Shown piece after piece: positions 1 through 64,000 of a DNA stretch of 64,000 nt. The DNA lies in assembly GCA_030390025.1 (NCBI GenBank), contig CM059433.1, positions 113,584,001 through 113,648,000 of the forward strand. The letters run 5' to 3'. Numbering within the stretch: position 1 is the first letter of the stretch; each line of letters opens with the position of its first letter. This DNA comes from Squalus acanthias (lineage: Eukaryota). The position numbers and the translations under genes are program-made. Below the pieces are notes generated by a model that did not search any database, had not been told where the DNA came from, and worked only from the letters and a program-made list of their open reading frames with translations.

Positions 1-3000
1 TCTTCTGAAACACATCACCTCTAGAAAGCAGTAATCGTAGGGTTGTGTAACAATTAAAATAGTTAAACGCTTGATGTTAATGAATAAATATTTACTATCC
101 TTGTTTAAACCTCAGCAGCTTATTTATTCTGTCAGGCACGGCAAAGCAAACCACTAACCTATCCTGGAGTGATTAAAGGCCCAGCTGGCAGCCAGTGTAG
201 AGAGTTTGCATCGCTGTCCTTTCACTCAGTCTCCTTATACACGTTTGATCAAATAAATCCACAGTGCAGAATATGAGGGCCTTCTATAAATTTAATTTAA
301 GCTTATTCATACATATAAAGAACTGGCCTTGAGCCTGACTTAACTTGCAAAAGTAAAGCAATATCTTGAGGTGCACTTCCTATGACACAATGATTTTGTA
401 TGATGTCGCTGGCCGGAGTGCTGAATCAAGACAGCTATATTGATCATTACTGAATCTCGCTTATTAATCCATATTTGGAAGGTCCACATAACTTCTGAGC
501 ACTGGAAGGCTTCCAGTAAGTTGCTTATTTTTTTAATGCTTATATTTAGTTTGTTAAAATTGTGAGAAAAAGATCGACAGCCAAAGACCACTGCTATGAC
601 ATATTGAGTTGTGATGGTAATCTCACTTTAATCAATACCTTGTGCTATTGATGTCTGTGAAACTGTTAACTTTGTTTGGGGAGGGGGCAGAAAATAATGT
701 AGGAGCATTTGAGAAATGAACGTTTTAAGAGATAAATGGTGAGCATATTCATTTGGAGGAAGGCCACTAGATGATAGGTTACAGCACGATGTCCCGTGCA
801 ATTGTAAAAAAATTAATCCAAAATGATAGTTTAATAATTGTTAGCAAAGCTCGTAATCATTTACCAAAATTAATTCTGCCTTCTAGAGCAGTATGCTCAG
901 ATAGCTGCAGAAATCCATTTCGTGGACAAGCTTAAAGTACATTTGTTAATATCCGCCGTATTGTCCAAGAAATTACAACACACATTTGAAAAGGTGAGAA
1001 TCCTTCAATGTATCAGATACGATCACATTTTGTCCTGGAAGCACCATAATTATGAAATAAATTTATGCCAAAATGTATATTTTTATTGTAGTAATACCAA
1101 TTATAATTAATGTTAACCTGGAAATGAATTCCTTTAATACTTTTTGTTTAAATATTTGAATTCTCCTAGTGATTTTTTTTAAACCAAAAAAATGCTTGGT
1201 TGTTCAAATTTGTCATTGTGATGTGTTCCTTGATTAATATATTGTCATTTAATTTATATTTGTTGCACTAAATAGTGGAATCACTTCAATTAAAATACAT
1301 AAAATTATGTATCGCACGGTTATGAGAAAAGTGTACTATTTCAACAGTTACATCAGATTAGAACTGGGGAGGGGGGGGAAATCAGTCATTTAAAAAAAAA
1401 ATGGAAACTGCATTTGTCCTTCATGGTAAAGCGTGTAATGGGTCAGTATAGTTACATGCATGCTGATGTCAATTGTCATTGAAAATCAAATAGAGCTGCT
1501 TATTGACATTCTGCCTCTAAAAATAGAGTCTGAGGATATGCGGGATCATCAAATTAAAGGGCATAGGTGACAAACCAGGTGGAAGGTCACTGAGCTCATT
1601 TTGAACAGGCCAGTACCAGTTTTCCCTTAGCTGAACAAAGGCTTAATTATGCAGCTTCCAAGCCTGTGATGACCAGTCACTGTGGTCAATGCAGATTGAA
1701 CTGGCAGGATACATTTCTGCTGGGAACTAACTAATTGATGTCTTAATCTCTGCCTGCATTTTCAAACACAAAAAAGACATTAAAAGTGTCCTTTTATTTG
1801 AGCATTGGACATTATAACAAGGAAAACAAATTTGTGAAAAATGTAGCTTGAAAAAGTTGTAATTTACACCATCAAATCTTTCTCTCTTAGTTTATTATTT
1901 AATGACAAATGCATATATTCCAAGTTTTATTTCATATTCTAGTGGTAGATAGGTAAAGATGGAAAGAAAAAGCACAAATAAAATCTGAAGAGAGCTACTA
2001 AATGTTCCAATTGTAACCTAACCACACATTGCAGGAAATGGATAATGATTGAAAGGAATACAACAACAATTAATTTTCAGTTCCTGAAAAATAAGAGGGA
2101 TTTTTGTGCATGTTGACATTGTGTTCCTGTATAAAGCAAATGGTCAATGTTCTGGATATTGCTCTTTCGAACCTAAAACAGACACTGCCAAATGCAGCAT
2201 CAGTACTTAACCTTTCTTACTACTGTATCATTTGCAAAGCAAATAAGTTTACGGTATTCATACCAAACATTTCATCTTTAGTGAATTGTGAATCAGTATA
2301 TTAAATGTTTTGAATCTTACAACAGTGAATTGTTTTATAATTGTAAGACAACCTAGATATCTCTTGGCTCATTCAAACCTGATCGTTTTTTCAAGATAAA
2401 CCAGTGACTAAAACATTTAATTAATTCTGTTATCCCAGAGTTAAAGTTTATTCAATAATTCTACAAATGTGAACAGTTTTATAATGCTAGTGGTGATCTC
2501 CAAAAATATATAAAACCAGAGAACAAAAAAATGAAAATATCATTCATACAGATTTATTCCTGTGCAATAACAAAACATATAGCTTAACCTTTGAAATATA
2601 TTTATATTCATTTTCCATTATGGCTATCTGTTACAGCTTCCACTGTTGAAACATGTTTAAAGATTTTGCAGTTCAATTCTTCAAAAACCAAAAGTCACAG
2701 AAAATGGGAAATAAACATTTTAATTAAAATGAAATTATTAAGACCTGGCTATGGAATTATAATACATACACACATGTGCACAGGCTGTTCATCTCACTAG
2801 CTAGCATTTTTTTCTATTTTCTTGCTACTCAATGCATACTTTGAAACCATTGTCTCTTTAGGAACAATTAGATGCCTGTATTAGCACAATGAACCACACT
2901 GGCCCATATGCATGTACCAATAAACAGTACAATTTATATAAAGTATAAAGGTCAACCCTATGTAGACCAAAAATTAAATCAAATCAGAAATGAATGTTTT

Positions 3001-3724
3001 TTATGTAGAAAATATTTCTGTGCCAATTGTTCTTTGTTTTTCATATTTAAGTATGGAAGGTTAACAGAATTTATTTACAATAACAGTACCTGTAAATATT
3101 AAGTTAAATCTAAATTGCCAAATTATTTACATTGGTAACTGAATAAATAAATAAATATTGTAAATTACACTCCAATTTATCACTTATTTCCCTGTTGATG
3201 AAGTAGAATGGTATTTTTAGAAAATCTCAATTTTACTACAGGTAGAAGCAAATTCAGTCTCAAATATATATTTTTAAGGTTATTGATACCCTTGCTTTCC
3301 AATAGTTCCTTAATAGTTCAGTACATATTAAATACCGTAAGATGTATTTTTCAATTACAATTATGAGCACTAATTTGTTAAAATGTTAATTATTTTTCAA
3401 ATATAGATTGTGAAAATCTATCATTTAATTTCAACCACTCGAGCACAAAGGACCAGAGTTTGAGCTTGTGGGAATAGTGGATATTGGCATAAGTGAATTG
3501 AAACTCATTTGAAAAATAATAATCAATATATACCATATCTACAGAATGTTGAAAAATTTCAAAGTAGAATTAAATTAACTAACCATGGATAACCTCAAGA
3601 CCATGAACTAAACCAGTGTGTTAATTAGTTGAATCTGCTTGCCAATAAAGCACACACTGATGTATGACAGATCAACCACTGTATCAATATGAAATGCTAT
3701 GTTATATCTGTGTATACACACATA

Positions 3725-3864
3725 CAAACAATTAATGGATTATTTAAAAGGTTACTTATTTTCTCTTCTCATGCATACCTGATTTATATAACATTGTATG
3801 CATATTTGTGTGTGTGTATAAGAGAGAAAATAAGTAACCTTTTAAATAATCCATGAATTGTTTG
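3725..3864. repeat. 42-bp near-perfect inverted repeat with a 56-bp spacer
   Basis: 3725-3766 is the reverse complement of 3823-3864 with one mismatch. Confidence 0.9.
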
Positions 3865-6289
3865 AAATATTTGTTTTACTGACTAAAGACAGCAAGGCTA
3901 AAGTTTTTCTTGTTGTTTTAAATAAGGACGACTTCTATAACTGTCAGAACTCCAAATTAGAGCCAGCTCATTAGCCAATCGAGTAAGTGGTGGGGAGAAA
4001 AATTGATCACAAACAATGCAAGAAAGTCACATTTTTTAAATCCCATTTAGAAAATACAATCATCAATGGAAATATATACAATATGTATTTAAAAGAAAAA
4101 TCACATTACATACTGTTAAATGCATAAGTATTCCAAAAGACCATTCAGTACTTGCAGAGTTAAGTTTTCAACCCTAGTTAATTAACAGCATTAAAGCAAT
4201 GCATCAGATAATCCCATATAATGCAGTATGCTTTTTCTGACATTAAGAAATATGCATTTGTACAAAATCAACTTTAAACAGTAGCATGGAGCCAGTTAAA
4301 TATTATACTGATGCATTGCCTGCAAAAATGATGGCCACTCATCACAATTTACATTAGACAATGATTCTGCATCAAGCTCTGCTGAATGGACTAAAATGTA
4401 TAAATATTAAGATTTAAAGCTTAATTTTATTTAAGTAAGATTTTATATGACTTAAAACTAAAATGTTATATTGGAAACCTAAATATTATAGTATTTTGTA
4501 AATAAACATCTATTGCTTAAGCATGTTACATGAAAGTGCTTTCACTGATATTTTACCACATTCCCTCTAAGCACTAATCATCCTGTTGCAACTTTCTTCA
4601 GATAACCTCCTGTAAACATTTAATGCTGATTTTTGTTGAAGTAAAATTACAAAAACATTGAGTGTTTCTTAATGTACAATGTTCTCTGAACTAAAACATT
4701 CAACTTTATTCTAATTTATTTTAGTCATTTTGCACAGTGGCTCTACAACACATGGTCTAAAGCTAAACTTTTGACAAAGGAGTAAATTGCTTCAAGTTCC
4801 ATAGTCACAGCATTCAATTTCTATTTCCTGCAATGTTAAAGAAACTTCCTGTCTCTCTCTTTGTTTGTTTCACTCCTTTTAAAGCATATTTCCACTTTAC
4901 AGAAAGTATATTTTGTCCAAAGGTGTAATTATAACATTTTACAGCTTGTCCTTCTGATTTGCCTTTGTATTCTTTTTATTTTTGATTCCTCTAAACTGGT
5001 CTGTAATTCAGAATACTGATTCTGAGCCATTTACATTTGGATTATTTTGCTGTAAATTGCAACTAATGTTAAGTTTTTTAAAAATGTATATTAATTTTAG
5101 GTGCAACTTGATGTCTTGATTTATGATTTTCACATTTGGTTATTTCCCCATAAACTACTGGTAGAAAATATCTCCTGACAATTATTGCATTATCTATATA
5201 TTCTAATCCTATATAATCTCAAAACCTCCTGTGTACAACCAATTGTGCCTATTAGAATGTTATCACTTTTTGGTCACCCACACTACTCCAATAAACTGGT
5301 ACCTCATTATTTAAATCTAATTTAATTAATATATACATACGATGGTGAGTCCTGGTAAACAGCAGCAAAATAAAACCCCAATTAAAGCATTTTGTTCCAT
5401 TTCACAAGACATCAATATTTTTTTGTATTCATTGTACTCTGACATATTTCAGCCTTCATCAATAGTGCATCTCAAAAATAGTTGAAAAGCACACAAGCAA
5501 GTAAAATGGTATAAAGGGAGTGATTTCTAAGTACTAATCTAATGGTGTCATAACTATAAAGTGAGCATCATTCTCACAATTTATTACTTTATTTGAATCC
5601 CCATGATTAAATTACATCCTTTAAACTCACTCAGAGGTGCCTACTATTCTCTTTTATTTTAATGCAGAAAAGATACTAACATCCTCAAAGGTTAGGAGGA
5701 AAAAGGGCAGTGAAGCAAGATCAAGATGCTGGATTGGTTTGAAAACTCTGTATTTCACTTAGGATTTGCCTACTGGTAGGGTACATTGCACTGTTGCATA
5801 ATTTAACACAAATACCAGCAGTCCTGCCACACAAGAAAACACAGTGCAATATCTCTTTTCATTACTAGTTGCTTTAAAATCTGACCCCAACTCCTCATCA
5901 CCTTTCCTGCTTAATCCAAGAAACAGTCCTCTAGTTTCTGAAATAATGTAGCTGACAAATTGGAGAGTTCACAATTTAAAAAAAATACTTTTAATTGTCT
6001 GGCAGCAACAAATATGCCCAATTGGTTTAGCAGTCAACCGTTGGACTTGTTGATACTGAATATTTGTAATTAAAATCAGAGATGGTAAATTGTATAGTAT
6101 GGCTACTGTATACATTATCTAAATTTAAACTCTTACTTTCTTCTAGCTTTGTATACACTGATGCTATAGTTCAATTACTTTCCAATTGTATGCATTATTT
6201 TTGCTATATCTTGTATCTGTAAAAGATGTAGAATAAAATACTGTAATGTCCTCCAGTCAATATGTTGGTTGCTTAAATAGCCTTGAATA

Positions 6290-6645
6290 TTTTGTTTGAG
6301 GTGCACAGAGGATCCCACGGTTGACTCCCCATCTGTGCGGTTACCAGATATCAGAAAGAGAATTAAAATTGGCCTTAGTGCCCCGAGGTTAGGGTGGGGG
6401 AAATCAGCCAGGGTTCGGGCTCGAGAGCATTATCTAATGGCTGCTGCTGGAAGTGAACATCTAGAGATATCACGTGAGGATAGAGTCGGTCTTGGCTGTA
6501 ATGCCCCCAGTGGTTGAATAACCTGTCTTAACTCACTGTCAATACTCACACTTTTAGAATGACCACTTGGTTAAATGCAGGAGTGTGACCAGAACCATAT
6601 CCTACCTAGAAGTCAATGCCTTCAGAAGGGAGGAAATTGGTGGGG
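6290..6645 (+). mobile_element. Degenerate SINE, family B (tentatively AmnSINE2-like)
   Basis: Motifs aattggcct.agtgcccc, gaaatcagccagggtt, ttggctgt.atgcccc and gaatg.ccacttgg recur at about ten other sites in the window. Confidence 0.65.
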
Positions 6646-8699
6646 GGAAGGAGGAACATTAGGGTGTTAAAGCTTTGTTGAAATAAATCCTAATCAAAGT
6701 ACATTTAATTACAACTGATTCATCTCAATAAGTATGTTGTTTACTGAGCAAAAATTACAACAAAACCATTTAGGTGGAATTGTCTATCATGCTTTCTTCC
6801 TAAGATGTTGAACTTGGAATTCTGCCCCAAGATTGAAAGTAATAGATGACCCGAGTGTGATACAAGGCAGAACAGTCAAAAACTGTAGTTCTCAAATCCC
6901 TAAATCAGGTTGCATGCATTTTTGTGTAGTAATAAATGTTTATTTATTTTTTTAAAACATATTCTTCGCCAGCTACCTTTTTGGTCCAGAAAGTCCACTG
7001 TTAATTCAACTGCCTTTAAAGTGGATAGTCGTTTATTTCTCATCACATGGCCTTTTTGGGGGGGAAAACATGAACCAGGGATAACGTTGTAAGCTCTGCT
7101 TTGTGATGTGTTATTTTTGACCCTGTGTATATGTTAAATGAATTGCTGGGTGATATCTGATGTACTCTGACTTTGGGACTTGAATTTATAATATACAATC
7201 AACATATGTTGTAAAGAGTAAGAGAAGTAAAAAGTCAGATTCAAAAAAACAGCTTTTATTTTTTTTTTAAATAGAGTAAACCGTTGAAATTAATCTCTCC
7301 TCCAGTTTGACTCAATGGGGGCTTTATTTGCAATACAAGTTATTTGGAACTTGAATGGCAGATGTCAAGCTGCTTTGTCACACTGATGTAAACATCTCCA
7401 ATCATCCTACATAGAGTATGCCTACCAACTAGGCAAACAAAAAAACCTTCTATAAAACAATCTGATTTATGACCGGGAGACTCTTTTTGAAGTGACCATT
7501 TTAATGTCAGCACATTAATTAATTTAATGCCCCGATTTATTGAAGTAACATATCAACCTTAGTTTCTCTTGGCTCGTCTATTTGATGGTACGGTTGTTAT
7601 TTTGATAATTATATATGTTAGTGCATTTACTACCACGTCAGTAACGTTTATATAGGAAATGGGCAAGTGCAGTAAAACCACCCTGCCACACGCCCACCCG
7701 CCCACAGTACAATACTTGTTGTATTTATCTCCTTTTATAGAATGGGTAAACGTCGCCATAGAAACGGCAGCACCAGGATGTAGAAAATTTAAAAGGGCAA
7801 CAATCCTTTATACAATTAATATTTAAAAATCGCCTCTTTGCGGTGTGGTTCTGCAATAGAACCATACTGAATTACGTTGAAGCTGTTTATACAACCGAAC
7901 GGATAGTTTATATATGCATAGTAATGTTTTTTTTCCCCCCAAGAAGATAATCAAAGGTTCGGGTTTAGTCTGGGAGACACAGAAAGAATCATAAATAAGG
8001 TATTGCTTTGTAACCTTGGCAACCACAAAAATAAAATGGGACCCGTGCAATTGAGAGTCACGTTATTCTCAGATGACAGCACCAAAGTAATATTGCAGTA
8101 AAAACTCGCACATTCTGCAGTTAAAACGCTATTTCTTTGTCCTCCCCTCACTTAATGTTAAACAAAATAATGTAACGCCCTTTTACTTCACAATTCACGA
8201 CTATAGGACCAATTCTGTGTTCGAGTTCAAGAACTTGGAAAAACTGCATCTGCTATCGATGCAACTGTTAAAGAACATCTTTGACCGTGTAGATTTAATT
8301 TGGAGGGGGAAAGAGTGTGAGTTGGAGGAATAAAACCAGCGGGGACTTGGGGGACGCTCTGCAACAGTCAGAGATGCGGCACCCCTGTATTGGGTGAGGT
8401 CCCGGGGAATTCCTCAGTGAGTTGTCTTAATAAAATATCCTCTTATTTTTCCAACAAAGTGATCACGCCGCACAAAAGGGGGTTTCAACACGTTTGGAAT
8501 TACGTCTCGAGTATTCCTGCGAATTCGGCATATATCTCCTCCCAGCGAGTCCAATAGGTTGGCGGATTTATTTATTTTAATTAATTTGATAAAGCTACTG
8601 TATCCGATATTAAACGAGGCCGCGTGTAAACGCGCAAGAGAAGACTGCTTAACGTGCAACGCCCACCGAACCACAATCTCTCTCTCTCTCTCTCTCTCT

Positions 8700-9074
8700 C
8701 CCCCAGCTGATCTTTAGTGACCAGGTCAGTTTTCCTTTTGCCATTTGTTCTGAAATAGTGTTCGCTCGGCCGAGCAGCACAAGCAAGGCTGTGCGTCCAA
8801 CAAGCCGGCCTGGGCTGTCGGATCGCCTCCCCCTGGCCTCAAATCGCTTGAAGCCGCCAGCAGTGCTGAGTGAGTGAGTGAGGGGGGGAAGGGGGAGAAC
8901 CCCTATTTTTGGTCTCGGCAGACAGTGCTGTGCTGGGGGCAGCTGGGGAACTCGGTGTGTACACGGGAAAGTAAGAGGGGGAGAAAAAGCTAACCTCCTG
9001 AACACACCTGACTACGCGTGCTAGCTTCCGGCTGATCCAATGGCTGTGGAAAAGCAGACGCCGCCTGTTACCAG
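8700..9074 (+). other. Putative distal first exon of a long LIN28B transcript (5' end uncertain)
   Basis: Lies in a CpG-rich segment and ends in a consensus donor CAG|GTGAGT at 9074/9075, 1.3 kb upstream of the 10406 acceptor. Contains an out-of-frame ATG at 9040. Confidence 0.5.
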
Positions 9075-9473
9075 GTGAGTTCCTGTATACAACATTCTTT
9101 AAATAGCCCTGTGGAAACCCGAGCCCTCAGACTGATCACACCGCGCCGTCTGCCTCACCAATGACTCTTGCAAAATGGGCAACAGAACTGAACCGTGGGT
9201 TCAAAATGATCATCCTGCAGCTATCTTATAATAAGCAGCTCTGCTCTTCTGAACAGTGGACGCTTTTTAAACGTTGAGACCTTTATATGTGATCGTTAGA
9301 GGCAAATCTATCTCTTTTTTTTGTTCATGTATTCGACTTCTGACCAGGAAAAATTACATCTGAAAAATATATTTTTTTTTAAACCTACAAAATGTTCGAT
9401 TCTCCTCATGTACTAGCAGCATAATCTAATGAATAAAATTCAGCAAATCGACCATTTTGAGCAAAATGTGTTT

Positions 9474-9717
9474 ACGCATTTCAGTGGAAGCTAGATAAGT
9501 ACATGCGGGAGAAAGGAATTGAAGGTTGTCGAAAGGGTGAGCTGAGGTAAGGCGGGGGGAGGAGGCTCGTGTGGAGCATAAACACCGGCACAGACCTGTT
9601 GGGCCGAATGGCCTGTTTCTGTGCTGTAAATGCTCTGTAAACGTGTGGAGCATAAACACCGGCACAGACCTGTTGGGCCGAATGGCCTGTTTCTGTGCTG
9701 TAAATGCTCTGTAAACG
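9474..9717 (+). mobile_element. CR1 LINE 3' fragment with a tandemly duplicated 74-bp tail
   Basis: Similar to the CR1 3' end at 20905-21067. The unit 9568-9641 is repeated exactly from 9642. Confidence 0.85.
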
Positions 9718-10405
9718 CCACTTTAACGCACACAAAGCCGTGCACATGCAAGTTTAAGTTAAAATGTGTTTGGTATGTATGAGACATACTGGAGTCGTTC
9801 AATGGGACCAGCAGCATAATCATTGCTTTTAATGCAAAAACTGAGCTCTAGGACGTTATTGCACAGAACAATCGGCTCAAGTCGAGGAGTGAGTACTGGA
9901 ACGCAGGGAGTTCTTGTGTTACACTCTGCTGGTAAAATATAATCCATTATTAATAGCCTGAAAGAATATACACCTCGGTTTTGCAGAAGGGAAACAAATC
10001 CGTATGTCTTTCTCTCAAAAATGTGGCTGGAATGTTTGCTACACGATAGTGTAACGCTGGAAGCGGCCGATCGATAAACACAAACTCCAGCATTAGAACT
10101 CACCACAGAGTGAACATTGTAAAGCTCCTGGCTGTCCTAGAGATTGGAACCGTGCTTGTGAATGCTCCTGTGAGAAGCTTGAATTGCACTCAGCCGATTT
10201 ATATTTGGCACAGTTTAGTCCTTTTGTCTGTCTAGTGAGAAAGGTAATCGGAACATTCAGAAATCTTTTGGGATGCAATGAGACGACAGGATTCCGTCTG
10301 GGGAAGCAATGGCCACATTTTTCGTCTAACTATAAAAGGTTGTGAACTGTGTGCAAACATTTACTGTCCTTTCATGCCAAACTGAGCAGACGTGTTAATT
10401 TCCAG

Positions 10406-10457
10406 GTCTCAGAGAAGAGGATGAGCTCATTCAAGATGGTTTCCTGTCCAGACTCAG
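10406..10457 (+). CDS. LIN28B: Putative distal alternative LIN28B exon (52 nt; ATG at 10421; MSSFKMVSCPDS|G, phase 1)
   Basis: tttccag| acceptor and CAG|gttggt donor. Reads VSEKR-MSSFKMVSCPDS-G, in frame with exon 2. Resembles the recalled human upstream LIN28B exon VLQKR-MRSFNQVSSAP-G. Confidence 0.7.
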
Positions 10458-13400
10458 GTTGGTCGTTCTCTTTAAAAAAAAATGTTTGTAATATATATAT
10501 ATAGACACATGCTTGTGTGCCACTGAAGCACGATGTGATCTGCATTTCTTAATTCTATAGTTTTATAAAGCAGATGATCTAACTGTACGGCGGTCAATTT
10601 TCTGACCGTCCAATGCATTCATTCATGGCATGTCCTAAAAGTACATGATGTCCTGAAATGCAGTTAGATAATACCTGATTTAATAAATGGCGCTGAGGCA
10701 TACACAAAGGATTGGCCCACCAAAAATATATTGTAATTTGGCTATAATAATTCGCTGTTTAGTCGGTGCTTCTTCAGGCTAAGCTTCATTTTCAGAAGTA
10801 GTAAACGTCTTGATGATTGTACCTAAAAGCTTAAAGTACCTTTTCAGGATATAACGACATTGTGGGCAACGTGGAATCAGTTGTTGCTGACTGCATAAAA
10901 CTGAAATTTATTTTCTCAAACGACATCACTTGCAAAATAATGTCGTTTGGGACACTTTTGGGAGGGTAGGGGAGGTTTTTTCGAGGGGGAGAATTCAGCC
11001 CTGAAGCACAGTATAAAACTTCAGCGAATATCACATACTTGTTAGTGCGAGAAATGTAACATTAACCAACCAATTTTGTGTGCAGTCGGTGAATTCCCGT
11101 GACTTCTTCGCGGACTGGTTGTGATTTATTTTAAAGCTATATGTTAGGTACAGTACTGTAACAAAAGGGGGGCTGTCACTGAGAAGCAGTTTCGAATGAA
11201 GTGAAGATGTTGGATCAGCCGCTCTGTGCGAGATACTCGACTAAACTCACCCGCTATAGGCATGACATGCTTAATAATTGTTTTAAAGAAACATTTCGGC
11301 AAGAAAGACTGGAAGAAAAAGGGAAGCCCATTTAGGAGACAGCTTGTGGGAACAGATAGGTGGCACAAGTTGGTGTCATCAGACTGCGCCGTGTCCGCAA
11401 CCAAACAATACGGTTACGCTCTAGTTGCTGGTTCCATCCTTGTATCCGGTAACTCAAAATTCAGTGTTGGAAAACAACACTTTGCATAGTTCGCCTAATT
11501 GATAACTCACAGAAACCTGCCAATTACACAGGCCGCTTCTGTCCCGCGGTAGCCAGAGTTGGAGAAAGGTTCTTCTCAAACTCACTTTATAATGGATCTA
11601 GTGGCGAGTTATTAGGACCAAAGTTACCCTGTCACTTTTGTTTCCGTTTGTAAACTGGAACCGGGGAGAAGCTGGTGTCCTTTTCAGTGTTCTGATGGGA
11701 TTGGTGGTGATTATTTTAAGGTTCAGGTAAACTGACTGGCCTCTTTATCCAACTCCGTGTGTGTGTGTAAGAAATCGAGCGGAAAGTGGCAAACAAGCAG
11801 AAATGTTAAAACTGGAACGGTGTGGTGGAAGTGACACCCGATATAGAGCTCGCCTTGGTTTCTGACACGCATTACCCGACCGTTCACAACGGAAGGCTAA
11901 GGCACTTACTGTGTGGAGTGGAGTTGCTGGATAGGTTGTGTGTGGAGCCAGCAGCGCTCGGTTCGGACATCCCCGACACACACAAGCGGTCTAAATCCAT
12001 GGGTCGGTCTGTCAGTGAGGCCAACGCCGTCCAAACTCTTATTTACATGGGAGTGGGTGGCATTTTATAATCGGAATTACACTTTTAGTTACTACGGTCC
12101 ACGCCCTCCCCCCGACTTGCCGCATGAAGACAAATGGGCTTTCCCCCACACCCGTGCCCTCTCTAGTCTCGTTATCTGTCTTGTAGTTACAACCGCACTG
12201 TTAATATTCTCAGCACGCCAGCATTTCGGCTTACTAAGTCATGAGGAACACACAGGCAACGTGTGTGTGTGTATAGAGTATCTAAAGGTGGTCCTTACTT
12301 GTCGGTTGGTATGCGGTTGTCTTGCTCCGGGCTGGTCGTGGTCACTCGGGAGTCCATTGTGTTGACTCGATTCCAGCAGCATTCACTCGCTCGTTCGTTC
12401 TCTCTCACTGACTCAGTCACTCCCTGCTCCAGCTCCAACACCAACCCCAAGCATCGCAAAACACTGACATCACCACCTGCCAGAGAGGGATTTCCTCGAG
12501 GCGCGTCATCCGACCAACACAGCCCTCTTAAAGAAGCAGGACCCGTCCCACCTCACTTTAAACGGCGACGGGGACACGCTTTGAATAAGGATGGTTGGTT
12601 CATGCAAGTTTTGATTTTTGAGGGTGAGGGCAAGCAGCGTTCTCAGATAATCCCACCCTCTTGTTAGTGACCTTTTTGTTTTGGACTAAACCGAATCTCA
12701 ACAAATCAACAACGAAGTGGTTCTCTGTCTCTCCTTGCAACTCCTGCAAAGTATTTTAAGATTACTTTAAGAAGAAAGGTGGGAAAGTACCTCCCCGTTT
12801 GAAGATTGTTTTTGGTTTCATAACGGTGGAAGTGGTGGGGGTCAGATGTCGTTAGAAGCAACAGACCATTCCTTCTCGAAGTTCTGTGGTGTTAGTAAAT
12901 TTGTTCATTTTTTTTAAATGAGGAAAATAAAACAGTTACCCCTAAATCAAGCCAAGAAGGTCACCAGTTTAAGCTCCATTCCTGAGTGACATTTGACTTT
13001 TTCTCCTCTTAAGATAAATTGCCAACCAGGCTCCATGATTTAGGGAACCCCCAGAAATGAATATCCCAGATGGGCATGAAAGCAATGTACAAATCCACAG
13101 ATTGCCAGACCTGAACCCTAACCATGACTAATGTTCACACTCAGGTTTGCCCCAGATGGTGAGGTGTTGATCTTGCTTTTGCTATTGAACATTACACCAA
13201 ATAATTCAGAGATGCCTACATGATCAAAGGGAGGGAAATTGTCTGGCATTCAACCTTTAGTTGCATTTCAGCCTGTAGTGTATAGGCTGACTACAGAACA
13301 ACATTCATTTTCACAGTCACCCAGATCAATGCGCAACTTCCAGGAGAATGCAAATAAAAAGGATAATTTGAAGAGCGAAGTCTTCAGTTGATGATGGAGC

Positions 13401-14829
13401 AGCATTGAAGGTGATTGGCGTGCCACAATCCTTCTCGCCCCCACCTGAAGGAGAAACTGTGATAATAGGAGGCATCATTTGGTGAGATGTTTACAAAGGG
13501 AGGCAAATATAATTCTGTCGAGTATTCCAGGTATTCGTATCATATTTACTTAACTCCCCATGCTGCAGTTATAGATAGAGTCAAAGTTTGGATTCTAAAC
13601 ATTTGGTAGATTTATAATCCAACAGAAGAGGTGGTGTTAGTTCAAATTATGCATAAAAAGCCTGAATTAAGTATTCCAATATGGTAGTCTGATTATTGAT
13701 AGTTTCAACAACATCACTGTTCTGTATTATAAGACATATGTTGTGCAAACTCTGGACGAAGACCTCCCAAGATAATCAGTAACAGTAATAACAAGGTTGT
13801 CTTGTACTTGTGATGGAAGTTGTTAAACATTTGACTGTTAGTCTGAAGTACAGCTTCATAAGTGCAATAAAGTACTACATGCTTATGCAGTGTTTTGTTT
13901 TACTTTCCATAGTCTCAAAGTGTATATTCAATGTATAACCTGAGATAATTAACAGGCTTTGATTAAAATAAAAATTATGAATTGCCAATCAACATTAATA
14001 ATTACAGTGTACAATTTAAACATGAGAGTGGAGGCAGCTACTGCACAGAACATCTATGAAGACATTTCTTGTTATTTAGGTGCAGTAAGTTTGAGATGTG
14101 ACAATTTGAAGTGCATATATTAACTGGGTTTCAAAGCTATGCTTTCAAGGTGAAATGAAGTCCTAATCTTGATGACTGGACGTATCATTATACTGAGTTA
14201 ATGGTGACTGATAATGCATGTGTTTAATATTAGTTTAAGTACATTCATAAACAGGAAAATGCAGTTAATGAAACTAAGCTTGATATGCCAGAAGCAGACC
14301 AAGTATGTGTGTGTGTGTGATTGCATTTGTAAAAATGTTAATATTCCTGTGCTGTCTGTTGCTGTACTAACTTCAAAGTACCCTGTACATGCTCTGGTGC
14401 ATAATGAAGAAGGGGTTGAGGCTGAATGGAACCATGTGTAAAAACTTATCTGCTAATCAAAACCGTCCTCTTTTGTCTATTTGTAGTCTGACTTTGATAG
14501 TTGTAGTGAAATGATCAGGTTTGTGGCTGAGTTTGGATAGTTTCCTAATTGGGGTTCAAGTCTCAATTATGTATGGCTTGACACATGTTAATGTTGGCTG
14601 ATCATTTTTGTTTCTTGTAGGTGGGGGGGGGGGAGGTGCTGTGTTGATGAAATTCTAATGATTTTTACATTTGAAATCCAATTATTTCAGTGGATTTAAA
14701 AACTATTTTTCCAGATAAATTAGGAAGATTTTCTAGCGGGACTGATTTGTCTAATTTGTATGTTAACTACATAACTTTGACTCATGTTATTATGGAGTTC
14801 CCCCTCTGACAGTCCTGGCTCTTACTGTG

Positions 14830-15060
14830 ACACGGTTGCATGGATGTCAATAAGCCTTACCCAAGAGACCATTCTTCATGTGTAAGCCGAAATAGTCATG
14901 TCAGCAGGATATTCGACCATAAAGAGCATCACAGATAAGTTCAGTCCTGTACTTAACTGATAATCACACCCACATACATTCCAGCATAATCACTGGCTCG
15001 GAAACAGAACCAGAAACATCCATCCCACCCCTGGTCAAGGCTGCTGAGGCCAATTTCAGT
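14830..15060 (-). mobile_element. SINE family B, interrupted by LINE insertions and resuming at about 16625-16720
   Basis: Reverse-complement motifs ccattcttcatgtgt and gctgaggccaatt, then gctgagatt.g.taact after the LINE block. Confidence 0.6.
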
Positions 15061-16620
15061 TTTTTTTATTCGTTCATGGGATGTGGGCATCGCTAGCAAG
15101 GCCAGCATTTATTGCCCATCCCTAATTGCCCTTGAGAAGATGGTGGTGAGCTGCCTTCTTGAACCGCTGCAGTCCGTGTGGTGAAGGTACTCCCACAGTG
15201 CTGTTAGGGAGGGGGTTCCAGGATTTTGGCTCCGCGACAATGAAGAAATGGCAATATATTTCCAAGTCAGGCTGGTGTGTGACTTGGAGGGGAACTTGGA
15301 GGTGCTGGTGTTCCCATGCACCTGCTGCCCTTGTCCTTCTAGGTGGAAGAGGTCGTGGGTTTGGGAGGTGCTGTCGAAGAAGCCTTGGCAAGTTGCTGTA
15401 GTGCATCTTGTAGATGGTACACACTGCAGCCACGGTACGCCGGTGGTGGAGGGACTGAATGTTTAAGGTGGTGGTTGGGGTGTCAATCAAGCGTGCTGCT
15501 TTGTCCTCAATGGTGTCGAGCTTCTTGAGTATTGTTGGAGCTGCACTCATCCAGGCAAGTGGAGAGTATTTCATCAAATAAATACTGTGGCAACAAGAGC
15601 AGGTCAGGGACTGGGTATTCTGTGGCAAGTGTCTCACCTCCTGACTTCCCAAAGCCTTTCCACCATCTACAAGGCACCGGTCAGGAGTGTGATGGAATAC
15701 TCGCCACTTGCCTGGATGAGTGCAGCTCCAACAACACTCAAGAAGCTCGACCCCATCCAGGACAAAGCAGCCCACTTGATTGGCACCCCACCTACCACCA
15801 TAAACATTTACTCCTTCCACCATCGGCGTACCGAGGCTGCAGTGTGTACCATCTACAAGATGCACTGTAGCAACTCGCCAAGGCTTCTTCGACAGCACCT
15901 CCCAAACCCACGAACTCTACCACCTAGAAGGACAAGGGCAGAAGGCGCATGGGAACACCACCACTTGTAAGTTCCCCTCCAAGTCACACACTATCCTGAC
16001 TTGGAAATATATCACCATTCCTTCATTGTTGCTGGGTCAAAACCCTGGAACTCCCTCCCTAACAGCACTGTGGGAGTACCTTTACCACATGGACTGCAGC
16101 AGTTCAAGAAGGTGGCTCACCACCATCTTCTCAAGGGCAATTAGGGATGGGCAATAAATGCTGGTCTTGCCAGCGACTCCCACATCCCAGGAAAGAATTT
16201 AAAAAATCACACTCCTTACTTGTGCCTTGTAGATGGTGGAAAGACTTTGGGGAGTCAGGAGGTGAGTCACTTGCTGCAGAATACCCAGCCTCTGACCTGC
16301 TCTTGTAGTCACAGTATTTATATGACTGGTCCAGTTAAGTTTCTGGTCAATGGTGACCCCCCCCAGGATGTTGATGGTGGGGGATTCAGTGATAGCAATG
16401 CCGTTGAATGTCAAGGGGAGATGTTTAGACTCTCTCTCTTTTGTTGGAGATAGTCATTGCCAGGCGATTGTGTGGCATGAATGTAACTTGCCACTTATCA
16501 GCCCAAGCCTGAATGTTGTCCAGGTCTTGCTGCAGGCGGGCATGGACTGCTTCATTCTCTGAGGAGTTGCGAATAGAACTGAACACTGTGCAGTCATCAG
16601 CGAACATCCCCACTTCTGAC
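15061..16620 (-). mobile_element. CR1/L2-group LINE, 5'-truncated, split by an inverted copy of the same family
   Basis: RT motif MFADDCTVF (16425-16628 ORF), then TIDQKLNWTSHI and IYKAQVRS, continuing YSPLAWMSAAPT to AAHHHLLKGN*. Poly-A-like 3' end at 15061. Confidence 0.85.
15577..16205 (+). mobile_element. Second copy of the same LINE family, inserted antisense into the first
   Basis: ORF 15587-15970 matches the peptide of the minus-strand copy. A-rich 3' end at about 16200; ATCA occurs at both junctions. Confidence 0.85.
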
Positions 16621-16841
16621 CTTTTCACTAGAGCCTCAGCTGAGATTAGGTAACTAACCAGGGACCTTAGTGATCCGAATGGTTCATTATCAAATCAGGA
16701 ATTGCATGTATCCACTAGTGGAGCTTCAAGATATTCTTTCACTCATTGGTACATGAGTACCAATTCCCACCCATAGCTTAGTGCACAAAACCACCTCCTC
16801 CTGTGTTGCTGAGCCATAGGGACCAGAAAGGTCCATATATA

Positions 16842-17308
16842 GGGCTGGATTTTAATTGACCCATGGAGGCGGGTTTGGAGGTGTGTGCGGGGGTTAAAAT
16901 TGTGAAAACTGGTGGGCGGGCACAAGTCCGCCTCCATCCTGCCTCCACGCAATTTTCATTAAATCGTGTCTGCTGGTCCCGACTCCATCCCGCCTCTAAG
17001 AGGCGGGATAGGCTGTTAAGGCCCTTAACAAGCACTAAATTGGCTCTAAAATGCCATTTTGAAAGGCCTTTGTGATTTTAACCCTTGTTCTATGTGAAGC
17101 ACGCCTGTTCTGGACCACGATTGTGAAACCTGGCGGGAGCACATTTGTCTCTCTCTCTCTCTCTCTCTGAAAACACTAATTGGTTCTGGTTTCCCACATG
17201 CTTGAATTCAGTTGCCCAATTAGGTGAAAATTGCATCAATCTCCCACATCCAATTGCAGTCGGGTGGATAACATGACCCCAACCCGCCCCAGTATCAAAA
17301 TCCAGCCC
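16842..17308. mobile_element. MITE with GGGCTGGATTTT terminal inverted repeats (PIF/Harbinger-like)
   Basis: Starts gggctggatttt and ends aaaatccagccc, flanked by ATA / TTA (TWA-like 3-bp target site). GC-rich subterminal GGCGGG motifs. Confidence 0.7.
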
Positions 17309-17309
17309 T

Positions 17310-18045
17310 TAATCTCTGGTCTATACTGAGCTAGTTGGTCTCAGCTAGGACAGTAGTTCTGGGACCACAGCTTACTAAGAATGGCAAAATATCCAGAGCT
17401 TCCACTCCTGATAATTAGCCAGTGACCCCTGATGGAAAGTCTACATGTATGGGTATCAGCAAATGGCATTCCATATTTGCACTCAATTTTTCCATAGGTA
17501 AACAGCCTACTGATGTTCTCCTGATGGCCCAATTTGTAAGGACAGTATTAACTTGACTAGACTGATGAAAAGGTCCATGTTCAGTTTCCACTCTGCTTTG
17601 GTAGCTGATATCAGCTGGGGTGGCAGGGTCAGGGCAACAAATGATTTCATTGGCCGAGGGTAAGACAAGGAAAATCAGCCAGTTGTCTCACTCCTGAAGG
17701 CTATTCCATGATCCCTGGTGCAAAGTGTGGATGACAGATTAGAAAAGAATAAGGCTAGATTGTGATTCCTGTTGCAAACAACCTGCCAAGACACACACGT
17801 GTGAAGAATAGCTATTTAGGCAAAGTACTGGATGGATGCAGTATCATATTCCAACATAAGTCAATACCTTTAGGAGAGAATGGGATAAGAGAGTTAGCCA
17901 AAAAAATAATAACCTGCTGATGTTCACTGTTTAGACTCAGACCTGAAGAACAGCTACTTTGGTGAGTTATTGGAAGGCTGCTGACATCTGTGGAACTATA
18001 CCCCAGCAAGTATTGGTGCCTTCAGGAGAGGAGGGGATAAAAACT
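17310..18045 (+). mobile_element. Cluster of tandem degenerate SINE family B fragments
   Basis: Repeated motifs agctgat.tcagct, aaaatcagccag, ccagtgacccct and gtgaagaat.gc.a.tt.ggc. Confidence 0.6.
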
Positions 18046-18399
18046 GAGATGGTCTTGCTGGTGGAATTTAAAAGCAAAGTCAAGTTCTCACAGGCACACA
18101 TTGGCCTAATTGTGAAATATTTGTATGAACTGCCCATGTTAGGGATCTAAAAAAACAAAACATGTTAGACATACACAGCAAATCAGTCAACATCTGTAAA
18201 GAGGGAAGATGGGTTATGACATTTCAGGCGTGTACCCGTCATCAGAATTTTTTCTGTTTATTTTTTAAAAATTTGTGTGGGGAGAATTTTTTTCTTAATT
18301 GATGTTTGCCACTATCAAGCCAAATATTTCTTTGTTATACGAGGACATCTTATACTGAATGAAAGGATATGGAAAGTGTTTTTTCCAGGAGCAGATATT

Positions 18400-21067
18400 T
18401 TTGAGGGGGAATGGTTGAAGTTAAATATTGCAGTGTAGAATGGGTATTGAAGGAAGAAGGGGAGGTGGGGTAGCTGTGCCAATTAGCGGTAACATAAAGG
18501 CAGTAGAAAAAAGGGACATAACTAACATTAAGATAGAAACAGAATCCATATGGATTGAGATAAAGGATAAGAAGTGACTGATCACGCTAATAGGGGTATT
18601 CTACCGACCACCTAATAGTTGGAGGGAAGTGGAGGAAGAAATTAGTAAAAGACATAGAATAATACTCATGGGAGATTTCAACTACCCCCAAATAAACTGG
18701 CAAGACGGGGTAGTGAAAGGGGAAAAGGGAATGGAGTTTTCACAGTGTGTACAGGACTCCTTTCTTGCCCAGTACATAAGAAGCCCAACAAGAGAGGATC
18801 TAGTAATGGGAAATGAACCAAAGCAAATAAGAGAAGTAAATGTAGGGGAACATCTAGGCAATAGCCATCACAACATCATAAAGTTTAAAATAATGATTGA
18901 GAAAGACATAAGTAAAACAAAGACCAAAGTAATAGATTGGAAAAAAGGTAATTTTGAGGGAATGAGAGTGGAACTAGGGAAGATCAACTGGAAAAAAAAT
19001 ACTGACATAAAAAAGATAGAACAGTGGAAAATATTTAAAAAGGTAATCGAGAGAATTCAGGAGAAATACGTTCCACTGAAAGAACATGAACAGACTAGCC
19101 AATAATTAAACACCATGGACGAAAGAAGAGATAAAGACAAAATTGAAACTAAAGAAGGCGGCATACACTAAGTACATAGACCACAAAGAAGGGGATAACA
19201 AAAGGGAATATGAAGAGCTTAGGAAAGAAGTCAAAAAATTAGGAAAGCAAAGAGGAACTACGACATTAAGTTATCAAGAAATATAAAAAGAAATAGTAAA
19301 GTATTCTACAGACACATAAATAACAAAAGGAAAATCAGGATAAGGATAGGGCCAATAAGGGATGCACAAGATAAACTCACAGGTAATGACAGTGAAATGG
19401 CAGAAATATTGAATAATTACTTTGCCGCAGTGTTTACCAGGGAGAAAAACAAGGTGGACATGACATTAGAAGAGGAGTTTTAAAAAAGGATATCAAGGCA
19501 TTTAAGATAGAAAGGGTGAGATAATAAACTAATCAAACTTAGAGAGGATAAAACCACTGGGTTAGAGAAGCTAGGGAAGAGATAGTAGAGGCACTATTAT
19601 ATATTTATAAAAATACATGAGAAAATGGTATAGTGCCAGAGGACTGGAGGACAGCTAATGTTATTCCTATATTTAAAAAGGGAGATAGAACATGTCCAGG
19701 GAACTATAGACCAGTTAGCTTAACGTCGGTGATAGAAAAGATAATGGAATCTTTACTCAAAGATGTAATAGAAAGGCATCTAGAAACCAAAAATACAATA
19801 AAGAATAGTCAACATGGATTTCATGCTTGACCAACCTTACTGAGTTCTTTGAAGAAGTAACAGAAAGAGTAGACAATGGTAATGTACTGGATGTAATATA
19901 CTTGGATTTTCAAAAGGCCTTCAATAAAGTACCACATAGTAGACTCATGGCTAAAGTCAGATTATGTGGAGTCAGGGGACAAGTAGCAGACTGGATAGCT
20001 AGCTGGGTACAAAACAGAGAGTAGGGGTTAAAGGTAATTACTCAGACTGGCGGAAGGTGGGAAATGGTGTTCCACAGGGATCGATGCTGGGACCACTGCT
20101 GTTCACTATTTACATAAATGGTTTGGACTCCGGAATTGGAAGTACAAATTCTCAATTTGTGGATGACACCAAATTGGGGGGTCTAGTTAATACTGAGGAA
20201 GACTGCAACAAATTACAAGAAGACGTTAATATACTTCCAGAATGGTTGTAAATGGCAAATTCATTTTAATATATATAAGTGTGAGATGCTGTATATTTGT
20301 AGGAAGAAAAAGGAGGCCACATAATCCTTGGAAAATAAGAGTCTAAATGGAGTAGAGGAGCAAAGGAATCTATGCGTACACATTCACAAATCATTAAAAG
20401 TAACAACGCAGGTTAATAAGGCCAAAATACAAACTAAGCACTGGGGTTCATTTCTGGAGGAATAGAATTGAAAAGCAGAGAAGTTATGTTAAATTTTTAG
20501 AACCTTGGTTAGATCACACTGCAACTGTGTTACAGTTCTGGTCACTGTATTACAAAACGGATATATAAGCACTGGAGAAGGTACAAAAAAGATTTACAAA
20601 GATGATACCAGAACTGAGGGGTTATAACTATCAGGAGAGACTGAATAGGCTGGGGCTCTTTTCTCTAGAAAAGAGAAGGCAGAGGGGTGACCTAATGGAG
20701 GACTTTAAGATTATGAAGGGGTTTGATAGGGTAGACGTGGAAAAGATGTTTCCACTTGTGGGGGAGTCCAAAACTAGGGGTCATAAATATAAGATAGTCA
20801 CTAATAAATCCAATAAAGAATTCAGGAGAAAATTCTTTACCCAGAGAGTGGTTAGAATGTGGAACTGGCTACCACAAGGAGTAGTTGAGGCGAATAACAT
20901 AGATGCATTTAAGAGGAAGCTGGACAAGTACATGAGGGAGAAAGGATTAGAGGGATATGCAGATGAGGTTAGATGAAGTAGGGTGGGCGGAGGCTCGTGT
21001 GCAGCATAAACACCGGCATAGACCAGTTGGGTCAAATGACCTGTTTCTGTGCTGTGAATTCTATGTA
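18400..21067 (+). mobile_element. CR1 LINE, about 2.7 kb, 5'-truncated, with frameshifted ORF2 (APE end plus RT)
   Basis: GDFN (endonuclease), WRTANVIPIFKKG..NYRPVSLTS, DVIYLDFQKAF, GVPQGSMLGPLLF, FVDDTKLGG and RRKFFTQRVVRMWN. Multiple stops and frameshifts; CR1-type 3' UTR. Confidence 0.95.
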
Positions 21068-21664
21068 CAAAACGGGAATGTTTTTCATTGGCTCAAATGT
21101 CACAGGTACACATTAGCAAAGCACTACAGGTTTTTACTGTAACATGGGCTCTATAAAAAAAAAAACTTATTATATTAAAATAATAGATGATCTTGTTTTA
21201 ATCTAAATCTTTTGAACGAGGATTATTAAACTGTGCTGTTTGTTGTCAGTGTCAAGGTTACCTGTCGTAACATTTCATCATAGAAATGAATAATGATCAT
21301 TAGTTGATGTACAGTTTGTTATGAATGTTTTGAGATTAGTCAGGGAGACTAACTACTTTTATTTCTGCTTCACATTGTTACTGTTCATTTTTGCACCACT
21401 TAATTAATTTTCATGAGATCCAGAGAATATTTTTTAACGGGCACACAGCATAATAGTGCACTACATCAGAGTGCAAATACATGGTGCCCAAGAGTGACGG
21501 GTTTAATTTGCACCACATCATTGAGTTCCTGATTTTGACTATCACTGCGTTGAGGCAGAAAGCAGAAGCCAGATTCCTTTACACAAAGAGGAAAGATTGG
21601 AAGGAGAGTCATTCACCAGCTGCTCTTGCACACCTCTTATCAGCTAACTCGGAGTGGAATTGGC

Positions 21665-21795
21665 AGAGTTCTGACAAAGGGTCTACATCTGAAAAGTTAA
21701 CTTATCTGTTCGCTCCACAGATGCTGGCTGACCTGCTGAGTATTTACAGAATTTTCTGTTTTTGTTTCAGATTTCCAACATCTGCAGTTTTTTGT
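21665..21795 (-). mobile_element. Short dispersed repeat, family C (tentatively Penelope-associated terminal sequence)
   Basis: Reverse complement of aaaactgcagatg.tggaaatctgaaa..aaaacagaaaa..actcagcaggtca..cagcatctgtggag. Also at about 18150, 30850, 36300, 40815, 56985 and 61330. Confidence 0.55.
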
Positions 21796-21859
21796 TCCAA
21801 CACCTCTGTACAAAGAAATTCTCCTAACCTTTCTAGTCACTTTTTTGCAATAATTTAAA

Positions 21860-22125
21860 TTTCATGACTCCTCACTGGCTCCTAATCGAGAGGAGATTGT
21901 CTCTCTTTATTCACTCCATCAAAACCCTTCATAATTTTACAGACCTCTATTACATCTCCTCTTACCCTTCTCTGCTCTACTGGAAGTAGTCCCAAGTCTC
22001 TCCTCATAACTATGTTTTCCATCTCTGGCAATATCTTGGTAATTGACACTGTACACTTTCTATGACTTTAATGCCCTTTCTATAATGGGGCACTCAAAAT
22101 TGCACACCTTACAGTAACTATGGCA
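21860..22125 (-). mobile_element. Old CR1 3' fragment
   Basis: Reverse-complement similarity to 20480-20760 (aaaacccttcataattt, acccttctctgctct). Confidence 0.55.
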
Positions 22126-22140
22126 GGCTACTGCTTCAAG

Positions 22141-22158
22141 TGCCAGCCTTGGTTCAGT

Positions 22159-22191
<33 letters not shown>

Positions 22192-22505
22192 CGGGTCAAG
22201 CTCCACTTCAGGGACTTGAGCACATAATCTAAGCTGACACTACGGAGGGAGTGCTGCACTGTTGGAGGTACTGTCTTTCAGATAAGACGTTAAACCGAAG
22301 TCCCGTCTCCCCTCCCAAGTGTATGTAAAAGATCCAATGGTATTGGTCGAAGAAGAACTGGTATCCTGGCCAACATTTATCCGTCAACAGATTATCTGGT
22401 CATTTATCTCATCGCTCTTTGTGGGACCTTGCTGTGCACAAATTTCTGCCATGTTTGCCTACAATACAACAGTGACTGCACTTCTAAAGTACTTCAATGG
22501 CTACG
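22141..22505 (+). mobile_element. Deu-domain tRNA-derived SINE (SacSINE1/AmnSINE1-related)
   Basis: tRNA-like head (tgg.tcagtggtagc..ggtcaag), then the core gagggagtgctgcactgt.ggagg..gacgttaaaccga and caacagtgact.cacttc. Confidence 0.85.
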
Positions 22506-22967
22506 TACCCTTGTCACTGATTCCATTCCCCACTCCAGCCACAGTCTCAGGCTGAACCAGACTGTTCACAATCTCACCGTCCCATTTAACCCTGAGCTGA
22601 GTTTCCGACCCTATAGTCTCTCCATCACAAACACTGCCTATTTCCACCTCGGTAGTGTCGCCTGTTTTTGCCCCAGCCTCAATCCATCTGCAGCTGAAAC
22701 TCTCATCCATGCCTTTGTTACCTCCAGATTAAACTCTTCCGATGCTCTCTTCATCAGACTCCCATCCTCTACCCTCCATAAACATCAGCTCATCCATATT
22801 CTACCCTGCACCAGGTTCCGTTCACCCATCACCCCTTTCCCCACTGACTTACATTGACTCCAGATCCCCCAATCCCTCCAATTTAAAATTCTCATCCTTA
22901 TCTTTAAATCCCTTCAAGGCTTTGCCCCTCCTTATCTCTGTAACCTTCTCCAACTCTATAATTTCCT
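22506..22967 (+). mobile_element. L2 LINE 3' fragment (resumes at about 23806-24025 after a CR1 insertion)
   Basis: Peptide AAETLIHAFVTSRL..RSPITP is typical of the L2 ORF2 C-terminus. The 3' continuation matches the L2 piece at 41005-41255. Confidence 0.75.
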
Positions 22968-23805
22968 CAACACTGGAAAGTACTGCAGTACAAAGGGATC
23001 TGGGGGTCTTGGTGCAAGAAAATCAAAAAGTTAGTATGCAGGTGCAGCAGGTGATCAAGAAAGCCAATGGAATGTTGGCTTTTATTGCTAGGGGGATAGA
23101 ATATAAAAACAGGGAGGTATTGCTGCAGTTGTATAGGGTATTGGTGAGACCGCACCTGGAGTACTGCATACAGTTTTGGTGTCCATACTTAAGAAAAGAC
23201 ATACTTGCTCTCGAGGCAGTACAAAGAAGGTTCACTCGGTTAATTCCGGGGATGAGGGGGTGGACATACGAGGAGAGGTTGAGTAGATTGGGACTCTACT
23301 CATTGGAGTTCAGAAGAATGAGAGGCGATCTTATTGAAACATATAAGATTGTGAAGGGGCTTGATCGGGTGGACGCGGTGAGGATGTTCCCAATGATGGG
23401 TGAAACTAGAACTAGGGGACATAATCTTAGAATAAGGGGCTGCTCTTTCAAAACTGAGATGAGGAGAAACTTTTTCACTCAGAGGGTAGTGGGTCTGTGG
23501 AATTTGCTACCCCAGGAAGCTGTGGAAGCTACTTCATTAAATAAATTTAAAACAGAAATAGACCGTTTCCTAGAAGTAAAGGGAATCAGGGGTTACGGGG
23601 AGCGGGCTGGAAATTGGACATGAGTTTGAGTTCGGATCGGTCAAGGCCCTGTGGGTGGCGGAGCGGGCCGAGTGGCCTGGTCCTGCTCCTGCTTCTTGTG
23701 TTCTTTAGAGTTGAGGTTGGATCAGATCAGCCATGATCTCATTGAATGGCGGAGCAGGCTCGAGGGGCCGATTGGTCTACTCCTGCTCCTATTTCTTATG
23801 TTCTT
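22968..23805 (+). mobile_element. Relatively young CR1 3' fragment with an open ORF2 C-terminus and a doubled tail
   Basis: QRDLGVLV..KANGMLAFI..LVRPHLEYC..RRNFFTQRVVGLWN is uninterrupted to the stop at 23623. Two successive tails end in tcctgctcct..ttctt.tgttctt. Confidence 0.92.
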
Positions 23806-24780
23806 AACACAAACTCCCCATTACTATGACTCTGGCTTGTTGTGTGCCCATGCCCTTTCAGCCTACTATTGGCGGCTGTGCCATCAGCCACCTAGGTACC
23901 ATGCTCAGAAATTCCTTCTCTAATCCCCTCTGCCTCTCCACTTCCCCCTCCTCCTTTAAAACCCTCCTTTGACCAAGGTTTTGGTCACTTCTAATATCTC
24001 CTTCTTTGGCTCCACATTCATTCTAAACATTCTATACACTTTCAAAGTTTCAAGCTGACAAGAAAGAGAGACAATCTTTCTTCATCCTAATTTGTAAGGA
24101 AAAATTGAATTTTGAAAGCTTCTCAAGCTCACCGAAAGATTCTGATTCTAATTACCTGCATTTTGTTGATGATTAGAAAATGTAAACATCCTGATCAGTA
24201 ATACCTGCTCGAGAGACACAAATACAGAGGCAAAAACAGACACACGTTCAGAAGCCAGTCAGAAAACACTCAATTCAATATTTGCAGAGCTCTCTTGGAA
24301 CCCTACAAATCATTGCTTCCAGACCCAGGAGACCTGTCCCCAGGTCCACGTCCCGCACCCCCTTCTCTTGCTATTAACAGACACCCGGACTCCACCAGTG
24401 AGCCAAACCCCAAATTTTACCTCCCAGTTCCGCCATCACCAAATTTCTCCGTCTGATACCAGACGAAAGGATTCAACCCTCCTCGTACAGCCAACCTCCA
24501 CCCCCACCACAGTACTGCCAAACTCTAGTCTCCCCACTTTCATTCTGCCAAACCACAAGACCAACCCCTGGTGTTTTTTTTTTAAAAGCCCACAATCATT
24601 CCCATTGCTACCAAAGCCCAGGACTGCCCCTTAGTGCAGCTAAACCTTGCCTCCATCTCCTGTACTGCTAGATACCAGATACCTACTTCCAACAAATACA
24701 TCTTGCACACCATCTTGTTGAGTATCCTCAGCTTTAAAAATGGTATAGGATAAAAATGAATAAATATATATATTAAAAAA

Positions 24781-25247
24781 AAAGAAAGACTTGCATTTAT
24801 ATCGCGCCTTTCACGACCACTGGACGTCCCAAAGCACTTTACAGCCAATTAAGTACTTTTTGAAGTGTAGTCACTGTTGTAATGTAGGAAATGCAGCAGC
24901 CAATTTGTGCACAGCAAGCTTCCACAAACAGCAATGTGATAATAACCAGGTAATCTGTTTTAGTGATGTTGATTGAGGGATAAATATTGGCCAGGACAGC
25001 GGGGACAACTCCCCTGATCTTCTTCCGAGATAGTGCCATGGGAATTTTTATGTCCACCTGAGAGAGCAGACGGGGCCTCAGTTTAACGTCTCATCCGAAA
25101 GACAGCACCTCCGACACTGCAGCACTCCCTCAGTACTGCACTGGAGTGTCAACCTAGATTTTTGTGCTCAAGTCAATGTGGTGGGACTTGAACTCTCAAC
25201 CTTCTGACTCCGAGGCGAGTGTGCTACCCACTGAGCCACAGCTGACG
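24781..25247 (-). mobile_element. Near full-length Deu-domain SINE
   Basis: Tail aaagaaagacttgcatttatat, Deu core, and tRNA-like head ending ctacccactgagccacagctgac. Confidence 0.9.
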
Positions 25248-27984
25248 CTAAAGACCACTGATTTTCAGTTTTCACAGAATAAGCCATGGAAATCAATCTC
25301 CAAAGCACCAGTAAAAACTCCAGAATACTATGTAATACAGGATTTGACTTAATCAGTCACCATAAATCAGTGGCCCTGATATGAAACCTTATATGGCATA
25401 AACACCCTTATGAATATAAAATAACATATCTTCTGACTTGCTGTGAGCAATGCTACAAGAGATCTGCTTGTGTGTGCATTTTGGTAAATACAAGAAAATG
25501 TATTTAATATTATAATAGTCTTACATTTAGCACATATCCTCCACACTTCACACACCAAAATGTGTTACTCGATGTGAAACAATCTTTACAAAGAGAAAGA
25601 AAACTAGGTGTTTCATCCTGGACCCTTAAACTTACAAGCTTTATTGACCTCTAATTGACCCGAGGAATTTACAAGCACCTTTAATTACCTGGATTCCCAC
25701 TGGGAGTCCTTATGCCATTGCCTTGATGGGACAGGCCAGGTTAGCAGTTAAATCCCTGCCATGCTCCAGGGTCCAGACTACCTGTAAACAATCCCACTGG
25801 AGCCCTGGTGAACATTGTTCTGTGTAAGTGTTGATTTCACCAGGATATCTATGTTGTTTGTGTGTATGATGTGTGTATAAATGTATCCTGCACACAAACA
25901 ACATATAACATACAAATACACAGCCATGACACGAGTGTGCGTAATTAGTGTTTAGGAAGTGCTCTTTGTGCACTCCATTGTGAACTGGGACAGCAATGGA
26001 CTCTAGAAGACCATGTGATGGCTGGGTAGCTGGAGTCAATTAAGTATTACGTCCTAAATGAAGCATGATAAGTGAACTAAAAGTAATTTATGAGGTGAAC
26101 ATCTTGAACTTGTGAACATTTTGTATATTTAAGTGGTGGCAACTGCTCAAAGATTTTGATTCCCTGCTGGAATATGCATGTATTGATTGTTGTTAGTGGC
26201 TTAGTAAAGAAAATGCAAAGGCTTTGAAGGCCACAGTATTAAATTTTAACATAGAAAGAAAATATTTGCTTTTGTATAGTGCTCCATCATACTTTCAGGG
26301 TGTCCCAAGTGCTTCACAGTCAATTAATTGCTTTTTTGAAGTGTACCCACTTTTTATATAGGTAACATCTTCACGTTATTTGTTACTGAATAGAAAGATA
26401 TACCTACGCTGCATGCCATTTCTTAATTGACAAGGAATGCATCCTGCTCTTAATTCTCTTCCAGCGCTGCTCTTAATCTGGCCAATAGGAAGTCCCAAGA
26501 GCAGCTTGGAGTCATTCACTTTTTATTTAAATATATGACCGTCACCTCCTTCCTTATGGAGTAAACAGCACAGCTAGCATCTTCTCACCACCTCCTGTTG
26601 ATGACTTGGCTAAAGGGTAGAGAATGTTTTGGAAGATCCCGTGTCCTACCACTCTGTGGCACATTCTTGGTACACTGATCATCAATCCAGCCTTTCAGAT
26701 TTGTTTTTTTTTGTGAGGTTTTATTTTAAGACTTATCTAGTTTATCTATATGTTGCATAAATGAACTCTAACTGATGCCACAGGCTGCTATGATGGACAG
26801 CCATTAGATTATCTCTAGTCGCCGAAGTCATTAGTGCTTTGATTTATCTTTATTTTATTTTATATCATCTATTTATTCTAACTTTTTTTCTTAATGTAGT
26901 ATACCTAACTGACTTAATATAAGGCAATGTCTGATGCTTTCTTTTCATGTTTGAATCTGAATATATTTAGCACAAACCAAACAGTCCGTTTTCAAAGACT
27001 GATCTAATTGGCACCAGTGGTGCAATTACAGATGTTACAACCTATTTAGCTGCACCATTACTATGATTAGCATAGTGAAGAACAATTTAGCACCGCTGAT
27101 ATAGTTATGGTTGGCACATTTGGTTGTTTTCATACGCACAGATTAGACAGTTTATATTGCTGGTGATACAGCTTGCAGGAAGAGTGCAACATTAGCAGAG
27201 TTGGCACAATTGGAACATTTTGTGCAGCATCAACAGATCGCAACTGCTATAGCAGCCACAGATGGGATATTTTTCATTATTAAGGATCTTAATAACTGTC
27301 TCCAGCAAATGATTGCCCTGATTTGGGATCCAACACCAGCAACATTGCTCATTTATATCTAGCTCAGCTGGTGTCACCACATCGATGAGGTTACAAGTAA
27401 CGTGTATTAATCAGAGCTCCTTTTAAACTACCAATATGGAGTTACTGGCACTATTAAAGTGATCACACAGAGGAGCAGGATACTTTTACAGAGGGCAGTC
27501 TGAACTAGGCATAAGTGAGCAATATTGTGGTTTTCTTACTATGTTCATGAAATCCTGTTGCTTTAATTCTTTCTGTAGACTGAAAGCTCTTTTTTTAATC
27601 TCCACCTGATTTGTTTCTCTCTCTTTCCAGGACATACTTCGTAATGGTAGGGTTGATTTTGAGCTAATTAGGACCATATGTGCCCTCCACCTCTGTTTTC
27701 CCCATGGCCATAGTTCAACATCAGAGATCTGATTCTGGACATTTAAGCCCAACCCCCACTTTTCTCTGACTTTTAGCTCATGCTTGTTTCATGCCCTAGA
27801 TGATAAAAGTACATTTTCTTTAGACTCCTTTGTTTGTGTTCATTTACATTCGCTGTGTCAGTATGTTACATAGTCTGTACCATCCTTCTGCTATTACTCT
27901 GTGTATTAAAGAATAAATTCATATGCTTTTCTAAAGGTTGCATTGTATTAATTCCTTTCAAATCCCTGCCTGCCCCCCCCCCCC

Positions 27985-28350
27985 CCCATATTCTCCCATT
28001 CTTTCCTGCTGTGCTGCCAGCCCTCCATGCTTCACCCAAATGGCTATTCTTCATTGTGAGCCTAGACTGGCAAATGTTGGGAAGCTATTCAATTGCATGG
28101 GGTGTCACAGTTGGTCTTGAGTGTGTCCTTGCCACATGTCCGCACGTACGCATTTCCTAGGACAGATCACCGGATAGTGATTCGAAGTGGGAGCTCTGAT
28201 TTATTTTTCCTTCTTTAGCCAGTTGTAGTGCGACCACTGCCTTCCTATCCGAGACCGTCAAACTCAGTACGGGTCGGAGATCGAATCTGGAACCTTCCTG
28301 GTCTGTATGACTCAGTGCCACATCATGTGATGCATTTACCCAATATGCCC
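27985..28350 (-). mobile_element. SINE family B
   Basis: Reverse-complement motifs gctattcttcattgtgagcctagac and gaaccttcctggtctgtatgactcagtg. Confidence 0.65.
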
Positions 28351-28384
28351 TTGGGAAGGTCCCTATTGAATTTTGTGCAATAGT

Positions 28385-28875
28385 GAAAGAGCCACTCTTG
28401 CCTCTGATGCTGAAGGTGTTGGATTCAAACCCTGCTCTCGGACTTGAGCACATATTCTAAGCTGGCATTTCCAGTGTAGCACTGAGGGAATGCTGCATTG
28501 TTGGAGGTGCTGTCTTTTAGGTGAGACATTAAATTGAGGTACAATCTACCATAGTTTAGATGGATGTTAAAGGCACTATTTGAACAAAAGCAGGCAGATA
28601 AATGCAGTTGAGGTACAGATTATCCATGATCTAGTAGAATTGAGGGGCTAAATAGCCTACTCCTGTTCCTATGTTCTCCCAGTGTCCTCAACAAATACTA
28701 CCAAAAACCAGATTGACTGGTATTTCATCCCATTACTCTCTATGGAACCTTCTTATGCATGAAATGACTGCACAGTTTGCATTCATAAGAACAGTGACTG
28801 CACTTCCAAGTAGCTCAGTGTATGTGAAGTGTTTGAGATGTTTCTGATCAGACACTATATAAATACAAGTTCTTC
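28385..28875 (+). mobile_element. Degenerate Deu-domain SINE with an inserted CR1-tail fragment (about 28595-28675)
   Basis: ctcttgcctctga..gacttgagcaca..ctgaggga.tgctgca core, interrupted by gttgaggtacagat..cctactcctgttcctatgtt. Confidence 0.7.
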
Positions 28876-28924
28876 CTCTTATACATGAATAATAGCAGAT
28901 GTCTAAAAATAATTGTTAAGTTAC

Positions 28925-29335
28925 AATTTCTCTCTTTCTCCCCTCCTCCTCTTCTCTCCTGAAATGGTTCAGCCTTTCATGGGGTATGGTTCCAAGTGCA
29001 CTTGTTGGCCGCTAGTTTCTCACCATGTAGCAATAATTGTTTTTAGTGTCTTGCCAGTTAGTGTGTGCAGCTGTTCTGTCATGGGGAGCAGCACAGCCGA
29101 GCCTAATCCTTTTCTTGTGAAACATCCAGACCCACACTTCCAGTAGTATGGCAATCGGGGAGTGGGAAACCCAGCCCAATTTTTTCTTTCCCTCCTTATC
29201 ACAGGATGCTGAGGCCAATTATACCACCCACCACCATTCTGGCTGAGATCAGCTAACGGCATAGCTTGGGGATTGAACCTCAGCTCTTCTTCGTCTATGT
29301 GGCTTCAATACTCACTGCATAAACCCCTTGCGCCT
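28925..29335 (-). mobile_element. SINE family B, near full length
   Basis: cacagccgagcctaatcct, gctgaggccaatt and ggctgagatcagctaac motifs. Confidence 0.65.
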
Positions 29336-29404
29336 TCCATAATTGTTTTAATAGATCTGCACACTCATTTTGTTTTGAGGTTAGCTATAAGAAAGAATGA
29401 AAGG

Positions 29405-29858
29405 AAACAAGAACTTGCATCGAGATAGTACCATTCACAACCTCGGGATGTGCTAAAGTGCTTCACAGCCAATGAAGTACCGTTGAACTGTAGTCACTGT
29501 TGTAATGTCAGGAAACACAGCAGCCAATTAGCACATAGTAAGGTCCCACAAAGAGAAATGAGATAAATGACCAGATAATTTTTTTTTCAATAATGTTGGT
29601 TGAGGGATAAATATTGGCCAGGACATCAGGGAGAATTCCCCTGCTCTTCTACAAATAGTGTCATGGGATCTTTTACGTCCACCTGAGAGGGAAGATGGGG
29701 CCTCGGTTTAGAAAGACAGCACCTCCAACAGTGCAGCACTCCCTCAGTCGTGCACTGAAGTGTCAGCCTAGATTACGTGCTCAAGTCTCTCGAGTGGAGC
29801 TCAAACCTACAAGCTTCTGACTCGGAGGTGGGCGTGTTACCACTGAGCTATGGTTGAT
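29405..29858 (-). mobile_element. Near full-length Deu-domain SINE
   Basis: Collinear with the 24781-25247 copy. Confidence 0.88.
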
Positions 29859-30649
29859 AAATAAAGCTAATGTTTATACACCACACAGATAACATTAGTT
29901 CATATTCTGTCTAATCATTGTTTGCATATATGAATCCTATAAACAACAATGCCATCAACACTAAATGTGATCAGAACTAAACCCTACTATGCAGTTTACA
30001 TTAAACAGTAAGGTTTTCCCATTCAAAAACACAGCTACATTATATCTATTTACACAATATCCAAAGAAGAAATAATTAGTTTTCCCCTTTAAAGATAATG
30101 TGTGTGAAAAGGATCCTGAATGAGCAGAATAGTCCACAAGACCAAATACAATTGCCAGTTCCTGAACTGGTAGTCAGTATCGCTGTCTGTATATCATGAG
30201 TCCAACTGAAATGAAAATGTTGCAGTAGTGCTACTGGAAACTTTGTACCAGCAGTGAACATATTTTAAAGATGTCAATGAAGTGTGTTGAGCACATTTCC
30301 CCCAAAGCAATAGAACAACAGAAACAAGATTTAGAAAACAGCATGTTGGTGCTCCAGTAGAATGGTAAGATGCAGGATTTTCTTCATGATTCCCTACAAG
30401 ATGATTTGTCAATCTTGGTTGTGAAGTTGTAAGAAGCATACAGCAAATTCTATGCTCCTCCACAGAAAATCAATTCTTCCCTGGACTGCTGTCGTGTATT
30501 TCCTGGAAACCTGGTTAAAAATAGAATTGTCAGAGCCTTGGAAACAGGTTGTCTCTCTTCCCTCCTAGCTGGAAAATGATAAAGGACTGGGCAAAATACA
30601 AAAGGGGAGAGGGATACATTTTTTTCAGATTGAATATTACATCTGTGCA

Positions 30650-31095
30650 TATATAAATATGTAAAGTCATAACAAGAGGGTGCAAATTTAAGATGATAAA
30701 GAATTAAAGGGGAAGTTAGAAAATATTTATTTTCAGAGGTAGGTAAAATATGTAATTCTCTGCCATGATCCATTACTGTAACAAAGTCCATAAGTTATTT
30801 TAAAAGGGAATTGGATAGTTACTTGACAAAGAGGAATATTAAAGTAACACAAAAGCAAAATACTGTGGATGCTGGAAGTCTGAAATAAAAACAGAAAATC
30901 TTGGGAATACTCAGCAGGTCAGACAGCATCTGTGGAGAGAGAAACAGAGTTAACGGTTCAGCTCCATTACCTTTCGTCAGAACTGATATTAAAGTGTATG
31001 GGGAGCAAGCAGGAGATTGAGATTAGGTTAGGTGGCTCATGTGGAGAAAAACACCAGTATTATTCGATGGGCCAAATGGCTTGGTTTAAAATATG
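30650..31095 (+). mobile_element. Old CR1 3' fragment interrupted by a family C repeat (about 30850-30985)
   Basis: The CR1 3' sequence stops at atattaaagt and resumes at atattaaagt (apparent target duplication) on either side of the insert. Confidence 0.65.
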
Positions 31096-31589
31096 TAAAC
31101 CTATCGGAACTGAATCTTCCAGCTGCTGCTCGCTGTTTTGCAACCTTTGTAAAGCGCAATTGAAATCGTAATTTAATTCCTCGGATGCCTGGCATCGTTC
31201 CTTGACTATGAGGAGGGGCAAGCAACCCACTCCCAGTCCTGTCTCACTGTGCCTTGGAAGATGTAACCAATTTCTCAAAGGGTTGCAGGAACAACCATTT
31301 TTTTATTTTTTACGTTGATTTTTCTCACTGCCTTTGTGGAAATCCTTTCTTTTTGTGTGTATTTTACATTAAATGGCAAAGGTCAGGAAATCGCGGGCAC
31401 GCAGCCGCGTCCTACCACTCCATGCTTCAGTGTGTCGGTGCGCCAAGGTATATTAAGTCCAGCACCCATGTACTTGATAAATAGCTGCAATAAACTGCAA
31501 ACTTTGAAGACTAGAGTTAAAAATACTTCCAGCTTAGTTCTCTTGATGCCCTGTGATTAAATGCGCTGCATATTGTGCTCCAAAGCCCA

Positions 31590-31880
31590 ACAGCCCAAGA
31601 AATCCCCAAGCTTGTCTCTGGTCTGTGCTGAGTTAGCGCATCATCAAGGCAATAGTGTAGAAGTGAAATGGGCTTTAGTGGCTCTGGATTAGGGAAAGAG
31701 GAAATCAGTTAGAGTTCGTGCTCCTCCTAATTGCTGTCCAAGTGGAAACCTCCTCCCCCATCCCAACGTGTGTACTGCCTGCTACAGTTAAATACCACAT
31801 TGACCAGGCTAACGTGTAAACGGTGCATATTAGGCACGATGCCAGGGGACTGTTGATGCGTGTGAGGAGAGGGATGAGCA
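31590..31880 (+). mobile_element. SINE family B, degenerate
   Basis: ggtctgtgctgagttagc and aggga..ggaaatcag motifs. Confidence 0.5.
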
Positions 31881-33149
31881 AATAACAAATTTGGGACAGA
31901 AAATCTATACCTTGTTGGGATGTCCTATTGTGCACAGTACACACGAGAACTCGAATTACAGCTTCGATTGCTTGGCCACCAGAATTCAAACGTGCAAATA
32001 TTGAGGTAAATCACTGACTACTGGTGGAAAATGTTAAGCTTAAACCACTGCTCCCGGCTTTTTAATCGGCCAATATTGGCCAGACGGTCTTGTCTCTTTC
32101 AGGTAACAAATGGTTTTCCGTTTATCAGACCTCCACTAGCCTACTTCTTTCTGAACCAAAGAACGCGAGTGTGACACCCACGAAATGCCAGTCTTTGAGA
32201 GGCGTGCCTAGCTGCCCCGCTCACAAGATTCCAGCTTCCTCTCCCTAATCCTCCCTCTCTCTTTTTTAAAGGTTTAACTGCTGGATGGTGTCGGTTTTGC
32301 TAATGTTTTCTTCTTCAGATCTCTGTCTGTGAATATCCTTTGCGTCATTTCCTGATATCGGAATAAGTGACACAAACTGTTTTTTTTTAAAAAAAACGAA
32401 AATTCTTATGTTCCACGTATGTTCAACCATTTCAAAATTAAAAAAATAATATATGCATAACTGTTCGCTTCTGGAAACATGCGAATAAATGTCCAATGTG
32501 TGCGGTTCTGAAGAAAGGCAAAATGACAAAATGCTTTATTGTCCCCAAACCCTGGAGTTAATTGTAACTTCTGACACACACACTTATGCTTCGTTAAACA
32601 CAAATAAAAAGTAACCATCACAGTAAAAGAGACTGTTCTTGTTATCCGCAGCTATAACTAAGGCGGAGTAATCCGCCCCTTTCTCCTTTTATCTCTGCAG
32701 TTAAACATAAACATATAAGAGATTGCAGTACACGTCCTAATTCGCCCTCGGTGGATTTCATAACGATCACCTGGTTTCATGGATAATTATGGTTCCTAGT
32801 TGCTCATTCACAAACATTTTTGATATACATCTTATTACTTCACAACGAATGAGTTTAATGTGAAACTAGCTTTCCAAGCCTCCTAAATTTTCTTTAATGA
32901 TTCATACCAATCGCTGCCTTTTCTCATTGGTAAGTACATTAATATCAGTTGTATATGTACAAAAAGGGCCAAAAAGTACGGGACCCCCATCTATACCCTC
33001 TCCACTACCGCCACTGTGCTGACCACATAAAGTCATAGAAGAGACAGAAATTTCTACAATTTAACATTGGCAAGACCAAGCTCAACTCCTGCCAAAAATT
33101 CTACACTGGGGCTTCCAATCCCAGTCCTCTCCAGCTGCTTGCTTAGACA

Positions 33150-34335
33150 GAATCCTATGGTCCGAGACTTTGCTGCCCAATTTAATACTAAATTGAGCTT
33201 CAAACTTCTATTCTTTCACCATAGCTGCCTATTTCCACCTCTACCATTTTACCCACCTCTGTCCTGATCTCATCCCCCACCATCACTTAAACCCTCATCC
33301 ATACCTTCATCATCTCCAACATTCTTCACATTCTCTCGAGTTCATTCGTACATAAACTCCTACTCGTCCAAAATACTAACACACTCACACTTTTTATTAA
33401 TCACAGAATGGGGGCAATGCTTGCATTTATTGCCCATTCCTAGTTGCCCTGAGAAGGTGATGATGGACCTTCTTGAATCGTTTGGATTATGGTGGTGTTA
33501 GGTAGGGAATTCATGGAAATTGACCCAGCAACGATGAAGGAGCAGTGATTATATATCCAAGGCAGGATGGTGAGTAATTTAGAGGCAATAGTGTTCTATA
33601 ACATTTCTGTTCTTGTTCTTCCCGGAAGTTGCAACAATGGGGGAGATGCTGTTGAAGCAACTTTGGTGAGTTTCTATAGTCTACCCTGTAGCCACAATTC
33701 GATGGTGGTGGAGGGAGTGGATATATTGAGTCCAGTGGTTTGAGCACAGATCAATCAGAGTGTTGGGTCCTGGATGGTGCCAAGCAGCTTGTGTATTGTT
33801 GCAGCTGTACATACCAAGGTGAGTGGTGAGTGCTCCATCACACTCCTTAAGCCTTGTCGATTATGGAAAGGTTCTGAGGGGGTTAGGATGTGATCCAGGC
33901 ATTAGAGTTCTCAGCCTCTGTCCTGCTCTTGTAGCCAAAGTGTTGCAATGGCTGGCCGAGTTAAGCTTCAGGTCGGTGCTGATGCCTTATATATTGATAG
34001 TGGGGGACTCAGCAATGGTGGTGCTATTGAAGGTTGGTGAAGCAGGTTGGGCTTCTCCTTATTAGGTAAGCGGGTCTTAGAATGCAATACAGCCTTATCC
34101 TTGCTGCCTTCCAGTGGCACCCCATCTCCCAACACATTCGATTCAAAATCGTTCCTACATGTACAAACTCTTCCTGCCCATATAATAATGTTGCTCTCCA
34201 CTCTTCCATCGCTGACCTGGGCCTCTTCCCCTCACATTCAGTGGTCAAGCCTATATTCTGGAACTCTCTCCTTTAAGTTTCTACACCTGGGTACCTCTTG
34301 CCCCAATTTCAAAAGCCTCCTCAAAACCTTTGGTC
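33150..34335. mobile_element. Old L2 fragments (+) flanking an old minus-strand copy (about 33395-34080) of the 15061-16620 LINE family
   Basis: aaaccctcatccataccttc (L2), and gcatttattgcccattcctagttgccctgagaagg matching 15105-15140. Confidence 0.65.
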
Positions 34336-36721
34336 GCCTTTTAACTCTCATGCTGGGTGTTTTTTATAATGTCTTGGCGTATTAAAATCTGTGTTAAAAG
34401 CGAATGGAAGTTGAACTGCATTACTGATATGCAAGAAGAAAAAGATGCCTATTGCAGGTGATAATGAGATGTTCCAACATTTCACAGAGTACAAATGTAG
34501 ACAAGGCACGAATTCTGTATGCATGTGAAAAAAAGTGTGGATCAAACAATTAACTGACGAGAAAAAAAATCGCTAACGGGGGCTATAGAATGAGACAGTA
34601 AAAGTCGGCAGTAAATGTATTTATTTTAATCAAAATATAAAGTAATTTCCCCTCTAAGCGTGGAATAGTGTATTATTTCTAATATTTTGATTTGAAAACA
34701 GAATTTTGTATAAGTCATAAACTGAAAGTGATAATTGTGGGAAAATTGAAATACTGAGGGGGCTTACGATAGATAACAAGGAAGAGGCGGCAGTGTTAAT
34801 TACAGGCATTAGGAAATGCGGCAGGTCGAGTTGCCAGCTCACAAAATTACGGAAGGATTACAGGGACACGATTACAAAGTTAATTCTACAGTTTAGAGCC
34901 GTGATAAACTCGGATCACTTTCCAGACCGAACTAATCGCCAATCCGTGTTTTAAAGGCGTCTAGTTGCTTGCAGCTCCGGCTGTGAATGGAACTGTTGGG
35001 AGTTTCCTAGTGCCCGCCCACAGTCAATGCTTTTCACTATAGGTTGACTTGCTATATCCGGCGCGGACGGACATCTACTCTTCATACAGTTAGCCGCCAA
35101 CTCAAATAATTGTACTTTTACCTCCAGTGTAGCGGTTGGATGTTAAATTGTCTTAATTAAAATTCGCGAAATTTACCTGCTCGAACCGAAGATAATAAAA
35201 TGCACTTGGAACCTATAACATGTGGCAGTTCGTTATAACAAGATGTGAAATCCGTTGTTCTTATAATTGCAAATAGTAATTAAAATTGTTACCCCGTGGT
35301 GGTAATTGGGTGTTGTAGCCGTATTTTATCAAATAAGTGTTAGCGACATGAAATCAATATTTAAAAACCGACGGGCAATTATTACATTTGAAAACTTTCA
35401 TGGACAGACTCTTATTTTGGGAGCGTCATTCATAGAGAGCCAGAAAGTGAGCACGCCGATTAAGCCGGGTGTGTTGATTTAATAAATGTAATAAAGTAGG
35501 GGCGGGGCCCCATCCTTTGCGGAGTTGAGACTAGGCGAAAGCAGCAAAACCGCGTGTTGACGAGTAACGCCGCACTGCCCGTTTTCCAAGAGGCACTTCC
35601 AGGTTTTTTTTTGTTTACCCCCCTCCCTCTCAATCAACCAGCCTATCCAGATAACTTGAGTTGTTCGCCTCTGGACAGATGTTGCACTGGGCGTAATTTG
35701 TAAAACTCACGAGAACGTCAGTTTGGAGGGGATATTGCGGTTTCTTAAAACGATACTTATCTATTCTCGGTGCAAAGGAAGTTCCTGACACATGGGTTTA
35801 TGTTCAATTATTTCCCAAGGGAACCTGAGCACAGGCCGAAAGGTCGGGCTCCTCCCTCTCTTGGGCATTCCTTTGAATAGATATTGTGTGATATTGTCAT
35901 CGAAAGTCTAATAAGAGAAGGAAACCAGCAAGTTAACATAATCATGTGACCACCAACTCCCCAAGTCCATTCCATATGTCGGTCTCTTTCTGTCCCATTC
36001 TTCCATTTAGGCGCTGCTCGGTTTGTGTCGTGTACCTTTTGATTTGCTTTTTTTTCCAGAATGGCGTGTTATTCAGTTAACGTGATGACTTCAGGTGCCC
36101 CGCCTTAGCCTGCAGGGGAAGGACAAGCCCCCGGCATTGCGAACCTAACGTCTTAGAACTCCTGTAAACTCAATTAAGATGCGTGAGATACTAATTAAAA
36201 GCCACCCAACCGCCTTATCGAGCGCCTAATCTTACAATGTTAGTAATTTACCCTAACCTAATTTAAATGTCCGTGCTCTCTGGACACGTTCAGTTAACTA
36301 AACCCAATTCGCATACACGTTTCTCTCTCCACGGATGTTGCCTGGCCTGCTGAGTTTTTCCAGCGTTTTCTGTTGTTATTTCGCATACACTGGTTCTGTT
36401 CTTTGACCAAGTTCCCCAGCGTCTTCTCCAGTGCAGGCTACAATCAAATGGCAATTGTTCAGCACAACTGTACGTGTTGATGTAGTGTGAGCCACGAACA
36501 TTTCAGATCCAATTCGGTTGAAACAAATTTCAGATCGTGTAAGCAGCAAAATATAAAGAGCGCACCAAATGATCAAGTTGAGGTTGATTGCGATTGGTTA
36601 TGGAAAATCCGACGCCTAATGTATGTTGTGAGTAAATAGGTAGCAGGATGACGACGAGAGCAGGAAATGTACAAAAGTCATCCAGGGTAGACCTGCTATT
36701 GGATTAATAAAATGCAGCGAC

Positions 36722-36825
36722 GGGAATCTCCTCGTGGCGTCTCCCGCTCCGCCGCCGTAACTTCGTCGGATAGCCCAAACGGGATTGCCGCCGTAGTTAT
36801 GGCGGCGAAGCCCCAGGAAATTCCC
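36722..36825. repeat. GC-rich palindromic element of about 105 bp
   Basis: Outer gggaatctcct / aggaaattccc and inner 36750-36769 / 36788-36807 (17/20) inverted pairs. Confidence 0.75.
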
Positions 36826-37425
36826 CAAGTTACTGCTCAGGAGATCGTTTAAAAAAAAAACATAATTAATCTTTTATCTGGAAAATGAGTTGTTTGAGGG
36901 ACAAATGCTGAGATCCAGAATCGAATTTTCTATTTTCAATCCAAATCTAATTGATTTCAACAAATTCCAACTTTTTCCTCACTGACCATTTTCTTTTTGA
37001 TATCCACGCGCTTCCTCCCTCCCTTCCCCCCAGTTTGGACATTGACTTGCGGCTGGCCTGTGCCTTTGGGCTTCAGCTATACTGCAGCTACCCTCTCCGG
37101 CCCATTTCCGAAGTGCGATGCGCGGCCGGAAGACCGGGGTTATACTGCTGGTTACTAATCTGCCCAGATGGCAGGTACAAAGGAGCAAGAATGCTTCCAC
37201 AGGGGCCCGAGATCCTCTCCCTGGGACATTAATTGCTCAGAAAGCGCTGCCGGAGCTTGGATCTTCTGGTCATATTCTAAAGATTCCACGCACCTTTTTT
37301 TTCCCTCGAAGTTTCCACCAGTTCCTGCACCAAAATGTCAGTATTACAGCTTCTGTTACACGACGAGGTTATTTGTTGGGAAATACATCGGAGTTTTTGG
37401 TGTAAGGGACCATGTAACGGAATAC

Positions 37426-37447
37426 ATGGAAACTATTAAGTATGAAG
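37426..37447 (+). CDS. Candidate alternative LIN28B 5' exon (METIKYE|G, phase 1)
   Basis: ATG GAA ACT ATT AAG TAT GAA G|gtaagt: a consensus donor, in phase with exon 2, in a CpG-rich domain. No homology support recalled. Confidence 0.3.
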
Positions 37448-39095
37448 GTAAGTATAGGTGTGAAAACCATATTGAAGGCCATGTATTTATATTGGGTATT
37501 TTGAGTACAGTTGTGTAAGTGCGCTGCACATATACCGTGTGTTGACTGGTGTCTGAGACGCTGTAAATGAACACGGGTGAACAGTGACCACAGTACACAC
37601 GACTTCCCGTCGTGCTGAAACGAGGGACACTGCCGCTGCTCTGACACTAGCCGCCTTTGCTCAGCCCTCTGCTCACTGCTGCCGAGCCCCTCCCAGTTAG
37701 CCGTGACAGGCCGTTCACTGGGCCATTTTATTCATAATGGGAGCACGTCTGAAACGGCGCTCACCTCACCAGGGGCACGGAGGCTGGGTTGTAATAGAGT
37801 TAGGGGTGTGTTGTGGACGGTATTTTTGTGTAAGTCGGTTGAACAAGAAATCGTAAGATGTTTCTTGGCTAAATTCTGTGCAACTAGGTGTGACATAACG
37901 GACACGTTTTCGAGAGGTTACGTCCCTGATCTTAAAGATCTTTACAGATGTTTTGTGGCCCAGGGAACCGAGATCAAAATCAGAAACGGCGAGATTTAAA
38001 GGGACCGAAGCGCCAACGGTATAGTAGGATTAAACCCCAAGGCATTAAGTCAAACAGATGTGTTAATTTATATCAAATATATAAATAATTAACCACCGCC
38101 CGACATTTAAGAATGGCTGATTCCTGATCTTAACGGGATCCACGCTGTATGTCAAATAAAGTTTTATTTGTTTTTTCCCCCCTCTGTTGGTCTTTTTCAA
38201 TAAAACAAAATACACTTTGTGAAGTGATTATTCCCCCCAAACATCGAATCATCCAACAATCATCGGACGGTCGAACAGCCTGTAACAAACGCCCGGCCCC
38301 AATGAAACTCAATCCCAATCGACGACGTTTTATTTAAATTCGACCGAATAATTTCCGTTTCGATAGAACGAAATATGTTGCGTTGAACCACATTTTGGAA
38401 CTTTACTGTCTGGCCGGGTCCTCGTGACACTTGATTTGCCACTTAAGACGAAAAAAATGGAATTGCGGAGCGGGATAGTCACATGTCCGATCGCTCTAGA
38501 CTGGAACTGTGTTTGAAAACTTGCAAATATGTGCTCGCCTCGCTCCCAGCACTGCAAACACAAACTGGAAAGTCTGCTGGACTTGAGTCGAACTGCTGTA
38601 AACACCTACATAATCAGGCAAGGTTGATCAGGTCGATTTGTCACCCCCCCCCCCCCCCCCCCAACCACCATTTAAAAATAAACGCTGCCATCACTTTTCA
38701 CTTGAGAAAAGGGCTCACATCTTGTTAAATCCGTTCCAATGACGATTCAAAATTTGTTTTACAGAGAAACGCTTCGATTTGTTATCAGATTACAGATTCA
38801 ATATTTTGGGGTGGTTCCTGGAACACTTCCCGGTCGATATGTCTGAAGCACACACTTAACGTTTAATCCGTCACCAGCCATCATCTATGGGGAAGTCCAT
38901 TGGTAGCTTTTATTTAAGATTAGTCATTTCGAATGAAGAGGTGCTGCTGATCTGGCAGATGTAAATTTTACTTAGAAAAGGTTTCTTTAAAAAAAGGGAC
39001 ACCCACACCCAAAGCCTTATCATCGGTCTCCTGGTAAAATCCTAAGTATGTGGCTAATACCACCTTAAATAGTGAAACTTCTGAACATCACTGTA

Positions 39096-39130
<35 letters not shown>

Positions 39131-40639
39131 GTGGTATTTTCTATAGAGTCCGCAAATAAAGATGGCGACAAGCCTGTAACTGGCGGACGGACGGACCATG
39201 GTGCCAGTTCTCCGAATGACTGTTAATTTGTTGATTTTAAAATGGGGGAAAAAATAACAAATTTACTGGCTATTGCGGCGAAAATGAATATTATCTGCCC
39301 ACGCACAGCAGTCGGGAGCTGTGCACGAATATGGTGCTGCCAGGTCTGGTGTCGGATTGCAATCAATGACCAGTGTCCACTGTATATACTGCGGAATCTC
39401 TCCATTTCCACTGGCAGGCCCACGGTTCAATCAGGGACGGCGAGTATCGGTGGGCCCCACCAAACACATTTATGAATGAGTTCCACGCATCACGCCAGGA
39501 CCTGGGCGTGTTCACACTTTGAAAATGAGTGTCAACTGATATATCTATTACTTTCAACATTCACGAATATCGCCGTGTTGGGAGGGGGGGGGGGGGTTAA
39601 TGTGGTTTGCTCAAGATTCCTGATCAATCTAGTTCCCTTTACAAGTATCGATGCGGCTCACTTTAATGGAGCCGGCGCTGTAGCTAGCGAGTAAGGAGCA
39701 GTGTGGTGCGCAGGTCCGAGTGAATCCCCCCCCACCCACCCCCAACAATCAACCAGCTTGAAAGAATTTTCCGGGGTAAGAGTCACCGGCGCTAACAAAG
39801 GCCTTTGCTGTTTTAAAGAGCACCTCGTCCCTTTGTCCTGTCCCCTCCCAGGCAAAGGCAGCCCTATGCACTGGGGAGTGGAAGGTAAGCACCATTCGCA
39901 CAGGAGATCGCACAGGAAGCTGCTGCAAGGGCTGATACCCTTTATCTCACGTGCAGCAGGCGTGCACAGCGGAGTGAACAGGGGGGAAGGGAGTGGGGGT
40001 GGGGGGCGGTGCGAGAATCAATAGTCCGCCAAGCCTCCTGATGACTTTCCCGGGGGTGGTGGGAATAAAACAAAACGTTGACACAATACTCTGCTTCTCA
40101 CCGTGTGATGCATTCAGCTGGTCTTCAGAGGAAACCCGTTTTAAAGGACTCGTTCCGGCTTAATTAGCAACACTAATGAAGTATCCGAATCACTTGTTAA
40201 CTCACATCCCCTGGCGAGTCAATGCCGCACATTGAGAATTGTTGAAAATTCGATTTTAGTGGATTAGTTTTATCTGACAAATCTCTCACACGTGTATTTT
40301 AATATAAAAAAAATCTTGTTATGTAAATACCAAACTGTATATTTTATAAATATAAATAACAGGTAAATATTTCCATCTATAATTTTAAATATAATTCTTT
40401 TGAACATTCATTTCAACCGAAAATGTAGGAATCCCAACGAATTGTGCATAAGCAAGGCTATAAAATGGGTGCTTTAGCACTATGGTAATGTTGTGGATTA
40501 AATCTACATATTCTTCCCAATTTCTGAAAATATCCGTCATGGACGCTGACCTATCATAAAATGATGGAAGTGCTATGAAAGCTAATCGTTATTAAACGTA
40601 TCAGGTGTTGAGTTTTCTTTTATACACATTATATTTGGG

Positions 40640-41600
40640 TGTCATTCTTGGCTCAGTGAGAGCTGAGTCAGAAGGTCGTCGGTTCAAGCCCCACTCCAAC
40701 AACAACAACAACTTGTATTTATATGGCGCCTTAACGTAGTAAAACGTCCCAAGGCGCTGCATATGAGTATTTTAAGACAAAAAAATTGACACCAATCCAC
40801 ATAAGGATAAATTAGAAACAACAGCAGAAAACGCTGGAAAAACTCAGCAGGCCAGGCAACATCGGTGGAGAGAGAAACAGAGTTAACGTTTCAGGTCGAA
40901 ACCCTTCGTCAGAACTGAGAAAAGAGCAGGAAATGAAACAGATAAAAATGCAAGGGGGAGGCTGGGGGGAGGAATAACTATGGTAAGTAGAGACATTAAG
41001 AGATGCTCATTTAGAGCAGGTTTGGTCAAAGAGGTAGGTTTTAAGGAGCGTCTTAAAGGAGGAAAGAGAGGTAGCGAGGCGGAGAGGTTTAGGCAGGGAG
41101 TTCCGGAGCTTAGGGCCTAGGCAACAGAAGGCACGGCCACCAAAGGTTGAATGATTATAATCAGGGATCCTCAAGAGGGCAGAATTAGAGGAGCGCAGAT
41201 ATCTGAGGGGGTTTGTGGGGCTGAAGGAGATTACAGAGATAGGAAGGGGCGAGACATGGGCTCCAGAGACTTGAGCACAGAATCCAGGCTGACACTCCAG
41301 CGCAGTACTGAGGGAGTGCTGCACTGTCCCAGGTGCCTTCATTTGGATGAAACGTTAAACCAAGGCCCTATCTACCTTCTCAGGTGGCACTGTTTTGAAG
41401 AGGAGCAGCAGAGTTGCCCAAGTGTCCTGGGCAATATTTATCCCTCAACCAACATCACTAAAACAGATTATCTGGTCATTATCTCATTGCTGTTTGTGTG
41501 AACTTGATGTGTGCGTTTCCTACATCACAACACCTCAAAAGTGCTCCCCTTGTCTGTAAAGCGCTTTGGGGGCATCCTAGGTCCTGAAAGACGCTATATA
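40640..41600 (+). mobile_element. Deu-domain SINE split by a minus-strand L2 3' fragment (about 40699-41260) that itself contains a family C repeat
   Basis: The SINE head ends ccactcca and resumes ctccagagacttgagcac (CTCCA duplicated). L2 tail (caa)n-cttgtatttatat, peptide GGRAFCCLGPKLRNSLP..SFKTLLKTYLF. Confidence 0.85.
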
Positions 41601-44460
41601 AATGCAAGTTATTTCTTTATATATCTTGAATCGCACAAAGCCCATTGCTGAAACAGAAAGCCGATGTATAAAATTAAACTCCGAGTAGCTTTCTTCAGCG
41701 CGACGAAACCTAAATCTGATCTGGCGAATTGCTTTTGGGGTTTAATTATACCCACAATACTGAATTCGATAGAAAAAAAAATCAGCGTTTGCCCAAGAGA
41801 CCTTTATCAATAGGACCTCAGAAAAGCGATGCCTCCTTGCTGGCTGGTCAAGGCAAACTTGCAGTGTAAGGTCGAGGTGCTAGAATGTAAAGTTTTTGGT
41901 GGGTGGGGGGACTTTAGCAAGAATTTAAACTTTATCTTCAAGTCGGATCTTTCAGGAAGAAACACTAATGCGTGAGAAATGTGTAATAAAGACTTAAAAA
42001 AGTTATTTTTGAGCAAACACAGAAATGCTTACTGGGGAACGCGGCTGCAGCCGGTTAAATTCCCTAAGCTGTTTTTTTTTGTATATTGTTAAAGGATTGC
42101 GATTTTTTTTTTTTAAAAAAGCTTTCTTTATAAAGAACAACTTGGCTGATTCTTTCTGAATGGGCTAAAGCTGGGATGTGGGCTTCCCAGCTGACCAAAC
42201 CTATACCTTTGCATGACTTGAAAGGCTGATGTCCTCGCACAGGAAATGAATGACTCGATAACATCTGACACCCAGTGACCACTCTGCTGACCCGATCTTA
42301 ATTCTCCTAATACGAGGAAAAGCCTGAAACAGCCGCTTCTGCCGGCCGGAGTCGGAGGATCAAATATTAAAGGAGAAACTGGGATATATCAGTTGTATTT
42401 GTGATAGTTGACTTTATCGATTTGTAATTTGGGGGGGGGGGGGGGGTTCATTTATGAGTTCGGGAAGCATTGCGCACTCAGTAAAACTGAAAGCTTTCAA
42501 CCCCCCCCCCCCCCTTAAAGACTGCCCATTTGCTCTGTTAACGGGGACTTTAAGAATCTCAAGAATTTAGAAGTATCCTTAACTTGTCTGAGGCGCGCGT
42601 CACGAATAAAATACCAACTTCGACCCCATATACTCATTGGGCGTTTGCAAATAAACTGATGCCTTTCGATTGTTTTTCATGTCTTTGTTTGAAATGAGTG
42701 CACTTACATCTTTTGCAGAAGGCAGGCACGTATTCTTTTGGAAACGGTGGGCATGTGGGCTTTTCTTGGTTGCATGTGGCTTCGTGGCGAAAGTAATCGC
42801 AGTAAAATGAAAGGTTATTTGTAAAACGTGTAGGGGACCGCAGCAGGGTTTTTTTAAAAAAGATTTGATGGTTTTAAATTCAATCGATGGCCTGGTACAA
42901 AGCGGTACTGGAAACACTGGAGAGAGAGAGAGAAAAAAGAGACGAGAGTGATCACAGAGCCAACAAACGCAACCATTTTAGGTCGGTTTAGGGATTGGAC
43001 TCAACTCACGCTCTGTTGAAATAACCTATAGGAAATTTACGGTTGAAGACTTCAAAGGAATTTCAGGACTGAGAGCTTCTACTTTAGTTAGTAGGTTGTT
43101 CTCTCTCTCTCTTCCCTCCTCCAACCCGTTAAAAAAAATCTGTCCCACACCGCCTGCGATGCTTGACCAGCACACTTTAGGGGACAAAAGTGCATGTTGT
43201 GCGAAAGCAAATGTTTGCGACTTTTAAGACGCTGATGTTAGAACAGCAAACAAGCCCTTTAAGTGCAAACTGCCCCTTACAATTGGTCAGACTAGTTGGC
43301 GCCGACACGTCGGGCCAGTTTTTTTTTGGAGTAAAACGCATGGTAATCGACAATGCATGGCAAGCAATGTTAAATCGGCCACTTTCCTCCCCCCCCCCTC
43401 CTTCCTTCCTAAAACATCAAGTTTTACCATCACGCCTCTCCCCTTTTCAGAGAGCCTTCCACATTTCTCCTCCAAACGCCAAATGTAAAGGTATTTCAAA
43501 ATAACAACAGGAGCAATGAAGCAAATGCTTGACCTTTGAACCCTTTTGGAGGGGCATTTCCTTTTAACAAAAAGTGAGGGAAAGTCGCATGTGGGAGAAG
43601 ACTAATCATCTTTAGTGTTGATGAGATATATATATATATATAGATATGTTTATGCTTTCAAAACTGGGCCGTCCCCAGGTACATGTGGCCTTAAAAGCCC
43701 AAAATGCTTGAAAAAGGCACCGCGTTATCTGTTGTTGCACCCGTCACTGGAATCCTCATTCTAAAATAAAGGCATCAAGTATGGCTTGTGTGATTGATGA
43801 ACCGTTTTATAGTTTAAACGGAGATCATTTCAAAAATGACATCTTACATTCAAATGGTATCACCTTGCTTTAAGGGGGAGACACAAAACTGCTGCTCCCC
43901 GATCGTGTTTATTACTCAGAAGGAAAAGTATCCAGTATCTTTTGTGAGATCTTTGATTATTTTGTGCGGAGATCTTCTCTGAATGTTACTAAATAAAAAT
44001 GCGTAGGCGACATGCCCGGGGTTCCTTTTGCACAATTTTAAAATCTGTCCTTCCTATATTTAACCTGCAATTTTTTATATATATATATCAGAATATTACA
44101 TTCACGAAACTCTTCGCTGCATTAACAATATTTAGATCCGTTTCACCAAATGCATAGGTTTATTGCTAGCGAGTGTGAACTGTCGAGATTTCTGAATAAA
44201 TTCACACACAGCATTGTCAGTTTATATATGATCGTGTTTATCATAATAGTTGATCTGTGGTTAGTTTTTATATATATATATATATATAGGTTGCATAGCT
44301 TGACGTTCCCCACAGAAAGCAAAACAACGGGGGAAGAGACCCTGTAGCTTTAAGTATATCGAGATGACCGGTTCATCAAAAATGTCGGACAAATTAGCTG
44401 GGTAAAAAATCTGGAGGTTTTTTTTGGGGGAATCATCGATTAATGCGGTGACAGGTTAGA

Positions 44461-44746
44461 GGAGAGGCCGATTGGCTCTGTTCTGCCTCTCTAAAGACTG
44501 CGATGTGTAATTAGCGGCAAGAAAGCATGTAATTGACGAGTCACGTGTGTGCCAGGGCCAGGAAGGGAAAGGAGGAGGGGGGGGGGGGGAACTAACGAGG
44601 GAAAGCACGTTAGACCATGCGAGCATTGGCGATTGCTAAATTTTTGATCCCTGAATCCTATGACGCTAGATTGATGCAGAAGATTACCCATTCCAAGGAA
44701 AAAGTTCTCATCGGGCGGGTTTGGACACAGGGGCCTGTGTGACAAC
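44461..44746 (+). promoter_or_regulatory. LIN28B: LIN28B proximal promoter and 5' UTR
   Basis: Inverted CCAAT (ATTGG 44471-44475) and E-box CACGTG (44542-44547). Blocks such as TGTAATTGAC..GTCACGTGTG, GAAAGCAC.TTAGACCATGCGAGC and TAGATTGATGCAGAAGAT match the human LIN28B 5' UTR as I recall it. Confidence 0.8.
44617..44742 (+). CDS. 41-aa upstream ORF in the LIN28B 5' UTR
   Basis: accATG...GTG TGA is open for 42 codons: MRALAIAKFLIPESYDARLMQKITHSKEKVLIGRVWTQGPV*. The stop lies 4 nt before the LIN28B ATG. Translation is not demonstrated. Confidence 0.55.
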   Translation: MRALAIAKFLIPESYDARLMQKITHSKEKVLIGRVWTQGPV

Positions 44747-44756
44747 ATGGCCGAAG
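44747..44756 (+). CDS. LIN28B: LIN28B canonical exon 1, coding part (M-A-E-G, phase 1)
   Basis: acaacATGGCCGAAG|gttact has a good Kozak context (A at -3, G at +4). It matches the vertebrate LIN28B N-terminus MAEG and joins exon 2 in frame (G+GA = Gly). Confidence 0.93.
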
Positions 44757-45223
44757 GTTACTTTTTTTCTCTCTCTCTTTCTCTCTTGTTTAAAAAAAAA
44801 TCCTTTTTTTTTTGCATACTTTTAAGAGATCGCAGAGGGGGCTTTTCCAAACCCATTGTTGTAGATCTCCCAAAATGTATGTACCCGCCCCCCATTTATT
44901 CACAACTTCAAAGGCTTTCTGAGGGCTATTGTGTGGACTGTTTGTGTCCGATTAAGCACAGTTTTCTCTCTCTCGCTCTCTCTCTCTCTCTCAGTTTGTG
45001 TGTGGAAGGCAACACTGTACACCTGCCCCTTAAGTTTGATCGGAGAACGCACGCTGGACGCTACAGTAGTTTTCTTCAGTATAATACGAAGCTTGTTCTA
45101 GTGGAGCAATACAAAACAAAAAAGCTCTCGCGATCGACGCTGTTGAATGTTGATCACGATTAGCGAAAAGAGCGGAGGGAGAAAAAAAAAGCCGGGCTTG
45201 TGTGACAGTGGTTTCTGCGGGAG

Positions 45224-45254
45224 ATGGGCTCCGTTTTAAACCAGCCGTATTCCA
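45224..45254 (+). CDS. LIN28A-like alternative first exon (or relic) in LIN28B intron 1: MGSVLNQPYS, phase 1
   Basis: gagATGGGCTCCGTTTTAAACCAGCCGTATTCCA|gttacg is 31 nt followed by GT, the same length and phase as the LIN28A first coding exon (MGSVSNQQFA|G). The donor is weak. Confidence 0.55.
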
Positions 45255-45526
45255 GTTACGTACGGTTTGCTAATCGTAATTTGCTGCCTCAAACATGGAG
45301 TAAAGGAGGATTGCACATGGATCAGAATCGATATTACAATGGCTTTGCCATATAGGCTGCAGCCAATGTCCATGTCGATGTGTGAAGTGCTTTCTTTCAG
45401 AAGCTTATTTTTAAATGTACTTTGTTAATTATTTCCACCCCCCCCCCACTCCTCTTTTCCGTCAGATAAATTGAAACCTTGTTTTTCTTCCCCCTCTCTC
45501 TCCCCTCTGTGTTTGCAATTGTCCAG

Positions 45527-45708
45527 GAGGGACGGGTAAAGGTGGTGGAGACGAAAAAGGAAAATTGACAGAGAAAGAAGACTCTCAAATCCAGCAGGGA
45601 GCAGGCCACTGTAAATGGTTCAACGTTAGAATGGGATTCGGGTTTATCTCCATGACCTCTCGGGAAGGCACCCCCTTGGAGACGCCAGTCGATGTTTTCG
45701 TACACCAA
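45527..45708 (+). CDS. LIN28B: LIN28B exon 2, N-terminal half of the cold-shock domain
   Basis: Long polypyrimidine tract plus gtccag| acceptor, and CAA|gtaagt donor. Translates (G)GTGKGGGDEKGKLTEKEDSQIQQGAGHCKWFNVRMGFGFISMTSREGTPLETPVDVFVHQ. The GHCKWFNVRMGFGFISM and VDVFVHQ motifs are LIN28B-type (LIN28A has GICKW..GFLSM). Confidence 0.98.
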
Positions 45709-46524
45709 GTAAGTTTGCATAATTCCGCCAGTTTCATTCATCAAAAAATGTTTTGCTTTTGGAGGGGGGGAGGGGTTGTTTGTAGAGAAACAGTTAAAGC
45801 TCAATTGTAAAAAAAAACCCCGCGCAATTCGTGTAAATGTTCTGGATTGTACGGTCGGAGCTGGAGCCGGCTGCCATCCCATACACGTTTCATGTGTGCT
45901 GTGCTTCCCCCCCCCCCCCCCCTTTCGCCAATCTGGAGTGGTGTAACTCTGGAAACCAGATAGCGAGAGGTTGTAGTTAACCGTTTCATGATTGCGTGGC
46001 TGAATACTTTTTTTTTTGCATAAAATGCTTTTTACTGTGCGGCGAATGCATGCATTGCCGATAAAAAGCGATGGAGAAAGTCTGATGCATGAACGAAGTT
46101 TAAAGGAAAACGCACACACATGGCAATTGGCGTTCTCTGCCGGTGCAAAAATATCAAAATAACGATCTGCTTGTCAAGGTCAGAGGTGAAACCCGGAAAT
46201 GCTAGACTCAAGACTGTTGCATGTTTTGTACAGGGAAATATTGAGGGGCGTATATTGTAATATACAGTCCCCTTTCGAAAGACTGAAAGCCTTAAAACGC
46301 CACCGTGATGTTTATTCAACGGCGTTTTCTTGTAAAACTTGGGGAGTGCAAGAGAAATGTTCCCTTTTCTCCCGCTTTATTGTATGACGATTCGCCTCGG
46401 AAGATTTCTGGAGGAGCAATTAGTTTATTAAAGGAAACTTGGATTGTTGATAATTGCAGCACCTTCAGATGCACTGTGCGAGATGTCTGCCCACTGTGCG
46501 ATCAATGATTGGCTTCTTACGATG

Positions 46525-46687
46525 CATACACAGAATCAAATCCACACAGAATGATATACACAGTGATATACACAGAATGATTGATATATACACAGAATCA
46601 TATACACAGAATGATTGGTATATACACAGAATCATACACACACACATCATTAAATACATAGAATTATACACACAGAATAATATACAC
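46525..46687. repeat. Degenerate minisatellite with core ATACACAGAAT
   Basis: About ten imperfect units of 11-20 bp. Confidence 0.85.
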
Positions 46688-48494
46688 TTTGCAGTCATTT
46701 GCCTCCCATAATTGGCGGTAAACAGATCTGAATATGTGAAATATGATTTTGTGGGGAGGCGAGGGGAATCAGACTCTGACTGGTTTGTGGCCACAAGCTG
46801 CACAATATGCCCTTGTGTTGTGCCTCGTCTTCCAGCGGTCCATTCCCATGCTTGTTTTCTAAACTTGTGTCTGTATTTAAAAGTTCTGATATTTTTTCCC
46901 CTCCCTCTTTTCTGTCTCTCTCTAAACCTTCCTTGGGTCGTTAAGTAAGGGGTTTACGACCTCGTAAGATTGCTTTATAGACGAATACAGCGCCAGGACA
47001 GGAGAGAAAAGCGTTTTCGGGTGAGTTGGTAGCACCCTCGTGCTACCGTGGCAGGGAGTTTTCAGGATTGTTGCCACCGGACAGACTCGGGCTACAATCT
47101 CCATTCAAGTCTCACCCCCTCGGTCAACGTTTCTTCGCGAATCTAATCGCAACGCGTAAAATTAGCATTTTAAAGAAAAACACAACCTTTTACCTGGTTG
47201 TGGCTCAAGCACAGCGTGTGTTTTGTGTTTACTGGAATGGTTCGACCCACGTTTGAATGAAGCGCTCGCGGTTTATAAGACAGCAAATCGCTTTTGCACG
47301 AACGTATTTGTTTATTGGCAATGATTTGAATCATTAATATTAAATATTGAAGTAACTGAGGTTTCCACCCCGTTATTACCCCGTTCTAGCTATGCTGCCC
47401 CGTGTATGTTAAGCTTTTTTGTTCCCCTCGCCATGTGTTCCAATGGGCTTTAGTTGGAATTTGTTGCATCCGTTTTTAGCAAATTAAATAAATTACATTT
47501 ATCGAGAGTGTTCTGCGAATTATATACTTAAATATATTCTCATCCGCTTGTGCTCTGAGATTGTTAACATTGTTAGCTAACACAATGACATACACATTTC
47601 CACAAGTGCATTAAGAGCATCTACTTGTTCAAGTAATTCTGTGCTGGTAAAAAAAAACTTGCCTCTTGTCAGATTTGTGGTAATTGTCATTACTGTAAGG
47701 CTTATGTTGAGCTGTCATTGTATGTTCTTTGACATGTATTCTACATCACAGTGATGAAAAGAGCAGTTTTTTTAAAGCATAGTTGCATTTTCGAATTGTG
47801 TACTGTTTAAATGCATCTTAATAGCTTCAGAGGTAAAATCACACGAGGGACAATTAAAGGAAAATGTAATCTTATTTTAGAAAAGGTGAATACTTCAATG
47901 TTTCTTCATGAGAATTAAATAATTCCAAGTTTTCAAACACCCTTTATGCAACCATCTTGCACAAGACTTCACTGAATCTATGACCAACAAACCACCTGTA
48001 GTTAGACTTCATGTTCAATATCTTAAAATTGATGGAGTAAAAGAAACCATGCATTATTTATGTGAATTTCTCAGTCAGTTGCAGCATAACCAGATCAAGG
48101 GAGTGAGGAATTGAGTGTTGAATTAATAGTTACCCACTATACAAAACTATATTTTAATATACAAATTGTTCTATGAGTTGGGAGTAATTAAAAAAAATCT
48201 TCTATTATAAGATGTAAACAGCCAGAAAAAAAATCTCAGCCGCATTTATTATGGTGTAAGAGTGCACCTGCTGTTGAATATCATTTGCATTTCTTTGACA
48301 CGTCCCTAATCGTTGTGGTCTCAATCAAACACCAATTAGTTTCAAGTATTCATGTAAACTTGCTTTGGTTATATTCATTCTCAATTAAGTTGTGCGGATG
48401 AAATAGATTTTGATTTTGAAGTTCTAGCTTTTATACACTTGCCCTGCTCTTGCTCACGGTTTGATGTTCAAACTTGTTTTATTTCTATGAAATA

Positions 48495-48607
48495 TTTCCT
48501 ACATTACAACAGTGACTACACTTCAAAAAAGTACTTAATTGGCTGTAAAGTGCTTTGGGACGTCCGGTGGTTGTGAAAGGCGCGATATAAATGCAAGTCT
48601 TTTCTTT
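48495..48607 (+). mobile_element. Deu-domain SINE 3' fragment
   Basis: tttcctacattacaacagtgactacacttcaaaa..atataaatgcaagtctttcttt. Confidence 0.85.
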
Positions 48608-49204
48608 ATGGTCTAGGGAGAGGTTTGGGCCAGCTGTTTTCTGAAGTTTTAAATTTTGGTGGTAGCTGTCTTTTAAACGATGTATTGATTCTTGGCCTTT
48701 TGTTTAAAAAAAGAAGCTTGAAAAATTGTTAGCTGCATTAATGGTGTGGCATACAGAATGATTGAAGTTTAGTTGTGTATTGAATAAGTCTACTCAATTT
48801 ATACCTGTAAAGGAAACCTACAGAATTAAGCTTCAAGAAAAACTCAAACACAGCGATGTGTGGTTTAGTTGCAACTTGCCAAAATGTCTTTTAACTTTTT
48901 GAAATATTTGAAAGTGTTTTTTTTCAGCACTTCAATCTTACACTTAATAGTAAATAATCCTCCTTGAATGATGCTAACATAATGCCCTGATAGTGTATGA
49001 AAATAACACTAAACGCAACAAGAGTTGTTCCTTAAAATAATTGAAAAGCAATCTTTGGATCCAAAGATTGGCTACAAAGCAACATTTCATACATCCATTA
49101 TTTCTAAATCCGCTAATATTAAGGATAAAAACAGAAAGGTTAGTTTAGAATATAACAGTGTAAACTTCCATTTCAGATATTTAGTTTTCTCTTGCTAATT
49201 TACT

Positions 49205-49570
49205 TTGCAATTTTTCTCCCCGCCCCTCCCTTCTCCTCAGCTCCTAAAGGCATTGACCTCTTGCTGTGGTATGGATCCACTGGTGCAAGGCACCCTCTGA
49301 TAGCTCACCAGAATAACTATTATTTATGTTTAGACGTTGAGTGCCAACAGGCTATCCAACTATGAAAGGCATCATAGCCAACCCCACTCCTGTCCTCCCA
49401 TGATTGTACAAAAGCGAAACTCTAGCAGGGGTTACTGGATAGTGATCAGGAATGGGATGCTTGGACAATTTTCGCCTCCCCCCCCCCCCCCCACAACCTT
49501 TCAACCAAGAGGTCGCTTAGGCCATTTGTAGCACTATCCTAGCTGAGATCAGCTAACTCAGCACAGGCCA
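49205..49570 (-). mobile_element. SINE family B, near full length
   Basis: agcaggggttactggatagtgatcagga and gctgagatcagctaactcagcacag. Confidence 0.7.
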
Positions 49571-52500
49571 AGGAAAGAGGTTTTTAAAAGTAGAATTTAA
49601 TATTTTCAAACAATTCTACATTATATTACAATGTAATATTGGAAGTAGCTAGTAAATACTGATAATTTAGCAGCCTTTAACAAAAACATCATAAATAACT
49701 GGGAATGTATAATAAAATATATGATGCATAAAGGATCTTAATACTGTAAATGAATGACTACATTTTATTATGCATCAGTTTTTAGTATTTTTATATAATC
49801 TGTTGACTGCCTCTTGTATTTGTGTGTTTATATTTACATCTGATTATCATTTTTATTTATTGTACAGAAAGGGGATCTATGCTGTCAAGGCACAAAATAA
49901 GATAATTATCTCCAAAAGAAAGGCTGACCAGATAACTTATGAGCGAAGTATTGATGGGTTACTTAGAGTTTCCTCGTGATTGGAGATGTTTAACATATGA
50001 TCTGGCTAACCACGACATATTCATAATGTGTGCAGTAGTTAAACTGGAAAAATACATTTTAATGGGTTTAATTTTTGTAATCGCTCTCTCAATCTGTTGA
50101 AGGTGATTTGTGATGTGATATGCCAGTGGAAAGATCTTTCCACTAGTATTTCTCCACAAGTCATGGAAATGTAAAAATATTTGAATTTGGGGCATTAATG
50201 TTGAGATTTGTGGTTCTCACTTCAACAATGTAGATAAGCAGGGATCACGACCTACTTAAGTTCAGTTTAAAGTCTTACATTGACAAAACCAAGAAGTGTA
50301 CAGATCTGCAAAAGTACAACTGTGTCACAATGTAAGAAAGGTTACTACGCAATCATTAATTTTCACTTTGCTGCAACTCCTGACTTTGAATGGAAATTTT
50401 GATTAAATTGTTTAAAACCTCAAATGTGACTATCTGGATTCTAAAATATACTAAAAGTGCTTTTTATTTTCAAAAAGGGGAAAATACATTGTGTGTGATC
50501 GTTATGTACCTCTAAAATATTTTTTTTAGAAGAGAGGTTTATTGATTATAGGATTGACTTTATATTTCAGTGTGTAAAAATAGGAGGTATTTTATGGTTT
50601 TAAAATAGTTTGAAAGATTACATTTCTAATTTACTAATTTATTTTCTCGACAATTTACTAAGAAACAGAGTTAATGATAGATTTAATGGTAGTGATGCTG
50701 AGTGTGCGTTACTATTGGTTTGGGTATGGGGGGAAAAACACAAAAAGGGCCATAGTGAGAATGTGAGCCTGACATGTTGATTTCAAGTGGGGTTAAACAT
50801 ATCGTCAAGATGGTTGAATGTATTGTAAAAATACTGTTGTAGTCAGCAGAGATAATCAGTATATTCAATCTATTGATTTTTGTTGCGAACATTGGCCCTT
50901 CTGTGTTGCCTTAATGCTACTGGCTTTTGTAAGGTAAACTACAGGAAATTGTAAATCACAATTTAATTTGTAGATCTGGCATAGCCAGCTCATAAAATGT
51001 CATATTTTGCAATGACATTTTAATAACTGTTATTTGATCAGCACGGTAAACTGTTTTAATATGTGTGAATTGCTGAGTTTCTAAAAATATTTAATTTTAT
51101 AAATCTGTTAAGCTATCTCAAAAAATGGACACAGTTCATTTTCTTTTAACTTGATGTAGTATTTTGTGGAAATTAAACATTGCTATTGGAGGAAAGATAC
51201 ATCAAGCTGTTTCTATTTTAGCATACCTTGGATTTTTTTTTGTTCCTTTCATTGTAATAGTCTCAAGAGTTTAAGTCCTGGAAAAATTACTATTACTGTA
51301 GTCCAAAAAAGACCATTGACCTGGTCCTAAAGGTGTTGTTTTAAGCCTATAAATAGTGCTTATAAAAATGGTGGGAAAACTGCACATATGGGGAGGGGAG
51401 GGGAGCAGAGTGCTATCTGAAACAAAAATGTAAATGCTGGGAATTAAATGTAGATGTTCAAGACTATGAGTAATAATGTGATCTGTCCAGTTACAGCACT
51501 TGTTTCTAATAAAGTATGTGGACAATCTGATGGCTTTAAAAGTAGGGTTTTGAGTCACTGTCTAAAAATGCAATAGGATATGTTCGTACAGACAAAGTTT
51601 AGTCCCTGCATTTCTCCCCCATGTGTATCAAGTTCACATTACTCATTGTTGTATTGCTTAAAAATGTTCTTTTCTTCACCCTTTTGGTTGAAGACAATTG
51701 CGTATATGCCTCTTCTATTTTAGAACTGATTTTTGACTATTTCGAAACAAAATGTTGTGTGGTAATTAATCCTCTTCATTTAAAGCTTTGTTCTCCTTGG
51801 GGTTTTCTATTCAGAAAAACAAATGAAGCTTCAGTTTGTTGCATGTAAACCCTGGTTGGGGAAGATGCTGTGAAGCTTCGAAAGCAGATACAAACTTAAA
51901 TATAAGGCATTCTTTAACTTTGAAAAGTATCAGAAAAGATGCGCTGTTACTCTAAATCCTTTTTATATGGAGTGTGGTACATAAAATATATATCAAGCTC
52001 TTGAAAGATTAACTTGGTTCTACTTAAAGTTGCAAGCATTTGGGGAATGCCAATTGTTTTAGAAAGTATGTTTAACTGATCCTGGATCAGATCTGGTTGA
52101 CACTATCATTCTTTGAAGATCTGGGCATTTGGCTTCCCACGGAGCATCCAACTAAACTGTCAGCCCCCTTTGATGCGATAAAATGGATAAAGCTCCCATG
52201 CTGATAAGACATTTGGAGCTGTTCCTGTCGTAAAATGATTTAAATATTTGCTCTTCACTTTGTCAAAGGTCTGGTTTCATTGAGTATTTGCATATGTTAA
52301 TTGTGTTCTGGTAACACAGGCTCCGTAACAATTTAGCACTTCTTCAACCCTCTCTTTGATTGTGGTCCTTTGCCTTGAAGTTATTCATTGCTTTAAATCT
52401 CTTTCTTAACAGGTAGTCACAATCGGAAAGAAAAAAAAAGGCTCCATTTAAGTTCAGACAATGTGAAACATTTTCATGTCAAGAGATCCTGAAAATGTTT

Positions 52501-53274
52501 AATAAACCTTTTAACATCTTATAAGTGCCTGCCTGGCAGTATTTCACAGCCGTAGTGTATAGAAATTGCCTGCCTTTTAAAATGCATTTTAATTGTTAAT
52601 ATATCTCTCAATTAAAGAAAAACATTTAAGAATAAAGCGTTACTACTGTCAGATTAGACCACCCGAGCGTTCCGTTCTTCAGTTAAAATTGTCCCTCAAA
52701 ATGTAACTGATAGTCAACATAAAAAATGATATCTTGATGTGAAAGTTGTAGCCAACAATGAGCAATCCAAGTATTCTTGATTACAGATGTACTGGCCAAT
52801 AACAAACCCTTTTCTACAAGGCTCATCATAATTTTAAAAATAATTTGTGATATTACACCCCATCCTTTTTATAAGGCTCCCTGTCCAATTAGTATTTTTA
52901 AGGTGGCTGCTGACTTTCCCTGCTGCATTATGTATTAGGTTATGGGGCACTCACTACAACATGCACCTCATTATATTAGGTACAAAATGGTCAGCTCCTA
53001 GAAAGCATCTTATAATGAGGGAAGGGCGTATTTTCGTTATGATTATAGTTGTATTTGCCTTTGTATGCAAGATTATAACAGCAGGGTTCTGAGGATAGTC
53101 TGATGGAAACATTTGGCATCAGTGGCAGTTTCAGCTTTTACTGCCAGCTGCCCCCAAATCTGGCTCCAACTGGAAGCTTGATGTTACTGGAGTGTTTATT
53201 TTAATGAGAAACGCAGGATGAACAGCAAGAAGATGAAATGCAAAATGTAGAGATGTTAGTAATGGCGCTTCACC

Positions 53275-54090
53275 ACTGGCTCAGTGAGTTTATTCAGCGA
53301 GTAGCTGAACCATACAGACTAGGAGGACCACAGGTTTGATCCCAAGTCTATGCTGAGGTAGCTGATCTACATAAGAACATAAGAACTAGAAGCAGGAGTA
53401 GGCCACACGGCCCCTCGAGCTTGCTCCGTCCGCCATTCAATAAGATCATGGCTGATCTACGATCTCAACACCACTTTCCTGCCCTATCCCCATATCCCTT
53501 GATTCCACTAGAGTCCAAAAATCTATCTATCTCAACCTTGAATATACTCAACGGCAGCCATAGCCCTTTGGGGCAGAGAATTCCAAAGATTCACAATCCT
53601 CTGAGTGAAGAAGTTCTTCCTCGTCTCAGTCTTAAAAGGCCGACCCCTTATCCTGAGATGTGCTCCCTAGTTCTGGACTCTCCAGCCATGGGAAACAATC
53701 TCTCAGACAGGGCTGTGCTCTGACTGCTTTCTGGGCGAACGAGAGGAAAATCAGCTAAGGTTCCCTTTCCTGATAATTATAGCCAGTGACCACTGCTGAA
53801 AGGCCACAGAGCAGACACATGGGATGAGGAGTGCTGCTCATGTGGACGATAAGCACCAACACTGACTGGTTGGGCTGCACGACCTATTTCTGTGTTGTAA
53901 TTTCTGTGTCTGGAGGACAGGTGAGGGCACCCGGTGATCAAACATTCTGCTTATGCTCATTACCAATGCTCACAGATGAACAACGGCGACTGGGTGAAGT
54001 ATTGGCAGATGACCCATACCCATTGAGCTGTACTCCAACAGTGAATCAACACCTTCATGAAAGGAAGTGCGGGGAAGAAATTGGCAAGAT
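53275..54090 (+). mobile_element. SINE family B interrupted by a minus-strand CR1 3' fragment (about 53371-53700) and a CR1 tail (about 53820-53910)
   Basis: Head tggctcagtgag..tagctgatct, then acataagaacataagaa (CR1 tail, reversed), then resumes at ctcagacaggg. Confidence 0.75.
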
Positions 54091-55474
54091 TTTTTAAATT
54101 AAAAAAGCGGTTGAAGAGATGATAGGAGTAACATAACTTGGTTGGGGGGGGGGGAGACTAAAATAATTTATTAACATTTTCTACAGGGTGTTGGTGAAAA
54201 TAGTCCCATATCTAGCAGTATTGTGGAAACTTTGATCTAAATTTGTCTCTGGGAGTAAGGAGATGTTCACAAAAACTATCACCATCACTGAACAGATTAG
54301 CTTTATACATCCTTATAACTGAACTTTGATACTCATTTTATTGCACAACATAGGGATAATTTTAATTTAATTTTAATGAACATTTTCAAAAACTTTTTTT
54401 GTATATAGTAATCATATGATTAAATATTGTATATTCTTACATGGTACTTGCAAGGTAATAGTTGGCATTGGAAACAATTGGTTAAGGCAAAGGGTGCATT
54501 CGTTTTCTTTAGCGCCGCCAGTAACCAGTGGTATAACATGACTGGTAACGAAAAGCTATTAATCTTTCCAGAGCAGTAAATGGAGTAAGTGGGAAAACAA
54601 TTTTCTTCATTGAAAAACCGAAGTGAAGGGCCATGGCCCATAATGGAGCACGCCACACCAAGGCTGAGAAGAGTAAAGGGAAACCAAATGAAATGAGAAG
54701 AAGTGATTAGGTAATGTTCAGCTTGGTTTTTTAAAAGCCTGAAAATTGTAAAGGGAGGAAGGAAGGACTGAGAGATAAATGGAGCTCCCCAGTTTTGAGT
54801 TTGTGGGAAAGAATGAGATACAGATCTTGATTTCAGCACAGGTGAGGTTCAAGGAAGGAGGAAAAATATGTAAGACATTAAGACAGGAACTTAGAAGAAA
54901 CACGAGTGGATTATTTCAAGAGTGCAGACCATAATGATATTGATTAAAATGAAACAGTACTTAAGACATGAATGGATTTATGGAGCATTAAGAGACGTTG
55001 AGGGGGAGAAAGTATTTGGGACAAAAGAGGAAACCCAGCTCCTTAGAGAATGTTGTTGATATAAAGCCACCTTTGCAGATAAAGTGTCATTTTACACAGT
55101 AAATTAATCAATAAACATGAATAGGCAATAGATAATGGGTCAGTGTACTTGTATGTAAGTTGGAAAGCAAGCATTCATTTTCTTTCTCGACCTGATAATA
55201 GAGGGTCCTCAGCCCTTAAGACACTTTGAAGATTGAAGACTCACAACTTTGTTATATTCAAATTGATGTTCTCCCCAATAGCTCAGTGTGGAATTAACTT
55301 TAGCGTACCAGCCAGTTCCTTCTAAAAACACGAATCAAAACTCAAACCTTTCACAAAATATGAACTTAAGTACAGAATATTATGGCTTGAGATTGCGGCT
55401 GCTGTTCATGATAGAATTTAAGGATTTAAAGTTTTCACAAAATACTATTGGTTGTTTCCCAATAGTTAAAAGCA

Positions 55475-55980
55475 GTGAGTGGCTGACCTATGAGGAGGGC
55501 CCAGGATACATCCCCAGTCTGTACTGAATTAGCTGATCGCAGGGAAGCAGCATCCTTTCGCTTGGGAGGGGGAAAAAATCAGCCAGTGTTGCTCCTGATC
55601 ATTAACCAAGGACTCCTGCTGGAAGATACCCGGACGGATACCTGAGGGCAAGATCAGGCTTGGTGTGATGTGCTCCCAAAATGGAGTGCCTTCCTGTATT
55701 TTTATGAAGTGGCCATTCTTCATGTGTGAGCCCAGACAATGAATGTCAGTAGGATATTCAACCATGGAGGATATTATCTGACCCCGTCCTCTCGATCGAT
55801 GCCCACACAAATGCACTTCCAACAAGGGTTACTGAATTGCAGTTGGGAGCAGGAACACAGGCTCATTTATTCCCCCCCGCCCCCCCATCTCTAACAAAGC
55901 ATAGACTAGAGGTCAAACTTGGGTCCTTACTAGTACTTATGGCCCAGCTATTCATGGCCTTAACTAGCTGAGCCATCGAA
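55475..55980. mobile_element. Two SINE family B copies in inverted, tail-to-tail arrangement
   Basis: Plus-strand motifs to about 55685; reverse-complement motifs (aagtggccattcttcatgtgtgagcc) from about 55707. Confidence 0.65.
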
Positions 55981-56479
55981 GGCACTGTGGTGCTTTTTGT
56001 AAAATCTAGTTTCACTGCATGGGCTTAGTTCCTTCCCATTTCATTCATATAATTTCCCCAAGATTATATATTAATCAATATACATATCCCAGTGATTTTC
56101 TTGAAATTCACATTAAGCCTTCACCACGTATTACCTTTTTTAAAAAAAAAAATGCAACTGGTACACTGCAGTATCTTATAAAGCACGACAACTTCAAACT
56201 GTTGTATTTTTATCCATTCAGTCCTGATGCCAGATACTGAAGAGATGGATCAAATCATGGATCAGCAAAGTGTCCATAAAAAAAAACGGCATCATTTACT
56301 CGAAAGAGAGAAAATTTAAGACCAAGCTGCGGAGTAGATTTGGTAGCATGTTGACGTAATACTAAAAGTCTTTATTACAAGTGAATGCCCTGTGGAAAGT
56401 CAGGTGAAAGCTAATTTCCTTGAGCATGCTTGCATCAGTGATGCTGCAGGTGTAGGTGTGGGGATCTAGAGCTTATCAA

Positions 56480-56496
56480 GCTCCATCTAGTGGTAG
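56480..56496 (-). promoter_or_regulatory. Candidate CTCF site
   Basis: The minus strand reads CTACCACTAGATGGAGC, close to the CCACYAGRKGGCRS core. Motif match only. Confidence 0.3.
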
Positions 56497-56809
56497 CAGT
56501 ATGTGGCAGTAAGCATGATAATTACAATGAAAATGCCCAATAACGATTGTGCGAAATTCATAGCAATTTTAATATTACAGATTTTGTAACTTGTATGTTA
56601 AAGTCCTCTTAATACTGACATACATCTGTTTCCAGGTCACATATAATGAGGTTCCATTTATGAATGCAGGTTGAATAAATCATGGTATGATTTAAGCACT
56701 TTTAAGAATATTTTTAACTGATTCGCTACAAATTTAGGCAAATCCTCTAGCCATAAAATGCACTATGTGTCAAAAGATAATCCTGCAACAATGACAATTG
56801 GACAGCAGA

Positions 56810-57175
56810 ACACTCCAGAGACTTGAGCACAAAAATCTAGGCTGACACTTCAGTACAGTACTGAGGGAGTGCTGCACTGTCGGAGGTGCCGTCTTTCGGA
56901 TGAGACGTTAAGCCGAGGCCCCGTCTGCCCTCTCAGGTGGAAGCAAAAGGTTTTGATGCGTGCATATTAGCTTCCGTGTAACAACAGAAAACGCTGTTGT
57001 TATTTTGGATTTCCAGCATCCGCAGTATTTTGCTATTGTATTAGCTTCCATGTATCCTACCTTACAACAGTGACTACACTTCAAAAGTACTTAATTGGGT
57101 GTAAAGCACTTTGGGACGTCCTGAGGTTGTGAAAGGTGCTATATAATTGCAAGTTTGTTTGTTTGTTTCTTTCTT
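56810..57175 (+). mobile_element. Deu-domain SINE with an internal deletion and a small family C insert
   Basis: ctccagagacttgagcac..ggatgagacgttaagccgaggccccgtctgccctctcaggtgg, and tail ending gcaagtttgtttgttt. Confidence 0.85.
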
Positions 57176-59619
57176 TTTGGTTATCAGTAGAGAGACTATC
57201 TCGAAGAGATGATCTTAGACAATTGAATCCGTTCCAGCTGCAGTAGAAAATTTTAATCTATAAATATTAAAAACTCAGCTGGTCTTTTAAAGATTTTTAA
57301 TTTTAAAACCTTTTTTGCTAATACCCATTTCTTCCCCTGCGCTCTCTCTCTCTCTCGTGAAAGTGTTGACTGATTTGCCACAGGCACCAGTCACCCTCCA
57401 CTATCTCCTGTAAGTAGCCACTACTCATGTGAGTGCTGGTGGGTTGGGCTGCTTGACTACAGGGGCATCACAGCTGAGCCTGATTCTGTCAGTTATAAGC
57501 ATCTCTCAATCTCCTCTGTATGCAAGACATACCCAACGGAGGAGAAATCTGCCCCATGTCTCGATCAACTTGGGAGAATGTAATGCGGACGATGCATTTC
57601 CAAACAGAAAAGTTTTGCATTTCCCAGCACTGATACCTCACACTAAGAAAATTATTTAAAAAAAACATGTTGGGGGGAGAGGTGAAGAAACTGCAGCGAA
57701 ATCTTTTCTTATCCTATCCCTTACTGTTCAAGATAGACACTTGTTTCTCTCACTTAGCAAGTACAAAACTGATCAGGTTTAAAGGTCCAGTTTAAGAAAG
57801 TATTAAAATCACGCAACATTTCTTCAATGAAAGACTTAACTTTGAGGACATTTTATTACCATAGTCTTTCAAAGGGTTGTACCTCATTGTGTAGCTAGGT
57901 TAATCTAAACCGGTCTCCATTATCCATAATATATCAACTCTATTATATTAGAAATAATGATGTGCTGATGAGAGAAATAAAACCAGATCTAGATGATGGC
58001 CTATTTAGTCTTTAATTTATGCTTTTTAGGATAATTTCCGACTCTAATTTTCTGTTCAAAGATATGTGGGAAATAGCAGCTACCTGCAATCTTTATTCAC
58101 TATAAGCAAGAAAGAAATACTTGCACTTATAGTCAAAGTGCTTCATACAGCTTTGAAGTGCACCTTTTGTTCTGTAGGCTACAAAAGTACTTAACCTTGT
58201 TTCCTATGCCTGTGCGCAGAGAATCTGCAGTTTTCAGTGCTTATTTTGTTTTATGTCATCTGAGCAACAACCCTGATAACCATTTCTAAAGATTATATTT
58301 TGAAAATTCTTCAAATCCAAGATAGCTTCAGTAAGTCCCACAGTCAATTTGAAAAAAAAAATAGGGTTTTTATTTTAGCAATGAGCATTTTTTTCTGAGT
58401 TATAAATGAAAATGGTCCATCATTTATTGGGTTCATCGTTGGTGGTGTTGTTTGAAAGGAAAAATAATTTGAAAACCACACAGTTATGAAGGGGCATTTC
58501 ATAGAATCTGATACTCTTGTCTCAGGATATAAACGAAAAGGTCCAATTGTGTTTTCTTATGTTCTGAGTAATTGGTTTTCGAGAATAGCTAAATGTGTTT
58601 TATTTGTATTGTTTTATAGCCTACCTCCTAATACAAAGAGTCAGAAAGTTACAAATCTGGCTATAATTGCTTGAAACGGCAGAAAAATGACAGCTTTGTT
58701 AATGTGCCTTTCTTAGTGCAGGATTTAACATGGAGGTGAAAGATGCTTTACATTAGTAATAAAGTCTCTGGTATTTGTCGTTTTGCATTTAAAAAATGCA
58801 TGTTAAAAAGTGACTTTTTATGATTGCACAAAGCATGTTTAATTTTGATGACCAAATTTATAAATGCAAGTTGATTTTTTTAATGGTTTTCTTAGCCACT
58901 ATTGTAAAGCTTGGGAACTGCTATTGAACAGTTACTGATTATGTGCATTCTCTTTTTATTTCTTGGCTTTTCCAATTGTGTTTTTGAAGGAAGCTTCCTT
59001 TTTGAGATTTTTTTTTCTCCTATTCCCTCTCTTTTGTTTTCTCAAACCATGTAACTTGCCTAGTCAAGTGAGGCAGGCAGGCAACCTGCTGCCCAGCCTT
59101 CCACCATTGTTACTTAGAAACCAGCCTCTAGAAATTGAGAGAGCTTGGGCAGGTAGAAATGGTACAGATCCTGTGTGTTTTGTCCGTCAGACGTTGGAAG
59201 CAAGAGTAACCATTAGAGTCTGCCAGGGCTTGGTGTTTGTAAGCCCTCTTTATATATCAATGGAAAATTACTGTGGACAAAACATCACAGTAAAGTCATT
59301 ATTAGAAGATAAAACAATTTAATATTTATAATATATAACATCCAAAGTAAGGCAAAGCATGAACTCAGCTTTTTCTGAGGAAACTTTGAATGCAAAACTG
59401 GTTTGTATTATATAATCGCTGATCTCTCAAATCTACATTCAGCAGCTATAGCCAGAGAGCTGAACACAGACAGCTGAGGAGGAAACCAATGAATGGGGAT
59501 GGACTTGGGCAGAATGGCTCTGAACAGATCATATATTTTACAGTGTATTCCAAAAGGTTATGCCAGCTGCGTTTTTACTTAATTTTGTTTTTGTGTTCTG
59601 ACATAATAAGCAATTATTA

Positions 59620-60006
59620 TTTCAGGGATGATCTAATTGATGTGTTTAAACTGATAAAAGGATTCAATTGGATAGGCAAAGAGAATCTATTTCCTCTGGT
59701 GGGGGAATCCAGAACAAGAGGGCATAATCTTAAAATTAGAGCCAAGCCCGTTCAGGAGTGAAATCAGGAAGCACTTCTTCACACACAGTGTATTAGAAAT
59801 CTGGAACTTTCTCCCCCAAAAGGTCGTGGACGCTGGGTCAGTTGCGATTTTCAGGTCTGACATCGGTAGATTTTTGTTAGTTAAGAGTATCAAGGGATAT
59901 GGAACAAAGGTGGGTAAATGGAGTTGAGGTACCGATCAGCCATGATCTAACTGAATGGCGGAACAGGCTCAAGGGACTGAATGGCCTACTCCTGTTCCTA
60001 TGTTCC
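59620..60006 (+). mobile_element. CR1 3' fragment
   Basis: RDDLIDVFKLIKGF..LFPLVGESRTRGHNLKI, with tail gcctactcctgttcctatgttc. Confidence 0.88.
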
Positions 60007-60126
60007 TGGTTGTGGAAATATTGCACCATTTTGAAAATTTGAAGGAAGATTCTGAATAAAACTCATGATTTAAATGTGTATATTTAGTTGCAGCCATTTA
60101 GGATGTGCATTTCTTATAGTGAACAC

Positions 60127-60282
60127 CAATGTTCTCTGTAAGCGGCGGGGCCGCGCAGGGTCCAGGAACCCCGTGCAGCCGGCTTTTCAATGAGAAAAAA
60201 CGCACACGCGCGGTATTTTGAATGGCCTGCGCAGCCTCTTAAAGGGGCCGCGTGGCGCCAAGCAAAATTACAGGGAACATTG
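60127..60282. mobile_element. 156-bp hAT-like MITE
   Basis: 15-bp TIRs caatgttctctgtaa / ttacagggaacattg (1 mismatch), flanked by 8-mers gtgaacac / gtggaaac (6/8, degenerate TSD). Confidence 0.8.
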
Positions 60283-63200
60283 GTGGAAACCTAGAAATAT
60301 ATTTATATATAAAATACTAATTTTTGTTTTTTCTTCTTTAACATATCTCTGCAACAGTACTTCGTGTAAAGGTAAAGAGCATCTTCCCCATATTACAAGC
60401 GCTATGGAAAACATCTTATCTATCTGTCTATCCTACCTACCTACAAATCAAAAGGCAATTTCCTCACTGCAGAAACCCTCCTTCCCTTATGATCACATAA
60501 GCTCTTCTGAGTCAGTAATTAAAATTAAATTGAGAAGTACAGATGTGCATAACTTGAAAATGTAGGTTTTAGCTGCAAAAATGATTTTATTTAAAAGAAC
60601 AAACTCAAGCGTAAGGTATGAACTATTGTTAGTTCCGTCTCATGCCCACCCCTTTAATAGTTTCCTCTTCCCTCTTCTACTCAAGGAATTCAGAACGAAG
60701 AAGCATTTTGCACCCTCTAGATCAGGTTGCAAGCCCCCTTCATCAAACCAACGAACTGGAGGCCAGGGAAAATCATTGCCAGAGTCACTGCTTTAAGGTG
60801 ACTGAATAAGTCATTCTGCTTCTATTACACAGGAATTTGGGATTTTCCAGGATTTTTACTGTTGTTCTGGGATTGCATTCGGCAGCTCCATCGATTTTCC
60901 TGTAAAAATTGTGAATAGGTGGCCTTGCTCATTGCCTAATGCCTTCTTTGACCATCAGTGGGCTGTTTTTCTTTCATTTGCCTATTAATAGTCTCAGTAT
61001 GCCGCATTAAAAACTTGAATGCTACTTGACCTTTGCTGTCTTAATTAACTGCCTGCCCATGAAAGACTAATATACAGAGTGCTGATCCATAATTCTCAAG
61101 TGATGGGCTAAGGAGATGAGACCAAGATTATCAAGTACTTCAGCTACAGTTTGGCTTCACAAAGTCTAAAAAGTGGACTTTATGTATGTATGCATTTATT
61201 TGTTTCTAAACCCATTGCGAATAGCTTTTGAGAGGTCGTTGGATGAAACTCAATCGAAAGACAAAATCTGCAAGTGAAGTAAAATAGAAAATGATGAAAA
61301 GATCCAGCTTTTTGAAGAGAAAAAAAATGATGACTGTTTCAGGTGTAGTCCCTTTGTCACAACTTCATCAGATACTTGCCTCTGGTCGACTGCTGTGTAT
61401 TTCCAGCATGCTCTGTTTTTATTTTATTGGATATAGTTAATTGGTTAGATTGATTATGGATTTTTCTTTTAAATCCAATGATTTTCCCCTTCCCCCTCCA
61501 CTTGCCTGGTTTATCTCTGATCACAATCCACACTCCAGCCAACACTTTGTTCTTATCTCCCTGGTCCAAACATAGTGCAGCTTTGGCTGGAGCCCTTAAG
61601 ACCACCCATCACCCTGGTCATCTGATACTCCTATTTATTTAAGAAGCTTGCAGCAGAATATGGTTCAGGGTGGGGGAGGGGAGGGGCTGTTTCCTGCAGC
61701 AGAGGTTACAGTCAAGCGAGAGTTAACTGTTAAAAAGCAAAAAAAAAGGGTTTCACGTTGTAAAAGCGCCGTTGTTCAAATTCTGATATAAATGTCACAC
61801 GAGAATCATGCCCGTTGGAATCCTGCTTCAAAATAAAATCCCTGCAGTAAACGTAGGTAGCAGTGCAATGGTCCTGGGGCAAGATGCAATTCTCGCACTT
61901 TTGATGCATTCAGAAGGTTAAAGTGGGCCCCCATTAAGATTAACCTCAGCCTATTACAGCTTTTTTTATTTGGCATTCAGACCCACCCTTGAATGGCTGT
62001 GGACAGCTAATACCAGGCTTTTGTTTCTTCCGCAGAAAGGTTTTTTTTAAAAAGCAAGAAACACTGTTCTCAATCACATTCACTGCTCTGATCACATGAC
62101 TTCCCCTTTAGTGAGTCACACATAGGTTGAGGGTGAATCAGGGAGTGAATTGCCATTCTGCAATTTCCTTCTGAATTTGTCAATATGTTCAGCAAAATGA
62201 AATGTAACCACAGTTTCCAAAGATTACATGTACAAAATGTATGCTAAGCATAACAGGAACTGGTTGTGGTATTTTTTTTAAACTGGTAAATGAGCTGCAG
62301 GGTATCTATTGACTAAAAAATAATTGGGATACTAGCGCACACAAATCATTTCCCTTTGACATGCTACTAGCTATTTCATGAGGGTGCTACATGTTGCAAA
62401 ATAATCTTGCCAGAAGAGCTCTCAAGTGATGGGAATAGGTGGGTGGAGAGGCCCCCCCCCTCACCCCCACTCCCTCCACTCCGCTTACATATGGGGGATG
62501 GGGACTTATTTTTAACAAGATGAAACCAATTTTGACACCACGCAAAAGCATGTTTTAAAGCAAATACATTTGTCAAATACCACTTATCCTTTTGCTGTGT
62601 AATTGTGAAGTACTTTACATTGGCTAAGTGGTGTATTAATACCGTGAGAGTACGGCTCCCAAAGATGAGTTCATTTAAAAAACAATTCAGGTAGCCATGC
62701 ACGACTCGGCGGTGGTTGCATGATGACTGAAGTTTGTTATCTTAAAAACACAAAATGAAAAATCTGGTTAATTACTCCTGAAAAGTTCCAACTGGCTCTC
62801 TAACTTAAGGCTGCAGTTGCATTGCACCAACTGGTACTGACTGGTAGCCGCAGACTGCAAAGCACAGATACCAACAATTGAGTTATACTGCAGATTGCAT
62901 TCTGCCTGCCCAGCAAAGGGCTCAACCCATGCGTGCGAAGATGTTTCGCCAGCTGCTAAACTTGTAATGCTTTGCAAGTATAGGTGGAAAGTGTCAACTT
63001 TCTTGTAACATTAAAAAAAGACGGCGGTAAGTTTTATAAAATGCCCAGGAGGTCTGAAAACCTTTTTTTTTGGAAAAGGTGTCACATTGCTCAGCTTTAG
63101 TGCGGTCTGGGGTCAGATTGCTGATGTGCGACTGAAACCGCTTTAGACTGGCACAGTGGTAGTATAATACTTCACCCTAAATGGCTGAAGATTCTTGTAG

Positions 63201-63549
63201 ATGGAAATTGATTATAGTTTTTTTGGCATGTTATTTTACCGAATAGCAATCTAGTTATCTTGAAAGATGAGGATCAACTTCATGGTTTAAAATATACAAA
63301 CATCTCTGCATGTTTCTTTTTAAAATAATTCTGTTAACTCTTCTGGAACTGAAGCTGTATATTTAGTTTTCCTTAAATTTACTTTCTCTCTGTAAGTAGG
63401 TGCATGTTTGAGGAAAGATTACCGTTGGTGAATATCCAGAGATATTTCTAAGACTTTTGTTCGTACCGACTCTTGCTGAATATGCTGATATTTGATTAGC
63501 CACAGCTACTTTATGTGCCTCTCAGATATTCTCTACCATCTAATGCAAA

Positions 63550-64000
63550 ATCTATTGATCTCTATCTTCTTGAATATATTCAATGACTGAGCATCCACAG
63601 CCCTGCGGTAGAGAATTACAAAAATTCACAACCCTTTGAGTGAAGAAATTTCTCCTCCGCTCAGTCCTAAATGGCCGACCCCTTATTCTGAGACTGTGAC
63701 CCCTGGTTCTAGACTCCCCAGCCAGGGGAAACATCCTCCCTGCATCTACCCTGTCAAGCCCTGTAAGAATTTTATATGTTTCAATGAGATTACCTCTCAT
63801 TCTTCTAAACTCTAGGGAATATAGGCCTAGTCTACTCAATCTCTCCTCATATGACTATCCCCCCATTCCAGGAATCAGTCTAGTGAACCTTCATTGCACT
63901 CCCTCCATGGCAAGTATTTCCTTCCTTAAGTAATGAGACCTAAACTGTACACAGTACTCCAGGTGTAGTCTCACCAAGGCCCTATATAATTGCGGTAAGG
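63550..64000 (-). mobile_element. CR1 ORF2 3' region, running off the window end
   Basis: LGLYSLEFRRMRGNLIETYKIL..RRNFFTQRVVN, same family as 22968-23805. Confidence 0.92.

Follow-up and report, generated by a model that had tools for sequence, protein, structure and literature searches.

We propose with good confidence that the 5' end of shark LIN28B carries three alternative 5' coding exons, with N-termini beginning MSSF, MAE and MGSV, which are spliced to one exon 2, probably from separate promoters, and which place three different tails ahead of an unchanged RNA-binding core. Since all three exons are joined to the same exon 2, the protein receives one of three short N-terminal tails. LIN28B is a stem-cell gene that is both an oncogene and a developmental timer. 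The class of mechanism, alternative 5' exons, is ordinary, and the main interest of the arrangement is its link to a tumour isoform of human LIN28B.

Identity of the gene

We analysed a 64,000-nucleotide stretch of shark DNA, referred to as the window. An exon of 182 nt at 45527..45708 on the + strand, the common exon 2, encodes a linker and the first half of a cold-shock domain, and its best protein matches are all LIN28B proteins of cartilaginous fishes (sharks, rays and chimaera). The genome contains two matches to a LIN28 exon 2, one being the window on C9 and the other a paralog on C16 at 61%. On C9, exon 3 follows 88.4 kb downstream and is 100% identical to residues 73-135 of Heterodontus LIN28B. 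These matches bear out the first-pass annotation, which had named the gene LIN28B. By sequence comparison, the window holds the 5' end of the LIN28B orthologue and a separate LIN28A-like paralog (lin28a) is located on C16. The last exon, with two CCHC zinc knuckles and the C-terminal tail, was not found within 100 kb downstream of the window, and tblastn of other annotated N-termini against the window revealed no further exon. The exon 2 acceptor of lin28a on C16 is a tandem NAGNAG with its two sites 3 nt apart, and shark, newt and bird models show matching one-residue variants.

Candidate 5' segments and their sequence context

The first-pass annotation had proposed four interchangeable coding first exons for this gene: 10421-10457 (37 nt; MSSF, here A), 37426-37447 (22 nt; METIKYE, B), 44747-44756 (10 nt; MAE, C) and 45224-45254 (31 nt; MGSV, D). 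The coordinates and translations given for them were right. All four segments are 3n+1 long, have GT as the next letters, are in frame with the exon 2 acceptor at 45527, and lie within CpG-retaining DNA, where CpG o/e is mostly 0.6-1.4. This DNA forms two domains, at about 7.5-13 kb and 34.5-47.5 kb, and elsewhere o/e is mostly below 0.5. The distal CpG-retaining domain (7500..13000, unstranded, CpG o/e 0.64-0.95) is likely to be the promoter region for the MSSF isoform, and the proximal domain (34500..47500, unstranded, mostly 0.6-1.4) extends over the MAE exon, the MGSV exon and exon 2. The two domains are only suggestive of separate transcription start regions. Four CCAAT boxes within 1.1 kb near 9074 and a single E-box at 44542 were considered and set aside, as they were near chance.

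Open segments of 40 nt or less that run from an ATG to a phase-1 GT are common in this DNA: 7500-45526 contains 368 of them on the + strand and 324 on the - strand. Taken by itself, the pattern does not exceed chance and is weak evidence for an exon. Donor scores, calculated with a textbook donor matrix, were 2.0 for A (10457), 8.7 for B (37447), 0.4 for C (44756) and -6.1 for D (45254). Donor strength was therefore rejected as a test of which segments are real, as the three donors with other support score far below the one that lacks it. Since the pattern is common and the donor scores are unhelpful, outside evidence had to decide among the segments. Across the whole window, the + strand has 10 strong consensus donors (score of at least 6.5) and the - strand has 0. 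The supported 5' donors (10457, 44756, 45254 and that of the lin28a D exon) all start GTT, not the usual GTA or GTG, and do so in both paralogs.

Splice junctions in assembled contigs

We aligned contigs from four runs (X1-X4) to positions 44300-45800 of the window. These runs are RNA by guess and come from three samples at most, with X1 and X3 representing one sample. Within exon 2, mismatches to the window number 9 of 182 letters in X1 and X3 and 1 of 141 in X4; X2 has none. This varying mismatch indicates that the runs derive from relatives of varying closeness to the species of the window.

Exon C was joined to exon 2 in two contigs, record 8 of run X3 (178 and 184 letters on the two sides) and record 1 of run X1 (178 and 32 letters). 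Exon D was joined to exon 2 in run X1, from 45254 to 45527, with a skip of 272 nt bordered by GT..AG and a depth of 12.4; the short side of this joint is 30 letters, one below our 31-letter bar. An exon 2 contig of run X1 begins exactly at 45527, as is expected where two upstream exons meet. In record 12 of run X4 (depth 4.1), 141 letters lie on exon 2 and 179 form a loose end; the 30 letters shown of this loose end are identical to window positions 10425-10454, within exon A. Exons A and D are thus each represented by one contig from one sample, and exon C by two contigs. Distinct 5' coding exons A, C and D, and not B, are spliced in frame to one acceptor. The junction from 44756 to 45527 is not the only one at this acceptor, as those of A and D were also found. 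Other sharks, moreover, conserve these segments, and the earlier proposal of alternative 5' exons stands to that extent. No contig joining 37447 to exon 2 was present in the four runs; because none of these runs is on record as RNA, the missing contig is no evidence that segment B is silent.

The sole contig of run X2 on 44300-45800 has a different structure. It is 212 nt long: the final 30 letters of exon 2 come first and a complete exon 2 comes after them, with 0 differences from the window and a depth of 13.1. This head-to-tail contig fits a back-spliced single-exon circle of exon 2 between long introns (88 kb below), and may alternatively represent a tandem duplication or an assembly cycle. 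Comparison of 30000-45526 with 45709-64000 for inverted repeats flanking exon 2 gave just one 50-nt match, and no mention of 'circLIN28B' was found in the literature.

Conservation of the three N-termini

We classed the N-termini of 444 proteins by hand-made patterns, counting records and not species in a non-random, author-chosen set that consists mostly of computed gene models. Among 232 LIN28B-type proteins, 82 had the MSSF-type N-terminus of exon A, 62 that of C (MAE), 25 that of D (MGSV) and 57 another, and 6 had no N-terminus. The corresponding counts among 204 LIN28A-type proteins were 0, 39, 97, 60 and 8. Eight of the 444 were not assigned to either paralog type, and 117 had an N-terminus classed as 'other'. 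All three LIN28B tails were present in one species in Chiloscyllium, Scyliorhinus and horse. At the protein level the ATG, frame and peptide of A, C and D are conserved from sharks to mammals. The central idea of the first-pass annotation, that alternative 5' exons exchange the short N-terminal tail preceding the cold-shock domain, is upheld for A, C and D by both junctions and proteins. It had also supposed that the arrangement is old, and the A, C and D tails do recur across jawed vertebrates, from sharks to mammals.

Exon A (10406..10457, + strand, 52 nt) consists of VSEKR codons, the ATG at 10421 (MSSFKMVSCPDS) and a phase-1 donor. An acceptor AG is located at 10404-10405, 15 nt above the ATG. 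In eight extended A-type models (sharks, bichir, turtles, lizard and bird) the five positions before the Met are kept as V/I-x-x-K-x, and the sequence upstream of V-x-x-K-x is unrelated among them. The acceptor and the conserved pre-Met codons together indicate that exon A is an internal cassette. MSSF had been described as a first exon, which the acceptor refutes, and the exon instead works like an alternative start. A-type tails were found in LIN28B of sharks, skate, chimaera, bichir, sturgeon, gar, eel, lungfish, amphibians, reptiles, birds, marsupials and placentals. Between lineages the A peptide varies widely, with MSTLKK in gar and MMRLYK in lungfish, for example. The end of the intron preceding exon A is itself conserved.

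A candidate end for the exon upstream of exon A lies at 9040..9074 on the + strand (ATG, 35 nt, phase 2), and its donor score of 8.1 is the second best in the window. The ATG at 9040 is out of frame with exon A, and if spliced to 10406 it would, by in silico translation, open a 17-codon uORF whose TGA overlaps the exon A start codon. A first exon ending at 9074 is likely to feed exon A through a putative junction 9074-10406. The intron between 9074 and exon A contains an exact 74-nt tandem duplication in a dispersed repeat (9568-9717). Repeats are also present at 8-9 kb.

Exon C, the canonical first exon (44577..44756, + strand), has the MAE start codon at 44747, and its 5' end is a contig start and not a mapped TSS. 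Upstream ATGs at 44617, 44660 and 44674 open uORFs that stop before 44747. The 5' UTR at 44617-44742 contains uORFs of 41 and 22 codons that stop just above the start, and it is conserved, in that gene models of lemur, loris and coelacanth translated from UTR match the window.

Exon D, the LIN28A-like proximal exon (45018..45254, + strand), starts translation at 45224 (MGSVLNQPYS) and is separated from exon 2 by a 272-nt intron. MGSV forms of LIN28B occur in sharks, bowfin, paddlefish, coelacanth, snakes, birds, horse, seals, mustelids, bat and whale. Exon D is identical at 22 of 31 nt to the D exon of lin28a in the same genome, which lies about 200 nt above its own exon 2. The residue at the D junction is R in sharks, S in mammals and T in snakes and birds, and after MAE it is G or A. 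The D-junction residues fit a donor ending in A from sharks to mammals, which suggests, on the testimony of the proteins, that the weak D donor is itself old.

Could A and D be rare splicing noise or annotation artefacts, with MAE alone functional? Their donors are weak, the models are mostly predicted, and their contig depths are below the 54.6-60.7 seen otherwise, although depth is a poor measure. We consider this reading very improbable, since frame and peptide persist in both sharks and mammals, the two Xenopus lin28a forms have curated NP_ records and have been studied, and peptide evidence exists for the human A-type form (PMC13405042).

The METIKYE segment

The proposal of four ATG exons thus stood for three, MSSF, MAE and MGSV, which have junctions and conserved proteins, and was not supported for METIKYE. 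Segment B (37426..37447, + strand), which is single copy in the genome, is unsupported as a coding exon: no junction was found, and the peptide was present in 0 of 583 proteins. It is unlikely that all four, METIKYE included, are coding first exons. The segment does have the best donor in the window and lies in frame in CpG-rich unique DNA, and its start codon has G at +4; however, the same codon has T at -3, and 39866-39884, another segment in the proximal CpG domain with a strong donor (7.1), is equally unsupported. Exon A, moreover, is internal. Run X3 has a depth of 6.82 in the bin 37163-37713, a value that is repeat-swamped and uninterpretable near B. A further point in favour of additional 5' exons comes from several shark LIN28B models of 212 aa, in which the Met lies inside exon 2 and part of the cold-shock domain is removed, as these forms imply further non-coding 5' exons. 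A 209-aa form of human LIN28B has been reported in naive hESCs (PMC12247766). Most probably, METIKYE is no conserved coding exon, and segment B is possibly a non-coding or lineage-specific first exon.

History of the exons in LIN28A and LIN28B

LIN28A proteins with both the MAE and the MGSV N-terminus were found in catshark, bamboo shark, sturgeon, bichir, eel, Xenopus, newt and turtle, and the MAE form also in basking shark. The first-pass annotation had suggested that the two paralogs might have retained different first exons from a common ancestral state. This is contradicted by the occurrence of MAE and MGSV in both paralogs, and such a reciprocal split is valid only for the familiar mammalian reference forms. 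Presence in both paralogs implies that the two exons predate the LIN28A/LIN28B duplication and were mostly kept by both, and the distribution among protein sequences supports this greater age of the MAE/MGSV pair. Exon A may be either a gain in LIN28B or an early loss from LIN28A. The protein sample contained no mammal or bird LIN28A with MAE, and a late loss of MAE in these lineages is possible.

In a tree of the core domain, 14 LIN28B rows formed a clade (98/100), as did 9 bony-vertebrate LIN28A rows (99/99), and both clades include C and D tails. The tree is unrooted, having no outgroup, and six shark LIN28A rows sit between the two clades. Pattern scans of the 120 kb above lin28a in this genome, which include one 500-N gap, did not find an MAE exon with donor, and a DNA search of the genome with the MAE exon matched only the window itself; this may reflect either loss or an assembly gap. 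The A, C and D tails were recognisable in 0 of 150 representatives screened as a jawless-vertebrate and invertebrate outgroup, none of which is known to be a jawless vertebrate. The lone D-like outgroup candidate was rejected as a pigeon copy; pigeons have an extra, strongly diverged LIN28A-like copy. Shark LIN28A has a long C-terminal tail with a basic end, at about 250 aa against about 200 in bony vertebrates. This feature is usually tied to LIN28B and may be ancestral.

Proposed role of the alternative exons

We suggest that the distal CpG domain would drive MSSF via the first exon ending at 9074, and that the proximal CpG domain would drive MAE and MGSV. Promoter choice would then set stage and tissue, and the tails and the uORFs of the 5' UTR would tune the amount of protein, by half-life and translation, and not its RNA specificity; we regard this part of the proposal as evenly balanced. 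Met removal would expose Ser, Ala and Gly as the first residue of the A, C and D tails, respectively. Differences in the first residue could affect whether the N-terminus is acetylated or acts as a degron. C has three upstream ATGs, and A may have an overlapping uORF.

A strong rival, to which we give somewhat less than even weight, is that only promoter choice matters and that the tails are inert by-products, kept through the need for an in-frame ATG and through overlap with regulatory DNA. The tails are only 3-12 residues long and stand ahead of a linker, and the divergence of the A peptide, together with conservation of the C 5' UTR and of the intron end above exon A, speaks for this reading. 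The N-terminus of Xenopus lin28a is moreover predicted to be disordered, and both of its isoforms bind the same RNA (PMC4982076). However, MGSV-x-NQ is kept in both paralogs, and record 3 of run X1, with 10 differences in all of which 2 are unlisted, has its 8 listed substitutions and 3 listed gaps all in the D 5' UTR and 0 in the coding sequence of D. The human long form is also reported to be stabilised (review PMC10296230). The three natural N-termini provide a testable set. Since the MAE/MGSV pair predates the duplication, knock-outs or tags placed at one start codon may miss isoforms.

Comparison with known systems

The clustered protocadherins and UGT1A have variable first exons that are tandem duplicates and encode whole domains. 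Shark LIN28B resembles these arrays in having several 5' exons on one constant body. It differs in that its exons are three in number, are unrelated to each other and not a tandem array, and encode 3-12 residues (10-52 coding-side nt).

RefSeq and UniRef LIN28B isoforms X1-X4 of Chiloscyllium, Scyliorhinus, Stegostoma, Heterodontus, horse and others model the same three N-termini, as unlabelled predictions, and METIKYE is in none of them. Xenopus lin28a1 and lin28a2 are two isoforms that arise from 'small 5' protein coding exons' (Faas 2013, cited in PMC4982076), and their records start MAE and MGSV, the same pair as shark C and D. The Xenopus pair belongs to the other paralog and has no exon A, and the passages of PMC4982076 concerned draw no link to LIN28B exons. 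Conserved regulatory DNA has been described at both LIN28 loci, in passages that do not mention isoforms (PMC12465051). Alternative 5' exons of human LIN28B and Xenopus lin28a are thus already known, and all three tails are in RefSeq models. Our literature search, with subscription journals and bioRxiv supplements outside it, turned up no description of the three exons as a set, of the pair common to both paralogs, or of the LIN28B MGSV form.

The human isoform LIN28B-TST, or AluJb-LIN28B, was reportedly described by Guo in 2018 and by Jang in 2019, and these authors may already have noted the conservation of its exon. Transcription of LIN28B-TST starts about 20 kb upstream, and the extra N-terminal residues stabilise the protein (review PMC10296230). 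The isoform is AluJb-driven and is also placental (PMC10363060), and it has 22 added residues (PMC10760525). A 258-aa LIN28B from the AluJb start has been reported in primed hESCs (PMC12247766). The supplement of PMC13405042 gives the junction of the long LIN28B as chr6:104937116|104950461 and lists the epitopes SSAPGGASK, MSHRRQVLQK, QVSSAPGGASK and VSSAPGGASK, and the same paper pursues the long isoform as a tumour-specific antigen.

LIN28B-TST is like the shark A form in having a longer N-terminus fed by a distal promoter, which in the shark is a putative one. The use of an internal exon ending in an SSAP/CPDS-type peptide is common to both, with the shark junction found in run X4. The epitopes MSHRRQVLQK and QVSSAPGGASK align with the start (V-x-x-K; VLQK) and the end of exon A, and the 258 aa of LIN28B-TST equal the length of mammalian A-type models. 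Three of the four epitopes were unchanged in 20-22 of 613 proteins, all of them A-type mammalian models (such as pig, horse, seal and squirrel), and MSHRRQ was present in 0 of the 613. Six residues before VLQK, plus five, plus eleven, give the 22, so that by this arithmetic from the epitopes about 16 of the 22 added residues are likely to come from the ancient exon A. The human isoform uses a primate Alu promoter with its own ATG. In the shark, the candidate upstream exon sits within a CpG-retaining domain, and the ATG of this exon does not share the reading frame of exon A.

If most of the extra sequence of LIN28B-TST is an exon conserved since sharks, that exon would have a normal role and probably normal promoters, and its age would bear on antigen safety and on the reading of onco-exaptation. 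On balance, we favour the view that LIN28B-TST is no new chimera but a developmental isoform as old as the jawed vertebrates, in which all that the Alu contributed was a promoter and six codons, added to a cassette exon already in use in sharks, that its proposed neo-epitopes would be mostly normal developmental self, that mammals keep an unstudied MGSV start in LIN28B, and that shark exon 2 can circularise.

Follow-up and report, generated by a model that had tools for sequence, protein, structure and literature searches.

Analysis of a 64,000-nucleotide stretch of Squalus acanthias DNA (hereafter, the window) revealed a distal exon of LIN28B at positions 10406–10457 of the plus strand, which we consider to be real and very probably orthologous to the exon used by the human isoform LIN28B-TST. 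Sequence comparison places the origin of this exon very probably in the ancestor of jawed vertebrates. An earlier note on this DNA had proposed that the exon predates the split between sharks and bony vertebrates, a proposal now supported by the N-terminus shared among the LIN28B models of holocephalans, elasmobranchs and amniotes. AluJb-LIN28B is a standard example of an oncogene isoform made by a transposon. Should the exon go back to the first jawed vertebrates, approximately 16 of the 22 extra residues of the human isoform come from conserved sequence and Alu is mainly a promoter, so that a well-known case of onco-exaptation would need a small but genuine correction. A normal long isoform would also be predicted, open to study in mouse, chicken or shark.

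Read directly from the window sequence, the exon is 52 nt long and is bounded by AG and GT. The acceptor reads ...TTAATTTCCAG|G at 10405/10406, with the context ...GTTAATTTCCAG|GTCTCAGAGAAGAGG followed by ATG, while the donor reads ...GACTCAG|GTTGGT at 10457/10458. The exon consists of a purine-rich 15-nt lead (10406–10420) followed by an ATG at 10421, with A at position −3, that opens 12 codons and one additional base, G, leaving phase 1 (10421–10457); its translation is VSEKR-MSSFKMVSCPDS plus G, and a further in-frame ATG in strong context is located at 10436. The lead aligns with ILQKM, VPQKT and human VLQK; it is probably 5′ UTR in the shark and would be coding only where an upstream exon brings an in-frame start. 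When the exon is joined to 45527 across an intron of 35,069 nt, the reading frame stays open without a stop into the LIN28B cold-shock exon. The anatomy described in the earlier note, namely a 52-nt AG..GT-bounded exon with 15 nt before the ATG, ending in phase 1 and lying 35 kb upstream of exon 2, was thus confirmed together with the in-frame join. Taken alone, this anatomy is at chance level, as 56 candidates of 40–70 nt with the pattern YAG..ATG..phase-1..GTnnG were identified between 9075 and 44700, four of them also with a 15-nt lead. Given these look-alikes, exon anatomy was dropped as stand-alone evidence.

The identity of the gene is provided by exon 2 (45527–45708, plus strand), where the cold-shock domain starts. 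Its closest protein relatives among the best 120 of 251 matches are cartilaginous-fish LIN28B proteins, and it matches Pfam CSD with E=1.2e-5 and 25.5 bits, a score just under the 27-bit cut-off because exon 2 holds half of the domain. The remainder of the domain and the two CCHC zinc knuckles belong to later exons; the next LIN28B exon gave no match inside the window (scores of 31–35) and probably lies past 64000. Two proximal first exons precede exon 2 on the plus strand: the canonical coding exon 1 (MAE-G, 44747–44756, donor GT at 44757) and a third alternative first coding exon (MGSVLNQPYS plus A, 45224–45254, donor GTTACG). Among the 108 named proteins in the best 120 of 251 matches, the MAE-type start is present in 28 and the MGSVLNQPYS-type start in 12 (8 LIN28B and 4 LIN28A), and the MAE-type N-terminus is found in fish LIN28A models as well. 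Since both types occur in LIN28A and LIN28B models, the two proximal first exons are probably older than the duplication that separated LIN28A from LIN28B. A scan of the 64,000-nt window for Rfam families returned no matches.

Conservation of the distal exon was assessed by comparing N-termini of the 108 named proteins among the best 120 of 251 matches, with the 12 unnamed proteins left out and exon-type rows picked by eye. By this choice, an exon-type N-terminus is carried by 41 of the 108 proteins, comprising 6 cartilaginous fish, in which the exon peptide corresponds to the annotated N-termini, 7 reptiles and birds, 21 mammals, 2 amphibians and 5 ray-finned fish. Named LIN28B models of this kind are usually supported by RNA-seq junctions. 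All 12 residues of the shark exon peptide are matched at the N-terminus of LIN28B isoform X1 of Heterodontus francisci, two catsharks and one skate are identical at 11 of 12, and the bamboo shark and chimaera at 9 of 12; compared for coding constraint at the protein level, cartilaginous fish show an identity of 9–12 of 12. Outside this group the similarity is graded across turtle, bird, gecko, marsupial and placental models, most of which show 4–6 identities over the first nine residues (5–6 in reptiles and birds, 4–5 in most mammals), while ray-finned fish, amphibians, rat and echidna share just 2–4. An identical 11-mer end is present in 10 of the 108 named proteins of the best 120 of 251 matches.

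The chimaera peptide is intermediate in this series, with an amniote-like MRS start and a shark-like C-terminal half. Furthermore, the five-codon lead is visible in three models, as ILQKM in the chimaera and VPQKT in the turtle and wagtail, compared with VSEKR in Squalus acanthias, and its presence in chimaera, turtle and bird supports an ancient origin. With the lead included, 8 of 14 residues are identical between the shark exon and turtle or bird. The residue before the methionine is R, T or M in every row that displays it; all three can be encoded with an A at Kozak position −3, which would fit a conserved A. Upstream of the exon, the acceptor flank (10346–10405, plus strand) agrees at 12 of 20 residues, including 8 of the last 9, with the N-terminus that the chimaera model gains by reading through the acceptor; its score of 43–44 equals the best chance match window-wide, so that the likeness counts by its position only. 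A search with the shark protein's N-terminus yielded six candidates, of which only three were cartilaginous-fish matches. The long LIN28B models in RefSeq and UniRef (for example Heterodontus X1, Columba X1 and Callorhinus X1) resemble the shark exon in that the same N-terminal peptide joins exon 2, but they bear automatic names and carry no statement on cross-class homology, promoter, expression or function. In the wagtail and turtle models the open frame comes in from upstream and continues across the lead, and the N-terminus may thus have been lengthened outside primates also, unless this is a prediction artefact.

As a blind test, a profile was built from reptile, bird and mammal rows only. 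The conserved stretch spans about 14 codons, and, as the profile length was fixed after inspection of the data, lengths of 7, 9 and 11 are all reported. With this amniote-only profile, 10406 ranked first among 2,851 plus-strand AG-preceded sites upstream of exon 2, scoring 25.5–28.1 versus 13.6–15.2 at the next AG-preceded site, and its score was reached in 0–3 of 1,000 simulations under the same AG and strand constraint, so that the peptide similarity exceeds chance under this constraint. Unconstrained, the profile again gave 10406 the top rank, out of about 128,000 positions in six frames, with a score that was reached by 13–26 of 200 simulated windows and is hence not significant. Neither the unconstrained profile without the lead (143–191 of 200 simulations) nor an ATG-only scan without the lead (81–216 of 1,000 simulations) was significant, and a mammal-only profile placed 10406 seventh in its top lists. 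As the scans without the lead fail while the AG-constrained scan passes, the signal resides in the lead and peptide together at a splice acceptor.

These scans bear directly on the idea of separate origins for the upstream exons of sharks and amniotes, the likeness of the two short peptides being due to chance or to convergence. The brevity of the sequence, the 56 look-alike candidates, the non-significant unconstrained scans and the weak matches of intermediate lineages would all agree with such an origin. We nonetheless regard it as highly improbable, since it must account for the 8 of 14 residues shared with turtle or bird, lead included, the lead length and phase common to both exons, the far lower score of the next AG-preceded site, and the chimaera sequence that is intermediate between amniotes and sharks.

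Common ancestry, which we favor, very probably extends to the human isoform. Supplemental Table S1 of PMC13405042 gives four peptides for the human junction chr6:104937116|104950461 in hg38 coordinates, namely MSHRRQVLQK, QVSSAPGGASK, VSSAPGGASK and SSAPGGASK, and supplementary figure text of PMC10760525 places AluJb within the 104,936,000–104,939,000 view. The first peptide comprises six residues followed by VLQK, which aligns with the lead, and the other three match the last residues of the placental-mammal exon peptide together with the start of exon 2. Jang et al., as quoted by PMC10760525, describe 22 'unannotated' extra residues in AluJb-LIN28B, and by length arithmetic 6 + 5 + 11 = 22 matches this reported extension. 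In addition, the preprint PMC12247766 gives a length of 258 aa for the AluJb-started LIN28B isoform in primed hESC, which is also the length of the exon-type proteins of seal, pig and squirrel. The residues between VLQK and QVSSAP in the human isoform would be bridged by this arithmetic and by the sequences of other mammals. Within the limits of these tabulated and quoted sources, the claim that the human upstream isoform has the same 15-nt lead and phase is borne out by the junction peptides and the 22-residue arithmetic. A primer pair and its 181-bp product, both given in PMC10363060, do not fit a simple model in which the ATG of the primer is the start, for which 105 bp was computed, and they do not enter the argument. 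Among 42 matches to the N-terminus of a seal protein, one further unnamed protein being left out of the counts, an exon-type N-terminus was not seen in any named human or simian protein; a lemur match in the same set has another N-terminus.

The human AluJb-LIN28B (LIN28B-TST) isoform, known from Guo 2018 and Jang 2019 as relayed in PMC10760525, PMC10296230, PMC10363060 and the supplement of PMC13405042, and the shark exon share the five-codon lead and the ...VSS.. sequence running into exon 2, and in both the distal start skips the canonical first exon, as we read the shark locus. They differ in that the shark exon is one codon longer, and in that the best candidate first exon of the shark has no in-frame ATG, leading to an expected N-terminus of 12 residues versus 22 in human. 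Transposon-derived promoters in general provide an existing gene with a new start by way of a repeat (onco-exaptation, as outlined in PMC10363060 and PMC12963367), as AluJb does for LIN28B; unlike the general case, the landing exon of AluJb-LIN28B is very probably a conserved alternative exon rather than the canonical exon 2 or a cryptic exon. The suggestion that Alu co-opted an ancient isoform rather than creating one holds for the most part, with a qualification: about 11 of the 22 residues would be anciently coding and five would derive from an ancient leader, but six residues are new and the lead has been made coding. By sequence, the contribution of Alu is very probably a promoter, six residues and five recruited leader codons.

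How would the exon be used in the shark? A CpG-rich region at 8251–9250 (plus strand; 22–27 CpG per 500 nt versus a median of 7), with CCAAT motifs at 8389, 8551 and 9037, is a candidate distal promoter and first exon, and a near-consensus donor, CAG|GTGAGT, follows 9074, 1.3 kb upstream of the exon. The distal promoter is probably this CpG-rich region at 8.3–9.2 kb. Only one of seven candidate upstream donors provides an in-frame methionine, and as no such methionine precedes the 9074 donor, the lead should be untranslated in the shark. Our proposed mechanism is that the distal promoter makes a non-coding first exon that would be spliced to 10406, that translation would begin at the exon's own ATG at 10421, and that the exon would splice past the two proximal first exons directly to exon 2. 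The predicted product is a full LIN28B in which a serine- and lysine-rich N-terminus of 11–12 residues replaces MAE. Its role would most likely be regulatory: LIN28B could be expressed by a second route, equipped with a separate 5′ UTR and start context, in those tissues or stages in which the proximal promoter is silent, and the alternative peptide may also tune protein stability. A germline or embryonic role, as raised in the earlier note, is a possibility. Alu is not known from sharks; in primates, an upstream AluJb would have gained promoter activity and would splice to the same acceptor with an in-frame ATG, so that six new residues are added and the lead supplies five more. In the human literature, the review PMC10296230 states that the extension increases protein stability, PMC10363060 describes the Alu transcript in placenta and its absence from eight adult tissues, and PMC6390544 describes a maternally methylated region upstream of LIN28B in placenta.

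A different start for the shark transcript is suggested by a TATAAAAG motif at 10331–10338 (plus strand), a consensus match 75 nt before the exon that could be its own promoter. The ancient exon might then also, or only, be a first exon in sharks, transcribed from a TATA promoter at 10331, with the 9074 donor irrelevant and the AG acceptor in use only where a lineage has an upstream exon. The perfect match to TATAAAAG at this distance fits such an arrangement, as does the chimaera-like flank before the AG, which could reflect promoter or UTR constraint. It is nevertheless unlikely in our judgment: turtle, wagtail and, on the published junction peptides, human all enter at the five-codon lead, which points to conservation of the acceptor; AT-rich DNA will not rarely carry a TATA-like 8-mer within 100 nt (approximately 4% by rough estimate); and 1.3 kb upstream there is a CpG-rich region whose donor is near consensus.

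Splicing from the 9074 donor, as we prefer, would carry one further consequence. An ATG at 9040 is out of frame with LIN28B and, in the event of 9074 being spliced to 10406, would open a candidate uORF of 17 codons beginning in 9040–9074 (plus strand), for which both junction and start site are predicted. Over this predicted splice, the uORF would end at the TGA at 10422–10424, overlapping the main ATG (ATGA). The same ATG was ruled out as an in-frame start, as out-of-frame stops follow whether it is joined to exon 2 directly or via the exon. The uORF raises the question of whether translational control, rather than the peptide, is the feature under selection, in that a uORF stop overlapping the start would dampen or gate LIN28B and the in-frame Alu start would lift the brake. 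The frame of ATG 9040 would close exactly at the TGA, and the second residues across species (S, T, R, I or M) can all be encoded with an A after the ATG, as this explanation would have it. The same residue set, though, is expected from changes at codon positions 2–3 of one ancestral AGN codon, one frame in three would close in this way by chance, and the argument depends on a candidate junction and start site and on DNA from the shark window only; we thus find it improbable. An extended version would make the human 'tumour-specific' isoform a re-wired distal-promoter isoform present since the first jawed vertebrates and throttled by the uORF, with the Alu ATG bypassing the brake and most of its neo-epitopes being normal self peptides; to this combination we likewise give little credence.

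The origin of the extension, however the shark exon is controlled, matters for the peptides proposed as tumor antigens. Four HLA-A*11:01 peptides are given for LIN28B-neoTST in the supplementary material of PMC13405042; three of the four span the join of the old exon with exon 2, and Alu-side residues are present in only one. The three junction peptides are identical in non-primate mammals, being unchanged in 10, 11 and 12 of the 108 named non-human proteins among the best 120 of 251 matches. They would be self wherever people make a non-Alu long isoform. Within the junction peptides, rat and wood mouse differ from human by a G for V, and the immunogenicity of some of these peptides, when tested in mice, may therefore partly reflect a species difference.

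What is already known is that automatic protein models of many species include the exon. That the Alu transcript originates in normal tissue has likewise been published, in PMC10363060. Our literature search, which covers subscription papers poorly and is no proof of absence, turned up no report of conservation of the exon as far as cartilaginous fish; a full-text search for the mammalian exon peptide gave no matches, and a search by title and abstract start found nothing relevant on conservation or non-human isoforms of the exon.

Other features of the window were also recorded. The long intron holds LINE-like fragments at 15122–15970, 18578–19105, 20569–20976 and 22733–23623; 18578–19102 matches Pfam Exo_endo_phos_2, while the other three gave no Pfam match and are presumed LINE-like by resemblance only. 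An exact 74-nt tandem duplication occupies 9568–9715 and presumably resembles a SINE/LINE tail, with donor-like motifs at 9536 and 9546 just ahead of it. Finally, more CpG-rich stretches, with 20–29 CpG per 500 nt, are located at 11500–12750 and 34750–40250 and may be enhancers or extra promoters.

Follow-up and report, generated by a model that had tools for sequence, protein, structure and literature searches.

Structure of the LIN28B Locus

The window, i.e., the whole stretch of 64,000 nt of the Squalus acanthias genome (contig CM059433.1) that was analyzed, contains the beginning of a LIN28B gene with an upstream open reading frame (uORF) in its first exon (Table 1). Judging by protein similarity, the gene downstream of the uORF is the cartilaginous-fish LIN28B; among the 120 matches to exon 2 that were listed out of 251, the best carry the name LIN28B and come from Heterodontus, Chiloscyllium, Narcine, Callorhinchus, and Scyliorhinus. 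The cold-shock domain of exon 2 was recognized as Pfam PF00313 with an E-value of 1.2e-5 and 25.5 bits, a score below the 27-bit cut-off because exon 2 carries just a part of the domain. No further LIN28B exons were found in 45709-64000 by a motif scan or tblastn (output from the first query), so intron 2 would be longer than 18 kb.

Table 1. Features of the LIN28B locus in the window.
Feature	Position	Strand	Evidence or remark
Distal alternative first coding exon, MSSF type, bypasses uORF	10421..10457	+	13/13 to the N-terminus of Heterodontus model P0001; GT donor 10458
uORF, 41 codons + TGA	44617..44742	+	On the first exon bearing the LIN28B MAE start; gap-free spliced X19 contig over it
Codons 1-24, in-frame homologous to the mammalian (PLUM-type) and teleost uORF N-terminus	44617..44688	+	Pairwise match to lemur
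4-codon uORF, main frame, ATG 44660, weak context	44660..44674	+	Inside the 41-codon frame
Met20, second in-frame ATG, weak context	44674..44676	+	Met aligned there in lemur, loris, and teleost Goodea
1-nt offset zone relative to bony vertebrates	44685..44693	+	Lemur P0054, coelacanth P0353
Mammalian uORF homology continuing at the DNA level; the shark uORF reads it in a different frame	44688..44735	+	7/16 in -1 frame; 10/48 nt
Spacer, 4 nt, from uORF stop to main ATG	44743..44746	+	Sequence
LIN28B coding exon 1, 10 nt, main ATG	44747..44756	+	Agrees with MAE-type LIN28B starts
Intron 1, GT..AG	44757..45526	+	Skipped by the X19 contig
Alternative first coding exon, MGSV type, inside intron 1, bypasses uORF	45224..45254	+	Joint 45254->45527, GT..AG, spliced in X19
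LIN28B exon 2	45527..45708	+	Cold-shock domain; shark LIN28B matches; one X19 record covers exactly 45527-45708

Two alternative first coding exons accompany the MAE-type start. The splice joint of the distal one, located ~34 kb upstream, is predicted and was seen in none of the compared contigs; this exon is the counterpart of the MRSF-type starts in amniote models. Starts similar to MGSV are also present in LIN28B models of mammals, reptiles, coelacanth, and sharks, as well as in LIN28A models. The promoter-proximal region 44444-44590 contains an ATTGG word (CCAAT box in reverse), TAATT words, and a CACGTG E-box at about 44543; MYC controls LIN28B. In all four compared runs (4/4), a second, more diverged contig was noted over 45604-45675, a part of exon 2, and this contig is probably a LIN28 paralogue.

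The uORF and Its Presence on a Spliced Transcript

The uORF is AUG-started and out of frame with LIN28B. Its ATG (uATG) at 44617 lies in the context agaccATGc, with A at -3 and C at +4, which is adequate and below optimal, and its stop codon is the TGA at 44740-44742. The main ATG at 44747 has a strong context (A at -3, G at +4). An earlier note on this DNA, made from the sequence alone, described a 41-aa uORF ending 4 nt before the LIN28B start, and the uATG, the stop, and the main ATG are indeed in place. In 5000 dinucleotide shuffles of the 200-nt stretch preceding the main ATG, ORFs of 41 codons or more, upstream or overlapping, appeared in 29%, and ones also stopping at most 10 nt from the main ATG appeared in 2.2%. 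Since 29% of the shuffles yield an equally long frame, the 41-codon ORF by itself is within chance and constitutes weak evidence.

Four sequence runs out of 24 listed were compared with the window: X19 (a related organism, RNA by the tool's guess), X17 (another relative, DNA), X5, and X13. One 210-nt contig of X19 covers 44577-44754 and passes directly to 45525-45556, skipping intron 1, with no gaps; given the shared AG, the jump 44754->45525 is the exon 1-exon 2 joint. The contig starts 40 nt before the uATG, and the uATG and the main ATG are located on one spliced first exon. In this related organism, the mature mRNA carries the uATG ahead of the main ATG; contigs cannot reveal a transcription start, and 44577 is a contig end. 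Four letters of the contig differ from the shark sequence. One is placed, at 44695, and the other three, given that well-supported rows were kept, are probably near the contig end. The X17 run covers 44305-44889 and, among the rows listed, has no gap in the uORF. The uORF is not covered in X5 and X13, which has no weight as evidence of absence. The short uORF frame is common to at least one, and probably two, related organisms.

Homology to the uORFs of Bony Vertebrates

Homologues of the uORF were sought by reading the N-termini of 366 fetched LIN28-family proteins. Starts at an upstream ATG (MRA) were found in five models, namely those of two primates, Lemur catta P0054 and Nycticebus coucang P0128, and of three teleosts, Goodea P0110, Centropristis P0234, and Centroberyx P0238. 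The figure of 5/366 counts gene predictions in which the uATG chanced to be taken as the start, and it does not measure how common the uORF is; the teleost and primate evidence is drawn from such predictions rather than from aligned DNA. Shark residues 7-24 and lemur residues 3-20 are identical at 12 of 18 positions (pairwise E 2e-6); for the loris model the count is 11/18. After MR, the shark has an insertion of four residues (12 nt, residues 3-6) relative to lemur, with the frame kept. The frameshift-aware score against the lemur N-terminus is 77, while 299 random stretches of the window averaged 18 and did not exceed 32. Homology to the N-terminus of the mammalian uORF was found in this way through the lemur and loris models.

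The lemur and Goodea N-termini have a local alignment score of 36, not reached in any of 5000 shuffles, and MRAK and DVxLM are kept between lemur and teleost. Both Met codons are also kept in the otherwise diverged Goodea model, which is likewise predicted by a uORF acting in cis. The shark and Goodea N-termini are similar at the chance level when compared directly (local score 16, with 3190 of 5000 shuffles as good; frameshift-aware score 24 vs. a control maximum of 35). The link between the shark and teleost uORFs runs through the lemur.

The mammalian N-terminus with the same uATG that the earlier note had described was matched in the two strepsirrhine models, i.e., in primates other than human, and the words AKF and RLMQKIT, said to be retained, are present in the alignment with both. 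The frame-preserving 12-nt indel exists relative to lemur; however, it is not the sole difference, as the frame is broken by a 1-nt offset after codon 24.

Protein searches with the 41-mer returned no candidates at near lengths and 0/9 at longer lengths, and there was no usable match in the Atlas and none in Pfam. The one match among representative proteins, a 1147-aa repeat protein, is unrelated and was rejected as due to chance. The DNA pattern of the uORF was absent from metagenome contigs; that of exon 2 was absent from genome and viral contigs and present in one metagenome contig (L001). In L001, positions 3900-4134 of the minus strand are a vertebrate LIN28B exon 2, similar to bird and turtle models; the contig ends 244 nt before the match, without exon 1. 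The overlapping frame of this exon stays open for 35 codons and then reaches a stop, short of the place where mouse PLUM would end.

A Frame Break after Codon 24

The distance from the IDAED word to the main ATG is 77 nt in the shark vs. 78 nt in the coelacanth model P0353; 78 nt is implied for lemur. P0353 reads the leader in the main frame, and its first five residues correspond to the shark -1 frame and the later ones to the main frame, which places the offset at about 44685-44693. When lemur residues 21-36 are compared with shark residues 25-40, there are no identities in the uORF frame (0/16) or the +1 frame (0/16), and there are seven in the -1 frame (7/16). The coelacanth residues force GGG where the shark has TGA. 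Beyond the main ATG, the overlapping frame of shark exon 2 is closed by the TGA at 45566-45568, 16 codons into the CDS; an X19 variant there keeps that stop. Because of the offset, the GGG in coelacanth, and the early TGA of exon 2, the length of the uORF, its stop, the 4-nt gap, and the C-terminal 17 residues are lineage-specific, absent from lemur and coelacanth. The 4-nt gap pointed out in the earlier note is real in the shark; however, it characterizes this lineage, and the mammalian frame is 85 aa long and overlaps the CDS.

The similarity of DNA does not end at the break. The minimum number of nucleotide changes leading to the lemur residues is 8/54 before the offset and 10/48 after it (-1 frame), and the same measure at 5000 random places of the window gave means of 31.6 for the before-part and 26.1 for the after-part (minimum of the latter, 17). 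Since the values are about alike on both sides, the similarity appears to be indifferent to the frame of the shark uORF. The residue identity before and after the break (12/18 vs. 7/16) yields p 0.30.

Substitutions in Related Organisms

At least three substitutions in the uORF, among the rows listed, distinguish the two relatives from the shark: E13Q, K27E, and V35F. All are non-synonymous, and just one of the three is within codons 1-24. The chance of 0/3 synonymous changes is 0.013 at dN/dS 0.1 and 0.43 under neutrality. In exon 2 of X19, there are one non-synonymous and four synonymous changes; compared with 3/0 in the uORF, these tiny counts give a two-sided Fisher p of 0.14. Among the rows listed, there are no X17 substitutions in 44444-44590, against three in the uORF and ten in 44337-44443. 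Given that the 147 nt ahead of the G-run are unchanged in these rows, the uORF seems to sit in a block that is conserved for other reasons too.

These data do not show the conservation at the peptide level, or the microprotein, that the earlier note had proposed: similarity continues across the frame break, and the three listed substitutions are all non-synonymous.

Relationship to PLUM and Other Known uORFs

According to the mouse study (PMC12657964), the uORF of mouse Lin28b encodes PLUM, a protein of 85 aa that starts with an ATG in a partial Kozak context and is read in another frame, overlapping exons 1 and 2. Its translation is supported by Ribo-seq, an antibody, and LC-MS, its conservation is stated among mammals only, and it is described as a pluripotency microprotein acting through L1td1, with trans effects shown in mouse (PMC12657964). 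The peer-review file of the same paper reports that the uORF represses Lin28b: an ATG-to-TAA change abolishes the repression, a Kozak context strengthens it, and CRISPR frameshifts made within the uORF leave Lin28b levels unchanged; a reviewer asked how much of the PLUM effect is repression of Lin28b. L1TD1 is dated to the eutherian ancestor (PMC4161310). A translated lin28b uORF of mouse ES cells is called highly conserved in vertebrates in PMC4712605.

The frame length of PLUM can be reproduced by arithmetic: a frame that starts 119 nt ahead of the main ATG and ends with a TGA at CDS offset 136 has 85 codons. The calculation assumes a uATG at -119, with the lemur donor 10 nt before the main ATG as is the homologous shark GT, and a TGA at offset 136 as in the shark window and in rodent-length N-termini (P0103, P0114). 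In exon 2 of the shark, the TGA at 45653-45655 in the overlapping (PLUM) frame fits the end of an 85-aa frame. Mainly because the length computes to 85 codons, the uATG at 44617 would be the same start codon as that of PLUM. The shark uORF is very probably the counterpart of the mouse PLUM frame, their orthology being based on position, frame, and length.

Both uORFs occupy the first exon of the same gene, start with an ATG in a partial Kozak context, and are out of frame with LIN28B, and the first 24 codons are homologous by way of the primate models. They differ in length (41 aa in shark vs. 85 aa) and in that the shark uORF stops at 44740-44742, before the main ATG, whereas the mouse one overlaps exons 1 and 2. 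The last 17 residues of the shark peptide are unrelated (0/16 after codon 24), and the overlapping frame of the shark is closed early in exon 2. By its length, lack of overlap, and C-terminus, the shark LIN28B uORF falls outside the 85-aa PLUM. The partner of PLUM is eutherian-specific (PMC4161310); since L1TD1 arose in the eutherian ancestor, no L1TD1 partner is expected in the shark, and the trans mechanism should not apply.

As for other known uORFs, that of PMC4712605 is alike in being translated and conserved in vertebrates, and in its available text it comes without a mechanism or a frame comparison. CPuORFs (ESUCA, PMC7530721) resemble the shark uORF in being homologous across vertebrate orders ahead of a regulatory gene. 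However, in the main text of that study the class is defined by Ka/Ks <0.5 and sequence-dependent repression, and the small sample of shark substitutions points the other way; the frame that CPuORFs keep across homologues is kept here for codons 1-24 and lost after them by the 1-nt offset. LIN28 is not named in the ESUCA main text. Leaky-scanning overlapping uORFs (PMC10275272) are alike in that the main ORF is reached only by ribosomes skipping the uAUG; they differ in that the shark stop lies 4 nt before the main AUG and reinitiation is formally possible, though disfavored. According to the same source, reinitiation drops with uORF length, with an eIF3 half-length of 12 codons in one study and retention up to 60 in another, and improves with distance in cited IRES-started cases. 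The literature search returned no description of a shark or non-mammalian form of this frame; Figure S11 of PMC4712605, Fig. 1f of PMC12657964, and the tables of PMC7530721 may hold one. The element is already known in mammals, and what is new is the shark geometry.

Possible Function and Evolution of the Shark uORF

We favor, with a probability of about 0.62, the explanation that this is an ancient cis-repressive uORF of LIN28B, constrained at the level of DNA and bypassed by leaky scanning. Comparison of the sequences indicates conservation of the start codons and the DNA, which does not extend to the full peptide or the 4-nt gap. A part of the scanning ribosomes would start at the uATG (or at Met20), translate the 41 codons, and terminate 4 nt short of the main ATG. 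The stop would be too late and too near the main AUG for good reinitiation, and these ribosomes would mostly be recycled and lost to LIN28B. LIN28B would then be made by ribosomes leaking past the uATG, with the same outcome as that of the mammalian overlapping frame; since the short frame gives the same outcome, the 1-nt offset rewriting the second half of the peptide could be tolerated. Selection would keep the upstream AUGs, a frame open as far as the main ATG, and the promoter/5' UTR block as DNA. The brake would be skipped by transcripts with either of the two alternative first exons, and the choice of promoter would decide whether it applies. The action of PLUM on L1TD1 would be a later mammalian addition.

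Translation of the shark uORF is expected by analogy with mouse. The proposal of the earlier note that a conserved uORF dampens LIN28B is partly borne out, in that the start is conserved, a spliced contig from a relative carries the uATG, and the mouse counterpart is translated and repressive (PMC12657964 and its review file); as an element, however, it was already known (PLUM).

It is unlikely, although not negligibly so, that the LIN28B uORF of the jawed-vertebrate ancestor carried a selected peptide module in its first 20-24 residues (MR, AKF, DxxLM), active by stalling the ribosome as a nascent peptide or in trans with a partner other than L1TD1, with the C-terminal half dispensable. The 12/18 identity between shark and lemur, the frame-preserving 12-nt indel, the somewhat better conservation of the first 24 codons than of the rest (7/16, p 0.30), and the MRAK and DVxLM kept between lemur and teleost point in this direction, as do the Q at codon 13 that X17 shares with lemur and the trans effects of mouse PLUM (PMC12657964). 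However, the DNA similarity continues past the frame break (10/48 vs. 8/54), none of the three listed changes is synonymous, though just one of the three is in codons 1-24, the mouse frameshift knock-outs keep Lin28b levels (review file of PMC12657964), and the sole mapped partner, L1TD1, is eutherian-specific (PMC4161310). If such a module did exist, sharks would have a PLUM naturally cut to half its length, which would mark out the ancient core, the eutherian L1TD1-binding role in pluripotency would have been grafted onto an old brake, and the strepsirrhine donor may even fuse the uORF peptide to LIN28B.

Even less probable is a frame that is a mere passenger of a conserved DNA or RNA element, either promoter-proximal or a site of RNA-protein contact, with translation mattering little in sharks. 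Such a passenger would fit the absence of listed X17 substitutions in 44444-44590 next to three in the uORF and ten in 44337-44443, the 29% of shuffles with an ORF this long, and a conservation that ignores the frame. It would, however, be hard for an AUG with A at -3 to persist neutrally in lineages as far apart as sharks, teleosts, and primates, and repression in mouse depends on the start codon (PMC12657964). A structured RNA was rejected, as Rfam has no match in the window and the fold z of -1.07 is unremarkable. Finally, an assembly error or a private variant, with sharks truly having the overlapping frame, would fit a single-base offset, the lack of uORF cover in X5 and X13, and the X17 gap rows being listed only in part; it is very improbable and already largely refuted, as the X19 contig spans the uORF with no gaps, X17 has none there among the rows listed, and an overlapping frame would stop at 45566-45568 anyway.

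The start codon is far older than L1TD1, whereas the shark shares neither the second half of the peptide nor the overlap, which suggests that the brake in cis came first. In this sense, the shark locus is a natural experiment on cis repression vs. the trans effect of PLUM, and constructs with the shark 41-mer, PLUM 1-24, and a frameshift followed by its restoration could separate the cis and trans functions. The result is an evolutionary footnote to a known element and not a new system.

In the models of Lemur catta (P0054) and Nycticebus coucang (P0128), the first 36 codons of the uORF are joined in frame to LIN28B exon 2, as if spliced from a donor some 10 nt ahead of the main ATG; the homologous shark GT is at 44737-44738. 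These joins are possibly a fusion isoform or a modeling artefact. A shark fusion via the GT at 44737 was rejected, as it would leave the uORF out of frame with exon 2. Three teleost models make similar uORF-LIN28B joins at other points.

Follow-up and report, generated by a model that had tools for sequence, protein, structure and literature searches.

A LIN28A-type coding first exon in intron 1 of shark LIN28B that likely predates the duplication of the two genes

Intron 1 of LIN28B in Squalus acanthias contains a short segment (45224..45254, plus strand; coding part of 31 nt, phase 1) that we consider, with good confidence, to be an alternative coding first exon of this gene, homologous to exon 1 of LIN28A, likely used, and likely older than the LIN28A/LIN28B duplication. 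All positions refer to the window, that is, the whole 64,000-nt stretch of DNA that was analysed, unless another sequence is named. The assignment of this MGSV-type (LIN28A-type) exon draws on its sequence, on its 22/31 match to exon 1 of the LIN28A gene in the same genome, on a splice junction in a contig of a relative (X17), and on orthologous shark models (P0135, P0139, P0142, P0147, and P0154).

The host gene was identified as LIN28B from its exon 2, the top matches of which were shark LIN28B proteins. Three of its coding exons on G000:C9 matched P0121 at 88-97%, with exons 3 and 4 at 96-97%, and the gene had the cold-shock domain and two CCHC knuckles (Pfam was run on orthologs) and lay nearer to LIN28B than to LIN28A. 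The common exon 2, in which the cold-shock domain begins, is located at 45527..45708 (plus strand) and is followed by exons 3 and 4 farther down G000:C9. A single guessed-RNA contig over this exon (X18 record 7; 45527-45708) had the last 30 bases of exon 2 before the first (212 = 182 + 30), as a back-spliced circular exon-2 RNA would assemble. The MAE-type first exon spans 44577..44756 (plus strand) with a coding part of 10 nt in phase 1 (44747-44756), and contigs X17 record 1 and X19 record 8 splice it to exon 2. The MGSV exon lies within the 770-nt intron 1; its ATG at 45224 has G at -3 and +4, its donor GT stands at 45255, and a GT..AG intron of 272 nt with a weak donor (45255..45526, plus strand; acceptor AG at 45525-45526) separates it from exon 2. 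The original prediction had described an ATG in good Kozak context 272 nt before exon 2, in a LIN28B gene that retains both starts; coordinates, context, and frame were all found to be correct, and the MAE (44747-44756) and MGSV (45224-45254) exons are both present in a gene whose LIN28B body is intact.

A third 5′ exon, specific to LIN28B and of the MSSFKMV type, lies 34 kb upstream (coding part 10421..10457, plus strand; 37 nt, phase 1) and occurs in models from sharks to mammals. Contig X20, which carries the window's organism label, has this distal exon as a loose end ahead of exon 2, and no homolog of it was found in LIN28A. The three phase-1 5′ exons (distal, MAE, and MGSV) share one exon-2 acceptor. 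Long CpG-rich stretches, with observed/expected values mostly of 0.5-1.0, surround both LIN28B promoter regions (31000-47000 and 9000-13000).

Compared with the first exon of LIN28A from the same genome, the MGSV exon was identical at 22/31 nt in an ungapped alignment, with equal length, phase, and GT offset, and at 6/10 residues. This was the top score over every position on both strands of the window (runner-up 20), and the similarity was significant against shuffled intron sequence, as 0/5000 dinucleotide shuffles of the 770-nt intron scored 22. A degenerate two-exon pattern, circular by design because it was built from the two exons themselves, had only two matches in the 3.7 Gb genome, namely both LIN28 genes, and its reversed control had 0. 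As far as sequence comparison goes, the proposed homology of the LIN28B exon to LIN28A exon 1 was thereby confirmed. Chance likeness in intron sequence, which the exon length of only 31 nt would favour, is refuted by the shuffle test, the genome-wide pattern, the orthologous models, and the X17 junction, and its probability is negligible.

The 30-nt flanks of the two exons agreed at 6/30 and 11/30 positions, so that the likeness is limited to the coding part. Same-residue codons were identical between A and B in 4/5 cases in the MGSV exon and in 12/24 cases in exon 2, numbers too small to test, and this would agree with a stretch conserved chiefly for a regulatory role at the DNA or RNA level (as an enhancer or promoter-proximal element), its peptide being incidental and the isoform minor. 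According to the accessible part of one study, lamprey has a single Lin28, and the region between exons 1 and 2 is conserved to lamprey and termed a proximal enhancer (PMC12465051); this lamprey-conserved element may be the MGSV exon region. Conservation that begins at the ATG and ends at the donor, with frame and phase kept and conservative residue changes, points instead to a coding exon, as does MGSV being the commonest LIN28A start (74/165, among the matches listed). We therefore regard a mainly regulatory role as highly improbable and keep to the reading of a coding first exon.

Among the matches listed, 361 proteins were binned, and an MGSV-type start was found in 24/196 B-class proteins and a MAE-type start in 32/165 A-class proteins. 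The sample consisted of cluster representatives and at most 15 listed members per cluster, and 224/585 proteins had been dropped before counting because the anchor motif was absent, the body short, or the score low. RefSeq models with the MGSV start on LIN28B came from five other sharks (Stegostoma, two Chiloscyllium, and two Scyliorhinus species), and non-shark models from bowfin, paddlefish, coelacanth, chimaera, snake, parrots, sandgrouse, horse, cetaceans, hippo, cattle, a bat, and elephants. Other sharks, chimaera, and coelacanth, in which the original prediction proposed to look for the exon, thus all have MGSV-start LIN28B models, those of coelacanth (P0013) and chimaera (P0005) with odd junctions; the description of the exon as hidden does not hold, as it already stands in RefSeq models of five other sharks and in models of many bony vertebrates. 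These database models are automated, and the RNA backing of each is not visible in the records. MAE-start LIN28A models were found in basking shark, cloudy catshark, and bamboo shark, and further in sturgeon, eel, salmonids, herrings, other ray-fins, a frog, and two turtles.

All four combinations of body (A or B) and start (MAE or MGSV) were therefore represented among database models, and in a tree of the bodies with N-termini removed, A and B separated with support of 100/98. Where one species had models with different starts (5 pairs for B and 5 for A), the bodies were identical. Since each paralog has models with both exon types on either side of the shark/bony-fish split, both exons would have been present before that divergence, and the most economical account is that they were inherited from the unduplicated gene, as this needs no transfer event. 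The claim that the pre-duplication LIN28 had both starts is well supported by these combinations, pairs, and tree. The B-type exons also share letters of their own, as expected of vertical descent within B, with L at position 5 in 22/24; the peptide bins were picked by motif, which makes the first four columns circular.

Both starts in both genes could also have arisen if each paralog originally had one exon and the young duplicates exchanged them by gene conversion or copying in stem jawed vertebrates, and the unalike flanks of the two exons and the lack of a reliable pre-duplication outgroup sequence would be compatible with such an exchange. It would, however, require two reciprocal events before the shark/bony-fish split, against none for inheritance, and we judge it very unlikely. 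A further weak hint against it comes from the partial hagfish model P0410, whose opening stretch matches 6/9 residues of the mammalian B-type peptide and which is possibly homology-built. In the outgroup tree, the hagfish row was unplaced on a very long branch and LIN28B was unresolved, so we make no root claim; no lamprey LIN28 sequence was identified among the retrieved proteins. P0416 and P0484 were rejected as outgroups because they are pigeon proteins. They represent a very divergent, LIN28A-like 161-aa protein whose start is still MGSV-like, and they sit beside bird LIN28A on a long branch, as a retrocopy or fast paralog might. With inheritance as the preferred reading, the age of the shared start pair would be about 450 million years.

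Evidence for splicing of the MGSV exon came from one X17 contig of a relative (organism F; RNA status guessed), which joins 45254 to 45527 and skips 272 nt bounded by GT..AG, with 30 letters in exon 2, one below the 31-letter bridging rule. X17 also contains unspliced pieces of the region, and in X19, a second run of the same sample, the MGSV junction was absent and the exon uncovered; the X17 junction may stem from a retrocopy in organism F. The RNA side comprised four guessed-RNA runs, and X18, X19, and X20, having no cover of the MGSV exon, are no evidence either way. The 45254-to-45527 junction, for which the original prediction proposed to look, was thus present in one contig of a relative; in X20, with the window's organism label, cover is limited to the distal exon and exon 2. 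Among four DNA or unlabelled runs, X5 and X6 cover the region without joints, and X9 and X13 are repeat matches. Taken together, the relative's junction and the five-shark models make use of the exon in sharks likely, and we infer that it is used in this species.

The 5′ untranslated part of the MGSV exon extends over approximately 44990..45223 (plus strand), an extent taken from the relative's contig. X17 record 3 covers 45118-45254, together with a 28-letter piece that ends at 45045 and a loose end similar to ~44988-45015; as assembled contigs cannot show a transcript start, the 5′ limit of ~44990 is a minimum reach in the relative. A pyrimidine tract and AG at ~44994 form a possible acceptor, through which the X17 contig reads. 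An out-of-frame upstream ORF of 30 codons with a weak start context (45147..45239, plus strand) overlaps the ATG of the MGSV exon, and in the catshark model P0154 the first four residues are as in this ORF, yet in frame with the MGSV exon.

This overlapping upstream ATG, the donor, which matches the U1 consensus at 4/9 positions (the three remaining donors match it at 6 to 8), and a junction seen only outside this species would all suit an ancestral exon that has become a silent relic here. The junction residue, however, is S, R, or T in 22/24 B-type peptides, which corresponds to A as the last exon base, and G or A in 73/74 A-type peptides, which corresponds to G. An A before the donor in 22/24 LIN28B models, from sharks to mammals, indicates that the weak donor is probably an old LIN28B trait rather than a sign of decay, as judged from these deduced bases. 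The ATG, Kozak context, frame, and GT are also all intact, the junction exists in a relative, and the models come from five sharks in two orders. A DNA contig of a second organism (X6) had no listed difference over the exon and donor, its intron being also ~98% alike. We therefore consider a silent relic quite unlikely; of the two possibilities first raised for the exon, use gained support from the X17 junction in a relative, and decay is opposed by the conserved A before the donor.

The only other LIN28 gene of this genome is located on G000:C16 and is closest to shark LIN28A; its first exon (ATG 64523609, minus strand) has 31 coding nt in phase 1 and lies ~200 nt before exon 2. A reciprocal MAE exon, which the original prediction had suggested for LIN28A, was found in models of three other sharks but not in the 139 kb upstream of this gene (one 500-N gap at -8.2 kb), where long simple repeats and the gap leave some room for a missed exon. 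The conserved Lin28b promoter words had no match upstream of this LIN28A, and the MAE 5′ leader, used as a query against the whole genome, matched only itself. The MAE exon thus seems to be gone from this genome's LIN28A. A distal LIN28A start at -13.3 kb (ATG 64536915, G000:C16, minus strand), used in bamboo-shark and skate models, was not accepted as homologous to the distal exon of LIN28B, since its 3′ side falls within a dispersed repeat; this exon is likely repeat-derived and common to sharks and skates. At exon 2 of LIN28A there is a tandem CAGCAG acceptor (G000:C16, ~64523380), and the extra residue is present in some shark models and absent from others (P0298 and P0307, P0303 and P0308).

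The conserved promoter of Lin28b lies at 44445..44550 (plus strand), with MEIS at 44449, CCAAT at 44471, HOX at 44508 and 44530, and an E-box at 44542. As far as the accessible part of the published comparison goes, this set of MEIS, CCAAT, two HOX, and E-box words is conserved in human, chimaera, lancelet, and velvet worm (PMC10735318, Fig. S29), and in the window the words stand in the published order at 44449-44547, directly ahead of the MAE exon, in a comparison made by eye with a figure whose columns are partly scrambled. Because the promoter of the MAE exon is conserved as far as lancelet and velvet worm, the MAE start would be the older one. The MGSV exon would have been added downstream of it before the A/B duplication, and both copies would have kept both exons in many lineages, with MGSV preferred by A and MAE by B, and with scattered losses. 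None of the 25 named LIN28B models from primates (4) and rodents (21) had an MGSV start (by eye, among the matches listed); loss of the exon in these groups is only a lead, and its loss or silencing there, if true, would explain why it has gone unseen.

In the proposed mechanism, transcription would begin from a second promoter within the 770-nt intron 1, the 31-nt coding part would be spliced to exon 2, and the product would be LIN28B with an 11-residue MGSV start instead of the 4-residue MAE start. The swap would fall ~25 residues before the cold-shock domain, which Pfam places at 37-106 of P0135, and since the alternative N-terminus lies well ahead of this domain, RNA binding is expected to be unchanged. 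The switch would most likely act through the choice of promoter and 5′ leader, setting the timing, site, and amount of LIN28B production; the N-terminal peptide would be a second, hypothetical layer. Given the overlapping upstream ORF (45147-45239) and the weak donor, the MGSV form would stay minor. Retention of the peptide in both paralogs suggests a further role, and N-terminal acetylation, phosphorylation, or stability are possible roles. An N-myristoylation signal was rejected because its consensus has Gly2 with Ser/Thr at position 6, and position 6 is Asn in 24/24 B-type and 65/74 A-type peptides among the matches listed. A broader reading, which we advance only tentatively, is that the N-terminal difference between human LIN28A and LIN28B reflects reciprocal use of two ancestral first exons, that in most vertebrates LIN28B can be given an A-type N-terminus with its own modification or stability signal, that primates and rodents lost or silenced the exon, and that the human intron-1 "conserved enhancer" represents either what is left of it or a live promoter that has escaped annotation.

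The canonical exon 1 of LIN28A (emu P0231, horn shark P0197, and this genome's own gene on C16) resembles the LIN28B MGSV exon in its 31 coding nt, phase 1, MGSV-x-NQ start, and position 200-270 nt before the cold-shock exon. Unlike it, the LIN28B exon stands behind a MAE exon, has L at position 5 and an aromatic residue or H at position 9, and carries A before a weaker donor. RefSeq and Ensembl already hold LIN28B isoforms with the MGSV exon joined to exon 2 (XP_048386338.1, XP_072355965.1, XP_064412353.1, XP_023506629.1, and XP_036727797.1); these are automated, bear an isoform number only, and leave the LIN28A homology unstated. An alternative-start isoform of human LIN28B is reportedly called LIN28B-TST. 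The accessible part of one paper describes an upstream-start isoform of human LIN28B, 258 aa long, as driven by an Alu start (PMC12247766). It is comparable in that an alternative promoter alters the LIN28B N-terminus; unlike the MGSV form, it appears to match the distal exon at 10421, as its 258-aa length and the mammalian MRSFNQ-type models suggest, and that exon would be far older than the Alu promoter. In Xenopus, the isoforms lin28a1 and lin28a2 differ in their small 5′ coding exons, and both bind pre-mir-363 (PMC4982076, citing Faas et al. 2013). They are alike in these small 5′ coding exons but, in the accessible part of that source, are described for LIN28A only (PMC4982076); frog models P0393 and P0534 suggest that they correspond to the MGSV and MAE pair.

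When ancestral alternative first exons are partitioned between duplicates, the result is subfunctionalisation, of which fish mitfa/mitfb are presumably an example. The LIN28 paralogs likewise favour different ancestral starts, but unlike full subfunctionalisation their partition is incomplete, as many lineages keep both exons in both genes. In the literature searched, from which subscription papers were mostly excluded, we found no account of the LIN28A/LIN28B first-exon homology or of a pre-duplication pair. The sorting of ancestral first exons between duplicates is a known kind of event, and LIN28 is a well-supported new instance of it in a much-studied family.

LIN28A and LIN28B hold a central place in the biology of stem cells, timing, puberty, and cancer, and as a rule a single N-terminus is assumed for each. 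An isoform may accordingly escape start-site morpholinos, exon-1 knockouts, and N-terminal tags, and the predicted second LIN28B promoter is a concrete test target in fish, birds, and livestock. A shared ancient pair of starts alters how the divergence of LIN28A and LIN28B is read, and makes it testable whether paralog-specific expression follows from which ancestral promoter each copy kept.
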